53,926 bases of DNA from Ignavibacteriota bacterium (GCA_016219595.1 JACRLY010000045.1:21211-75136); one strand, 5' to 3'; shown: positions 1 to 53,926, counted from the stretch's first letter. The notes: generated by a model from the sequence alone, not told the origin. Program-made: numbers and translations.

Positions 1-1973
1 TTTTGCTCAGCTTTCATCTTTTCATTCTCTGCCTTAATCTGCTCTTCGATACGGTGGTTTTCCTCGTAATCTATGCCAAGTGTTTCTGATACACCGTATT
101 CCTTTGGATAGAGATACTTACCTCGTTCCGCACCTTTTTTTTCCACCTCGACCTGTATCCGATAGGACTCGGCAAACGGATCGTGACGGATGCCAGTAAC
201 CTGCCAGGAGACTTTCACGTTCGGTTTATCAGTCTTGACTGTGAAGCGATTGTTTTGAATTTCTTCGCTTACGATTGCTTGAGCAAACTGTCCAATGACA
301 GTCAACTGGTATCGAAAGTCGGAGTTGAGTGCTTCAAAGTAATCCGGTAAAAAGACCGTTGCCTCGCCGTTGGCATCTGTGACAGCATTACCATCATAAA
401 CGTTTTTCATATCCGGCGATTCCACAAAGCTGTGATACAGATATTTATTTGCCGGATCCATCGGGTGGTCTATCATGAAGGAACCACCACCTTTGGAAAG
501 TGTTCCCGTCACTTGAACGTTTCCGCTGAACCTGCCAGCGTAATTGCCTCCACCGGTTTTATAGCCATATACCGCAGTGCCGGTAGTGCTGTTGCCCCTC
601 ACGCCGTAGCTGCTGAGTCCAATGCCAAACACGCCTGGGTTGCTGCCGTCGCCTTGGCCATATACACCTGTGCCGTTGATACTAATGCCAAACACACCGT
701 AGTCACTACCACTGGCGTTGCCGAGCACACCGTAGGTGCTGCCACCAAGGTATCCGTAATTGCCGCTGACGCTATTTTTGCCGTATACACCGTAATCACT
801 GCCGCTGGCACTGCCGTATACACCATAATTGCTGCCTCCAAGGTATCCAAAATTGTTGGCGCTATTGTTTTTGCCATAAACACCATAGCTGCTGCCACCA
901 ATGTATCCTACATTGCTGTTGTTGTATGATCCCCACACGCCGTAGTCGCTGCTGGCAAAGTGCCCGTTATTGTTACTGGTGGAATTTGTACACTGTAAAA
1001 TTATACCTGTGCTGCCGCTGAGTGATAGGGGGACATCAATGTTTAATGTCACATTGTCGCTTGTACCTCCACCTGACAATCCTGTTCCAGCGGTCACACC
1101 AGTTATATCCCCTGGCGCGAATGATAGGTCAGCGGCTTGAATCGTGCCATTCTGTATCTTATCAGAAGTGACAGCATTTGTGGCTATTGTTGGATTAGGA
1201 TAAATTCCTGTCAAATCGCCTCCTGCGGCACCACCGGGAGGAAGATTCACTCCTGGTGCAAGCTTCGCCTGAGTTACAGACTGGTTGGCAATTTTATCTG
1301 TGCTTACACCCCCGCTAGCAATAGAAAGGGACACATCACCCGATGTTCCACCTCCGGATAAGCCACCCTCTGCATTTACACCAGTGATGTCGCCCCCGCC
1401 GCCGCCTGGAGTGGCGGAAATCGTCAATGTATTACCATTTGAGGCAATGTTCACATTAGAACCTGCTTCAAGTATCACATCATCTTTCAATGTGTTGATG
1501 CTCTTCACCACCTGACCCGATGCAATACTCGGATTAGGGTATGTTCCTTCCAGGTCACCACCTGCACTAATGCCATTGATACTCTCTACGTTAGCAGAAC
1601 GAAAGCTATAACCGGAGCTTGTGAGTTGAATCCTCGGCACCATCTCAGTGCCGCTCCCGACTGTTATACCAAGCCAATAAGGTTTGTCAAAGGGAAGATT
1701 CATAGGAGTTGCACTTCCTAATATCACGTTAAAAATCCCGTTGCCGACAGCAACTGATGGCTGAACGTCAGTCCAGAGGGGGGTGCCGCCTGTTGCAACT
1801 TCGAATAGTTTGAATGTAATACTGTAGTTCCCATCAGGTACTACTACGCCGCTGGCATTTGTCAAAACACCCTGGTAGCTTATAGTCTTGGGAATCTGCG
1901 CTAAACTTAATGATGTAATAAAAAGCATCATCATTACGAAAGATAAAAATGTCCGAATCAATGATTTGTTCAT
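1..1973 (-). CDS. Secreted tail-fibre-like protein, paralog of 2749..4557 (3' end ~10 bp outside window)
   Basis: Not in the ORF track because the stop lies off the edge. ATG at 1973 with GGAGG SD. The parts translated by hand are open and in frame with the paralog: signal peptide, [13 protein letters not shown] domain, [15 protein letters not shown] repeats, C-terminal [25 protein letters not shown] domain. Bases 1..119 are identical to 2759..2877. Confidence 0.85.
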   Translation of the reverse strand, partial: MNKSLIRTFLSFVMMMLFITSLSLAQIPKTISYQGVLTNASGVVVPDGNYSITFKLFEVATGGTPLWTDVQPSVAVGNGIFNVILGSATPMNLPFDKPYWLGITVGSGTEMVPRIQLTSSGYSFRSANVESINGISAGGDLEGTYPNPSIASGQVVKSINTLKDDVILEAGSNVNIASNGNTLTISATPGGGGGDITGVNAEGGLSGGGTSGDVSLSIASGGVSTDKIANQSVTQAKLAPGVNLPPGGAAGGDLTGIYPNPTIATNAVTSDKIQNGTIQAADLSFAPGDITGVTAGTGLSGGGTSDNVTLNIDVPLSLSGSTGIILQCTNSTSNNNGHFASSDYGVWGSYNNSNVGYIGGSSYGVYGKNNSANNFGYLGGSNYGVYGSASGSDYGVYGKNSVSGNYGYLGGSTYGVLGNASGSDYGVFGISINGTGVYGQGDGSNPGVFGIGLSSYGVRGNSTTGTAVYGYKTGGGNYAGRFSGNVQVTGTLSKGGGSFMIDHPMDPANKYLYHSFVESPDMKNVYDGNAVTDANGEATVFLPDYFEALNSDFRYQLTVIGQFAQAIVSEEIQNNRFTVKTDKPNVKVSWQVTGIRHDPFAESYRIQVEVEKKGAERGKYLYPKEYGVSETLGIDYEENHRIEEQIKAENEKMKAEQ

Positions 1974-2165
1974 AAGATATGACCTCCATTTTGTTAAAAT
2001 GTTAACTAATTCAACAAGAAATAATAGACAAATTAAATTTCAATTAAAAACAAAAATTAAAATTCCAACCTTTTGAATTAATTCCATTTTATGTCTCCCT
2101 AAATGTAAATTAATTTACATTTATTCAAGGAGGTCATAAATTCTTTGTGCCATTAAGAAATTTTT
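1974..2165 (-). repeat. Duplicated leader of fibre gene, copy 1 (10-bp inverted repeat 1978..1987 / 2129..2138)
   Basis: Highly similar to 4558..4750; TATGACCTCC ... GGAGGTCATA; internal perfect palindrome TAAATGTAAATTAATTTACATTTA at 2100..2123. Confidence 0.85.
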
Positions 2166-2204
2166 TTAATACAGCATATAATGACAATTTAAATAATTAT
2201 TTTG

Positions 2205-2735
2205 TCATTTCATAACTATCATCTTCCTCGCTTTTGTATAATTCTCTGCCATAATGCAATAGGTATAAATGCCATTAGGTAATCCTGTCGCATCAAAATT
2301 CACAATGTAACTTCCTGCTGCCTTCTCCTCATCAACTAATGTCCTGACTTCACGCATCAACATATCATAAACTATAATTTTAATATGTGAAGTATGTGTA
2401 ATATCGTACAAAATAGTTGTTGACTGATTAAAAGGATTGGGATAGTTCTGCTCAATCCTGTAATCAGCTAATTCGTGAGGATTCTCCTCAATACCGGTAA
2501 ATAATCTCAGCACCTCCCACCAGAATCCTGCTGAATGGCTATAAGATGTATTGCCCGTATTGCCGATGAAGGGTTGTCCGAGAGTACCGACAATCTTATT
2601 GTCAGTAGAACTGATTGAACTTCCTCCGCTTCCGAGTACACTTTGGGGAATGGCATACTGAGCATTTCCACTCTCGATGAAGAGTAGGAGCAGTGAAATG
2701 ATCAACACTAACGAAAAAGTTGTTTTCTGTCTCAT
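2205..2735 (-). CDS. Small T9SS type A sorting-domain protein (short N-terminal beta module + CTD)
   Basis: Signal peptide, ~50-aa SVLGSGG...GTLGQP...AGFW module, CTD QNYPNPFN...GIYTY...KMIVMK; starts 14 bp after the fibre gene stop with GGAGG SD. Confidence 0.85.
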   Translation of the reverse strand: MRQKTTFSLVLIISLLLLFIESGNAQYAIPQSVLGSGGSSISSTDNKIVGTLGQPFIGNTGNTSYSHSAGFWWEVLRLFTGIEENPHELADYRIEQNYPNPFNQSTTILYDITHTSHIKIIVYDMLMREVRTLVDEEKAAGSYIVNFDATGLPNGIYTYCIMAENYTKARKMIVMK

Positions 2736-2748
2736 TTGTTTACCCTCC

Positions 2749-4557
2749 TCACTTTACCTTTTGCTCAGCTTTCATCTTTTCATTCTCTGCCTTAATCTGC
2801 TCTTCGATACGGTGGTTTTCCTCGTAATCTATGCCAAGTGTTTCTGATACACCGTATTCCTTTGGATAGAGATACTTTCCTCGTTCTTCAGCGGTTTTCT
2901 CCACCTCGACCTGAATCCGATAGGACTCAGCAAACGGATCGTGACGAATACCTGTAACCTGCCAGGAGACTTTCACGTTCGGTTTATCAGTCTTGATTGT
3001 GAAGCGATTGTTTTGAATTTCTTCGCTTACGATTGCTTGGGCAAACTGTCCGATAACCGTCAACTGGTATCGGAACTCGCGATTGAGTGCCTCAAAGTAG
3101 CCGGGAAGGATGACTGTGGCTTCGCCGTTGGCATCTGTGATAACGTTGCTGTTGTAGATGTTCATCATATCCGGTGATTCCACGAAGCTATGATACAGAT
3201 ATTTATTTGCAGGATCCAGTGGATGATCAATCTTAAATGAGCCACCGCCTTTTGATAGGGTGCCGGTCACTTGGACGTTCCCGTTGAACCTGCCAGCGTA
3301 ATTCCCAGTTCCAATCCCACGGCCATACACCGCAGTGCCGTTATCGCTGTAGCCGTAAACACCGTAGGTGTTGTCGCCAAGGTATCCGTAATTGTTGGAG
3401 TTAATGTTACCTCCGAACACGCAGTAGTTGCTTCCGCCAAGGTATCCGATATTGCCGTTGTTGTTTTTGCCATACACGCCGTAGTAGCTTTCGCCAATGA
3501 ATCCGTAATTGCCGCTGCTGTTATCTTTGCCATACACACCATAGCTGCTTCCGCCAAGGTATCCGTAATTACCGCTTGTGTTATTTTTGCCGTATACACC
3601 ATGACCGCTGCCCAATAATCCGTTGTTTTTTTCTCCATACACACCAACAATTAGAGTAGTATTGCCTCCTGCTTCAAGCTTTGCAACATTTATATTTGTT
3701 GTGCTATTGATATCGGTACCAAGGATTGTGGCATCAGCAATCTTGGCTGTAGTAATTGCATTATCATTAATAGTAGGATTAGGGTATGTCCCTATCAAAT
3801 CGCCTCCTGCGGCACCAACGGGAGGAAGATTCACTCCTGGTGCAAACTTTGCTTGAGTTACTGACTGGTCTGCTATCTTTGCTGTTGTAACTCCTCCGTC
3901 TGAAATAGAAAGGGACACATCTCCCGATGTTCCGCCTCCGGTTAAGCCACCCTCTGCATTTACACCCGTTATGTCGCCTCCGCCTCCTCCGGGAGTGGCG
4001 GAAATGGTAAGGGTGTTCCCCGTTGGAGTGATTGAAACGTTTGAGCCAGCCACCAGTGTTACTGCATCGTGCAGGTCATTGATACTCTTGACCACTTGAC
4101 CCGAAGCAATAGTTGGGTTCGGATATGTTCCTGTCAAATCTCCTCCTGCACTAATTCCGTTGATACTTTCTGTGTTAGCAGAACGAAAGCTGTAACCGGA
4201 GCTTGTGAGCTGAATCCTCGGCGCCATCTCAGAGCCACTCCCGACTGTTATACCAAGCCAATATGGTTTGTCAAAGGGAAGATTCAAAGGAGTTGCACTT
4301 CCTAATATCACGTTAAAAATCCCATTGCTGACTGCAACTGATGGCTGAACATCATTCCAAAGGAGTGTACCGCCTGTAGCAACTTCGAATAGTTTGAATG
4401 TAAGACTGTAGTTCCCATCAGGTACAACTACGCCACTGGCATTTGTCAAAACACCCTGGTAGCTTATAGTTTTGGGAATCTGTGCCATACTTAATGATGT
4501 AATAATAAGCATCATCATTGCGAAGGATAAGAGTGTCCGAATCAATGATTTGTTCAT
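2749..4557 (-). CDS. Secreted tail-fibre-like protein with Gly/Tyr-rich repeats
   Basis: Signal peptide, ISYQGVLT N-terminal domain, [14 protein letters not shown] and GDITGV motifs, ~5 [17 protein letters not shown] repeats, C-terminal [23 protein letters not shown] domain and coiled-coil tail; no T9SS CTD. Confidence 0.85.
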
Positions 4558-4750
4558 GAGCTATGACCTCCATTTTGTTAAAATGTTAAATAATTCAATA
4601 AGAAATAAAAGACACACAATTTTACTTGAAAAACAAAAATTAAAATTCCAACCTTTTGAATTAATATCATTTTATGTCTCCTTCAATGTAAATCATTTTA
4701 CTTTTATATCAGGAGGTCATAAATACTATACTGATTTTAGAGATTTTTCA
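4558..4750 (-). repeat. Duplicated leader of fibre gene, copy 2 (10-bp inverted repeat 4562..4571 / 4712..4721)
   Basis: Same inverted repeat and near-identical span (160 vs 161 bp) as copy 1. Confidence 0.85.
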
Positions 4751-4958
4751 AATATAATATAAATCATCAATCTAAATGAATATTTTATTAAAATAATTCA
4801 ACATGAAAGACATGATCTATATTCTGTAAGTAATATAACATTATTTTTTTTCCTTTAATTCAGTAGTACTTGTTTAAAAACAAGAAAAATAAATATCACT
4901 TTGATATCAATCAAGTAATACTATAATTTTTAAAAATATTAATTGTAATCAATTTCGG

Positions 4959-5090
4959 TTAATATTTTTTCAATGTTCCTTGCCTGGCTTTTGCTTTTTT
5001 GTCTCATTCAATAAGAACTGAATTAATAAATTCTTCTTTATCTTTTCTCAGAGCTTGCATATCAAGACCAATATATTTCTGGGCTTTATC
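4959..5090 (-). pseudogene. nrfA: Out-of-frame C-terminal tail of nrfA
   Basis: Alternative frame reads DKAQKYIGLDMQALRKDKEEFINSVLIE*DKKAKARQGTLKKY*, resembling the Bacteroidota NrfA C-terminus; TGA at 5004..5006 where Trp is expected. Confidence 0.7.
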
Positions 5091-6768
5091 CCGGTTGTGA
5101 TATATTAAGCTTATAAAATATTAATTGGAGCATACCTCTTGCTTTCTCTGCTCTCTGGATAGATGTGCCAAGCACCCTTAGTGCTTCTACAGGGGAATGA
5201 AATCCGACGCTGTTTGCGGCAGCTACCCAATCCCAACGCCATTGAGCACTGCGTATTAAATCGAGTACCGGCTTTATCATTTCCTCACCGGCACCATTCT
5301 TCCATGCTATTTCAGCTTCCAGGTGTGCTTTTGTCAGTGATTCCTGTGCGATTTTCTTGATTTCTGTCACTTTATCTTGTCTTTCGTAAACATCTTTTAG
5401 CAATTGTTCTTCACTTTCACGATGGCATACCTGGCAGGAATTAGAAATATTATTCAGAGGGCTTTGTATGTGATGGTCAGTGAATTTTATACCTCCTTCC
5501 ACTTTGTATGGCATATGGCAGTCGGGACAGGATACACCTCTTTTTGCATGCACCCCTGTCATATATAATTCATAATCCGGGTGCTGAGCTTTCAGCATAG
5601 GTGTCTTACTAAGCTTATGAACCCAATCGTAATAATGATTTTCATCATAGTAGCTTTCCATGGAATCTGCGGCGAATCCCTTGTCCCATGGGAATGTAAG
5701 ATAGGAATTCGGCTTTTTGAAATAATATTCTACATGGCACTGGGCACAAACGAGAGAACGCATTTCATTGTGTGTTATACCTTCTATTTTTTTCCCATGC
5801 CTCGACAGTGCTTCGAGTAGTGCAGGCCTCGTGATTCTCAGGTTCATCGTTTTAGGGTCATGGCAGTCCTGGCAACCGATAGGATTAACTATTTCAGAAC
5901 CCATATCGAACCACTTGCCTTTATAAAAATTCTCTGCTCCGAGCTTAGCAATTATTCGTGGCACATCAGTACTTTTGCATGACCAGCAGGTTGCAGGCTG
6001 CGGGCTTTCCTTTACTCCACCGGTTCGTAAAGTCATTCTCACATCTTTAACCGCGTGGGCATGCCCTCTCCCCTGGTTATATTCTTTTGCAAAGGAATAA
6101 CCTGCCCAAATAATAACTAAATCAGGTTCGTTATCGACGTATTTAATCATGGCAGAACCGCCATACTTGCTCATAAAATTTGTGTCTAAGGTTTTCATAT
6201 ATGATTCGTATTCACGAGGGTAGTTCTCTCCCCATACTTCGTTTCGCGGCTCCCACTCATTAATATCTTTAACAGCCTGAAGTTTGGCTACAGATTCACC
6301 TCTTCGTTCGACTATTGATGCGGAAAAAAAATTCTTCAAATTTACATTTGATGCAGAAACAAGGTTTAACTGCTCCGAATGACAACGAAGGCAATTCTGC
6401 TGAACAGCTTCTTTGCCTGCCTCTTTGATGAAAATCACCTGCGGCTCTGTCCTTAATGTAAAAATAGTTGCATGCCTCAACCCATCCATTGCTTTGAAAT
6501 AATATTTCCGGAAAAAATTATCATGCGGCACATGGCAATCATTGCATGTTGCCACCCTTCGGTGGCTGCTATGCTCCCATGTTACATAGTGAGTACTCAT
6601 TACATGGCAATTGATGCATGCTTCAGGTTCATCCGATAAATAAGAAATTGCATTTGATACATAAATAATTTGTAATAATAATCCGCAGGCTATACCGAGA
6701 ATAATAATGACAGGAACCCTCCAACCGGGTGGAGGAGAGAACCTGTCAACAATTCTTTCTGTTTGCAT
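5086..6768 (-). CDS. nrfA: In-frame NrfH'-'NrfA fusion (cytochrome c nitrite reductase small + catalytic subunit), C-terminally truncated
   Basis: NrfH part: TM helix, SYLSDEPEACINCH, CNDCH, CLRCH. NrfA part: catalytic CWSCK, CQDCH, CAQCHVEYYF, KAQHPDYE, CPDCH, CQVCH. Confidence 0.85.
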   Translation of the reverse strand: MQTERIVDRFSPPPGWRVPVIIILGIACGLLLQIIYVSNAISYLSDEPEACINCHVMSTHYVTWEHSSHRRVATCNDCHVPHDNFFRKYYFKAMDGLRHATIFTLRTEPQVIFIKEAGKEAVQQNCLRCHSEQLNLVSASNVNLKNFFSASIVERRGESVAKLQAVKDINEWEPRNEVWGENYPREYESYMKTLDTNFMSKYGGSAMIKYVDNEPDLVIIWAGYSFAKEYNQGRGHAHAVKDVRMTLRTGGVKESPQPATCWSCKSTDVPRIIAKLGAENFYKGKWFDMGSEIVNPIGCQDCHDPKTMNLRITRPALLEALSRHGKKIEGITHNEMRSLVCAQCHVEYYFKKPNSYLTFPWDKGFAADSMESYYDENHYYDWVHKLSKTPMLKAQHPDYELYMTGVHAKRGVSCPDCHMPYKVEGGIKFTDHHIQSPLNNISNSCQVCHRESEEQLLKDVYERQDKVTEIKKIAQESLTKAHLEAEIAWKNGAGEEMIKPVLDLIRSAQWRWDWVAAANSVGFHSPVEALRVLGTSIQRAEKARGMLQLIFYKLNISQPG

Positions 6769-7259
6769 TAATTATAACTCCTGCTCGAATAAGTATGGGC
6801 AAAAACCGATGCACTTTCATTAATAGAATGGATGCTTTTGATTTTATCAATCGATTTCTCCCTTATCTCGAGCAAGGTGTCTTCACTTAACATTCTGTAA
6901 GTCAGATCGCGGAGCTTTCCCCATTTCTCATGAACAGGACAAGGCTTTTCAACAGTACACCCCTTAAATCCAAGGACGCATTTGTGAAAGATATCTAGTC
7001 CATCCATTGCTATCACAATATCAATTAAACGAATCTCGCTTAATGGCCTTCCGAGAGTGAATCCTCCTGATTTCCCCTTTTTTGAAACTACAATACTATG
7101 CACCGCAAGCGATTGAAGAATTTTAGACAGAAACTCCTTAGGAATTTTCAATCTTTTGGAGATGTCTGTTGCCGTAAAATATGTCTCCTCATCAAACACT
7201 GACAAATACAAGACAGCCTGCAATGCTAACTCACACTTCTTCGAAAAAATCACTGTCAT
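6768..7259 (-). CDS. Rrf2 family transcriptional regulator (3-Cys, probable Fe-S sensor)
   Basis: FLSKILQSL...SKKGKSGGF winged HTH; CVLGFKGCTVEKPCPVH; stop overlaps the nrf start (TAATG). Confidence 0.92.
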   Translation of the reverse strand: MTVIFSKKCELALQAVLYLSVFDEETYFTATDISKRLKIPKEFLSKILQSLAVHSIVVSKKGKSGGFTLGRPLSEIRLIDIVIAMDGLDIFHKCVLGFKGCTVEKPCPVHEKWGKLRDLTYRMLSEDTLLEIREKSIDKIKSIHSINESASVFAHTYSSRSYN

Positions 7260-7340
7260 TGTGTTACCATCTTAGAATTATTACCAAAAAGAACTAATCT
7301 ATTTCCAAATTACTTATTGATACGATATTATACAAGGCAA

Positions 7341-7424
7341 TTCGGGATTTTTTTGTCCAAATCTAAAATTTATTTGAAAATGACAAAGTTTTATTATATT
7401 TTAATATAGGATTTATATATCTGT
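7341..7424. promoter_or_regulatory. Two candidate Rrf2 operator boxes GGAT-N6-RTCY
   Basis: GGATttttttGTCC (7345..7358) and GGATttatatATCT (7409..7422) in the divergent intergenic region. Confidence 0.35.
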
Positions 7425-7435
7425 TAATAAAACTG

Positions 7436-7867
7436 ATGAAAAAAATTAAAAATGAAAATGTCATTGATAACCAGTCATTGTCATTTAAACAATGGCCCAT
7501 ACAATTGCATATGGTAGTGCCGAATGCCGAATACCTTAAAAATAAAGAACTTATAATAATGTCAACTTGTTCTCCTTTTTTCATTAAAGATTTGCATAAG
7601 GTCTATTTAGACGGCAAATCAGTTGTGATTGCCTGCCCCAAGCTTGATTATACAGAGCCTTATGTTGATAAACTGGTTGACATATTAAAGTCGGCTGAAA
7701 TATCAAAAGCAATAACTGTAGTCATGGATGAACATTGCTGTAACGGATTATCGGATATGTCAAAAACAGCCGCAATAAGGTCGGAAAGAAGAAAATTTTT
7801 ACTTGAAGAGCATAAAATAGGAATTAATGGTGCAATTTTAGAAAAATCTATTATATTTGAAAATTGA
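7436..7867 (+). CDS. Cys-rich Fe-S-associated domain protein (stand-alone C-terminal domain of 4Fe-4S ferredoxin-like proteins)
   Basis: QWPIQLH, TCSPF, IACPKLD, MDEHCCNGL motifs. Confidence 0.7.
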   Translation: MKKIKNENVIDNQSLSFKQWPIQLHMVVPNAEYLKNKELIIMSTCSPFFIKDLHKVYLDGKSVVIACPKLDYTEPYVDKLVDILKSAEISKAITVVMDEHCCNGLSDMSKTAAIRSERRKFLLEEHKIGINGAILEKSIIFEN

Positions 7868-8005
7868 AATTGATATAATACGTTAATAATAGTTAGGTTG
7901 GTAAAGTAGCTGTTTTTTTTGCACGATTTCATATATGCACACTCCCTTTGAATGAGATTTTGCAGCAGTTCTTTGCCAACCTTTATTTTATTTTTGGAGA
8001 TTATA

Positions 8006-8353
8006 ATGAACACAGATAAAGAAAATAATCTTTTTGGCAATCCTTCAGGACTAAATGAATTGATAGCTTATCAGCAGGGTTCTGTCGTAAGCAGGACATT
8101 AATCAATAAAAAAGCCGGTACTATTACTTTGTTTTCATTCGATGAGGGGCAAAGTCTCAGCGAACATACAGCCCCATTCGATGCATTTGTTCATGTATTC
8201 GACGGTGAGGCTGAAATCACAATCGGAGGTGTACCTCATCAACTAAATAGCGGTGATGCAATCATAATGCCTGGGGGAATCCCACACGCAGTCAAAGCTA
8301 TGAAGCAATTCAAAATGACTTTGGTGATGATAAAGCAGATTGAAGAAAAATAA
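8006..8353 (+). CDS. Cupin domain protein
   Basis: TLFSFDEGQSLSEHTAPFDA...GEAEITI...MPGGIPHAVKA; GGAG SD before ATG 8006. Confidence 0.9.
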   Translation: MNTDKENNLFGNPSGLNELIAYQQGSVVSRTLINKKAGTITLFSFDEGQSLSEHTAPFDAFVHVFDGEAEITIGGVPHQLNSGDAIIMPGGIPHAVKAMKQFKMTLVMIKQIEEK

Positions 8354-8364
8354 TCTTTCGATTT

Positions 8365-8907
8365 ATGAATAATTTAATTCCGATTACAAAAGTTGAGGAT
8401 ATTCCTTTTATTTATTTGGATTCTCCAATCGGATTGCTCTTGCAATATCATAATCTCGGAAAGAATTATGATACATTCACAAAAGCACAACTCCTGATTG
8501 GCATGTGCATGGACAACCGAAAGCACCTTCACATTCCCGACAATTTTGCTTTTATTATTCGAACAGGCGGAGCTAATCTGCGATACAGCGAATTCAAGGT
8601 TTCCTATGCTATATCGGTAGGTCAGGTCAGCCATATTGCTTTAATCGGTCACAACAATTGCGGAATGGTAAATCTTGTGTCGAGAAAAAATGAATTTATT
8701 AACGGACTTGTCGAAAATGCAGGTTGGACAAAAGAAATTTCCGAAGAGCATTTCAATCAATTCGCTCCCATGTTCGAAATCGGAAATGAAATAAATTTTG
8801 TATTAAGCGAAGTCAAAAGATTACGGCTCAGATACCCAAAAATTCAGATTGCACCTATGATGTATTTGGTAGAGGATAATAAGCTGTATTTAATTGATGA
8901 AAATTAA
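8365..8907 (+). CDS. Beta-class carbonic anhydrase
   Basis: Zn ligands CMDNR and GHNNCGM; IRTGGA. Confidence 0.85.
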   Translation: MNNLIPITKVEDIPFIYLDSPIGLLLQYHNLGKNYDTFTKAQLLIGMCMDNRKHLHIPDNFAFIIRTGGANLRYSEFKVSYAISVGQVSHIALIGHNNCGMVNLVSRKNEFINGLVENAGWTKEISEEHFNQFAPMFEIGNEINFVLSEVKRLRLRYPKIQIAPMMYLVEDNKLYLIDEN

Positions 8908-9190
8908 TTATTTCTCCACTAATAAAAATAGAAAATAGATAACACTGATAAGACGGATAAACACGAATAAGAGAAAATCAGTAGCATAGTATAATCAGTA
9001 TTCGATTATATTTTGAGTGTTGTGTTATTAATTTTGATTTTGATTTGATAATTTGAACATTATAAATTCATTCAAAATTCATATTTATGAGATAAAATCT
9101 CTTCGAGTGCTTTGTGATTTATCTTTGTGAACTTTGTGTTAAAATTGGATTTTGTTTATCTAATAAAATTTTAATCATTAAAAATTTAAT

Positions 9191-9226
9191 ATTAAAAATT
9201 CATTTTAAATTTTAAATTTTAAATTT
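9191..9226. repeat. Dispersed AT-rich element AAAATTCATTTTAAATTT(T/C)AAATT with heptamer tail, copy 1
   Basis: Near-identical copies at 25201..25242 and 34626..34665. Confidence 0.6.
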
Positions 9227-9655
9227 AATAGCATCTTTGATTTTATCACATGTGGCATAATGCTTGTAAACCTCACAGCTTCGGCATTCACGTCCTGAAC
9301 AGCAGTTGTCTTTGTGGTGGTATGACCAGCAGGGATTGTTATGCCCGTTGTACGATTCGCATTTTGCCCTGTCTTCCTCCGAACATTTTACAATGTTCCA
9401 GCAGGGTATAAGAGAGTAGATTGTTTTAATCGAAGGTATAGAAAATTTTTGTTCTGTTATTGCATGCCTGATACATTTCAGCCGGTCTATATCCGTATCT
9501 GAAAATAAGCGGTGAGCCGATTCCTTTTTAAATGGAATTATCAATCCTTCATGCTCGTACATTCTCAAAGTATGAACAGAAACACCAAGCATCCTTGCCG
9601 CCGAACTTATTGAGTACAGAGGTGTATCTTCATTTATTTTATTATTTTCTCCCAT
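9212..9655 (-). CDS. MerR-family (HspR-like) regulator with Cys-rich C-terminal domain (two CW motifs)
   Basis: PLYSISSAARMLGVSVHTLRMYEHEGLIIP HTH; PCW...C...C...PCW...CC...CRSCEVY. Confidence 0.88.
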   Translation of the reverse strand: MGENNKINEDTPLYSISSAARMLGVSVHTLRMYEHEGLIIPFKKESAHRLFSDTDIDRLKCIRHAITEQKFSIPSIKTIYSLIPCWNIVKCSEEDRAKCESYNGHNNPCWSYHHKDNCCSGRECRSCEVYKHYATCDKIKDAIKFKI

Positions 9656-9741
9656 CACTCCAAATTAAATATTTTTTCCCATATAATACCTAATAGTCTA
9701 ATTACCTACAGTCTAAATCACAACATTTTATTAACCTATTT

Positions 9742-9846
9742 GCATTGGGAGTAACACCCAATGCGGTTTGCTCTTATTTATTTGTTTCGAGAGTAATTCC
9801 CGACACGGTTTTAAATTGTTCACTATTCGTTATTCATTATTCACTA
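9742..9846. repeat. Two REP-like palindromes plus TTCACTA-type heptamer run
   Basis: GCATTGGGAGTAACACCCAATGC (9742..9764); degenerate GTTTCGAGAGTAATTCCCGACAC (9784..9806); four heptamers 9819..9846. Confidence 0.7.
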
Positions 9847-9995
9847 AAATAAAGCCGGAATTGCCTCAGAATCACCATCATTACTCATTTCATCTCTATT
9901 CATTTTAATGTAGGGAAAAACTCCCCACATGGTATATTTTTTTTAATCATTCATCATCTAAAAAATAAGAGACAATTCACGGCTCTTCAAACGAA

Positions 9996-10478
9996 TCAGG
10001 TAAAAATGATATTTGCTCCTGCAGACACTTCATAAAACTGCCCTACGGAAATAATTTCATCTACCTCATCACAAAAATCAGATTTTGTTAAATGAAACAT
10101 ATCCACCGATGCCTTGCATGCATATATATTGCATCCTGCATCATGTATCATAGTTAAAAACTCCCTCACCGGCGGAATATCAATTTTTTCCATTTCTTTT
10201 TTCATCATCGAAGTAGCAAAAGCAGACATCCCGGGAATGCTTCCTAAAACTGTAGGCATGTGCATCGCAGGATTTCCTACTGTAGCCACTTTCAGCTTGT
10301 CCATTCTCTTATTAATGATTGCATCCATTCCGAAGAATGTAAAGAAAAGATTTGCTTCTATGCCTGCCATTCTTGCTCCATTTGCCATGATTAACCCGGG
10401 ATACACTCCTTCGAGTGAGCCATGGGAAACAATAATTGACACTTTTTCAATCGGTTGACCATTACCATTATTTTCCAT
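9996..10478 (-). CDS. DsrE2-like (DsrE/DsrF/DrsH-like) sulfurtransferase
   Basis: LFFTFFGMDAI...YACKASVDMF...ANIIFT. Confidence 0.88.
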   Translation of the reverse strand: MENNGNGQPIEKVSIIVSHGSLEGVYPGLIMANGARMAGIEANLFFTFFGMDAIINKRMDKLKVATVGNPAMHMPTVLGSIPGMSAFATSMMKKEMEKIDIPPVREFLTMIHDAGCNIYACKASVDMFHLTKSDFCDEVDEIISVGQFYEVSAGANIIFT

Positions 10479-10551
10479 TATTTCTTCCTTTAATTTTTCT
10501 TTTATTATTTAATTAATATTTACTTTATAAACTTTACAAACTTTCAACTTT

Positions 10552-10869
10552 TTAGATGCACCCTGTCGGCTTTGGCAAACCTGCAACCTTAGCCGCCTTC
10601 TTTGCAGGTCCCTTTGGGAATAAAGCATAAAGCTCTTTTGTTTCAACACCACTTTCTTTTGTAAGTTTCCTTATTGAAGGTGCATCGCCTTTTTCCATAT
10701 ACTCCTTACGCATAAAGTTAATGACAAGCCAGTGCCTGTCTGTTAATTCAAGAACACCTTCTTCTTTAGCAAGCTCGACTGCAACCTCTTCGTTCCAATC
10801 GTCACGGTTCTTCAAATGATTGTCGTTGTCAAATTCAAGCATCTTACCTAATATTTCTCTTGCTGCCAT
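10552..10869 (-). CDS. tusE: TusE/DsrC-family sulfur relay protein (single C-terminal Cys)
   Basis: LTDRHWLVINFMR...LYALFPKGPAKKAAKVAGLPKPTGCI; lacks the second DsrC cysteine. Confidence 0.9.
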   Translation of the reverse strand: MAAREILGKMLEFDNDNHLKNRDDWNEEVAVELAKEEGVLELTDRHWLVINFMRKEYMEKGDAPSIRKLTKESGVETKELYALFPKGPAKKAAKVAGLPKPTGCI

Positions 10870-10901
10870 TTTTTTTACTCCTTTAATTTATCTATTGATA
10901 T

Positions 10902-11011
10902 CGTGTCGGGAGTAACTCCCGACACGGTTTTATTATTATTTACTAATTATCTAAACATTTACAGTCTAGTTGTTTATTCATTTTTCACTGTTCACTATTC
11001 ACTATTCACTA
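10902..11011. repeat. Perfect palindrome CGTGTCGGGAG-TAA-CTCCCGACACG followed by TTCACTA heptamers
   Basis: 11-bp stem at 10902..10926; heptamers at 10984..11011 contain the stop codon of the DUF1641 gene. Confidence 0.8.
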
Positions 11012-11677
11012 ATTCTTATTCTCCGCCATTCCTTTAACCAGCTTCGTAACAAAGAGCAGTCCTTGCTTCATCTCTGGCTTATTCAATTCTCTTAATAAAC
11101 CGAATAACGAAATGTTACCTGCTTTTTCCATATTCATATTCTTATAAATATCAACTGCATTATTCACTGTTGTAAGCATTTCCGGTTGTGTCAGATTCTT
11201 AATCGTATTCAATATCATAACAATATTATCCCCGAGATTTTTTACATCTTGCGGTGAAAATGATGTAACGATTTTATCCATTACATTAAATGCTTCCTTT
11301 GAGAACTGGAAATATCCTGCTCTGTCCATTTCATCGAATTTCAGTAGCAAAGACTGGAAAATTTCTTTCGAAATCACCTTAGCATCATCAAGAAAATCTC
11401 TTGCACTCTCGATTTGTTCGAATGCATTTGACAAATTGTTCGTATTTCTCACCAGCTTTTTCAGAAGATGAAGAATATCACCTGTCTGTAAATGATTCGA
11501 AAGCTCTTCAAATTCCTTCAATGAAGTCTGAAACACATCTTTTGCTACAATCATAAGGTCATCCTTCAGGTCTTCCATTTCAAGACGGTGGCGTCTCTGG
11601 TATTCAAGCTCCTGCACTATGAAGTCAAGCTTGTCATTCAGTGCATCTATCCTGTTATTTACATCTGTGTCAGTCAT
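11009..11677 (-). CDS. DUF1641-like helical protein of sqr clusters
   Basis: C-terminal ISLFGLLRELNKPEMKQGL motif; directly downstream of sqr. Confidence 0.75.
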   Translation of the reverse strand: MTDTDVNNRIDALNDKLDFIVQELEYQRRHRLEMEDLKDDLMIVAKDVFQTSLKEFEELSNHLQTGDILHLLKKLVRNTNNLSNAFEQIESARDFLDDAKVISKEIFQSLLLKFDEMDRAGYFQFSKEAFNVMDKIVTSFSPQDVKNLGDNIVMILNTIKNLTQPEMLTTVNNAVDIYKNMNMEKAGNISLFGLLRELNKPEMKQGLLFVTKLVKGMAENKN

Positions 11678-11678
11678 A

Positions 11679-12908
11679 TCAATACCTCTTTCCTGCCATT
11701 GACATATTCGAAGTAACAGGCAATTCTTGTCCTCTTAAAAGCAAGTTCCAGTACATCCAGCGGAACATCACTTTCCCATAGTGATTCATCTTTGTTTCCT
11801 GCAATAGCGAAAATGGTCCTATTCCCGGCAATGGATATTTACCCGGCAACGGCTCAACATCGAAGTTGAAATCTATCAATAGTCCTTTACCGTATCCTGA
11901 TTCGATGAAGCAATTTGCGTGACCATCGAATTTTGCTCTCATCGGTCGTCCTTCTACAGCATTCAGGAAATTATCATAAAGAATTTCAGCTTCGAAGTGA
12001 GCCACAGAACCTGCCTTTGAACTCGTCAGGTCTGTCGTGTCGCCTATAACAAATATATTAGGATAATTTTTCGATTTTAGTGTCTCTTTATCTGTTGCAA
12101 TATAATTGAACTCATTTCCCATCCCGCTTCTTTCGATTGCCGAGTCACCTTTATTTGTCGGAATTGTTACAAGCACATCATAAGGAATTTCCTGCTCATC
12201 CCACGAAACAATAACTTTCTTTTCATTATCAACTCTTGCAATTCCGAACTCAGTGGTTAGCTTTATATTTTTCTTTTCGAGTATATCTCCGAGTATGCCC
12301 GAAGCAATCGGTTTTGTGAATGCTCCCGGCAATGGTGTTACAAAATGTATATCAACTTTATCCCTCATTCCCATTTGTGTGAAAAATGAATCTGCAAGGA
12401 ATAAGAACTCGAGTGGAGCAACAGGGCATTTTATAGGCATTTCAACAATATTCAATACAAGCTTTCCACCTTCCCAGGATTTGAAGAAATTAGCCAATGC
12501 ACAGGCACCTTCCAATGTATAGAAATCGAATTTGTTCTTATGCCAGTTTTCGTCTATCAATCCTTCAGTTTCTTCGGGATGAATATGAGTTCCGGTTGCA
12601 ACGATTAAATAATCATAACTCAGAATCTGATTGTTCTTAAGAAGAACTCTATTGTTATCCGGTTCAACTTTATCAATCTCTGCGATTACAACTTCAACAC
12701 CTCTCGGATAAAAATCCCTTTTTGGCTTCATTACATCCTTTGATGTATAAATTCCAAATGGAATGAATAGAAATCCGGGCTGGTAATAATGTGTCTCGCT
12801 TCTGTCAACAATCGTTATATGCCATTTACTTTGGTCAAGGACTTCGTGCAGTTTATTGGCAATTATTGTTCCTGCTGTCCCTCCGCCTAATATTAACAAC
12901 TTTTTCAA
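11679..12908 (-). CDS. sqr: Sulfide:quinone oxidoreductase (type III-like)
   Basis: GGGTAG FAD motif, HYYQPGFLFIPFG, IKCPVAPLEF, SKAGSVAHF, FDGHANCFIESG; TTG start. Confidence 0.9.
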   Translation of the reverse strand: MKKLLILGGGTAGTIIANKLHEVLDQSKWHITIVDRSETHYYQPGFLFIPFGIYTSKDVMKPKRDFYPRGVEVVIAEIDKVEPDNNRVLLKNNQILSYDYLIVATGTHIHPEETEGLIDENWHKNKFDFYTLEGACALANFFKSWEGGKLVLNIVEMPIKCPVAPLEFLFLADSFFTQMGMRDKVDIHFVTPLPGAFTKPIASGILGDILEKKNIKLTTEFGIARVDNEKKVIVSWDEQEIPYDVLVTIPTNKGDSAIERSGMGNEFNYIATDKETLKSKNYPNIFVIGDTTDLTSSKAGSVAHFEAEILYDNFLNAVEGRPMRAKFDGHANCFIESGYGKGLLIDFNFDVEPLPGKYPLPGIGPFSLLQETKMNHYGKVMFRWMYWNLLLRGQELPVTSNMSMAGKRY

Positions 12909-13245
12909 TTTAACCTCAATTCAAAAAACTATATTTTAAACTATCAAATTTTCTTCTATTCAAAAATATAGCTTTATTGACTGAAAAGCAAGAAAAATAT
13001 TTTAGTAAGTCCTTGATTTTTAATTATTTAGGAGAATATAAAAATTGTTTTTAGTTTGACTAAAATTATAACTCTATGGCAATATTGAAGATGGATTAAT
13101 TATTTTTTCAATTAAAATTTATAAAAATCCAAAAGTAATTTTTATAATAATTTGCTATCATAACAGCCGATTATTATAATATTTTGCTATTATAACGGAA
13201 AATTATTATATTTGTCATTAAATTTATTAAATATATAGATTTAGA

Positions 13246-14370
13246 ATGATAGAAAGAGAAGTATCAAAATTATTAAATGCAAGACTCGGCAAAAAGAAAG
13301 CATTGATTGTTGTTGGAGCAAGGCAAGTTGGTAAAACTACACTTGTTCGCCACATAGCGTCTAATTTTATAGGAAAAAATATTATCTGGAATTGTGATGA
13401 ACCCGATGTTCGTAGTAGATTAGAAAATCCCACATCAACACAGCTGAAGCAAATGATAGGCAATAACAAGCTGCTTGTAATTGACGAAGCACAAAGAATT
13501 AATAATATCGGAATTACCATTAAACTAATTGTTGATAATATTCCTGATGTTCAGGTGATTGTTACCGGCTCTTCTTCGCTCGAATTGGCAAAAGGAATTT
13601 ATGAACCATTAACAGGCAGAAAGTTTGAATTTAAACTTTATCCTTTTTCTTTCGGTGAACTTGTTGCACATACTTCGTTACTTGAACAAAGACGTCTTCT
13701 TGAACATAGAATCCTCTATGGCTTTTATCCTGATGTTGTGAATAATCCCGGAGATGAACGTTCAAGATTGAATGAAATAATCACGAGCTACCTTTTCAAG
13801 GATATTTTTACTTTCGGTAATATCCGCAAACCGGATATATTCGACCGCCTGATAAAAGCACTGGCTCTACAAATCGGGAATGAAGTGTCATACAATGAGC
13901 TGTCAAAATTGGTTGGTATTAATAAAGAGACAGTTTATAAATATATTGATTTATTGGAAAAAACATTTATTGTTTTCGTTCTCAATTCATTCAGCAGAAA
14001 TCAACGGAATGAGTTGAAGAAAAGCAAAAAAATATATTTTTGGGACACCGGAATAAGAAATGCAATTATTGATAATTTCAATTCAAAAGAACTCAGGAAT
14101 GACTGGGGATTTTTGTGGGAAAACTTCATCATCAGCGAGAGAATGAAATTCGTCAGCAATACAGGTAAATACCGGAATTATTATTTCTGGAGAACTGCTC
14201 AAAAACAAGAGATTGATTTCATTGAAGAATATGACGGTGAACTGCATCCTTACGAGTTCAAATGGAATCCAAAAGTTACTGCTAAATTGCCAGGAACGTT
14301 TTCATCAGCTTATGGAGATTATGATTTTAAAGTTATAAATTCTGAGAATTTTCTCGAATTTATAAAATAA
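13246..14370 (+). CDS. AAA+ ATPase (AAA_14) with DUF4143 domain
   Basis: GARQVGKTT, IDEAQ, TGSSS, KIYFWDTG, EIDF...EFKW. Confidence 0.9.
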   Translation: MIEREVSKLLNARLGKKKALIVVGARQVGKTTLVRHIASNFIGKNIIWNCDEPDVRSRLENPTSTQLKQMIGNNKLLVIDEAQRINNIGITIKLIVDNIPDVQVIVTGSSSLELAKGIYEPLTGRKFEFKLYPFSFGELVAHTSLLEQRRLLEHRILYGFYPDVVNNPGDERSRLNEIITSYLFKDIFTFGNIRKPDIFDRLIKALALQIGNEVSYNELSKLVGINKETVYKYIDLLEKTFIVFVLNSFSRNQRNELKKSKKIYFWDTGIRNAIIDNFNSKELRNDWGFLWENFIISERMKFVSNTGKYRNYYFWRTAQKQEIDFIEEYDGELHPYEFKWNPKVTAKLPGTFSSAYGDYDFKVINSENFLEFIK

Positions 14371-14515
14371 AATTATAATTTATAATTATACGGCTTATAA
14401 TATTAGACAATGGCTAATATGAACATTGAATTAATATAAATTGGAAGAAATCCTTGAATTGCCAATCTTTTTTAATATAAACTACTTAACTGGTTATCAC
14501 ACATCCCTTTTTTTA

Positions 14516-14530
14516 TGGTACAGCATTTGT
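14516..14530 (+). promoter_or_regulatory. Possible sigma54 -24/-12 promoter for flhB
   Basis: TGGTACAGCATTTGT = GG-N10-GT (consensus GG-N10-GC), 31 bp before the ATG. Confidence 0.4.
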
Positions 14531-14561
14531 CATATACAATTCAAATTAATTAAATAGGTAT

Positions 14562-15641
14562 ATGGCAGAAAACAAAGAAGGCCAGGAAAAAACCGAACCG
14601 GCGAGTGCGAAGCGTCTGAACGAAGCACGAGCCAGGGGACAGGTTTCAAAAAGTATGGATGTTACCACAGCGGCAATGATGCTGTTCGGGGGGCTTATTA
14701 TCTTTTTGTTTGGGAAGTCCCTGATTTCTGCTTTCCAGGATTTTATGAAATACATTTTTTATAATTCATCGAGCATCACCCTTACTGATAATAATGTAGG
14801 TAGTTTGTTTATGCAGCTTCTGCTATTGCTTTCCAAAATACTCCTTCCCATTCTTATTCTAATTATGTTGATTGGCTTTATTGCAGAAGTATCGCAAGTC
14901 GGATTTAGGTTTGCAACAAAAAAATTCACCGAAGGACTTCACTTCAAACAAATCTTCAACCCGTTCAGCGGATTGAAAAAAATATTCATGTCGGGAAGGG
15001 CGGCATTCGAACTCGTGAAAAGTTTTGCTAAACTGCTCCTATTCTCTTTGATTGTTTACCAGGTTCTCTCATCCAGAGCTGAAGAAACAATAGGGCTGAT
15101 GGAAAGACCAATCGCGGACATAGGTGCATTCATAGCTGAAGTTTGCTTTGAATTATTGATTAAAGTTTCAATCGTTTTCATTCTCGTAGCAATTGCCGAT
15201 TTCTTCTATCAGAAATACAGGTTCAAAGAAGATATGAAGATGACCAAGCAGGAGACAAAAGAAGAAACCAAGCAAACCGAAGGCGACCCGAAAATCCGCC
15301 AGAGAATCAGGTCAATCCTCCGTTCCCGTTTGAGAAAACTTATGTTGAAGAAAGTCAAAACTGCAGAAGTCGTTATAACCAACCCGACTCACTTTGCAGT
15401 TGCACTCAGCTACAAATCCGAGAATATGTCTGCTCCAATCCTCGTTGCAAAAGGTGTTGACTTCCTCGCATTGCAAATCCGTGAAATTGCCGAGCAAAAC
15501 GGTGTTCCGATTGTCGAAGACCCGCCACTTGCACGTGTTATTTTCTATAAAGTTGACGTTGAGCAGGAAATCCCCGAAAACCTTTTCAAAGCAGTGGCAC
15601 AAGTTCTCGCTTATGTATATCATCTGAAGCGAAGAGCTTGA
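14562..15641 (+). CDS. flhB: Flagellar export substrate-specificity switch FlhB
   Basis: EKTEPAS..R...AR.RGQV, four TM segments, MTKQE.KEE.KQTEGDP, autocleavage motif NPTH. Confidence 0.95.
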   Translation: MAENKEGQEKTEPASAKRLNEARARGQVSKSMDVTTAAMMLFGGLIIFLFGKSLISAFQDFMKYIFYNSSSITLTDNNVGSLFMQLLLLLSKILLPILILIMLIGFIAEVSQVGFRFATKKFTEGLHFKQIFNPFSGLKKIFMSGRAAFELVKSFAKLLLFSLIVYQVLSSRAEETIGLMERPIADIGAFIAEVCFELLIKVSIVFILVAIADFFYQKYRFKEDMKMTKQETKEETKQTEGDPKIRQRIRSILRSRLRKLMLKKVKTAEVVITNPTHFAVALSYKSENMSAPILVAKGVDFLALQIREIAEQNGVPIVEDPPLARVIFYKVDVEQEIPENLFKAVAQVLAYVYHLKRRA

Positions 15642-15886
15642 TAAAATTTTTATTAAATTCTGATTCACTTTAAAATTTTCCATTTGTATTTCAAATTTAT
15701 AATACATAAGTTAATGCTGTTAATTACTTAATATACAATAGTATATAATTTTTATAATTCGATACGAAGTGAATTTTGTTAGCCAATTATTATTATAAAT
15801 AAAATTGACAGCTAATAGTATAATTGTCCTTTGTAATTATTTTATTTGAAAAAAATAGAAATTAATATTTATATAAGGTAATCATT

Positions 15887-16375
15887 ATGAAGAAGCTGAA
15901 ACTATTTTTTGTAACAACCATATTCTTTTGCTTTAACCTGGTTTTATTATATTCTCAAAACACAATTCCAAGTACGGGTAAAGATGTAACATGCAGCTCC
16001 GGCTCTGTGAGTTATTCTATCGGACAATCATTTTATAATATTGATTACGGAAATAACGGTTCAATAATTCAGGGAGTTCAGCAGCCTTTTGAGATTTCTG
16101 TAGTCGGCGGCATTGATGAATCTGATTGTATAAAACTTAACTGTTCGACTTATCCTAATCCTGTTTCAGAATTTCTTAATATTTCAATTGAAGGATTCAC
16201 TTATAATAAATATTACGCAACATTATATAATTCTGTCGGAAAAAAAATAAAAGAAATACAAATTGTTAGCGATGAAACACTAATTGATATGAAGAATTTA
16301 GCATCGGGGAATTATTATTTAAATGTGATGAATCAGAATTCGGCTTTTAAAGTATTTAAAATTATTAAGAATTAA
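15887..16375 (+). CDS. Small T9SS type A sorting-domain protein (short N-terminal beta module + CTD)
   Basis: Signal peptide, GSVSYSIGQ...QGVQQP module, YPNP...LASGNYYL...FKIIKN CTD. Confidence 0.88.
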   Translation: MKKLKLFFVTTIFFCFNLVLLYSQNTIPSTGKDVTCSSGSVSYSIGQSFYNIDYGNNGSIIQGVQQPFEISVVGGIDESDCIKLNCSTYPNPVSEFLNISIEGFTYNKYYATLYNSVGKKIKEIQIVSDETLIDMKNLASGNYYLNVMNQNSAFKVFKIIKN

Positions 16376-16509
16376 TGTACAAAATATTAAAATTACAATT
16401 ACTGTTTTGATTGAATAATATTAAAAGTTATTTAAATCAATCATAAAATATATTCCAGGTTTATTGACAGAGAATAATAATTTTATTACCAAATAAATAT
16501 GGGATAAAT

Positions 16510-18627
16510 ATGAAAACTAAAATCAGATTAATCGTTATTTATTTTATCGCACTGACAAATATAATATTTTCATTCTCACTTCTAAGTCAGGCACCACAAA
16601 AAATGAGCTACCAGGCTGTTATTCGTAATTCAAGTGACCAGTTGGTCAGAAACACACAGGTTGGAATGCGTATTAGCATTTTGAAAGGAACTGCCGGTGG
16701 AACAGTGGTCTTCACAGAAACACAGATGCCAACAACCAATGCGAACGGCTTGATTAGTATTGAAATTGGTGGAGGAGCCGGTTTTGCTTCAATTGACTGG
16801 TCATCTGATTTATATTTTATTAAAATCGAAACAGACCCTTCCGGAGGAAACGATTACACTATTTCCGGAACAAGTCAATTGCTCAGTGTACCTTATGCAT
16901 TCCATTCTAATACTGCAGAAAGATTAGCAGGAAGTTCAAATGAAATTGACCCAGTTTTCATGGCTTCACCAGCTAATGAAATTACTAATTCAAATATCAA
17001 TAACTGGAATTCTGCTTTTAACTGGGGTAACCATTCAACTGCCGGTTATTTGACAACTGAAGTTGACGGCTCAGTTAACAATGAAATAGAACTTCCGTCT
17101 CAATCAGGTAATTCAGGTAAATTCCTGACAACTGACGGCACAAACGCACTATGGACAACATCTTCAACAGATGAAACTGACCCTGTTTTTACAGCATCTC
17201 CTGCAAACAATATAACAAATGCAAATATTAACAACTGGAATTTAGCATTTGGCTGGGGTAACCATTCTACTGCAGGTTATCTAACATCAGAAATAGATGG
17301 TTCTGTTACAAACGAAATCGAATTGCCATCTCAGACAGGAAACACCGGTAAGTATTTAAAGACAGACGGAACAATAGCATCATGGTCTGATGTTAGTGCT
17401 CCCGGTTGGAGTTTAACAGGAAATAGCGGAACTAACCCAACTGCAAATTTTGTTGGGACGACAGATGCTCAGGCTTTTGTAATCAGAACAAACAATGTAA
17501 TTCGCACACGTATAACCACGAAGGGACAGATTGAAATTTTGAATACAGGCAATTCAGTTTTTATAGGTGATGGTGCCGGAAACAGCGATGACCTGTCAAA
17601 TAATGCAAATGTGTTCATTGGCTATCATGCAGGTTTAAATAATACTACAGGAAGCTCAAACATCGGTATTGGTAATAATGCATTGAGAGGGAACACAACA
17701 GGGAGCTCAAATGTTGCAGTAGGCAATGCCGCACTTTCAGATAATACTACAGGTTTAATGAATACTGCATTCGGAAATGGTGCATTGAATTTTAGTACAA
17801 CTTCCAGTTCAAATACGGCAGTCGGTTATCAGGCACTAAAACTAAATTCAACAGGTTCTTCAAACTCAGCTTTAGGATTATATTCGCTTTATAATAATGA
17901 TGATGGGATTTCCAATACCGCTTGTGGGACTTGGACATTGTATGAGAATACCTCAGGACAGTACAATTCTGCTTCCGGGGCTTCGGCATTAAGAAGCAAC
18001 ACTACAGGAAATTATAATACTTCTATGGGTTATTCCTCATTATACAACAATACTACAGGTTCTGAAAATACTGCTTTTGGGAAAGATGCTGCCCAAGGCG
18101 GCAATTATAATAATATTTCAGCTTTTGGCTATGATGCCGCTCCAACTGCAAGCAACCGTGTTCGTATAGGTAATTCGAGTGTAACACAAATTGGAGGTCA
18201 GGTCGGCTGGAGCACTCTTTCGGATGCGCGAATAAAAAATAATATTCGCGAAGATGTTAAAGGTCTCGATTTTATTATGAAATTACGTCCTGTTACTTAT
18301 ACTTTTAATAAAGACAATGCCGATGCACTGATAGGAGTAGTTGATGAAAGCATCTCCCCGGAAAAATATGATATTGAAAGAATAAGATTTAGCGGTTTCC
18401 TTGCACAGGAAGTGGAACAGGCGGCGATAATTTCAGGATATAATTTCAGCGGTGTAACAAAACCTGAGAACGAACGTGATTTGTACAGTCTTCGTTATGC
18501 AGAATTTGTTGTTCCATTGGTTAAAGGGATGCAGGAACAACAGTCTGTAATTGAACAACTCAATCAACGCATAGAAATGCTTGAAAGTCAAATAAATGAA
18601 ATGAAATTATTAATTGGGGAAAAATAA
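16510..18627 (+). CDS. Tail-fibre-like trimeric adhesin with Peptidase_S74-type intramolecular chaperone
   Basis: Signal peptide, QAPQKMSYQAVIRN domain, two 77-aa repeats, ~17-aa NTAxGxxALxxNTTG solenoid repeats, SDARIK...LRPVTY...GFLAQEVE, coiled coil; no T9SS CTD. Confidence 0.88.
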   Translation: MKTKIRLIVIYFIALTNIIFSFSLLSQAPQKMSYQAVIRNSSDQLVRNTQVGMRISILKGTAGGTVVFTETQMPTTNANGLISIEIGGGAGFASIDWSSDLYFIKIETDPSGGNDYTISGTSQLLSVPYAFHSNTAERLAGSSNEIDPVFMASPANEITNSNINNWNSAFNWGNHSTAGYLTTEVDGSVNNEIELPSQSGNSGKFLTTDGTNALWTTSSTDETDPVFTASPANNITNANINNWNLAFGWGNHSTAGYLTSEIDGSVTNEIELPSQTGNTGKYLKTDGTIASWSDVSAPGWSLTGNSGTNPTANFVGTTDAQAFVIRTNNVIRTRITTKGQIEILNTGNSVFIGDGAGNSDDLSNNANVFIGYHAGLNNTTGSSNIGIGNNALRGNTTGSSNVAVGNAALSDNTTGLMNTAFGNGALNFSTTSSSNTAVGYQALKLNSTGSSNSALGLYSLYNNDDGISNTACGTWTLYENTSGQYNSASGASALRSNTTGNYNTSMGYSSLYNNTTGSENTAFGKDAAQGGNYNNISAFGYDAAPTASNRVRIGNSSVTQIGGQVGWSTLSDARIKNNIREDVKGLDFIMKLRPVTYTFNKDNADALIGVVDESISPEKYDIERIRFSGFLAQEVEQAAIISGYNFSGVTKPENERDLYSLRYAEFVVPLVKGMQEQQSVIEQLNQRIEMLESQINEMKLLIGEK
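16939..17400 (+). repeat. Intragenic tandem duplication, 2 x 231 bp (77 aa)
   Basis: E.DPVF.ASPAN.ITN.NINNWN.AF.WGNHSTAGYLT.E.DGSV.NEIELPSQ.GN.GK.L.TDGT occurs twice. Confidence 0.9.
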
Positions 18628-18634
18628 TTAATTT

Positions 18635-19578
18635 TCAGAGTTCAGCCGCCAGCTCAAGCTCCTTTGCTAAATCACCTGCGAGCTTCTTGCGGTTAAATTG
18701 CTCAGTGTAATCTTCTTTTGGTTTAGGGAGATTGTTATTCTTCCAGAGATTGTAAAATGTTTCGATTGCCTGTCCGATTGCATACACATCATCGGGTGCA
18801 GTGGCTATTGCGGCTTTTGTGTCGAGTGCAAGCTTTCGCATTACTCCATCAGGAACGCTTGCTAAAATTGGCTTTGCAGCACCGAAATATTCATACAGTT
18901 TTCCGGGTGAACGTGCAAGGTCTTTGAGCATGAACCATAATACGTCCGATTCTAACAATTGTTTAATATTTTCATGATGTGATATATACCCCGTGCTGAC
19001 TGTGTTTTGAGTCAGACCGTACTTTTTAACCATTTTCTCATGACTTTTTCTCATTATGCCGACAAACCTGGCTTCAAGAGATTTGGATTGTCAACCCATG
19101 GGTCACGGTAATCAATAATATAAGGTATATTGAATTTTTTTGATAATTCCCTTGCAACAAGAAAATCCGTGTAAGGAGGAGCAGTTGCCATTATTACATC
19201 GATTTTGTGTTTCTTGAGGATATTTGTACCGAGTGCTACAGCCCTTTTCAACCATTTAGCCTTACTGTCAGGCTGATATATTGTCTGTAAAAATTTCCTT
19301 CCGAGAGTCTGTACAGTGTATGATGGAAACCTGACTGTTTTAGCTTTGTCGGAACTCCCTTTTTTTGGTGGAGTTCTGAAAATTGAAATTTCAGGATTTT
19401 CCAAATCCTTCATCAATGTTTCATCGAATGCATAAAATGAAGTCGGCGATTCTGTCAATATGATTGGTTTCCATCCATATTCCGGCAGGTACTTGATGAA
19501 TTTAACAATTCTCTGAACACCGCTAAGCCCCATCGGGGGGAAATAATAAGCAATAATAAGGACAGTCCTATTAGTCAA
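18635..19578 (-). pseudogene. GT4-type glycosyltransferase split by an internal frameshifting deletion
   Basis: N-half: IAYYFPPMG.SGVQR, ATAPPY, DYRDPW. C-half frame starts SLEARFVGIMRKSH...PGKLYEY. Junction near 19081..19090; the middle of the GT-B fold is missing. Confidence 0.75.
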
Positions 19579-19640
19579 AGCAACTGTCCTTATTCTCTAT
19601 AACAATTTTCATTTTATAATTTTTTTCATTTAATCCTGTA

Positions 19641-19670
19641 AATAATCCAAGATTTAATTCTGGGATTATT
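19641..19670. repeat. Intergenic palindrome (REP-like or terminator)
   Basis: AATAATCCAAGA-TTTAAT-TCTGGGATTATT. Confidence 0.5.
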
Positions 19671-19703
19671 AAAACTAAATTTTAAATTTCAAATTCCTTT
19701 TAA

Positions 19704-20837
19704 TCAACCGACAACCGGAAGCTCTCCGGGTGCAGTTGTTATTGGTTTTCCGCCGTTTCTTGTTACTAATGCCAGGTCTTCGACTCTCATTCCGAATTTA
19801 TCCGGTAAATATATTCCTGGTTCAATCGCGATAACTGCACCTTCTGGCACAATCTGGTCATCTAATCTGAATGTAATTGTAGGCATTTCGTGAGGAACCA
19901 ATCCGATTCCATGTCCGAGCGAATGCTGGAAGTATTGACCATATCCTTCCTTTCGGATAATACCTCTTGCAAATTCATCAAGGGTTTTTCCGTTCATACC
20001 AGGTCTAACGTTAGCTATTGCATGGTCTTTGGCTTTTACAAGCATCTTATATAAAGTTTTTTGCTCTTTGCTGGCTTTCTGGAAAGCAACAGTTCTTGTT
20101 AAATCTGAACAAAAACCATTCACCCTGCACCCGAAATCGAAAATAACAAGGTCTCCGGGTTTGATTTTCCTGTCGCTTGGCTGCCCATGAACCAAAGCAC
20201 CGCGTGGACCGCTTGTAACTATTATATCAAACGGGTCGCCTTCAGAGCCGAGAAGTCTCGATTGATAAGCAATTTCGATTGCAAGGTCTCTTTCTGAGAC
20301 GCCGTTCTTCATTTTCTTGGTTACTTTATCAAACGTTTTAAGTGTGATTTCACAGGCTTTTGCCATGTAATCCAATTCTTCGGGTGATTTAGGAATCGTA
20401 AATCTTTCAACTACGTTTACACCCGGTTTGAATTTGAGTGGTCTTAGCTGATTCCTGATGGCAACTGCATCGGAATAAGTTACCCTGTCTGATTCGAACA
20501 CTATGTTCACGACTTTCTTCAAAACTTTTTTCTGTTTAACGTATTTCCAGACATCCCTGGCTATATATGTTTGTAGATTTGGCAAAGGAAATAATTCAGT
20601 TTTTATTTGTTCTTCGTACCTGTCATCGGTAAAGAAATGCAATTCATCTTCTGTAATGAAAAGAACGGCACTCGAACCTGAGAAATTTGTAAGGTATCGA
20701 ATGTTCGGCAGGTAAGTTACCACGACTGCATCAACCTTGAGGTCGGTCATCGTGAATCTGATCTGCTCAAGCCTTTTATCGCATGCTTTAGGATAGCCTG
20801 CTTTTTGCTCGGTTACTTTTGTTATAGCTTTAGACAT
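19704..20837 (-). CDS. Xaa-Pro aminopeptidase (M24 family)
   Basis: NIRYLTNFSGS, DFGC...SDLTRT, HSLGHGIGL..HE.P, EPGIY...GMRVED. Confidence 0.93.
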   Translation of the reverse strand: MSKAITKVTEQKAGYPKACDKRLEQIRFTMTDLKVDAVVVTYLPNIRYLTNFSGSSAVLFITEDELHFFTDDRYEEQIKTELFPLPNLQTYIARDVWKYVKQKKVLKKVVNIVFESDRVTYSDAVAIRNQLRPLKFKPGVNVVERFTIPKSPEELDYMAKACEITLKTFDKVTKKMKNGVSERDLAIEIAYQSRLLGSEGDPFDIIVTSGPRGALVHGQPSDRKIKPGDLVIFDFGCRVNGFCSDLTRTVAFQKASKEQKTLYKMLVKAKDHAIANVRPGMNGKTLDEFARGIIRKEGYGQYFQHSLGHGIGLVPHEMPTITFRLDDQIVPEGAVIAIEPGIYLPDKFGMRVEDLALVTRNGGKPITTAPGELPVVG

Positions 20838-20853
20838 AGAGTTATTAATTTAA

Positions 20854-22329
20854 TTATTGAACAAAGTAATTTGGTGATTCTTTAGTTATTCTTACATCGT
20901 GAGGATGAGATTCTCTCAATCCTGCGGCAGTAATTCTCAAAAATCCTGCTTTTTGTTTCATATCCGTTATAGTTCTGCTTCCTGTGTAACCCATAGCTGC
21001 CTTCAATCCACCAATTAACTGGTAAATAGTATCGGCGACTACTCCTTTGTATGGCACCCTTCCTTCGATACCTTCAGGCACCAGCTTGGAAATCTCTTCC
21101 TCGACATCCTGGAAGTACCTGTCTGCAGAACCCTCGTGCATGGCACCCTGTGAGCCCATTCCCCTGTATATTTTATAAACCCTGCCCTCGTAAAAGATTT
21201 TTTCGCCGGGACTTTCTTCATGCCCTGCAAACATGCCGCCAATCATCACGGAGTCAGCACAGGCTACTATTGCTTTTGCCAGGTCTCCTGTCTGTTTGAT
21301 TCCCCCGTCTGCTATTATTGGCACATCTGATTTCATTGCGATTTCCGCAACATTCATTATTGCACTGAGTTGAGGCACACCGACACCGGCAACAATCCTG
21401 GTTGTGCAAATCGAACCGGGTCCGATTCCTACTTTCAATCCGTCAACTCCAGCGTCAATCAGAGATTTTGCGGCTTCTGCAGTAGCTATATTGCCTGCAA
21501 CAACCTGTAGTTTGGTATATTTAGATTTAATTTGCTTTACAGTATCAATAACACCTTTTGAATGTCCGTGTGCAGTGTCGACAAATACGGCATCTACACC
21601 TGCTTCGAGCAATGCCGATACCCTTTCCATCGTATTGCCGGCTACCCCGACAGCCGCTCCCACTCTCAATCTACCATGGTCATCCTTGGTCGCATTCGGA
21701 TGCTTCTTCTTCTTCTGTACGTCTTTGAATGTAATCAAACCCTGCAATATATAATGCTCATCTACTACAGGCAGCTTCTCTATCCTGTGCTTCTGCAGAA
21801 GTGTTTCAGCATCTTCAAGAGTGGTTCCCACAGGCACAGTTACAAGCTTATCCTTTGTCATATATTTTGCTATGCCCTCATCTTTAGCAGGATTGAATCT
21901 CAGGTCCCGGTTCGTTACTATTCCAATCAACTTCATGCTGTCATCGACAACAGGAATACCCGATATATGGAACTTTGCCATCAATTCGTGGGCGTCCTGC
22001 ACGGTACTGTTAATTGTAAGAGTAATAGGTTTTATAATCATACCGCTTTCGCTGCGTTTTACCCGGTCAACGTTGTCTGCCTGCCTCTCGATTGACATAT
22101 TCTTATGAATGACTCCCATACCCCCTTCGCGTGCAAGAGCCACAGCCATTTCTGCTTCGGTAACCGTGTCCATTGCTGCACTCAGGATTGGAATGTTCAG
22201 TTTAATCTTTTTTGTCAGCCGTGTTTCGAGGTTTGTGTCTTTTGGGAGAATCTCGGAATAGGAAGGGACGATAAGAACATCGTCATAAGTAATTCCTTCG
22301 GTTCTGATTTTCTCTTGCTCTAATTTCAT
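20854..22329 (-). CDS. guaB: IMP dehydrogenase
   Basis: [12 protein letters not shown] pair, [31 protein letters not shown]. Confidence 0.97.
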
Positions 22330-22623
22330 AATAATTTCCAACACTTTTCGGAAAATTGCGAAAAAAATAAACACAAAATTCGCAAAAAAAAAGGACTTAT
22401 TAGTAGTTTTTTTTGATTTCGGTATAATTTTTTCTAAGGATTAATTAATTCTTTAAGTAAATATATGGATATAAACGGGTTAGTGGTTGTAAGCTGAATT
22501 TGATGAAAAGAAGAAATGGACTTTAAGAATAAAAAAATTAAAAAGTGGATTTTTTATCTTTGTCATTAATGTATTTTTTTATTTATTGAAAACAAAAGAA
22601 TAAAAGTTTTTTTTCCGGCTATA

Positions 22624-22648
22624 GATCCTGAGCCAAGTTCAGAATGAC
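22624..22648. repeat. REP-like element GATCCTGAGCCAAGTTCAGAATGAC
   Basis: Imperfect palindrome; related copy at 35401..35425. Confidence 0.55.
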
Positions 22649-22676
22649 ATTCACTCAACACTTAAAAATTAAAACT

Positions 22677-23102
22677 TTAATTCGCCTCTTTCATCTTCTC
22701 CACGGCTTTGAGCTTGATTTCTGAGAGAAGTAATTGCTTTTTGAGTCCTGCTTTTTCTTCTGCTGTTTGTGCTGAGTTGAGTGCCTCGAGTGTGTTTTTC
22801 ATTTCTTGTTTGATTGAATCTATATCGAGTGCTCCGGCTTCATCTGCATTTTCTACGAGAACTGAGATTTGATTTTTTCTTACTTCAGTGAATCCAGAAT
22901 TTGTGGCAAAAAATAATGTTTTGTCCGTTTCATCAACTACTTTCACTATGCCAGGGTCGAGATTTGATACAATCGGTGCGTGGTTGTTCAGCACCTGGAA
23001 AGGGCTGACTGAACCCGGAACTGAGCATGATTGTACCTTCCCTGAAAATACAACTTTTTGCGGCGTAACTATTTCGAGCATCATTAATTTATCTTCTGCC
23101 AT
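22677..23102 (-). CDS. atpC: F1 ATP synthase epsilon subunit
   Basis: LEIVTP...VPG..PFQVLNNHAPIVS; directly downstream of atpD. Confidence 0.95.
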   Translation of the reverse strand: MAEDKLMMLEIVTPQKVVFSGKVQSCSVPGSVSPFQVLNNHAPIVSNLDPGIVKVVDETDKTLFFATNSGFTEVRKNQISVLVENADEAGALDIDSIKQEMKNTLEALNSAQTAEEKAGLKKQLLLSEIKLKAVEKMKEAN

Positions 23103-23145
23103 AAATTACCTGTTTCTTTTTTATTCAATTTTTTGAGTATGAGAC

Positions 23146-23163
23146 CCCACACTAAAGTGTGGG
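23146..23163. repeat. Palindrome CCCACACT-AA-AGTGTGGG
   Basis: Same TAAA-centred palindrome style as 34480..34499, 34577..34596 and 49923..49942. Confidence 0.65.
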
Positions 23164-23172
23164 ATTAATGTT

Positions 23173-24594
<1,422 letters not shown>

Positions 24595-24837
24595 TTATTT
24601 TTTAATAATTTATATTTATTCGTTATTGACAAAAATGGCTGAAAATCCATTAAAATGTGAATGGCAAAAATAATGAATTATTTGAACATTGGCAAAGATG
24701 AGCCGATTTTCATCGAGTTATATTAATTGAAATTGAGATTTGTAATCACTGAGTTTTTATTTAAATTATTTATTTAGAATTACGGTAAATAATATATATT
24801 GCAATTCAATAAGTTTATAATAGTTAAAGAGTGCAAA

Positions 24838-25014
24838 ATGGAAGATGAAAGCGAATTCAAAATTGACCCCACAGGCTATGACGAAATGATTCGACAGGCA
24901 ATAGCCGAAGTTATTGCAGAAAAATTCATGAACGGCGAGATGTATCTCAAAGTCGTCGATGATTACAAGAAAAATGGAGATGATGTCTCTTCAGTTAATG
25001 ATATGGAGAAATAA
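24838..25014 (+). CDS. Small acidic hypothetical protein
   Basis: 58-aa ORF with coding-like composition, divergent from atpD. Confidence 0.5.
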   Translation: MEDESEFKIDPTGYDEMIRQAIAEVIAEKFMNGEMYLKVVDDYKKNGDDVSSVNDMEK

Positions 25015-25304
25015 ATAATGAACTTATTATCCTTTTTACTCCTTAATGACAAAAATAGAACCCTTTAATCCAACCTTATTAGCTTATTTTTATTTTTAAT
25101 ACGGAAATAAGGAAATAAGGTTTTATCTCATTCTGCATTGATTTTCTATTAAGGATTTAAAGGATTATATAAAGTTTTTTTAAAAATTATGACATTTTAA
25201 ATTAAAAATTCATTTTAAATTTCAAATTTCAAATTTTAAATTATTATAAAGTTCAATGACAAAATCTATGTAATATCTGTTATTAAACAAAGATTGAGGA
25301 TTAA

Positions 25305-25808
25305 ATGGCAAATCAAAATACTTTAGTTGGAATAATAATGGGAAGCGATTCAGACCTTCCCACAATGAAGCAGGCTGCGGATGTCTGCAAAGAGTTCGAA
25401 ATCGGCTACGAAGTCAAGGTAATATCTGCACACCGCAATCCATTGGATGCAATTGAATACGGAGCAAATGCACACAAAAAAGGGATGAAAGTGATTATCG
25501 CAGGTGCAGGCGGTGCGGCACATTTGCCGGGTGTTCTTGCAGGAAACACACCACTACCGGTTATTGGTATACCTATTGAATCTAAATCCCTGAAAGGATT
25601 GGATTCACTGCTGTCAATCATACAAATGCCTCCCGGTGTACCTGTTGCAACAGTTGGAATAGGTGCAGGAAAAAATGCAGGATTGCTTGCAGTGCAAATA
25701 ATCGGAGCTTCTGATGATTCAATTCAAAAGAAATATCTCAAATACAAGGAAAAGCTCGCCGATGAATCGAGAGCAAAGAACGAGAATCCCGATGTGAAAA
25801 ACGCCTGA
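25305..25808 (+). CDS. purE: N5-CAIR mutase
   Basis: IIMGSDSDLP, SAHR.P, AGAGGAAHLPG, QMPPGVPVATV. Confidence 0.97.
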   Translation: MANQNTLVGIIMGSDSDLPTMKQAADVCKEFEIGYEVKVISAHRNPLDAIEYGANAHKKGMKVIIAGAGGAAHLPGVLAGNTPLPVIGIPIESKSLKGLDSLLSIIQMPPGVPVATVGIGAGKNAGLLAVQIIGASDDSIQKKYLKYKEKLADESRAKNENPDVKNA

Positions 25809-25861
25809 TATAAGATTAGTATTCTGGAAATTTGTATTAAAAAGAAAGAATGAAATTTAAA

Positions 25862-25899
25862 AAAATTATTCAGAATTTTAATAAATCCTGAATAATTTT
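25862..25899. terminator. Hairpin between convergent purE and tRNA
   Basis: AAAATTATTCAG ... CTGAATAATTTT 12-bp inverted repeat. Confidence 0.5.
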
Positions 25900-25912
25900 A
25901 ATATATTTTTTG

Positions 25913-25986
25913 TGGGCCCTGAGGGACTTGAACCCCCAGCCTACGGATTATGAGTCCGGCGCTCTAACCAATTGAGCTAAGGGCCC
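25913..25986 (-). tRNA. tRNA with CAT anticodon, most likely tRNA-Ile2 (lysidine); CCA not encoded
   Basis: GGGCCCTTAGCTCAATTGGTTAGAGCGCCGGACTCATAATCCGTAGGCTGGGGGTTCAAGTCCCTCAGGGCCCA folds as a cloverleaf; acceptor stem and anticodon arm are Ile2-like. Confidence 0.92.
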
Positions 25987-26161
25987 CCTTGATGTATTCA
26001 ATTCAAAACTTTTTCCAAAAAAGGATTGCAAATTTACGAAAACTTTTTATTCATATCAACTGTGATGAGCAGATAATTCTATAAAGTCAATGGTATCTCC
26101 AGACTTGTCCTTATTCTAATAAAAAAAGAAAATTAATTCTTAATTATTCTCTATTCACTAA

Positions 26162-26947
26162 TTAATAATTGAATAGTCCGATAAACAGTCCGAATTGTGC
26201 ATATAAACCGCTTGCATTAAGTTTATCAGGAGGCTTGTTTTCATTAGGAAAAGTAGAATTTTTATTGAATTTCCATTCATTCATTAATGAAACAGAATAT
26301 CCGGCGCTTCCCCTCAATGCTATGAATGGCGTTACTGCAAATTCTATATTCAGGTGTGGTTGAACAAGCCAAAAACCTGCTTCAATTCTATTCATAAAGT
26401 TATTGGGATTGACATCTTCTCCAATTTGATTCCATGAATAATTGCCTGTAGTTCTGTAATATTCTACAGCCATTGTACCCCAGCCGAGATTTACACCGGC
26501 TAAAATTGCAAGGCGGCGTGTCGGTACAAAAGCATAATCAAAAGAAAGTCCGTTGAAACTAATAGAATAGTCAATACTTCTTGTTGTATCAGCAATTACT
26601 GATTTAATTGTCTTGGAACCACCCGCACCAAAAAAGCTAAGTCTCATATTCGGTATAATACCTATAGCTGTGAAGCCTTCGGCTCCGGGCATAAATATAT
26701 TAGAACCTTTAAATCTCTCTTTTCCCATTGACGGAAAATTTGAATCTATAAGTTTGTCTATTTCATCGAAATTGGCAAAGAAAAATGTTCCGGTAAATCC
26801 ACCTGCAATTGCAAAGTAAGGAACTTTATCCTCTTTGATGGGAGTGCTTTCGAATGACAGGTCGAGACTGTCGAGCATATCATCCTGTGACCACAGAAAA
26901 TTTGTTCCAAGTAATAATATTGCTATAACAATAATTTTGATTTTCAT
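26162..26947 (-). CDS. Putative outer-membrane beta-barrel protein
   Basis: Signal peptide, alternating aromatic/Gly strands, terminal YAQFGLFIGLFNY. Confidence 0.7.
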   Translation of the reverse strand: MKIKIIVIAILLLGTNFLWSQDDMLDSLDLSFESTPIKEDKVPYFAIAGGFTGTFFFANFDEIDKLIDSNFPSMGKERFKGSNIFMPGAEGFTAIGIIPNMRLSFFGAGGSKTIKSVIADTTRSIDYSISFNGLSFDYAFVPTRRLAILAGVNLGWGTMAVEYYRTTGNYSWNQIGEDVNPNNFMNRIEAGFWLVQPHLNIEFAVTPFIALRGSAGYSVSLMNEWKFNKNSTFPNENKPPDKLNASGLYAQFGLFIGLFNY

Positions 26948-27161
26948 AGTTTTCCCCGTAATTATTTATTTGTTTTTTTCAAAAATAATCAATCTTTGTA
27001 ACAAGAACACATTTTTATAGGATGTGCAATTCATTGAAGAAACGAAACGATTATGAGATGGAAATATTCTTTTCTTTCAGAATTTTAAGTAATAATCTTT
27101 TATTAATTACGTTATCTAATTTTCTAATTAATTTTGAATTTTAAATAAACTAAGTATCACA

Positions 27162-29084
27162 ATGAACATAACTTTTCCGGATGGAAGCACCAGGGAATAT
27201 CCCACAGGTACAACAGGAATGGAAATCGCTAAATCCATTTCCGAAGGACTCGCAAGAGAAGCTCTCGGTATATTTGTTAATGAAAAAAAATATGATTTGT
27301 CGCGTTCGATTAATGAAGATGCAAGTGTAAGAATTGTAACTTTCAACGATGAGGAAGGAAAGGAAATCTTCTGGCATTCATCTGCACACCTGATGGCTGA
27401 AGCAATACAAAGCATTTATCCGGGAGTAAAATTCGGTGTTGGTCCTGCAATCGAAAATGGTTTTTATTATGATGTTGACCTGCCTGAAGGTGTAGTTCTT
27501 TCAACTGATAATCTGCCACAGGTTGAAGAAAAGATGCGGGAACTTGCTAAGAAGGAATCCGAATATAAAAGAATTGAAATTTCATGGGAAGATGCTGTAA
27601 AGCATTTCAAACAGGTTGCTGATGAATACAAACTCGAACTTCTTGACGGATTGAAAAATGATGAAATTACATTTTATCAGCAGGGTAATTTTATAGATTT
27701 ATGCCGTGGAACACATGTTCCAAATTCAAGTGTCTTAAAACATGTTAAACTGCTTGCAGTTGCCGGTGCTTACTGGAAGGGTGATTCGACGAGGAAAATG
27801 ATGACAAGAATTTACGGAGTGACATTCCCTAAGAAATCAATGCTCGATGAACATCTGCTCATGCTCGAAGAGGCAAAGAAACGCGACCACAGGAAATTAG
27901 GAAAAGAGCTCGAATTATTTATTATTACGCCTGAAGTTGGTGTAGGTCTTCCGGTTTGGTTACCGAAGGGTACTATTGTTCGAAGAATTTTGGAAAGATT
28001 CATAAGTGAAGAATTGAAAAAGAGAGGATATAAAGAAGTCATAACTCCTCATATAGGAAATCTGAATTTGTATAAAACATCGGGACATTATCCATATTAT
28101 TCCGATTCTCAGTTTGCTCCAATCAAAGTGGAAGAAGAAGAGTATATGCTGAAACCGATGAACTGTCCTCATCACCACTCGATTTATGCATCTAAGCCGA
28201 GAAGTTACAAAGAACTTCCTTTAAGATTAGCCGAATTCGGAACAGTTTACCGTTATGAGCAATCAGGGGAATTAACCGGTTTAATCCGTGTCCGTGGATT
28301 TACTCAGGATGACGCACATATTTACTGTATGCCCGAACAGTTAAAAGATGAATTAAAAAACAATATAGACCTGACACAGCTTGTATTCCGCACATTCGGC
28401 ATGGAAGTGACAACACGTCTATCATTCCGTGATGACAAAGAAGGAAAATATATCGGCGATTTGGAGACATGGAATATTGCAGAAAGAATAATTAAGGAAG
28501 TCGCAGACGAAGTCGGGTTGAATTATAAAATAGGTCTTGGTGAGGCATCGTTCTACGGACCGAAAATAGATTTTATCGTGAAAGATTCTATTGGACGCAA
28601 ATGGCAGTTAGGCACCGTGCAGGTTGATTATGTTATGCCGGAAAGGTTTGGACTCGAATACACAGGCGAAGATAATCAGAAGCACAGACCGGTTGTAATT
28701 CACAGGGCGCCTTTCGGTTCAATGGAAAGATTCATGTCGATATTAATAGAGCATTTTTCAGGGAATTTCCCCTTCTGGATTGCACCTGTGCAGGCGAGTA
28801 TTTTACCAATCAGTGACAAACAGCATGATTATGCACAGGAAATTGAGCAAAAGCTTGACAAACTCGGATTCAGGATTTCAATTGATTTGAGAAGTGAGAA
28901 GGTAAACAGGAAAATTGCGGAATCGGAACAGCAGAAAATACCTTTTGCATTAATTGTCGGTCAGAAAGAAGCAGAAAGCGGAACTGTAGCACTGCGTCAG
29001 CACGGCAAAGGGGACTTAGGCACAAAATCTGTTGATGAGCTTGTCAATTTGTTTAATGATTTGAATAAGCCTGGTGTGATTTAA
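27162..29084 (+). CDS. thrS: Threonyl-tRNA synthetase
   Basis: TGS domain, WHSSAHL, DLCRGTH, RDHRKLG, KPMNCP, FYGPKID, HRAPFGSMERF. Confidence 0.98.
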   Translation: MNITFPDGSTREYPTGTTGMEIAKSISEGLAREALGIFVNEKKYDLSRSINEDASVRIVTFNDEEGKEIFWHSSAHLMAEAIQSIYPGVKFGVGPAIENGFYYDVDLPEGVVLSTDNLPQVEEKMRELAKKESEYKRIEISWEDAVKHFKQVADEYKLELLDGLKNDEITFYQQGNFIDLCRGTHVPNSSVLKHVKLLAVAGAYWKGDSTRKMMTRIYGVTFPKKSMLDEHLLMLEEAKKRDHRKLGKELELFIITPEVGVGLPVWLPKGTIVRRILERFISEELKKRGYKEVITPHIGNLNLYKTSGHYPYYSDSQFAPIKVEEEEYMLKPMNCPHHHSIYASKPRSYKELPLRLAEFGTVYRYEQSGELTGLIRVRGFTQDDAHIYCMPEQLKDELKNNIDLTQLVFRTFGMEVTTRLSFRDDKEGKYIGDLETWNIAERIIKEVADEVGLNYKIGLGEASFYGPKIDFIVKDSIGRKWQLGTVQVDYVMPERFGLEYTGEDNQKHRPVVIHRAPFGSMERFMSILIEHFSGNFPFWIAPVQASILPISDKQHDYAQEIEQKLDKLGFRISIDLRSEKVNRKIAESEQQKIPFALIVGQKEAESGTVALRQHGKGDLGTKSVDELVNLFNDLNKPGVI

Positions 29085-29170
29085 GTTAAAAGTTGTAAGT
29101 TCATAAAGTTATAAAGTAATTATTTTAGTTAATTTTGCAACTAAATTGAAATAGAAACTTTGGAGGAATT

Positions 29171-29383
29171 ATGAATACAGCAATTTTGGTATCACCTAAA
29201 GATAAAACTGAGTTAAATTTCATCTCAGAATTTTTTTGGAAAACAAAAATTAAATCAAAAATTTTAAGTCTCGAAGAACTCGAAGATTTTGGCTTGGGAT
29301 TATTAATGAATGAAGCTGACAGGAATGATAAAGCAAATAAAGAAGCTGTGTTGAGAAAATTGAGAGCAAATAAAATAAATTAG
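29171..29383 (+). CDS. Small hypothetical protein, antitoxin-like
   Basis: 70 aa, GGAGG SD, LEDFGLGLLMNEADR...VLRKL; no toxin ORF follows. Confidence 0.6.
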   Translation: MNTAILVSPKDKTELNFISEFFWKTKIKSKILSLEELEDFGLGLLMNEADRNDKANKEAVLRKLRANKIN

Positions 29384-29516
29384 GATAAAAAAATATTATC
29401 ATTCTTAGAACGTTAAAAATCATTATTAATTTATTTGATGTGCCTATTATAAATTGAACCTTGATAAATAATTGGATTGAAAAATCCTGATTTTAAAACA
29501 AATTCAAGGGATTCTT

Positions 29517-30875
29517 ATGTCAAGTCAAAAAATCATTATCAAATTGATAATTATAGCAGCTCTTGTTATCTGTTCATTAATTCCTCTTGTTCTTATCGGT
29601 TTCATAGTTGAAGAACGTAAAGACAGGAGAGTCGAAGTTGAAAGCGAAGTCAGCCGGCTTTGGGGTGAAGCACAGCAGGTCATCGGTCCCATAATGGTCA
29701 TACCATACAACGAACATGAAAAAAAGATTGAAAGCAATGGGAAAACTACCGATAATTTAATTTACCGGTATGCATATTTTTTGCCGGATATGATGAAACT
29801 GGAATCTGAATTAATTCCACAAATAAGATACCGCGATATATATGAAATACCCGTTTATGAAACATCTCTGAGACTTGAGGGGAGTTTTCCTTTTCCTGAT
29901 TTTAAGTCTTTGAATATTGACTCATCAGATGTATTTTGGGATGATGCCTGCCTGATAGCAAGTTTTTCAGATATGAGAGGTATCAAAAAAGAAGTTGATT
30001 TACAATGGAATAATTCAAAAAATTCAGGTGAGAATAAATTATATTTTTTGCCGGGATTAATTGGTCCAGGCCTATTCAATTCGGGAATGCACGTTAAGCT
30101 GACGGGATTAAGAAACAACTCAAATGATACTTCTTTTGAATATTCATTCTCACTGAATCTGAATGGAAGCCGTTCACTAAGTTTTGCTCCTGTGGGTAAG
30201 GTGAATTATGTTACAATTGCATCAAATTGGTCGAATCCAAGTTTTTCAGGTTCTTTTCTTCCAACGTCAAGAACTATAGGCAAAGGTAAGTTTGAAGCAA
30301 ATTGGGAAATAACATATTTTGGAAGGGACTATCCCCAAAGCTGGAAATCAAGTGATGATGTATCCCAAATCAATAGTAAAATATTTAATTCATTATCTAC
30401 TGCAGAACTAATAATACCGGTTGATACGTATCAGAAAACATCACGTTCGGTTAAGTATGGAATCCTGTTCATAGCCCTTACTTTTCTTACATTCTTCCTG
30501 ATAGAAATACTGAGGAAGATGAAAATTCATCCGCTTCAGTACTTGCTGGTCGGTCTTGCACTTACAATGTTTTACCTGCTTTTGCTGTCTCTTTCGGAGC
30601 ATTGGAATTTCTTATATGCATATATAACTGCTGGTATCGCAAATATATTATTAATCAGTGCGTATGTTTTTGCTTTTCTTAAAAGCAAAAAGGAAGGATT
30701 ATTACTCGCTGCGGTTTTGATTGTATTGTATGGTTATTTATATGTACTTTTGCAGCTTGAAAACTATGCTTTATTACTCGGTTCATCAGGATTGTTCCTA
30801 ATCCTGGCTTTCGTTATGTATATAACGAGAAAAATTGACTGGTACACGGTTGGTAATCAAACTGAAAAAAAATGA
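29517..30875 (+). CDS. creD: Inner membrane protein CreD
   Basis: N-terminal TM + ER, WG..Q...GP, PSFSG.FLP, RSVKYGILFI, IHPLQYLLVGLAL..FYLLLLSLSEH, TRKIDWY. Confidence 0.93.
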   Translation: MSSQKIIIKLIIIAALVICSLIPLVLIGFIVEERKDRRVEVESEVSRLWGEAQQVIGPIMVIPYNEHEKKIESNGKTTDNLIYRYAYFLPDMMKLESELIPQIRYRDIYEIPVYETSLRLEGSFPFPDFKSLNIDSSDVFWDDACLIASFSDMRGIKKEVDLQWNNSKNSGENKLYFLPGLIGPGLFNSGMHVKLTGLRNNSNDTSFEYSFSLNLNGSRSLSFAPVGKVNYVTIASNWSNPSFSGSFLPTSRTIGKGKFEANWEITYFGRDYPQSWKSSDDVSQINSKIFNSLSTAELIIPVDTYQKTSRSVKYGILFIALTFLTFFLIEILRKMKIHPLQYLLVGLALTMFYLLLLSLSEHWNFLYAYITAGIANILLISAYVFAFLKSKKEGLLLAAVLIVLYGYLYVLLQLENYALLLGSSGLFLILAFVMYITRKIDWYTVGNQTEKK

Positions 30876-30892
30876 TATTGATTTTAATTACA

Positions 30893-30914
30893 GGGGTTCA
30901 AGATTTTGAATCCC
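30893..30914. repeat. REP-like palindrome GGGGTTCAAGATTTTGAATCCC
   Basis: Imperfect inverted repeat; same style as 39547..39572. Confidence 0.45.
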
Positions 30915-30946
30915 GACAATTATTGTAGAATAAACAGGGATTGATT

Positions 30947-31969
30947 ATGAAAAAAATATTATTTCTTTTGTTAATAATTATTGCTGTTTCATGTTCTGAT
31001 AATTCAACAAATCAGCCTGTTAACAAGCTGAAAAAAACATATTATCATGCCTACGATTATTCGAGGAATTTTTTCCTTCTCGACACTTCATATTATTCTA
31101 TATTAAATGAATTCTACAAATTGGGGTATTATCCACAATCAGCAGCCTCTTTGCGAATAAAACAAATTGAGGTTTGGGAAACAAATACAGAAGGGAATAG
31201 TACGACCTATGGAATTGCTTTTGCAGACCTGGAATATAAGAAATGTAATCAAGGCGAGAGATATGATGATACACTTCTGAATACACCTGTATTTTCAGGT
31301 GTGGTCGAGGGAGGTCCCTGGAAATTATTAGATTCTTCAAAATATTCAGTTGATTATAATTTAGGAATTATCAGATTAAAAGAATTAAAACCGGACAGGT
31401 ATTATGCTGTATCATACAGAGTAGAAGGAGAATCAAATTCAAATGATGACGATGAATATTATGGGACTATGAAATCATATTACAGCCCGGGAGATACTTT
31501 AATTCTTAAGTTAATTTACAGACCGAATTTAATTCCACCATACAGAACTATCTGGCAAAGACTTCTTAAGAATTATTATACTTTTGATACAGAAGGAATT
31601 GATGTTAATAAAACAAAAGTAAAATTATATTATATCAATCAAAATAATGATACACTCGACGTGTTGGACAGCTTGCCGGATAAACTTGTAACCATATTTG
31701 GAGTTGACAGGACAGATGATTCGACCGGGAACCCCATTCCTGACGGGAATTTCGATTTGAGATTTCCATTTTTTAATAAGTCCGAAGGAATAATAAAACT
31801 GCCGTCAATTCAACCTTTTTATTCGGGTTTAATATCATATCTTCAGAAAATAAACCGTGTTGATTTAGTTGAAAAATATATGTATCCTGAAGTATATGAC
31901 AAAACTTATGGGGAAGCCAAATCAAAAACGGAGAGAGACAGGTATTTGATTGAGATAATAACGGAGTGA
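30947..31969 (+). CDS. Lipoprotein resembling an internal segment of the T9SS translocon SprA
   Basis: Lipobox IAVSC; IKQIEVW, LILKL..PN..P....W..LLKNYY, IFGVDR.....PDGNFD....GIIKLPSIQPF motifs recalled from SprA. Confidence 0.6.
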   Translation: MKKILFLLLIIIAVSCSDNSTNQPVNKLKKTYYHAYDYSRNFFLLDTSYYSILNEFYKLGYYPQSAASLRIKQIEVWETNTEGNSTTYGIAFADLEYKKCNQGERYDDTLLNTPVFSGVVEGGPWKLLDSSKYSVDYNLGIIRLKELKPDRYYAVSYRVEGESNSNDDDEYYGTMKSYYSPGDTLILKLIYRPNLIPPYRTIWQRLLKNYYTFDTEGIDVNKTKVKLYYINQNNDTLDVLDSLPDKLVTIFGVDRTDDSTGNPIPDGNFDLRFPFFNKSEGIIKLPSIQPFYSGLISYLQKINRVDLVEKYMYPEVYDKTYGEAKSKTERDRYLIEIITE

Positions 31970-31973
31970 AAAA

Positions 31974-32585
31974 ATGAATTTAAGTATAATCATAAACAAA
32001 AATTTTAAAATATTTTTAATATTTTTTTTCTTATTTTTTTCTCCTGCTAATTACTTATTCTCCCTGGATGATAAGGAAGAAATATTACCGCTGAAAATTG
32101 GTAATGAGTGGATAGAAAATATTTGCCGCTATAGCAGCTCCGGAAAAGTTAATTGTCACAAAAGGATAACTAAAGTCACAGGGGATACTTTAATTAAAGG
32201 GAAAAAATATTATATTATTGAAGTAAGCGATTCAAACGGTAATGTGCAATCACGGAATTACTATATTAATGAACCTGATGGCTTATATGTTTATATCAAG
32301 AACAAATTGAATATGATATTAAAATATCCTGTTCAAACAGGTGAAATTTTCAGAGGAGTTAATGACACTATTAAAGTTGACAGTATGGATGTGCCGGTTA
32401 TAGTATTTGGAAAGAATTTTAAATGTATTCGATTTAGCGTTGAAAGAAATGATAAAGTATCCTTTAAGATGATTATATACTGTTCGCCCGGTATTGGCAG
32501 AATTTTATACGAAATTTATGAAAGAGAAGATGAGGAATTAAAACTTAAGGAAAAATGGGAATTAATGGATTATAAAATAAAGTAA
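31974..32585 (+). CDS. Exported hypothetical protein
   Basis: N-terminal hydrophobic segment, LPLKIGNEW, GDTLIKGKKYY, PGIG. Confidence 0.7.
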   Translation: MNLSIIINKNFKIFLIFFFLFFSPANYLFSLDDKEEILPLKIGNEWIENICRYSSSGKVNCHKRITKVTGDTLIKGKKYYIIEVSDSNGNVQSRNYYINEPDGLYVYIKNKLNMILKYPVQTGEIFRGVNDTIKVDSMDVPVIVFGKNFKCIRFSVERNDKVSFKMIIYCSPGIGRILYEIYEREDEELKLKEKWELMDYKIK

Positions 32586-32594
32586 CCAAATTTA

Positions 32595-32728
32595 TTAAAT
32601 GCCGAGTTTCTTTTTCAAGTCCTTATGGCTTGTCCAATTCTTACTAGTAAATTTTACATAATTGCAGAATTATAGTCTTCTGCATCTTCTTTTACTTTTT
32701 TCTTCTTATTATTTTTTGTTTTTTTCAT
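32595..32728 (-). pseudogene. Possible frameshifted small antitoxin-like gene
   Basis: MKKTKNNKKKKVKEDAEDYNSAIM*, then shifted frame KFTSKNWTSHKDLKKKLGI*. Confidence 0.3.
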
Positions 32729-32751
32729 TTCAATTCAAAATAATCGTTTTT

Positions 32752-33405
32752 CTACCTCATACTAATATTTGACAATTGCGAATAAACCTCTGAATAGCAT
32801 TTTAACTGGTCTTTCAAACTCAAATTGCTGATATAGTTCATCGCATCGCTGTATATCTTTTCGGTTTGTGTCTTTGAAAGTGTTTTAATATCGAGAGGTT
32901 GTCCGTCAATCTCACGGATAAAGAATTGCCTCGTGATTGCTATTTCCATCAATGCCTGGAAAACATCTTCATTGTAAAATCCGAATTTTTCAGTGATAAG
33001 AGAAAATTGTACATCCGCTATACACCAGAATTTAAGTTTTTCGATTAACCGGGTGCTTCGGTTTTGGTCCTTCGACTCATGCAAATATAAAGCTATTTGA
33101 TTGAGCAGGTATTCTCTTTCTTTTTTGTTCATCATATTATACATTGCTTCAGGAGAAGTCCACTCGTTTTTATAAGTATCGCTCAGTTTGTCTAACTGGA
33201 TTATTGCATACGGACGCAGTTCTTCCAACGATAATATCGCTTTGAAAAGTGATTTGTCGTACTTTTTGTACATATCTGTCAATTGCTTTTTTTCGGGGTT
33301 TTCCTTGTCATCGTTCGTTTTAGTAGACTGGGAATATAAAATGAACACAACGAGAAAAAATCCTGCAATTGTAAGCGGCAGATAATTTAATATATATTTT
33401 TTCAT
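32752..33405 (-). CDS. Hypothetical membrane-anchored helical protein
   Basis: ATG 33405 with GAGG SD, one N-terminal TM helix. Confidence 0.7.
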   Translation of the reverse strand: MKKYILNYLPLTIAGFFLVVFILYSQSTKTNDDKENPEKKQLTDMYKKYDKSLFKAILSLEELRPYAIIQLDKLSDTYKNEWTSPEAMYNMMNKKEREYLLNQIALYLHESKDQNRSTRLIEKLKFWCIADVQFSLITEKFGFYNEDVFQALMEIAITRQFFIREIDGQPLDIKTLSKTQTEKIYSDAMNYISNLSLKDQLKCYSEVYSQLSNISMR

Positions 33406-33537
33406 TTGAACCTCGCAATCATAATAAAGACAATAAATCAGGCTCGAATAAGCACCCCTCCCACACACAGGAGGGGTTGCTATGAGCATGGCAAAAAACG
33501 GCGGCTTTTGAACTCACCGTTAATTAAGAATATATTA

Positions 33538-33554
33538 ACCAATTTTCGTGCCAA
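33538..33554 (-). promoter_or_regulatory. Sigma54-type promoter TTGGCACGAAAATTGGT
   Basis: Perfect -24 TGGCACG, GG-N10 spacing, -12 TTGG instead of TTGC. Confidence 0.55.
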
Positions 33555-33575
33555 GTGAGAAATGAGTATTATTTT

Positions 33576-34445
33576 CTACCTCATAGGTACTGCTATCTTA
33601 TATACATCACCTTTAGATGGCTTGGGCAGCTTCTTATCGAGTATCCAGGGATTGAGTAATTTCACATCTTTGTACGTACTTCCATTGTCAGTTGCCCATT
33701 TCGATAGGTTTGGAATTTCTTCGTTACAATCAATATATTTTACATTGTCAGGTGTGTACTTATCGTTTGCCTCTATCTTGAAACCGTATTTTTCCGGATT
33801 TGACATAATTTCTTTTATTACGACAATACGAAGTATATATCTCGATGTTTCCTCGTTGAGAAACAAATCGAAAAAGTTGTTGCCGTTCTGGAAATCGAGA
33901 TGAGAAGCGACATTAGAGTTGCCCATGTTGTATCCGGCAGCAGACAAAATCCAAGACTTATGCTGTTTGTATCCGTCTTTCAGGTATTCGAGTGCTGCTT
34001 CGGTGCTTTTTTCAGGATGACGCCTTTCGTCAACGTAATCGTCAACTTGTAAATCATAAGCCCGTGCAGTGCCGGGCATGAATTGCCAGAGTCCTACGGC
34101 ACCTTTCGAAGAACGAGACATATACAATGCACTTTCTGCTACTGATAAATATTTCAAATCATCAGGAAGATTTTTCTCTCTTATTGTTTTTTCAAAAATC
34201 GGGAAATATCTCCCGGAGCGCTTTATGTAAAGAATGATCTGTCCCGGCTGCTGTAGTAATAAATAAAATTCACGTTCTGCTCTTTCCTTTACTTCGGGAA
34301 TGTCGAGTGGGATTTTCTCTCCGCAGAATTCAAGATGATTAGGAAGTTTCAGCGATGACAAATAAGAAAATAAATTCTGTGCTTTAAGAACAGAAATTGA
34401 AAATACAAACGATAGTATCGTTAAAGAAATAAAATATTTTTTCAT
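33576..34445 (-). CDS. Lytic murein transglycosylase (SLT/MltD-like)
   Basis: LPDDLKYLSVAES, GAVGLWQFMPGTA, VDERRHPEKST, YNMG, EETSRY. Confidence 0.92.
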   Translation of the reverse strand: MKKYFISLTILSFVFSISVLKAQNLFSYLSSLKLPNHLEFCGEKIPLDIPEVKERAEREFYLLLQQPGQIILYIKRSGRYFPIFEKTIREKNLPDDLKYLSVAESALYMSRSSKGAVGLWQFMPGTARAYDLQVDDYVDERRHPEKSTEAALEYLKDGYKQHKSWILSAAGYNMGNSNVASHLDFQNGNNFFDLFLNEETSRYILRIVVIKEIMSNPEKYGFKIEANDKYTPDNVKYIDCNEEIPNLSKWATDNGSTYKDVKLLNPWILDKKLPKPSKGDVYKIAVPMR

Positions 34446-34468
34446 AACTTTTCTAAATTATTTTTTGA

Positions 34469-34607
34469 ATTATGAATAGCCACGACTTTTAAGTCGTGGT
34501 AATAATTGAAACCATAAATCGGGATTTATCACCTTAAAATAAGTGACTAAAGTCATAATCTATTGTTCATTAGATTCCACTATCTAAAGATAGTGGCTAT
34601 TCATAAT
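34469..34607. mobile_element. MITE/REPIN-like non-autonomous element, 139 bp
   Basis: 15-bp perfect terminal inverted repeats ATTATGAATAGCCAC / GTGGCTATTCATAAT; internal palindromes CCACGACTTTTAAGTCGTGG, TGACTAAAGTCA, CCACTATCTAAAGATAGTGG. Confidence 0.65.
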
Positions 34608-34698
34608 ACATTAAAAAATTAATTTATTTAAAATTCATTTTAAATTTTAAATTGGAAATTAAATTCCGTTATTAATAATCAAATTCAGTTTATAATTA

Positions 34699-35331
34699 TT
34701 ACTTTAAAGAAACATCAACAATCTCATGACAAAGGAGTTTATCCCTTTCGTCATTAGTAGCAATTATTACGCCAGCACCGTAGGATGTCCTGGTTTTGAT
34801 TATTTCATGAACTGACTCCACTCCGGCTGAATCGAGATTGGTCATTGGTTCGTCGAAAATCAGAATTTCACAATCCCTCTGGATTGCAAGAATGTATTTC
34901 ATTCTCTGTTTCATTCCCGATGAAAATGTTCTGATGACATCATCTTTTTTCTTGTGGAGATTAAACATTTCCAGAAGGTCAATGGCTTTCTTATTATCGA
35001 AAGTTGTTCCTGTCAGTCCTGACATAATTTTAATATGCTCGATTGGTGTAAATTCATCGTAAAGATTGAGGTATGGAGCTACATAACCGAGATGTTCGAA
35101 ATAGTTTTCTGTTTTAATGATTGAATCATCAATCTTTAATTCAACATTTCCTTTTGTAGGTTTCAATATACCGCATAATATTTTCAGGAATGTGGTTTTG
35201 CCTGAACCGTTTGGACCTGCTACACCAATGATTTTCCCGTTTGACAAATACAGGTTTATATTAGAAATAATTATTTTATTTCTACTGAATGATTTCGTAA
35301 TATTTTCCGCTTTTAAATTGAAATTTTTCAT
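34699..35331 (-). CDS. ABC transporter ATP-binding protein (CcmA-like)
   Basis: GPNGSGKTT, FSSGMKQR, IFDEPMTNLD. Confidence 0.9.
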   Translation of the reverse strand: MKNFNLKAENITKSFSRNKIIISNINLYLSNGKIIGVAGPNGSGKTTFLKILCGILKPTKGNVELKIDDSIIKTENYFEHLGYVAPYLNLYDEFTPIEHIKIMSGLTGTTFDNKKAIDLLEMFNLHKKKDDVIRTFSSGMKQRMKYILAIQRDCEILIFDEPMTNLDSAGVESVHEIIKTRTSYGAGVIIATNDERDKLLCHEIVDVSLK

Positions 35332-35400
35332 TTAAAAATTCTTTGTTATAGATAATGATATAAACAAATCATTTGGAATATAATTTCACTATCGCATATG

Positions 35401-35425
35401 GATGCCGAAACGAGCTCAGCATGAC
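35401..35425. repeat. REP-like element GATGCCGAAACGAGCTCAGCATGAC
   Basis: Related to 22624..22648. Confidence 0.55.
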
Positions 35426-35498
35426 ATAAAGCAGATAATGATTAAAATAATAATTCTTAAATTGCTAAGTTTCAGAATACAATTTAAATAATATAAGC

Positions 35499-37736
35499 AT
35501 GGCATTAAAATTAGTAAAAGTTACAAACGATATAAATTCAGGATTACTCGATAAATTAAACGAAGCACAGCAGGAGGGTGTTAAAACCATTGACGGACCC
35601 CTGCTGATTATTGCAGGTGCAGGAAGCGGCAAGACCCGCGTCCTGACTCACCGCATAGCCTACCTGATCGAACAGGGAATTAATCCATATAATATACTGG
35701 CACTCACTTTTACAAATAAAGCCGCAAAGGAAATGCTTGAAAGAATTTCGAGAATTGTCCCTCCCGAATCAGCAAATAAAGTCTGGGCGGGAACATTCCA
35801 TTCTATCTTTGCAAGGCTATTGAGGTATGAAGCGAATTCTATAGGATTTACAAGTTCATTCTCAATATACGACACTGAAGATTCATTAAGTGCTGTCAAA
35901 GGTATTATGAATAATCTCGGAGTCAATCAGCAGAAATTTTCACCCCAAAGTATGATAGGTAGGATTTCTTGGGCAAAGAACCAGATGATTGATATCGAAG
36001 CATATTCAAATTCGGCAGAAAGTGAGCTCGAAAAACAAACTTCGGTAATTTATAATGAATACCAAAAGGCATTGCAGTCAAACAATGCTATGGATTTCGA
36101 CGACCTGCTCATTAATATGATTGAAGTGTTAAAACATTCCGATGACATTCTTGATAAATATCAGAACAAATTCAGATACATACTTGTTGATGAGTACCAG
36201 GACACTAACCGTGCTCAATATATAGTAATCAATATGCTGGCAAAAAAGCATAAGAACATCTGTGTCGTGGGTGATGATGCTCAGAGTATATACAGATGGC
36301 GCGGCGCCGACATTCGCAATATTCTGGATTTTCAGAAAGATTATATTGAAGCAAAAGTTGTACGGCTGGAGCAGAATTACCGTTCAACAAAGACTATACT
36401 CGGTGCGGCGGATTCTGTAATTAAATACAACCGCAAACAGCTTTCCAAAACATTGTGGACTGACAATATTGATGGTGAGCCGGTCAAAATTATTGAGTCA
36501 TCGGATGATAAGGAAGAGGCAGAGAGAGTCGTGAGTATTGTTTCTGAAAATTCTAAAAGCGGGAATTTTTCTCATAAAGATTTTGCCATTTTATACAGAA
36601 CCAATGCACAATCGCTTGCGCTCGAGAATGCATTCAAGAAAGTACAGATTCCATATATAATCATTGGTGGTATTTCATTTTACCAGCGAAAAGAAATAAA
36701 GGATGTACTGGCATATCTCAAGCTTTTGGTGAACAGGCAGGATTCAGAATCATTAATCAGAATCATAAATGAGCCGCCGAGAGGCATCGGTCCTACTTCA
36801 TTGAAATATATTAAGGGATTTGCAGAAAAGCACAATATATCGCTTTATGATGCATTTCTCAGGGTGAATGAAAATGAACATCTTCAGCAGAGAGCAAAGG
36901 AATCTGCATCTAAATTCATAGCATTTATCGAAAATTACCGCTCATTAGCAGGTAATTCGGAACCAGGTAAACTCGCAGAGCAATATATTTCCGAAACCGG
37001 GATATTGCAAATGTACAGGGAAATTAACACAGAAGATTCCCTTGACAGGTGGAATAATATACAGCAATTCCTTTCGGATTTTGTCGATTATTTTAACAGA
37101 AATGAAGAAGCACAGTTCGGGGATTACCTGAACCAACTTTCTTTGCTAACTGACTTCGACCAAAAGGATACATCGCAGGAACAGGTTAAGATGATGACAC
37201 TTCATTCTGCTAAAGGTTTGGAATTCCCTGTTGTTATTATTGCAGGTCTGGAACATGGATTGATGCCTTTACTCAGAGCCGACAGCCATTTTGAAGAAGA
37301 AGAGGAAGAAAGACGATTGTTTTACGTCGGAATAACGAGAGCAGAAAAACTACTTTACCTGACTTATGCAAGAAACAGGATGAGATTCGGCTCCTATTCT
37401 ACTTCATCTCCAAGTAAGTTTATAAATGAAATTGACCAAAAGTATCTTGAATATTCTCAAAGGCTGAATAACGTCATCTCATATCAGCCTATTAAAAATG
37501 ACTTTCAAAAACCATTTCCGTCTATTAGTTTTAAACCAAAAAAGGAAATTACATCATCTCAGGATGAATTTATCAATAAATTCAAAACAGGTGACTGGGT
37601 AAATCACTCCCATTTCGGCAAAGGGAAAATCATGGCAATGGTTGGAACGGGTAATAATGCCAAGGCGGTTGTTAATTTCAATTCAGTCGGGAAGAAAGTA
37701 TTAATGCTTCAGTATGCAAAACTTGAGAAAGCCTGA
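35499..37736 (+). CDS. uvrD: ATP-dependent DNA helicase UvrD/PcrA
   Basis: AGAGSGKTRVL, VDEYQDTN, VGDDAQSIY, LEQNYRS, TLHSAKGLEF, YVGITRA, C-terminal Tudor-like domain. Confidence 0.96.
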   Translation: MALKLVKVTNDINSGLLDKLNEAQQEGVKTIDGPLLIIAGAGSGKTRVLTHRIAYLIEQGINPYNILALTFTNKAAKEMLERISRIVPPESANKVWAGTFHSIFARLLRYEANSIGFTSSFSIYDTEDSLSAVKGIMNNLGVNQQKFSPQSMIGRISWAKNQMIDIEAYSNSAESELEKQTSVIYNEYQKALQSNNAMDFDDLLINMIEVLKHSDDILDKYQNKFRYILVDEYQDTNRAQYIVINMLAKKHKNICVVGDDAQSIYRWRGADIRNILDFQKDYIEAKVVRLEQNYRSTKTILGAADSVIKYNRKQLSKTLWTDNIDGEPVKIIESSDDKEEAERVVSIVSENSKSGNFSHKDFAILYRTNAQSLALENAFKKVQIPYIIIGGISFYQRKEIKDVLAYLKLLVNRQDSESLIRIINEPPRGIGPTSLKYIKGFAEKHNISLYDAFLRVNENEHLQQRAKESASKFIAFIENYRSLAGNSEPGKLAEQYISETGILQMYREINTEDSLDRWNNIQQFLSDFVDYFNRNEEAQFGDYLNQLSLLTDFDQKDTSQEQVKMMTLHSAKGLEFPVVIIAGLEHGLMPLLRADSHFEEEEEERRLFYVGITRAEKLLYLTYARNRMRFGSYSTSSPSKFINEIDQKYLEYSQRLNNVISYQPIKNDFQKPFPSISFKPKKEITSSQDEFINKFKTGDWVNHSHFGKGKIMAMVGTGNNAKAVVNFNSVGKKVLMLQYAKLEKA

Positions 37737-37741
37737 TATAA

Positions 37742-38035
37742 TTATTTCCTCCAGGTGATTTCCAATCCAACGGCTACTGCATGTTTGCAGTATTTTTTCT
37801 GATTGAGCCGGCAGGTACATTTCCAGTTTAGGAAATTTTTATTGAGAATGAATTCCACAGTCCTTTTTGTACCTCCACGAACAATTTCAGATACTTACCC
37901 TTCTGAATATGCAGTTATTTCTACATTTTTATTTTCATAAAGCTCTTTGCCCAATCGAAAATTCGAAGAAATTGAACATTCCCTGATAATGGTTTCATCT
38001 AATTTGAAAGATATTGATTCTTTTTCAGATTTCAT
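37742..38035 (-). pseudogene. Decayed SWIM zinc-finger protein gene
   Basis: AAGGA SD + MKSEKESISFKLDETIIRECS..RLGKELYENKNV, frameshift, internal TAA, WKCTCR, second frameshift, YCKHAVAVGL. Confidence 0.55.
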
Positions 38036-38376
38036 TTTTTTATTTCCTTTAGTATTAATTTACATGAAATATTTATATTATATATGATTAATCAAATACA
38101 CTTGTGTAGTTATTAACTAAAAATTATTAATTGTATTAATGTTCTAAATTATTAATTTTTATAATAACTAACAAAATACTTAGTATAATAAAATAAAAAT
38201 TTTAAATACAGAAAATAGATTTATTTACCAATATTATTGAAATATATTGATTGCTATAGATTTCTGTAAAATACTTGTTGTAAATGTGGAAAACTTTTCT
38301 TAAAATGTACAATTCTAATTAAATACTTTTTAGTTCTTTAATTTATTATGGTTTTAATTTTTTGGAGTTTGTTATT

Positions 38377-39505
38377 ATGTCAGATAAGAAAGCAGATTTA
38401 GCTGGTCCGGGTATAAGCACATACCCCGAGGTGGAGAAAATTCTCCCAAATGATTATCAATCGATTTTGAACAAGAAGGACACACAGAAAGCAATCTATG
38501 CAGTGAAAGACTACATAGAAAAGAATTTATGCAAGGAACTGAATCTTTTCATGGTTCAGGTTCCGCTCATCGTAACCAGGGAAAGCGGAGTAAACGACAA
38601 TTTAGACCGTGACGGCTCACGCACACCTGTTGAGTTCCCATGCGGACTTGGAATAAATCCCAGGCTCAATGCACAAGTTGTTCAGGCGGCAACAAAATGG
38701 AAACGCCCGGCTCTGAAGCAATTTGATTGCAAAGTAGGAGAAGGCATTAACACTGATATGCGTGCTGTCCGCAAAGATTATTTCCTCGACCATGACCACA
38801 GCTCTTACGTTGACCAGTGGGATTGGGAAAGAGTGATGACCATGGAACAAAGAAATCTTGCATTCTTGAAAGAGATAGTTACTAAAAATCTGGAAAGTTA
38901 TAACAGGTGCTGAAGATTTTATCCAGGGAATGTTTCCTCAATTAAAAGACCCGAAAGTTCCTAATCTTCCTAAGGAGCTTAAATTTATACATGCAGAAGA
39001 AATCCTCGAAATGTTTCCGGATCTGCCGCGTAAACAGAGGGAAACACAAATTCTTCAAAAGTTCCCTGCTGTGTTTATTATTGGTATAGGCTCAGTTCTT
39101 AAAGACGGCTATCCTCACGAGATGAGAGCAGCCGACTATGATGACTGGGTAACAGATACATCAAAAGAATCAGGTAAAGAAACATTCGGTTTAAACGGCG
39201 ACATCCTCGTTTGGAATCATATAACCAAACGCCGCCATGAGCTTTCATCCATGGGCATCCGTGTCATTAAGGAAACTTTAGTGAAACAGCTTGAAATAGC
39301 AGGTTTGAGCCATTATCTCGAACTGCCTTATCATAAAGCTATAATGAACGATGAGATTCCTTTGAGCGTTGGTGGAGGTATTGGTCAGGGACGTGTTCAG
39401 ATGCTTCTGCTTCGCAAAGCACATCTTGGCGAAGTAACGGTAACAGTTTGGCCCGATGAGCTTAAGAGAATTTGCAAAGAAAAAAATATTCACGTGCTTG
39501 AATAA
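38377..39505 (+). pseudogene. asnA: Aspartate-ammonia ligase split by a 1-bp frameshift (or sequencing error)
   Basis: VVQAATKWKR, HSSYVDQWDWE, RAADYDDW, LNGDIL, ELSSMGIRV, GGGIGQGR; removing one A from A5 at 38884..38888 restores VTKIWKVITGAEDFIQGMFPQ. Confidence 0.88.
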
Positions 39506-39546
39506 AATTTAATATTATAAATTTTATGTTAAGATTAATGAAATTG

Positions 39547-39572
39547 CAGGGACACAAAATTTTGTGTCCCTG
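39547..39572. repeat. Perfect 26-bp palindrome CAGGGACACAAAATTTTGTGTCCCTG (REP-like)
   Basis: 13-bp arms exactly complementary; downstream of asnA. Confidence 0.75.
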
Positions 39573-39681
39573 GAGTTAGGGATTAACCCTTAGTTCATGA
39601 TAATCAGAAATCATGCTGCTTTTTTTAAATAGCAGCTATTTAATTCTATTGATTGTAATTATTCATTCCATCGAGGAAAAA

Positions 39682-40548
39682 ATGAAAATAATCTCTGCTA
39701 TAAATTTTAAAGGTGGTGTCGGTAAAACCACAATAACATGGCTGCTTGCAAAATTCCTTGCCGTTAAAAATCAGAAAAATGTACTTGTTGTCGATATTGA
39801 CTCCCAAATGTGTCTCACACTGGCAGTTCATTTTGATGAGGAAAAAGGAAGATTTAAAAAAGATTTTGAGAGCTGGTATCTTCAACATATTAAAAACAAA
39901 AAGACCTTTTTAGACGCACTCGAATCATTTGAAAAAGGGAAAGGTAATTTCCTCGATTATCCAATCAGCGCCTCGATGATATATAAAATGAGCGAGAAAC
40001 TGCACTTTATTCCATCAACTGACGACATGTACTGGCTTGAATCAGATATCAGCAACAGGGATAGAGTCAAAAGCTTCGTCAAAGTATTTCTCAATAAATT
40101 AGAACACACTACAAACTTCGATTATGACTATGTCTTCTTCGACTGCCCGGCTTATTTCAATGCTCTGACTCATTCAGTTCTTAGTAATTCTGACTTGATA
40201 ATAATACCTGTTAATCCGGATGTGTTTGCCTCTACCGACATTAACGAAATGCTCGAAGGATTAAGCCGCAGGATACAGCCATTGCCGCCGGCAAAAATCG
40301 GTGTTGTCATGAACAAAGCAAAAACGATGAGAGACGTTTACCTCACACCTGAATCCAAAAAATTTCTCAAAGATGCAAAGCAAGCAAAAACCTCAATAGA
40401 ACATCGTGGAATATCAATCGAAGTGTTCGATAGCTGCATCCCTGAAAAAGGGGACATCAAAAAAGCAATGCCAACAGAAAAGTTCCCACAGGAATTTGAA
40501 GAGTGTTTCAGCAGTCTCTGGTCAAAGCTGAAGGGTTTGGTGGAGTAG
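39682..40548 (+). CDS. ParA/Soj-family ATPase (orphan)
   Basis: NFKGGVGKTT, VLVVDIDSQ, FFDCP; no parB nearby. Confidence 0.88.
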   Translation: MKIISAINFKGGVGKTTITWLLAKFLAVKNQKNVLVVDIDSQMCLTLAVHFDEEKGRFKKDFESWYLQHIKNKKTFLDALESFEKGKGNFLDYPISASMIYKMSEKLHFIPSTDDMYWLESDISNRDRVKSFVKVFLNKLEHTTNFDYDYVFFDCPAYFNALTHSVLSNSDLIIIPVNPDVFASTDINEMLEGLSRRIQPLPPAKIGVVMNKAKTMRDVYLTPESKKFLKDAKQAKTSIEHRGISIEVFDSCIPEKGDIKKAMPTEKFPQEFEECFSSLWSKLKGLVE

Positions 40549-40568
40549 TGAATGAGTATATATTACCT

Positions 40569-42257
40569 TCAGATAATAAATTTACTGCTAACCGCTTTAC
40601 CTTGATATTTTAATACGACTATATAAGCACCTGACGAAAGACCACCGCAATCTACATTTAAAGTATGTCCGCCAATGCTATACCACTTGGTTTTCACAGG
40701 CTCCAGCGAAGGTTTTCCGCTAATATCATATATCGAAATATCAACGGAGTTATCTTCAGTAAGATAAAAATAAATATTCAGGTCCTTGCTTGTGGAATTT
40801 GAGAAAAAAGTAAACAGTGATTGAAAATTATTTGCATTATCATCATCAACCGAACTGCCGGGATTGTATTCATAGCATCCAATGTCAGGTGTGGCATCAC
40901 GCTGAATACTGTCGTGGTCATAAGAATATCCGTTAGCCGAACTGCCTTTATCAATCGGAAAACTACCTGACCTGAGATGGAAGTCCTGTCCCTGGCGGTT
41001 CACAAACATTGAATCAATGTTTTTAACAAAATAGGAATGTGCATCCTGTCCGGATGAAGCCTGCCAGTCAGCAAGCATATCAGAGTTGTAATCAATCCCC
41101 TCACCCTTAACATCATTAATATAATTAAATTCAATAGTAGAATTTATAATGTTGTAATCCCCTGTATAGGTTGCATGACTGTCTGCCATAAAGACTAATC
41201 CTTTCGGCACAACATCAGGAGTATATTCAATCCCTCCGACAATAAGTGAATTGAACATATTCAGCTTTTTGGTTGTTCCCTCTACGGAAACATTATTAGA
41301 CCCATTATCAACCGCAGTGCAGTTTATTACATTTGTTACAGTCATTTTATTTATTGGAACATTAGCGTCATTTTGATCCAGTTCGATACCTGTACTGATA
41401 TTATTATAGGACAAGCAATTGAACAAGAACACAGTGTCAGCCCAGCATTTGAATCCACCACCGCTAAGATAAGTCGTATTATGAGATGTACAGTTGATTG
41501 CTGTAATATTATTCCCGTCGAGGTCGAAACCATCACCGACACGTGCTGCAGTGCAGTTGATGAGTGTAACATTTCTTTCATTATTATGCCCGAAAGCAAA
41601 TCCATCAGCATTACCATCCGGATTATGTATAGGTGTTGTAAAATCAGCATCGTGGGAATAGCAATTTATAAGAGTTACGTTAGTAATCTCATTTTCCGGA
41701 CCGATTTCTTCATTTGCAGTTGCATCGAAACCAAAATTTCCGAATCTATACATCTCGCAATTTCGAAGTGTTATGTAATGTGTGCCTCCGTAAACAGAAA
41801 TGCCGTAATCCATATCATGTGCTTTACAGTTTGTTATTTCAACATGGTTTGCAGGAAAAGTTATTACCATTCCTGAGTTCCAGCACGAGTCTTCAATTCC
41901 TTCTAATTTAATATAAGAATTTTGAATGACAATAGCATTTCCTTGATATTCGATTCCTTGCAGTAAAACACTTTCACCGTTATATGCACGGATTACTATA
42001 GCTCCGTCTTTCATATCTGTTCCGTTATTAACTGTATTAATACTTTGCTGATAATTACCGCCTCGAATATTAAGTGTATCACCTGCGGTAACTATGGTTA
42101 AGGCAAATTCAAATGTTCGCCAGGGAGTATTTACAGAACCGTCATTACCGTCATCGCCGTTAGTGGCTACAAAATAAGCTCTGGAGATAGCAGAATTATA
42201 ACATGACAATAATATGATTAAGCAGAAAGAAACCGGGTAGAAGAAATTATTCTTCAT
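40569..42257 (-). CDS. Secreted right-handed beta-helix protein with T9SS CTD
   Basis: YFVATNGDDGNDGS..PWRT, GNADGF repeats, DFHLRSGSFPIDKG...PDIGCYEY, C-terminal IYDISGK...LSSGAY...KFII. Confidence 0.85.
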   Translation of the reverse strand: MKNNFFYPVSFCLIILLSCYNSAISRAYFVATNGDDGNDGSVNTPWRTFEFALTIVTAGDTLNIRGGNYQQSINTVNNGTDMKDGAIVIRAYNGESVLLQGIEYQGNAIVIQNSYIKLEGIEDSCWNSGMVITFPANHVEITNCKAHDMDYGISVYGGTHYITLRNCEMYRFGNFGFDATANEEIGPENEITNVTLINCYSHDADFTTPIHNPDGNADGFAFGHNNERNVTLINCTAARVGDGFDLDGNNITAINCTSHNTTYLSGGGFKCWADTVFLFNCLSYNNISTGIELDQNDANVPINKMTVTNVINCTAVDNGSNNVSVEGTTKKLNMFNSLIVGGIEYTPDVVPKGLVFMADSHATYTGDYNIINSTIEFNYINDVKGEGIDYNSDMLADWQASSGQDAHSYFVKNIDSMFVNRQGQDFHLRSGSFPIDKGSSANGYSYDHDSIQRDATPDIGCYEYNPGSSVDDDNANNFQSLFTFFSNSTSKDLNIYFYLTEDNSVDISIYDISGKPSLEPVKTKWYSIGGHTLNVDCGGLSSGAYIVVLKYQGKAVSSKFII

Positions 42258-42344
42258 AAAATTCCCCACAATAAAATGTAAAAAATATTAACTAGGATGA
42301 AATTAATTAACTAATATAACCTAAAACAAAAGTGCTTATATTTA

Positions 42345-43505
42345 CTAATATAATTTATTAAAATCTATAAGATTATCATCTGAAAATATTATTCTTTTAA
42401 TAAATTTTAGAGTTTCAAAATCGAAAATGTAAAGACCACCTCTATATGTTCTAACGTATAAATTGTTACCAGCCCTTACTAATTGTGTTGGGTTATTCAT
42501 TGCAGAGTAATCTGGAAATTTCAATTCAAAATCAAAATTAATAAACCTTTTTACTGTTTTATTATTAATAATAGCAATACCATTATACATACCAATAATA
42601 ATTGAATTTGATAAACTATCAAAATATATTGTTTCAAATGAACTTAAATAAGGTTTTTTCTCGAAATCTTTTAAACGATAAAGTTCAGCTTTAAGCACTT
42701 CTTTAAAACCATTATTGAATTGATATAATTTCCCAATCATCATTCCCATATGGGCTAAACCTGATGTTATATACAATGAATCGTTTAGAATAAGTGCTTT
42801 ATTTATATTTGTAATATTTATTAATTTAACTTTATTTTTTATTAAATCAAATTCTAGTCCGTAACCACCAAATTCACCTTCATCCTTAAAAATATAAAAC
42901 TTATTATTATATAAAGCAGTAGCTCCATTATTAACATCTATAAAATTCGTTAGACTTTTTATTCTATAAATCCTTTTTGAATATTTTTTTAAAATAAAAC
43001 TTAAATCTTTTTTCAATATAGTACCATTATTATAATCCATGATAAAGAGTGTATCACCTACAAGAAAAGTTGGATTTATACTGGCATCAATTAATATCGG
43101 TTTTTCAGAAACATCAATTAAAAATGTTTTTTTATTATCATAAATAGTAAATTTATCATTTGATTTCTTTTTCACAAATAATGATTGACCGGAATTGTAC
43201 TTTTGAAAATCTTCAATTAATGAATCATCTTTTAATAAAGGATGAAATAAAAAATTTTTAAATCTAAATAACTTATATAAACTGTCGCCATTATAATACT
43301 TATACGTTAAAAATAGTGTGTCATTATCGATAATTCCAATTTTGATTATCTCTGGTTGTTTTTTATAGAGTTCAACTAAATCTTCTGGAATGACATAAAT
43401 TGATAAACCAGTAGAATCATTTTGATGTATTTTATCATTTATAGGTTTTTGAGTATCGCAACAACAAAGGAGTACTATATACAATATTAATATAGGATAT
43501 TTCAT
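42345..43505 (-). CDS. Very AT-rich hypothetical lipoprotein
   Basis: MKYPILILYIVLLCCC lipobox; DEGEFGG and GLAHMG motifs; beta-rich. Confidence 0.7.
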   Translation of the reverse strand: MKYPILILYIVLLCCCDTQKPINDKIHQNDSTGLSIYVIPEDLVELYKKQPEIIKIGIIDNDTLFLTYKYYNGDSLYKLFRFKNFLFHPLLKDDSLIEDFQKYNSGQSLFVKKKSNDKFTIYDNKKTFLIDVSEKPILIDASINPTFLVGDTLFIMDYNNGTILKKDLSFILKKYSKRIYRIKSLTNFIDVNNGATALYNNKFYIFKDEGEFGGYGLEFDLIKNKVKLINITNINKALILNDSLYITSGLAHMGMMIGKLYQFNNGFKEVLKAELYRLKDFEKKPYLSSFETIYFDSLSNSIIIGMYNGIAIINNKTVKRFINFDFELKFPDYSAMNNPTQLVRAGNNLYVRTYRGGLYIFDFETLKFIKRIIFSDDNLIDFNKLY

Positions 43506-43555
43506 TTTATTCCATGTGACGCTTGTACACAAAATCAGAATTAAGATTATTAACA

Positions 43556-43801
43556 CTAAGCATACTCAAATGCTTTTGCTTTGATATACTTCTTCGGTTT
43601 TCCATAAATAATGCTTTGAATGTGTGCTAATGTATCACGTGTAAAACTTTCGTCTCCACATTTTTTACAAATTTTCGCAGGGATTTTATCAACAACAATA
43701 ACCTCGCCGTCAATACTAAATACCTTATTGACTTTACCCTCGGTGAATACAAGTGAACCGCAATTTGTACAATGTTCTCTTATTTTCTCAATTGATTTCA
43801 A
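43556..43801 (-). CDS. YgiT-type zinc finger protein (MqsA-like)
   Basis: CTNCGS...VVDKIPAKICKKCGDE. Confidence 0.85.
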   Translation of the reverse strand: MKSIEKIREHCTNCGSLVFTEGKVNKVFSIDGEVIVVDKIPAKICKKCGDESFTRDTLAHIQSIIYGKPKKYIKAKAFEYA

Positions 43802-43969
43802 TTATAATTATATTTTAATTTGCTTAATTGAAAAAATTTTAATTCAATTTACAAATTTAATTTTCTTTAATTAATTTTCCACATAAACTATTTATATTTG
43901 TAATAAAGAAAAATAATAGCGTATTCAATATTTATTTCAATATTAAATTCAATAGTCATTGGAGGAAAT

Positions 43970-44575
43970 ATGTTTAAAAAAGTGCGTACTTATCTGTTTA
44001 TTTTACTATCACTGATTTTACTATTCTTATTCTTCAACGATGTTTTCACTAACGGTCAGCAGGATTCGACACTATTTACAAAAGATTCAGCAGTAGTAAT
44101 CCTGGATTCCATTTCAGCACCCAAAGATTCAATTTCAGTACCTACTATTTCCGGAATAACGGCAGAAGACAAATATCCTCACGCTTGCGTCAGTTGTCAT
44201 AAGAATTATAAAGAAATGTATTTTGATGGTCGAATAAGTACCATTTTGAAGGAATGGAGTGAAAAAGGTGTTGATGAAAAATTACTTGCAAAAATTCAAG
44301 CTGGCGCACCCGATGGTGTTAATCTCAAAGGAAAACACTCCTACAAATCGAATGATAATACAAGCATTCCTGAGGATTGTAATAAATGTCACGGAAAATC
44401 AATGAAAACAGCTCTGCCTTTATCTCAGTTAGTCCACATTATTCATCTTAATGGAGGCAAGGATAATCACTACATTACTATGTTCCGGGGAGAATGTACG
44501 CACTGCCATAAACTTGACATGAAAACAGGAATTTGGTCTGTTCCCAATGGAAAGGAAAACGAAGAAGAGAAATAG
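43970..44575 (+). CDS. Exported triheme c-type cytochrome
   Basis: N-terminal hydrophobic segment; CVSCH, CNKCH, CTHCH; extra His residues. Confidence 0.85.
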   Translation: MFKKVRTYLFILLSLILLFLFFNDVFTNGQQDSTLFTKDSAVVILDSISAPKDSISVPTISGITAEDKYPHACVSCHKNYKEMYFDGRISTILKEWSEKGVDEKLLAKIQAGAPDGVNLKGKHSYKSNDNTSIPEDCNKCHGKSMKTALPLSQLVHIIHLNGGKDNHYITMFRGECTHCHKLDMKTGIWSVPNGKENEEEK

Positions 44576-44637
44576 TTAAAAATAAAGTAACAGCTAAAAA
44601 GAAATACAGGTTTGTTTTTTAAAACATACTTATAAAA

Positions 44638-44958
44638 CTATTTCATCTTCACCTGTTTAGCTACATAGATATATGATTTCTCAACCAATTTTTTCCATTG
44701 GGTTGAATGTTCATTCGGTAACCGCACCCATTCTTTCATGGGCCTACCATTCATCGGGTCGAAATGTTTTGTTCCTTTCAACTTTAATATTTTGTCAACA
44801 TCATCAACATTTAATTTGACAACTATTTCATCCTTCCACAGCATAGCAAATGCCTTGCCTTTTGAATTTTTTATGCACAATGTTCCGAACATTTTCCCGG
44901 TTTTTGAATCAGGGAAATCCACTGCTATTTTATGAAAAAGTTCTTCTGCTTTGGTCAT
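44638..44958 (-). CDS. TfoX_N/YjbR-like small protein
   Basis: GKMFG...GKAFA...VVKL...FDPM.GRPMKEWV. Confidence 0.7.
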   Translation of the reverse strand: MTKAEELFHKIAVDFPDSKTGKMFGTLCIKNSKGKAFAMLWKDEIVVKLNVDDVDKILKLKGTKHFDPMNGRPMKEWVRLPNEHSTQWKKLVEKSYIYVAKQVKMK

Positions 44959-44980
44959 AGTATGTTAACTGTTCTTTTTA

Positions 44981-45631
44981 TTATTTGAATATATCCTCTG
45001 TTATTTTATCCCAACAATCTACATCTTTTTTCTTCGCATAATTTTTTATTAATAGCAATTTCATTTTAATCAATCTCCCGATTGTTTCGTCCAGCAATGG
45101 AGCTGTGAAGACGGTTATTGATTTGGGATTCAAAGTATCCCCGGAATTTTTGTTAAACACAGATATATTGTCTATGAGTTCATAGATTTGCTGATTTGAT
45201 ATTTCTTTATAATTAATATATGTTTTTCCTTCGAGGTCTATATAAATTCTAAGACTGTCCAATTTCTTTATTACATCGGCAAATTTCCTGTTCATGATAT
45301 AATAATAAAAAGTTGAATCTGACTCATCATAAAAATTAGACAGGTCCTCCAAATAATTTTTAATAAAGATAACAGGAACTGCCACACTGTCTCTTTTGTT
45401 CCATACCCCGTAACAAAATAAATCATCTGATATATCATAATAAGGATAAGTAATAATATCCAGTATTTTAATATTTAATTTATTATTGATTTTCTTTATT
45501 CGATTTATTTGTTTAAGTTTAATGTACTTCAGGGTAACCTTTCCGTTTGAATCAATAAATGGTTTTTCGGCATAAGCTGACTGAGTTATAATAATAATAA
45601 AAACAAAAACGATGTGAATAAATTTTCTCAT
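44981..45631 (-). CDS. Exported hypothetical protein
   Basis: Signal peptide ending AYA; long open frame. Confidence 0.65.
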   Translation of the reverse strand: MRKFIHIVFVFIIIITQSAYAEKPFIDSNGKVTLKYIKLKQINRIKKINNKLNIKILDIITYPYYDISDDLFCYGVWNKRDSVAVPVIFIKNYLEDLSNFYDESDSTFYYYIMNRKFADVIKKLDSLRIYIDLEGKTYINYKEISNQQIYELIDNISVFNKNSGDTLNPKSITVFTAPLLDETIGRLIKMKLLLIKNYAKKKDVDCWDKITEDIFK

Positions 45632-45678
45632 GTTAATATGCAAATGCAAACAGTAATTATTTAATTAATAATAATTCT

Positions 45679-46101
45679 TCAACCAGGTTCAACGTTAACA
45701 TGAGCTTTTCGCTCGACGATTCGTCCGGCAATAAATGCAAGCAATCCCATTAATATTCCTGAAATGATTCCAATTACCGGACCTGTTACCATCATCATTA
45801 TTTTCAGGTTTTCATGTGCTGTCTGCATATTGCTCATCATTTCCAGTTCTTCGGGATGGTGAGCAATAAAATCATTGTACAAAATCAGGTGAGCCCCTGT
45901 TACCCATACAGTATTAATCATGCTGACAAGAAATCCGTGCAGGAAATATTTCCCGGGGGCTTTCTTTGCTATTATGTAAGCACATAGAACCAAAATTCCA
46001 AGCCATAACAAGAATTCAATTTTGGAGGGTATTACATAAGTTGTTCCGATAGCCATAGCTAAACCAAAAAGAGAAAGTAGTAGAATTAATTTAAAATTCA
46101 T
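45679..46101 (-). CDS. Four-TM membrane protein
   Basis: Four hydrophobic segments; AGGAG SD. Confidence 0.8.
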   Translation of the reverse strand: MNFKLILLLSLFGLAMAIGTTYVIPSKIEFLLWLGILVLCAYIIAKKAPGKYFLHGFLVSMINTVWVTGAHLILYNDFIAHHPEELEMMSNMQTAHENLKIMMMVTGPVIGIISGILMGLLAFIAGRIVERKAHVNVEPG

Positions 46102-46648
46102 AATATCTCCTTAATAAAACTGTATATTGATTTGAGCAAATATAAGTTAATAATATATAAAATTTAATTAATATATTGATAATTAATTATTTAGGTAACA
46201 CTAATATTTTTAAATAAATCGCTAAGTCATTTCATTCATTATTTATTCGTTGGAGATTCATGAAGTAAAAGATGGGATACACTTCGACTGTTCACACCGT
46301 CACAATATGATGTGTTGCCGGGAATTAAATCCCCCTGGATATTGCATCAACACACTTTTCTCACCTCATATTCAGATGGAAACTATGCATTAGCAGATAA
46401 CTGTTTAGTTCTTCAACAGCGAATAATTTTGAAATTCCTTACGAATTTCCGGTCTCAGTCGGGAAATAAAATATAATAGGAAATAAAATTACTAACTTAC
46501 TTGAGTAATTAGTTAATGAAGATACTTGTTCTGTTGATTATACTTCTCACAATATCGTTAAAGGAGATTATTTTTTCAAGCTAAATTCAAATTAAAAATC
46601 TTTTATAAAAAATGTTGATTTAATAAATAAAATTTAAGTCAACTAGAA

Positions 46649-46837
46649 TTATTTATTTATCTGTTTTTCTTTTCTCAATGAAAAAATCAAAGTTAATAGA
46701 ACACCCAGTAAGGCTCCAATAGCGAGGATTGATACAAATTCTACGGCTCTGATTGTACCGTTCGATACTATTCCAAAGTAATTCCCTAATGAAATTAAAA
46801 ATAATAATGCAAATATAACTACTAACTTTTTCTTCAT
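46649..46837 (-). CDS. Small two-TM membrane protein
   Basis: AGGAG SD; two hydrophobic helices. Confidence 0.7.
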   Translation of the reverse strand: MKKKLVVIFALLFLISLGNYFGIVSNGTIRAVEFVSILAIGALLGVLLTLIFSLRKEKQINK

Positions 46838-46923
46838 TATTTTCTCCTGTGGTTAAATGATAATTATTAAATTTAATAACGTTTTTTTAATTATAAAGTT
46901 ACATTTTATTAAAATAAGCTAAT

Positions 46924-48816
46924 TCACTCTTCTAATGTAGATAGATTACCCGGGTCTATTCCCATGATTTTTGCCTTTAGCACTCTTCTCATTATTTTGC
47001 CGCTTCTCGTTTTCGGAAGTGAATCAACAAACTCGACCGATTCAGGTTTCGCAATTGGTCCTACTTCATGGCTGACGTATTTTCTCAGTTCTTCAGCCAA
47101 TGCCTCACCTTTTTCAAATCCCTGCTTGAGAATTACGAAAGTATGTATTGCATTTCCTTTTATTTCATGGGGAACACCTATTGCAGCGGCTTCGGCAACT
47201 GCACTGTGGCTCACGAGTGCCGATTCGATTTCTGCCGTTCCCAACCTGTATCCCGACACTTTGATTACATCGTCAACCCTGCCTATAATCCAATAGTAGC
47301 CGTCCTCATCACGTTTGGCACTATCTCCTGTCATATAATAACCGGGGTATTTTTTCCAGTACTGCTCTAAATACCTTTCCCTGTCATTATATATCTCCCT
47401 AATCATTGCTGGCCATGGTGTTTTAATTAACAGATAGCCTTCTTCATTTGCTTTGACAGGTTTGCCTTCTTCATCCAGAATGTCCATCTCGATTCCGGGG
47501 AATGGCTTTGTGCCTGAACCGGGTTTGAGAGCCACGCATGGCATTGGTGTTATCATAAACATTCCCGTTTCAGTTTGCCACCATGTGTCCATAATCGGGC
47601 ATTTCTCCCTGCCTATTACCCTGTAAAACCACTTCCACGCTTCGGGATTAATAGGCTCACCAACAGAACCAAGCAGACGCAATGATGACAAATCATGCCT
47701 GTTAGCCCATGCCTCGCCGAACCTCATCAGCCCGCGGATTGCAGTCGGTGCTGTATAGAAAATTGTAATGCCGTATTTTTCTACCATCTGCCACCAGCGA
47801 TTCGGATATGGATAATTCGGTGAACCTTCATATAAAAATACAGTGGCTCCGTTCAGTAATGGTCCATAAACGATATAACTATGACCTGTAATCCAGCCCG
47901 GGTCTGCTGTACACCAGAACCTGTCTTCATCTTTAATGTCAAATACATATTTCAAAGTTGTGTATGTGCCAACCATATACCCGCCGTGAGTGTGCAGTAT
48001 CGCTTTCGATTTTCCTGTCGTGCCTGATGTATAGAGAATAAACAGTGGGTCTTCCGAATCCATTTCCTCGGCAGGGCAATTGTTGGTAATCACAGGCAGG
48101 TTCATCAGTTCATGGAACCACATATCCCTTCCCTGCTCCATATTCACTTCCTGTCCTGTTCGCTTAATCACGAGTACATGCTCGACTGTCCCTGCTCTCT
48201 GTAATGCTTCGTCTGCAATTTGTTTCAGGGGAATGATTTTACCGCGCTGGTAAGCACCATCCGATACAATTAACACCCTCGACTGGCTATCTTCGATTCT
48301 TTCGTGAAGTGCTTCGACAGAAAATCCACCGTAAACAACAGAGTGAATTGCACCTATTCTCGCACATGCAAGCATTGCCGTAACGATTTCGGGTGTCCTG
48401 CCCATGTAGATTGTTACTCTGTCACCTTTTTTCACTCCCAAACTTTTGAGTATGGCGGCGAACTTGCAGGTTTCTTTGTGCAACCGGAAGTAGCTCATTG
48501 TTCGATGCTCCCCGTTTTCACCTTCCCAAATCAAAGCAATTTTATTTTTCCGGGATGTCTCCAAATGCCTGTCTAAGCAGTTGTAGGCAAGGTTTGTCTT
48601 TCCGCCTGTGAACCATTTATAAAATGGTTTGTTACTGTCGTCGAGTACTTTACTGAATTTCTTGAACCAGTGAAGCTCTTTGGCACTTTCCTCCCAAAAG
48701 CCTGTATAATCGCCTGTAACTTTCTCATTGAGTTTATCCCAGTCCTTGATGTGTGCTTGATTTATAACATCCTTCGAAGGCAAATACACTTCACCGCTCA
48801 ACGCTTGATTAGACAT
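46924..48816 (-). CDS. acs: AMP-forming acetyl-CoA synthetase
   Basis: YTSGTTGK, CTADPGWITGHSY, GSVGEPINP, DTWWQTETG, PKTRSGKIMRR. Confidence 0.96.
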   Translation of the reverse strand: MSNQALSGEVYLPSKDVINQAHIKDWDKLNEKVTGDYTGFWEESAKELHWFKKFSKVLDDSNKPFYKWFTGGKTNLAYNCLDRHLETSRKNKIALIWEGENGEHRTMSYFRLHKETCKFAAILKSLGVKKGDRVTIYMGRTPEIVTAMLACARIGAIHSVVYGGFSVEALHERIEDSQSRVLIVSDGAYQRGKIIPLKQIADEALQRAGTVEHVLVIKRTGQEVNMEQGRDMWFHELMNLPVITNNCPAEEMDSEDPLFILYTSGTTGKSKAILHTHGGYMVGTYTTLKYVFDIKDEDRFWCTADPGWITGHSYIVYGPLLNGATVFLYEGSPNYPYPNRWWQMVEKYGITIFYTAPTAIRGLMRFGEAWANRHDLSSLRLLGSVGEPINPEAWKWFYRVIGREKCPIMDTWWQTETGMFMITPMPCVALKPGSGTKPFPGIEMDILDEEGKPVKANEEGYLLIKTPWPAMIREIYNDRERYLEQYWKKYPGYYMTGDSAKRDEDGYYWIIGRVDDVIKVSGYRLGTAEIESALVSHSAVAEAAAIGVPHEIKGNAIHTFVILKQGFEKGEALAEELRKYVSHEVGPIAKPESVEFVDSLPKTRSGKIMRRVLKAKIMGIDPGNLSTLEE

Positions 48817-48903
48817 TAAATACCCCTGACAGATTTATTGAAAATTGAAATTTAAGAAAACTCAAACGAATATTTTTAGGAAATAGTGCAAATAATGGAT
48901 TAA

Positions 48904-49689
48904 TTATGTATCTGTAAGGGTTTCATCCCAAAGGTTCATAGGAGCATATCCACAAACCCAATTCAATCCATAATGTCGTTCCATAATTATTGATGTAGCA
49001 TTATTATATTCATCTTCATTTAAATCTCGGAATGCTTTTCCTTTAAAAACAAAATCATCATCAATAATTTCGTTTATATCTCCATTTACTTTTGCTGTTT
49101 TAGCTGCTAATCTAACAATATCATCAAAGCTTCTATACCCGGCTTTTTTAATATGTTCATCTTCTATAAAAGGTTCCCCTTTTTCGATAAGTTGACGTGT
49201 ACGAACTCTCCAATGCCATAATTCCATTAGATTGCGTTTTGAACTTACTTCAGCCCAATCTCTAAGTTTAGGAGTTTTTGAAAAAATATTTAATTTTTTG
49301 TCCTCAATATTCTTAAGTATCTCAGGAGATATCTCAATATCTATTTCTGGCCATTCAGTTATTAAATTAATTGACCACATTAGCATCCCTGCTGATTCCA
49401 TTCTCCACATACCTACCAGATGATCATAAGAATCTATTTTTGTACCAAATGATTGTAAGAAATTTTTTTCCCAATGGCTAACATGATATTTCCATAATTT
49501 AATTTTTTTTAAGAAATCAATCACTAATTTCGCTGAATTTCTCATCTCATTATCAAATTCCTGAATCTCGTCTTTTGCCCAATTTTTGGTAACTTCGGGA
49601 ATATATGGCAATGGAGTTCTCAATGAATGATAAACAACATATTTCAAAACTACTATTCGATTGTAAATATCTTTTGCAGATGGAAGCAT
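48904..49689 (-). CDS. DUF4272-like protein
   Basis: WRMESAGMLMW, LWHWR, ERHYGLNWV...WDETLTDT. Confidence 0.7.
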   Translation of the reverse strand: MLPSAKDIYNRIVVLKYVVYHSLRTPLPYIPEVTKNWAKDEIQEFDNEMRNSAKLVIDFLKKIKLWKYHVSHWEKNFLQSFGTKIDSYDHLVGMWRMESAGMLMWSINLITEWPEIDIEISPEILKNIEDKKLNIFSKTPKLRDWAEVSSKRNLMELWHWRVRTRQLIEKGEPFIEDEHIKKAGYRSFDDIVRLAAKTAKVNGDINEIIDDDFVFKGKAFRDLNEDEYNNATSIIMERHYGLNWVCGYAPMNLWDETLTDT

Positions 49690-49781
49690 TTATACTATAT
49701 TTTTAAATTTAATAAGATTTTATTTTATAATATATTAACTTACAAAATATTTATATTAATGCAAATACGTGATTATCACTC

Positions 49782-49947
49782 AACCGTAGGGTTAATCCTG
49801 CGGTTAGTTATCCCCCAAAACACAGATCACACTTTCAGACAACTTACGTTCCTGCAAACATTAACCCCATGCTTAGCATGGGGGCAAAAGAGACACACTA
49901 CCGGTTGCTGCATCCGAGCCCACCTCACATTAAAGTGTGAGGTTAGT
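49782..49947. repeat. Cluster of three GC-rich palindromes
   Basis: AACCGTAGG..CCTGCGGTT (49782..49805), CCCCATGC-TTA-GCATGGGG (49865..49883), CCTCACA..TGTGAGG (49923..49942). Confidence 0.6.
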
Positions 49948-50281
49948 GTATCGGTATAATCTCATGAATCATACATTTCGCATTTCTCAAAAAGGATATT
50001 CAAATTTATAAATTAAAGTTCCTTCTTTTGCTTTACCCGATACTTCTTTTGTAATTTTTAATTAATTTCATTAAATTAATTGTAATAAGTTATAAGTGTA
50101 AACTTATTAATAAGATAATTTTAATTTTAAAATATTGACAAAAAATATAGATTACTTACTCATAAAAATTATATGATTTGAGTTAAAGGGAATAATTAGT
50201 ATTAATATAAATAATAAATAAAATAATTTTTTATATAACTGTAACTTTAATAAATATAATTTTTTGGTTAAGAGGTAATTT

Positions 50282-52777
50282 ATGAATGCCTTCCTTAGGA
50301 TTGACCTTGCTAAAAGGTTGCATATATTCATACTCATATTAATCATCAGTACTTTTTTTGTTATTGGAGGCTATTCATATTTCAGAATTGAAGATAATCA
50401 TATACGTACGGAAAAAAACAGGGAACTTAAAACGATTGCCGAATTGAAGTCAAACCAGATTAGGCATTGGTTCGTAGAAAGAACTGACGATGCCAGGTTC
50501 ATTACAAAATCTCCTCTGATTATTAATACTGTCGAACAATGGTTAAAAAATCCCGGTAACATTACACTAAAGAAGGATTTGAAAAACAGGATGACTTTGG
50601 ATGTTATAATTAATCATTATGAAAATATATTTCTTGTTTCTGACAAAGGAAAATTACTTCTCAGTGCAAAAAATTCGGAAGATATAATTAATGATGCAAC
50701 AAAAGAAAATATAATTACGGCAGTGAAGGTTAATAAAATATCTTTTCCAGGATTTTTCTACAGCACAATCAATGATAAAATTCACTTTGATATAATTGCA
50801 CCTGTAACTGATAGCAGGGGGATTAATATTGCAGCATTTTTATTGAGAATAGACCCCGATGATTACATTTACCCGTTGATTCAATCTATGCCGGTACCGA
50901 GACTGACATCAGAAACAATAATTGTCCGGAAGGAAGGAAATAATGTACTCTATCTCAATGAACTGAAATTCATGAAAAATTCCGCTCTCAAATTAGAGAT
51001 TCCCTTAACCCAAAAAGACCATCCGGCTGTTAAGGCAGTATTAGGTTATAAAGGTTTTGTCGAAGGACATGATTACAGGGGTGTTGAGGTTTTGGCTTAT
51101 GTAAACAATATACCCGGAACTTCATTATTTATTGTTTCAAAAATTGATAAATCTGAAATATATGAGGATTTGTATTTCAGACAGACAACAATTATCGGTT
51201 TGACTTTTTTTCTGATTTTAATCACCGGTCTGGGTTTTTCAATCATTTATAAAACCCGCCAGAAAAAAATATTCCTGGACCTTTATCTGAGTGAAAAGGA
51301 GCTTTGGGAATCACAGGAAGAATTTAAAACCACATTGTACAGTATTGGCGATGCGGTAATCACAACAGATGTTAAAGGATATGTCAACAGGATGAATCCT
51401 GTTGCCGAAATGCTTACAGGTTGGAGAGAAATAGAAGCAAAAGGAAGACCACTCGAAACAGTTTTCAGAATCCTTAGTGAAGAAACCAATTCAGAGGCGG
51501 AAAATCCTGTCATTCAGGTTCTTAGGGAAGGAGTTATTGTTGGATTGGCAAATCATTCTTTACTGATTTCGAAGGATGGTAAAGAATACCCCATAGCGGA
51601 CAGCGTCGCACCTATCAGGAATGAAGACGGAGTGATTATTGGTGTGATACTCGTTTTCCGTGACCAAACCGAAGCACGTAAAGCTCAAAAAATGATAGAA
51701 GAAAGTGAATCATATTTAAAAGAAGCACAACAAATTGCTCATTTAGGTCATTGGCAATTAGACATTGTAAATAATGAATTAAAATGGTCTGATGAAATAT
51801 ACAGGATATTCGGTGTTGAACCGCAGGAATTTGGTGCTTCCTACGAGGCATTTCTGAATTATGTTCATCCTGATGACAGAGATTTTGTAAATGATGAGTA
51901 TACATCGTCGGTCGAAAACAGAACAATTTATGACATATACCACAGAATTGTGCTGAAGGACGGAACCTTAAAATATGTTAATGAGAAGTGTCATACAATT
52001 TACGATGATAAAGGAAAGCCGGTTCATTCGCTTGGGACTGTCCAGGACATAACATTACAAAAAAAGGCAGAAGAAGAATTACAAAAAACTTTGATGGATT
52101 TAAAGCGTTCGAATGAAGAACTCGAACAGTTCGCTTACATTGCATCGCACGACCTCCAGGAACCTTTAAGAATGATATCAAGTTTCACACAACTACTCGA
52201 AAAAAGATATAAAAACAACCTGGATAGTGATGCTTTCGATTATATTAATTTTATTGTCGACGGCGCCCAAAGGATGCAAATGTTGATTAATGACCTTCTC
52301 GAATATTCAAGAGTAGGGTCACGGGTTCATCAATTTAAAATAGTAAATAGCGCTTCAGTACTGAATAAAGTAAAAAATAACCTGCAGCTTGTAATTGAAA
52401 AAAACTCTGCACTTATTACTAACGACACTCTTCCGGTGATTATGGCTGATGAAAATCTGCTGATAAGATTGTTTCAGAATTTAATCGATAATGCAATCAA
52501 ATTTAAAGGTGAAAATGCTCCCCAAATACATATATCATCAGTAGATATGGGAGTGGAATGGAAATTCATGATTAGTGACAATGGAATCGGTTTCAGTAAT
52601 GATTACAGGGATAGGATTTTCATTATTTTCCAGAGACTTCATAATAGGGACGATTATCCCGGAACCGGTATCGGTTTGGCAGTCTCAAAGCGAATTGTCG
52701 AAAAACATGGCGGAAGAATATGGTGTGAATCGGAACCAGGCAAAGGCTCTGTTTTTTATTTCACATTGCACAAATAG
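50282..52777 (+). CDS. Membrane sensor histidine kinase with Cache-like and two PAS domains
   Basis: Two TM helices, PAS x2, H-box ASHDLQEPLR, QNLIDNAIKF, DNGIG, GTGIGLA. Confidence 0.95.
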   Translation: MNAFLRIDLAKRLHIFILILIISTFFVIGGYSYFRIEDNHIRTEKNRELKTIAELKSNQIRHWFVERTDDARFITKSPLIINTVEQWLKNPGNITLKKDLKNRMTLDVIINHYENIFLVSDKGKLLLSAKNSEDIINDATKENIITAVKVNKISFPGFFYSTINDKIHFDIIAPVTDSRGINIAAFLLRIDPDDYIYPLIQSMPVPRLTSETIIVRKEGNNVLYLNELKFMKNSALKLEIPLTQKDHPAVKAVLGYKGFVEGHDYRGVEVLAYVNNIPGTSLFIVSKIDKSEIYEDLYFRQTTIIGLTFFLILITGLGFSIIYKTRQKKIFLDLYLSEKELWESQEEFKTTLYSIGDAVITTDVKGYVNRMNPVAEMLTGWREIEAKGRPLETVFRILSEETNSEAENPVIQVLREGVIVGLANHSLLISKDGKEYPIADSVAPIRNEDGVIIGVILVFRDQTEARKAQKMIEESESYLKEAQQIAHLGHWQLDIVNNELKWSDEIYRIFGVEPQEFGASYEAFLNYVHPDDRDFVNDEYTSSVENRTIYDIYHRIVLKDGTLKYVNEKCHTIYDDKGKPVHSLGTVQDITLQKKAEEELQKTLMDLKRSNEELEQFAYIASHDLQEPLRMISSFTQLLEKRYKNNLDSDAFDYINFIVDGAQRMQMLINDLLEYSRVGSRVHQFKIVNSASVLNKVKNNLQLVIEKNSALITNDTLPVIMADENLLIRLFQNLIDNAIKFKGENAPQIHISSVDMGVEWKFMISDNGIGFSNDYRDRIFIIFQRLHNRDDYPGTGIGLAVSKRIVEKHGGRIWCESEPGKGSVFYFTLHK

Positions 52778-52850
52778 AATTTATTTAAGAAAAATTGATT
52801 TGTAATATTATGATTAATAAATTTTAGCATTCTTATGACAGGAGAATAAA

Positions 52851-53306
52851 ATGGCACACAAAGCAACTATAAGACCGGTTGAAATTTTGCTTGTTGAAGA
52901 CAATCCCGGAGATGCACGATTAGCAATCGAGGCAATGAAAGACTCCAAAATCAAAAACAATTTGATATGGATTAGAGACGGTATTGAAACGATGCAGTAC
53001 CTGAGAAAGGAGATGAATTACTCCGAAGCACAACGTCCTGACCTGATTCTGCTCGATTTGAACATGCCGAGGAAAAACGGAATTGAGATTCTTACAGAAA
53101 TAAAATGGGATGATGAATTAAAGCGTATTCCTGTTGTTATTTTGACAGTATCGAAAGCTGAAGAAGATATTATTAAAACTTATAATCGACATGCAAATTG
53201 TTATGTAACCAAACCTTTGGACCTGGAACAATTTATACATGTGGTGAAGTCAATTGAGGATTTTTGGTTCACAATTGTGAAATTGCCTCCTCAAGGGAAA
53301 AATTAG
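52851..53306 (+). CDS. Single-domain response regulator (Rcp1-like)
   Basis: ILLVEDNPGD, LLDLNMP, ILTVS, HANCYVTKP. Confidence 0.95.
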   Translation: MAHKATIRPVEILLVEDNPGDARLAIEAMKDSKIKNNLIWIRDGIETMQYLRKEMNYSEAQRPDLILLDLNMPRKNGIEILTEIKWDDELKRIPVVILTVSKAEEDIIKTYNRHANCYVTKPLDLEQFIHVVKSIEDFWFTIVKLPPQGKN

Positions 53307-53409
53307 TTTATGATTAATTTAAAGCTCGGAATCTATAGAATGGAAATTAAAAGATTTTCAATTTACAATGCTTGTATAATGGAGAAATAAATTTTAATCA
53401 GGGAATTAT

Positions 53410-53926
53410 ATGAAAATTTTATTCATTGAAGATGAAAAAGGTTATGCATATTTGATACGGGAGTATCTTAAAGAAAGTCCGACTGATATCGATTATGAAC
53501 TTCATCATGTAATGAGTTTAAACAAGGCAATAGCCGAGTTAGACAAACAGCAGTTTGATGTTATTTTAATGGACCTTGGATTGCCTGATAGTTACGGATT
53601 GGCAAGTTTTGAAAAACTGAATCATGTCAATCCTGATATTCCTATTATCATCCTTACAGGTTATGATATTGAAGAAGAATCAATAAAAGCTGTAAGCTTA
53701 GGCGCCCAGGATTACCTTGTTAAAGATAAAATCAATTCCTATATATTAAAGAAATCCCTTAGGTATTCTGTTGAGAGAAAGAAATCGCAGGCAGCTCTGA
53801 AAGAAAGCCAGGAAAAATACAGAATGTTGTTTGAGGATGCAGGCGATTATATTTTTATTCTGAATCCCGACGAAGATAAAGGCTTAATAATTAAAGATGC
53901 TAATATCTCTGCATTTTCCGAGCATG
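53410..53926 (+). CDS. Receiver + PAS signalling protein (partial, runs off right edge)
   Basis: MKILFIEDE...ILMDLGLPDS...GAQDYLVK...ESQEKYRMLFEDAGD; no stop before the window end. Confidence 0.9.
   Translation, partial: MKILFIEDEKGYAYLIREYLKESPTDIDYELHHVMSLNKAIAELDKQQFDVILMDLGLPDSYGLASFEKLNHVNPDIPIIILTGYDIEEESIKAVSLGAQDYLVKDKINSYILKKSLRYSVERKKSQAALKESQEKYRMLFEDAGDYIFILNPDEDKGLIIKDANISAFSEH

Follow-up and report, generated by a model that had tools for sequence, protein, structure and literature searches.

Phage-like fibre genes without a type IX secretion CTD are paired with small CTD-bearing protein genes in an Ignavibacteriota bacterium and many of its relatives

Three fibre genes and two genes for small proteins that carry the C-terminal domain (CTD) of type IX secretion system (T9SS) cargo lie in the analysed window, a stretch of 53,926 nucleotides from an Ignavibacteriota bacterium, and all five ORFs exist where a sequence-only reading of this DNA had placed them. 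Fibre gene 1 (P0001; 3..1973, minus strand) is read for 657 aa, its 3' end meeting a scaffold gap at the window edge, and its signal peptide is followed by an N-domain (1569-1901), a stalk of Gly-rich repeats and a tip domain with 'IDHPLDP'. Fibre gene 2 (P0003; 2749..4557, minus strand; 602 aa) is its tandem paralogue. There the signal peptide precedes an N-domain spanning residues 25-135 (4153-4485), which is predicted to form a beta-sandwich (pLDDT 85.8), and the tip domain covers residues 418-540 (2938-3306). Homologues of this tip are found in the tail-fibre and minor-tail proteins of phages, with 35-39% identity to those of Arthrobacter and Prochlorococcus phages (39%, 3e-8). Fibre gene 3 (P0005; 16510..18627, plus strand; 705 aa) is of the S74 type: its signal peptide leads into an N-domain at residues 26-140 (16585-16929), after which come a stalk of repeats and, at residues 571-638 (18220-18423), a Peptidase_S74 match (PF13884; 39.3 bits, above the cut-off of 22). 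The match starts at residue 571 with an SDARIK motif, and we take the Ser and Lys of this SDxRxK-type motif to be the predicted catalytic pair for S74 cleavage.

Alignment places a common N-terminal domain of about 110 aa directly behind the signal peptide in all three fibres; its identity to that of P0003 is 93% in P0001 and 25% in P0005, and its fold has no clear relative in the PDB. The absence of a T9SS CTD that had been claimed for these fibres was borne out, as profile searches at E<=0.1 detected none of PF18962, TIGR04183 and PF13585 (CHU_C) in P0001, P0003 or P0005. The closest counterparts are the chimeric mosaic adhesive trimer (MAT) fibres of Bdellovibrio bacteriovorus, which form S74 and non-S74 subgroups in the account of Caulton et al. 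2024 (PMC10769870). Both sets are Sec-exported, cell-encoded and phage-like, include S74 as well as non-S74 forms, are present in many copies per genome, and combine a conserved N-terminal base, whose fold lacks a clear PDB relative, with swappable stalks and tips; the window fibres show this layout of signal peptide, conserved base domain and either an S74 tip (P0005) or a non-S74 phage-like tip (P0001 and P0003), and are presumably trimeric as well. However, their scores against NF053851 (Bdello_MAT_N), at 39.3 bits for P0005, 30.5 for P0003 and 25.2 for P0001, are all under the cut-off of 60 and span only profile positions ~2-77 of 162, so that they are related to this subfamily rather than members of it.

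The two small proteins, here called adaptors, differ in position relative to their fibre genes. Adaptor 1 (P0002; 2205..2735, minus strand; 176 aa) lies 13 nt downstream of fibre gene 2 and consists of a signal peptide, a module spanning residues 24-85 (2481-2666) and, at residues 98-174 (2214-2444), a CTD of T9SS type A, while the divergent adaptor 2 (P0004; 15887..16375, plus strand; 162 aa), 134 nt upstream of fibre gene 3, has a signal peptide, a module at residues 23-80 (15953-16126) and a CTD at residues 89-162 (16151-16372). The CTDs score above threshold with both PF18962 (36.9 bits for P0002 and 41.0 for P0004; cut-off 27) and TIGR04183 (36.5 and 32.8 bits; cut-off 23). The proposed architecture of signal peptide, module and CTD is confirmed, with a module of about 60 aa. 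The two modules are approximately 28% identical and have a G-x-G-Q ... F core in common. In a structure model of P0002 built on 103 aligned sequences, the CTD reaches a pLDDT of 94-98 and the module only 43-57, the module being predicted to be unfolded on its own. A match of P0002 to the PamT tip pilin (NF058579; 17.3 bits, E 0.0025) covers residues 9-71, including the signal peptide, and does not reach the cut-off of 240; PamT of the CPR Pam pilus is described as a truncated Ig-like domain that accepts a donor strand (PMC13278184), and the resemblance serves as a lead only for the idea of strand complementation. In fibre and adaptor genes alike, the residue after the predicted signal-peptidase site is Q, so the leading Q that had been counted as part of a shared fibre motif is not specific to the fibres; it agrees with the Bacteroidetes Q-rule for signal-peptidase sites, as outlined in PMC5837995.

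The pairing of these gene types is real and larger than originally claimed, with eight fibre genes and five small genes encoding module plus CTD in the genome as a whole. The window starts at a scaffold gap (a run of N at ~C69:21204-21210), to the left of which the last codons of the fibre are repeated and followed by a second adaptor of 176 aa, a copy whose existence had been anticipated, with a module 90% identical to the first. The two left cassettes are therefore a recent tandem duplication and not independent of each other. Further cassettes lie on other contigs, namely a fibre gene with an adaptor on C93 and one adaptor followed by at least four fibre genes on C71. Among 198 ORFs of the genome that match the CTD profile, 20 are no longer than 230 aa; all five small ones that bear the module adjoin a fibre gene at a distance of 1-134 nt, whereas none of the 15 without it lies even on the same contig as any fibre gene. 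Adjacency of adaptor and fibre in this genome is not due to chance. The T9SS itself is present, as indicated by PorU (823.6 bits; cut-off 420) and SprA (398.8 bits; cut-off 200), the latter in pieces with two in-frame stops; a PorV-like candidate gene adjoins PorU and scores 241.4 bits, under its cut-off of 250.

Enrichment of this gene neighbourhood across genomes, which the sequence-only reading had named as a check, was strongly positive in four samples. In a sample of the class restricted to one locus per genome, with adjacency defined as a same-strand ORF bearing the fibre N-domain no more than 200 nt away, such a neighbour was found at 38 of 60 adaptor-centred loci (L037 being settled via L108); chance adjacency would be about 1.2% at the maximum of 18 fibre genes per genome of ~3000 genes, a figure to be read with the caveat that kin are not independent. 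When loci were centred on fibres, 32 of 51 had an adaptor immediately beside the fibre and three more had one elsewhere in the fibre cluster, leaving 16 fibres with no adaptor in view. A cross-phylum sample drawn from several phyla of the FCB group, with loci titled Ignavibacteria, Caldithrix/Calditrichota, KSB1, Eisenbacteria, Fermentibacteria, Zhuqueibacter and Rhodothermus, contained a same-strand adaptor no more than 300 nt away at 41 of 71 loci, and P0004-type adaptors were located directly upstream of a fibre N-domain ORF at 10/10 places in eight other genomes. About 16 of the 27 misses in the cross-phylum sample are truncated at the 3' end of the fibre. The spacing is operon-like, with median gaps of 25 and 32 nt, 13 overlaps in 104 pairs and both gene orders represented, and fibre N-domain and adaptor module co-occur by family across 301 genomes of the class. 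A literature search found no paper describing this pairing.

These counts already contradict the view that adjacency is a by-product of duplication or of prophage remnants and has no functional meaning, which we consider scarcely credible. Duplication did produce the two left cassettes, and the fibre tips are phage-like: P0003 resembles phage tail fibres in its tip domain, and P0005 ends in Peptidase_S74 as do tail fibres and tailspikes with a C-terminal S74 chaperone. However, several phyla share the pairing, in either gene order, the neighbours of the cassettes in the window are housekeeping genes with no prophage context, and neither the adaptor nor the fibre N-domain has a match among 50,697 phage records (E<=1e-3). 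Unlike the phage fibres, the window fibres have signal peptides.

Paired sequences also diverge together, with a Mantel (mirror-tree) correlation r of 0.61 that none of 2000 permutations equalled, and in the genome studied here the most divergent N-domain is paired with the most divergent module. Such a correlation would also follow from inheritance as a unit, without contact. Residue covariation between the paired alignments is not above re-pairing controls (top value 0.303 over 55 pairs, against re-pairing maxima with a mean of 0.244 and a highest value of 0.317). The latter result is in line with an explanation in which both products serve the same process without binding each other, the small protein being an independent surface peptide (a co-receptor, LPS-layer spacer or self-protection factor) and the fibre base binding some other surface element, with a different way out of the periplasm. 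The varied neighbourhoods in which adaptors stand alone and the fibres without any adaptor in view fit this explanation too. To our knowledge, Bdellovibrio has no T9SS. That its MAT fibres are displayed at all (PMC10769870) points in the same direction. On the other side, adjacency is specific to module-bearing genes among the small CTD ORFs, it has been kept over several phyla in both gene orders, divergent modules go with divergent N-domains, and another outer-membrane route for CTD-less fibres does not appear to be visible. We regard non-binding partners as unlikely.

The module belongs to an undescribed family of 408 clusters (E<=1e-3), mostly 170-200 aa in length, in which it sits at the mature N-terminus; Por_Secre_tail is present in 93 of 103 members, and none of the 103 has a Pfam family on the module. 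Longer module-headed proteins carry other passenger domains, such as cohesin/dockerin and PKD, and the module is doubled in one protein and fourfold in another, so that its role is wider than the term adaptor implies. It might accordingly be a general N-terminal docking or oligomerization tag of T9SS cargo (for instance trimer-forming or LPS-binding), with fibres being just its commonest neighbours in fast-evolving surface gene islands, and the many CTD genes around the cassettes (another 63 CTD ORFs across the loci retrieved) would suit such a setting. Yet the module is absent from other CTD genes of the same islands, the short median gaps are far more specific than island membership, and longer module-bearing proteins adjoin fibre genes as well (L089, L103, L108 and L123), all of which makes a general tag distinctly improbable. 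Not one of 98 fibre ORFs, nor any of 154 representatives, was a fusion of fibre and adaptor.

The sequence-only reading argued that the fibre C-terminus is occupied and that the signal may consequently be supplied in trans. Most paired fibres do lack a CTD, 67 of 70 having none by Pfam (PF18962 in three, CHU_C or type B CTD in none); the argument cannot explain everything, because S74 occurs in only 15 of 70 and an adaptor still adjoins three giant fibres in which a weak S74 domain is followed by the fibre's own CTD. A CTD in trans is therefore not always needed; these three would cut off their own CTD by S74 and yet retain the adaptor, which fits an anchoring role. Adaptors without a nearby fibre gene (21 of 60) mostly form a conserved, single-copy, stand-alone subfamily, and two genomes have a single stand-alone adaptor facing 12 and 18 dispersed fibre genes, respectively. 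The median N-domain identity is 0.32 and 0.19 in these genomes versus 0.39 in the genome studied here, and such diversity opposite one adaptor argues against simple one-to-one specificity. A single adaptor for so many fibres would suit a catalytic helper better than a stoichiometric anchor. Such a helper would be a dedicated assembly or export factor that, in the periplasm, binds the fibre base for a short time or covers the N-terminus while the trimer forms, and is then secreted by the T9SS or discarded, remaining outside the finished structure. Tight operon coupling, co-divergence and a module predicted to be unfolded alone also fit a helper. Such a factor, however, has no obvious need for the CTD found in nearly the entire module family, the module also heads larger CTD cargo, and Pfam/NCBIfam-type profile searches found no chaperone-like family match for the window adaptors; a helper thus appears rather unlikely. 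Taken together, the giant fibres, the minority of fibres with S74 and the lone adaptors facing 12-18 diverse fibres lend more support to one half of the proposed mechanism, the anchoring of the base, than to export in trans. Anchoring seems to be the conserved role of the small protein; most fibres have no CTD, and these are likely to be exported in trans, although the data do not require it.

Known systems offer partial parallels. In T9SS type A cargo, export through SprA/PorV depends on the CTD, which PorU/PorZ then remove while attaching A-LPS (PMC8545088, PMC4804311). Their sequences mark the small partners as ordinary type A CTD proteins, and the genome that encodes them also has PorU, SprA and a PorV-like gene; in contrast to such cargo, where passenger and CTD form one chain, the putative passenger here (the fibre) and the CTD would be on separate chains, and the CTD protein's own passenger amounts to only about 60 residues. 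In Flavobacterium johnsoniae, SprB and its partner SprF, and further type B CTD cargo whose partner genes are PorP/SprF-like, likewise couple a large surface filament gene to a small dedicated neighbour needed for T9SS secretion or attachment. SprB, however, itself carries a CTD of type B, and SprF belongs to the outer membrane, whereas the fibres described here lack such a CTD and their partner is soluble CTD cargo. In Tat 'hitchhiker' co-translocation, exemplified by E. coli PaoABC (PMC4273604), a signal-less subunit crosses the membrane bound to a signal-bearing partner through a translocon that takes folded proteins; membrane, machinery and signal are all different, and the literature search found no described T9SS case of this kind. 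For the MAT fibres, the surface anchor was left unidentified by the authors, and a CTD-bearing partner gene is not mentioned in the available text of PMC10769870; the fibres described here, by contrast, belong to an Ignavibacteria-class host with a T9SS and are accompanied by such a gene.

The reading we favour, with a probability of roughly 55%, is that the cassettes encode surface fibres of the type seen in Bdellovibrio MAT, phage-like, made by the cell itself and presumably trimeric, which are adapted to a T9SS bacterium by a partner that docks the fibre base and mediates export or anchoring through its CTD. The fibre, whose mature N-terminus forms the conserved beta-sandwich base and whose stalk and tip vary, would reach the periplasm by Sec; its tip is either a self-cleaving S74 chaperone or a phage-type domain. 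The partner, probably also exported by Sec, would present its module of ~60 residues at the mature N-terminus, followed by a short linker and the type A CTD; the module would not fold alone and may fold onto the fibre base domain. The CTD would then carry the complex, or at least the partner itself, through the SprA translocon, after which PorU would remove the CTD and join the C-terminus so created to anionic LPS. Once mature, the partner would be a short LPS-linked peptide that keeps the fibre attached to the cell surface by its base, tip outwards. The earlier interpretation is thus partly supported; binding of the module to the fibre N-domain, like co-export, PorU processing and surface anchoring of the pair, is what we infer from the arrangement. 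CTD-less phage-like fibres stand beside tiny CTD proteins in this bacterium and many of its relatives, and the partner, by putative binding, probably docks the base of the fibre and ties or carries it to the cell surface.

The three fibre genes of the window (3..1973 and 2749..4557 on the minus strand, 16510..18627 on the plus strand) and its two small adaptor genes (2205..2735, minus; 15887..16375, plus) are all present as the sequence-only reading described them. The three fibres (P0001, P0003, and P0005, in that order) share a domain of about 110 residues directly after the signal peptide (alignment A2), here termed the N-domain, for which a model predicted from 60 sequences gives a beta-sandwich (pLDDT 85.8). 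The fibres had been described as lacking a T9SS C-terminal domain (CTD), and no sorting domain was detected in any of the three with Pfam and NCBIfam at E<=0.1. The C-terminal end of P0005 is a Peptidase_S74 chaperone (39.3 bits) starting at an SDARIK motif; P0001 and P0003 instead have a tip domain that shares 35-39% identity with tail-fibre and minor-tail proteins from phages of Arthrobacter and Prochlorococcus. In NCBIfam, each N-domain is matched best by Bdello_MAT_N, which represents the base domain of the mosaic adhesive trimer (MAT) fibres of Bdellovibrio, with scores (39.3 bits for P0005, 30.5 for P0003, and 25.2 for P0001) that lie under the cut-off of 60; the window fibres are MAT-like. 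B. bacteriovorus is reported to possess 21 MAT fibres, which fall into S74 and non-S74 subgroups, and the Discussion of the only experimental study leaves open how such fibres are fixed to the cell (PMC10769870).

In both adaptors (P0002 and P0004), the signal peptide is followed by a module of about 60 residues and, after a short linker, by a type A CTD scoring above the curated cut-offs. The genes separating the two loci, which encode cytochrome c552, Rrf2, DsrE/DsrC, and FlhB, are unrelated to fibres, and neither the adaptor nor the N-domain has a match among 50,697 phage records; the fibre loci lie outside any prophage. The flhB gene (14562-15641, plus strand; Bac_export_2, 388.9 bits) is directly upstream of the second adaptor on the same strand, a position that is probably coincidental. 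The window stretch is present in four DNA sequencing runs, all of one groundwater study, and no RNA run was found among the sequencing runs listed as containing it.

A scaffold gap (a run of N) marks the window start (window 1-10; G000:C69:21101-21215, within the fetched locus L015). Leftward beyond it, the final codons of the fibre are repeated and are followed by a second 176-aa adaptor, the additional copy that had been sought to the left of the window. The two cassettes at this end arose by recent tandem duplication, and this duplication of fibre plus adaptor probably broke the assembly at the gap, so the number of cassette copies may be wrong. A gene for a secreted leucine-rich-repeat protein of 550 aa (L015 6655-8304, minus strand; LRR_14, 207.5 bits) follows the left adaptor copy on the same strand, 274 nt further downstream.

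The pairing extends through the rest of the genome, an assembly of 132 contigs from the class Ignavibacteria in which the window occupies C69:21211-75136. Profile searches of the ORF set identified eight fibre N-domain genes and five module-bearing genes. Contig C69 carries three fibres and three adaptors, C93 one of each, and C71 one adaptor followed by a giant fibre in two ORFs and three more fibre genes, giving a cluster with one adaptor to at least four fibre genes. In this cluster (about 3360-11200 and 11660-14270 of L014, G000:C71:23000-42761), either a frameshift or an assembly error splits the giant fibre into ORFs of 1736 and 898 aa, and the fibre gene next to it lacks the first 28 N-domain positions. 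All five adaptors are situated 1-134 nt away from a fibre gene. Among 198 ORFs matching the CTD profile, 20 are of 230 aa or less, and none of the 15 small CTD ORFs without the module shares a contig with any fibre. The genome also encodes T9SS components, including PorU (823.6 bits), an adjoining PorV-like gene (241.4 bits), and SprA (398.8 bits; G000:C113:59812-66412). The sprA gene was recovered as several fragments containing two in-frame stops (one TAG, one TAA), which may stem from misassembly or from a translocon gene that is indeed broken; the latter, if real, would matter to any T9SS-based model in this organism. A 342-aa ORF of the window (30941-31969, plus strand) matches positions 375-586 of the SprA model with 73.5 bits, under the cut-off; it has no Pfam match and is a stand-alone SprA-like fragment, the genuine sprA being located on contig C113, well away from it.

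Of 301 genomes belonging to the class, 154 matched the N-domain profile, often with at least 10 copies per genome, and 116 matched the module profile, a weak one built from five sequences. Tallies of the two by family go up and down together, as illustrated by families f7 (21/21 and 20/21 genomes, respectively), f8 (0/15 for both), and f12 (2/26 for both). Families f5 and f17 contain fibres with no match to the five-sequence module profile; a profile built from 60 sequences yielded weak to moderate matches in all five f5 genomes, two of them adjoining a fibre.

The gene-neighbourhood comparison that the sequence-only reading had proposed revealed adjacency of fibre and adaptor in four samples. 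Taking the best adaptor match in the first 60 genomes listed, a same-strand fibre N-domain ORF was found within 200 nt in 38 (one of them counted via a second fetched locus, L108), with one convergent arrangement and 21 loci without a fibre. Centring on the first-listed fibre match in the first 51 genomes, an adaptor was immediately beside the fibre in 32, elsewhere in the same fibre cluster in three, and absent in 16, in five of which a contig end cuts the flank. Scanning GTDB species genomes for the pattern of a nine-sequence N-domain alignment returned 71 loci, whose record titles name Ignavibacteria, Caldithrix/Calditrichota, KSB1, Eisenbacteria, Fermentibacteria, Zhuqueibacter, Rhodothermus, and others (MAG titles being an unreliable guide to taxonomy); here, a same-strand adaptor occurred within 300 nt in 41/71 and at 1.1-1.9 kb in three, and none was seen in 27, about 16 of which end within or just past the fibre gene. 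Finally, the divergent P0004 module was recovered at 10 places in eight other genomes (300 searched), with a fibre N-domain ORF directly downstream at every one. Across 104 pairs, the gaps have a median of 25-32 nt; the genes overlap in 13 pairs, and either of the two may come first. Chance adjacency is approximately 1.2% (at most 18 fibre genes among about 3000 genes), which gives 38/60 a nominal probability of 1e-57; this value ignores kinship, as related genomes are not independent, and shows only that the effect is not due to chance. A conserved fibre-adaptor cassette is well supported. No fibre-adaptor fusion was found among 98 fibre ORFs or 154 representatives (on the module side, among the 150 of 408 matches listed), so rare fusions may still exist.

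An exhaustive search of 1.84 billion representatives with the weak five-sequence module profile returned 408 clusters at 50% identity (E<=1e-3), and a word-based homologue search with the module returned only six proteins. Most of the 150 matches listed of those 408 are proteins of 170-200 aa with the module at about residues 20-85; of 103 small members, 93 contain Por_Secre_tail, and in none is the module covered by a Pfam family. The matches listed also include 21 proteins of at least 240 aa, in which an N-terminal module precedes other passengers, such as cohesin/dockerin, PKD, and Ig-like domains, and 13 of which have a CTD; one protein carries two modules and another four. Such longer module proteins adjoin fibres too (loci L089, L103, L108, and L123). 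At L068 (G239:C6; 7322-10203, minus strand), the gene 2 nt downstream of a module-bearing CTD protein of 300 aa encodes, in place of a fibre, a protein of 658 aa that has a signal peptide; this locus may represent a variant cassette. Membership of the adaptor in the PamT family was ruled out (17.3 bits vs 240), and an ESM Atlas search with the module returned only unnamed clusters with scores of at most 0.85, which serve as a lead only. In a full-length adaptor model from 103 sequences, the CTD is predicted with pLDDT 94-98 and the conserved module with 43-57, suggesting that the module may be a segment that folds only with a partner or as an oligomer.

Most adaptors without a neighbouring fibre belong to a highly conserved single-copy subfamily with varied neighbourhoods (L022, L023, L025, L029, L031-L033, L035, L057, L067, L071, and L075), in genomes that contain 7-18 dispersed fibre genes; two of these genomes combine a single adaptor with 12 and 18 of them. 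These stand-alone single-copy adaptors count against a simple one-to-one model. Uniform N-domains, which might be expected in single-adaptor genomes, were not found, the median identity being 0.32 and 0.19 vs 0.39 in the genome studied here. If one adaptor serves all fibres of such a genome, it would have to recognise what little is invariant in the N-domain, for which the N-terminal QxPxxISYQG strand can be put forward as a speculative candidate.

Modules and N-domains, compared across 60 paired sequences of each, diverge in step (Pearson 0.61, a value that none of 2000 permutations attained), and in the window's own genome the distance ranks agree, with the outlier N-domain (P0005) paired with the outlier module (P0004). 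This pattern shows that the two are inherited and have diverged as a unit, and contact is not thereby proven. Residue covariation (MI with APC) was undetectable at a depth of 55 non-redundant pairs, its peak of 0.303 lying within the range of maxima from re-pairing controls (mean 0.244, sd 0.028, highest 0.317). Among 70 complete paired fibres (the first 70 of a set of 83), the C-terminus contains S74 in 15, Por_Secre_tail in three, and CHU_C in none. The three CTD-bearing fibres are giants of 3092-3762 aa, each adjoined by a longer adaptor of 325-360 aa, and two of them show weak S74 matches (21.7 and 17.4 bits; cut-off 22) about 80 residues ahead of the CTD. If S74 cleaves, these giants would shed their own CTD and a separate anchor at the base would make sense; for this reason, anchoring is considered a likelier conserved role than export in trans.

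Foldseek returned no match of the N-domain model in the PDB at E<=1e-3, a PDB sequence search with P0003 and P0005 returned none at E<=0.01, and the best hit of a wide VIA-align search (archaeal pilin 8fk7_A, Z 7.1) was under the noise mark of 8. T9SS CTDs, namely those of mirolase (8qb1_A, Z 6.7) and PorU (6za2_B, Z 6.4), appear among the Ig-like/FnIII-like sandwich matches of model m57e66ead2ed7 (window 4153-4485), in the noise band; such scores are no evidence for an N-terminal CTD-like fold in the fibre base. The predicted fibre base is shown by these comparisons to be a generic beta-sandwich with no family assignment, in agreement with the MAT study, where the base domain likewise has no clear PDB relative (PMC10769870).

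Based on these genomic observations, a plausible mechanism, unpublished as far as searched, can be proposed in which the adaptor module would dock on the fibre base, the T9SS would deliver the adaptor, LPS would tether it, and CTD-less fibres would probably be co-exported with it. Stated in full, a trimeric fibre would be bound to a docking peptide of about 60 residues, the translocon would recognise the CTD of that peptide, and after PorU processing the peptide would remain as an LPS-linked socket, so that the T9SS would both export and anchor a protein without a CTD. Such a socket would serve throughout the FCB group, with some genomes providing one per fibre cassette and others a universal one shared by at least a dozen fibres, and it would supply the missing 'surface element' of MAT-type fibres. 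We regard this full account as tentative, with a probability of a little over one in three. To our knowledge, all described T9SS cargo carries the sorting domain in the same chain, and reviews and papers on the T9SS treat the CTD as a portion of the cargo polypeptide. A literature search, with most subscription journals outside its reach, returned no account of a CTD on a separate adaptor, of fibre-adaptor pairing, or of T9SS piggy-backing.

If a separate small protein does supply the CTD, the T9SS would be used in a new way, and prediction of T9SS secretomes would change, because CTD-less proteins are now excluded. The short docking module might also find use in protein display on the surfaces of Bacteroidota. 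The pairing provides a concrete, testable candidate for the attachment of cell-made phage-like adhesive fibres to the cell, and the large size of the family, in terms of module clusters and of fibre-bearing genomes in the class, suggests that these fibres probably influence how many uncultured bacteria of sediment and groundwater adhere, prey, or carry out phage-like recognition.
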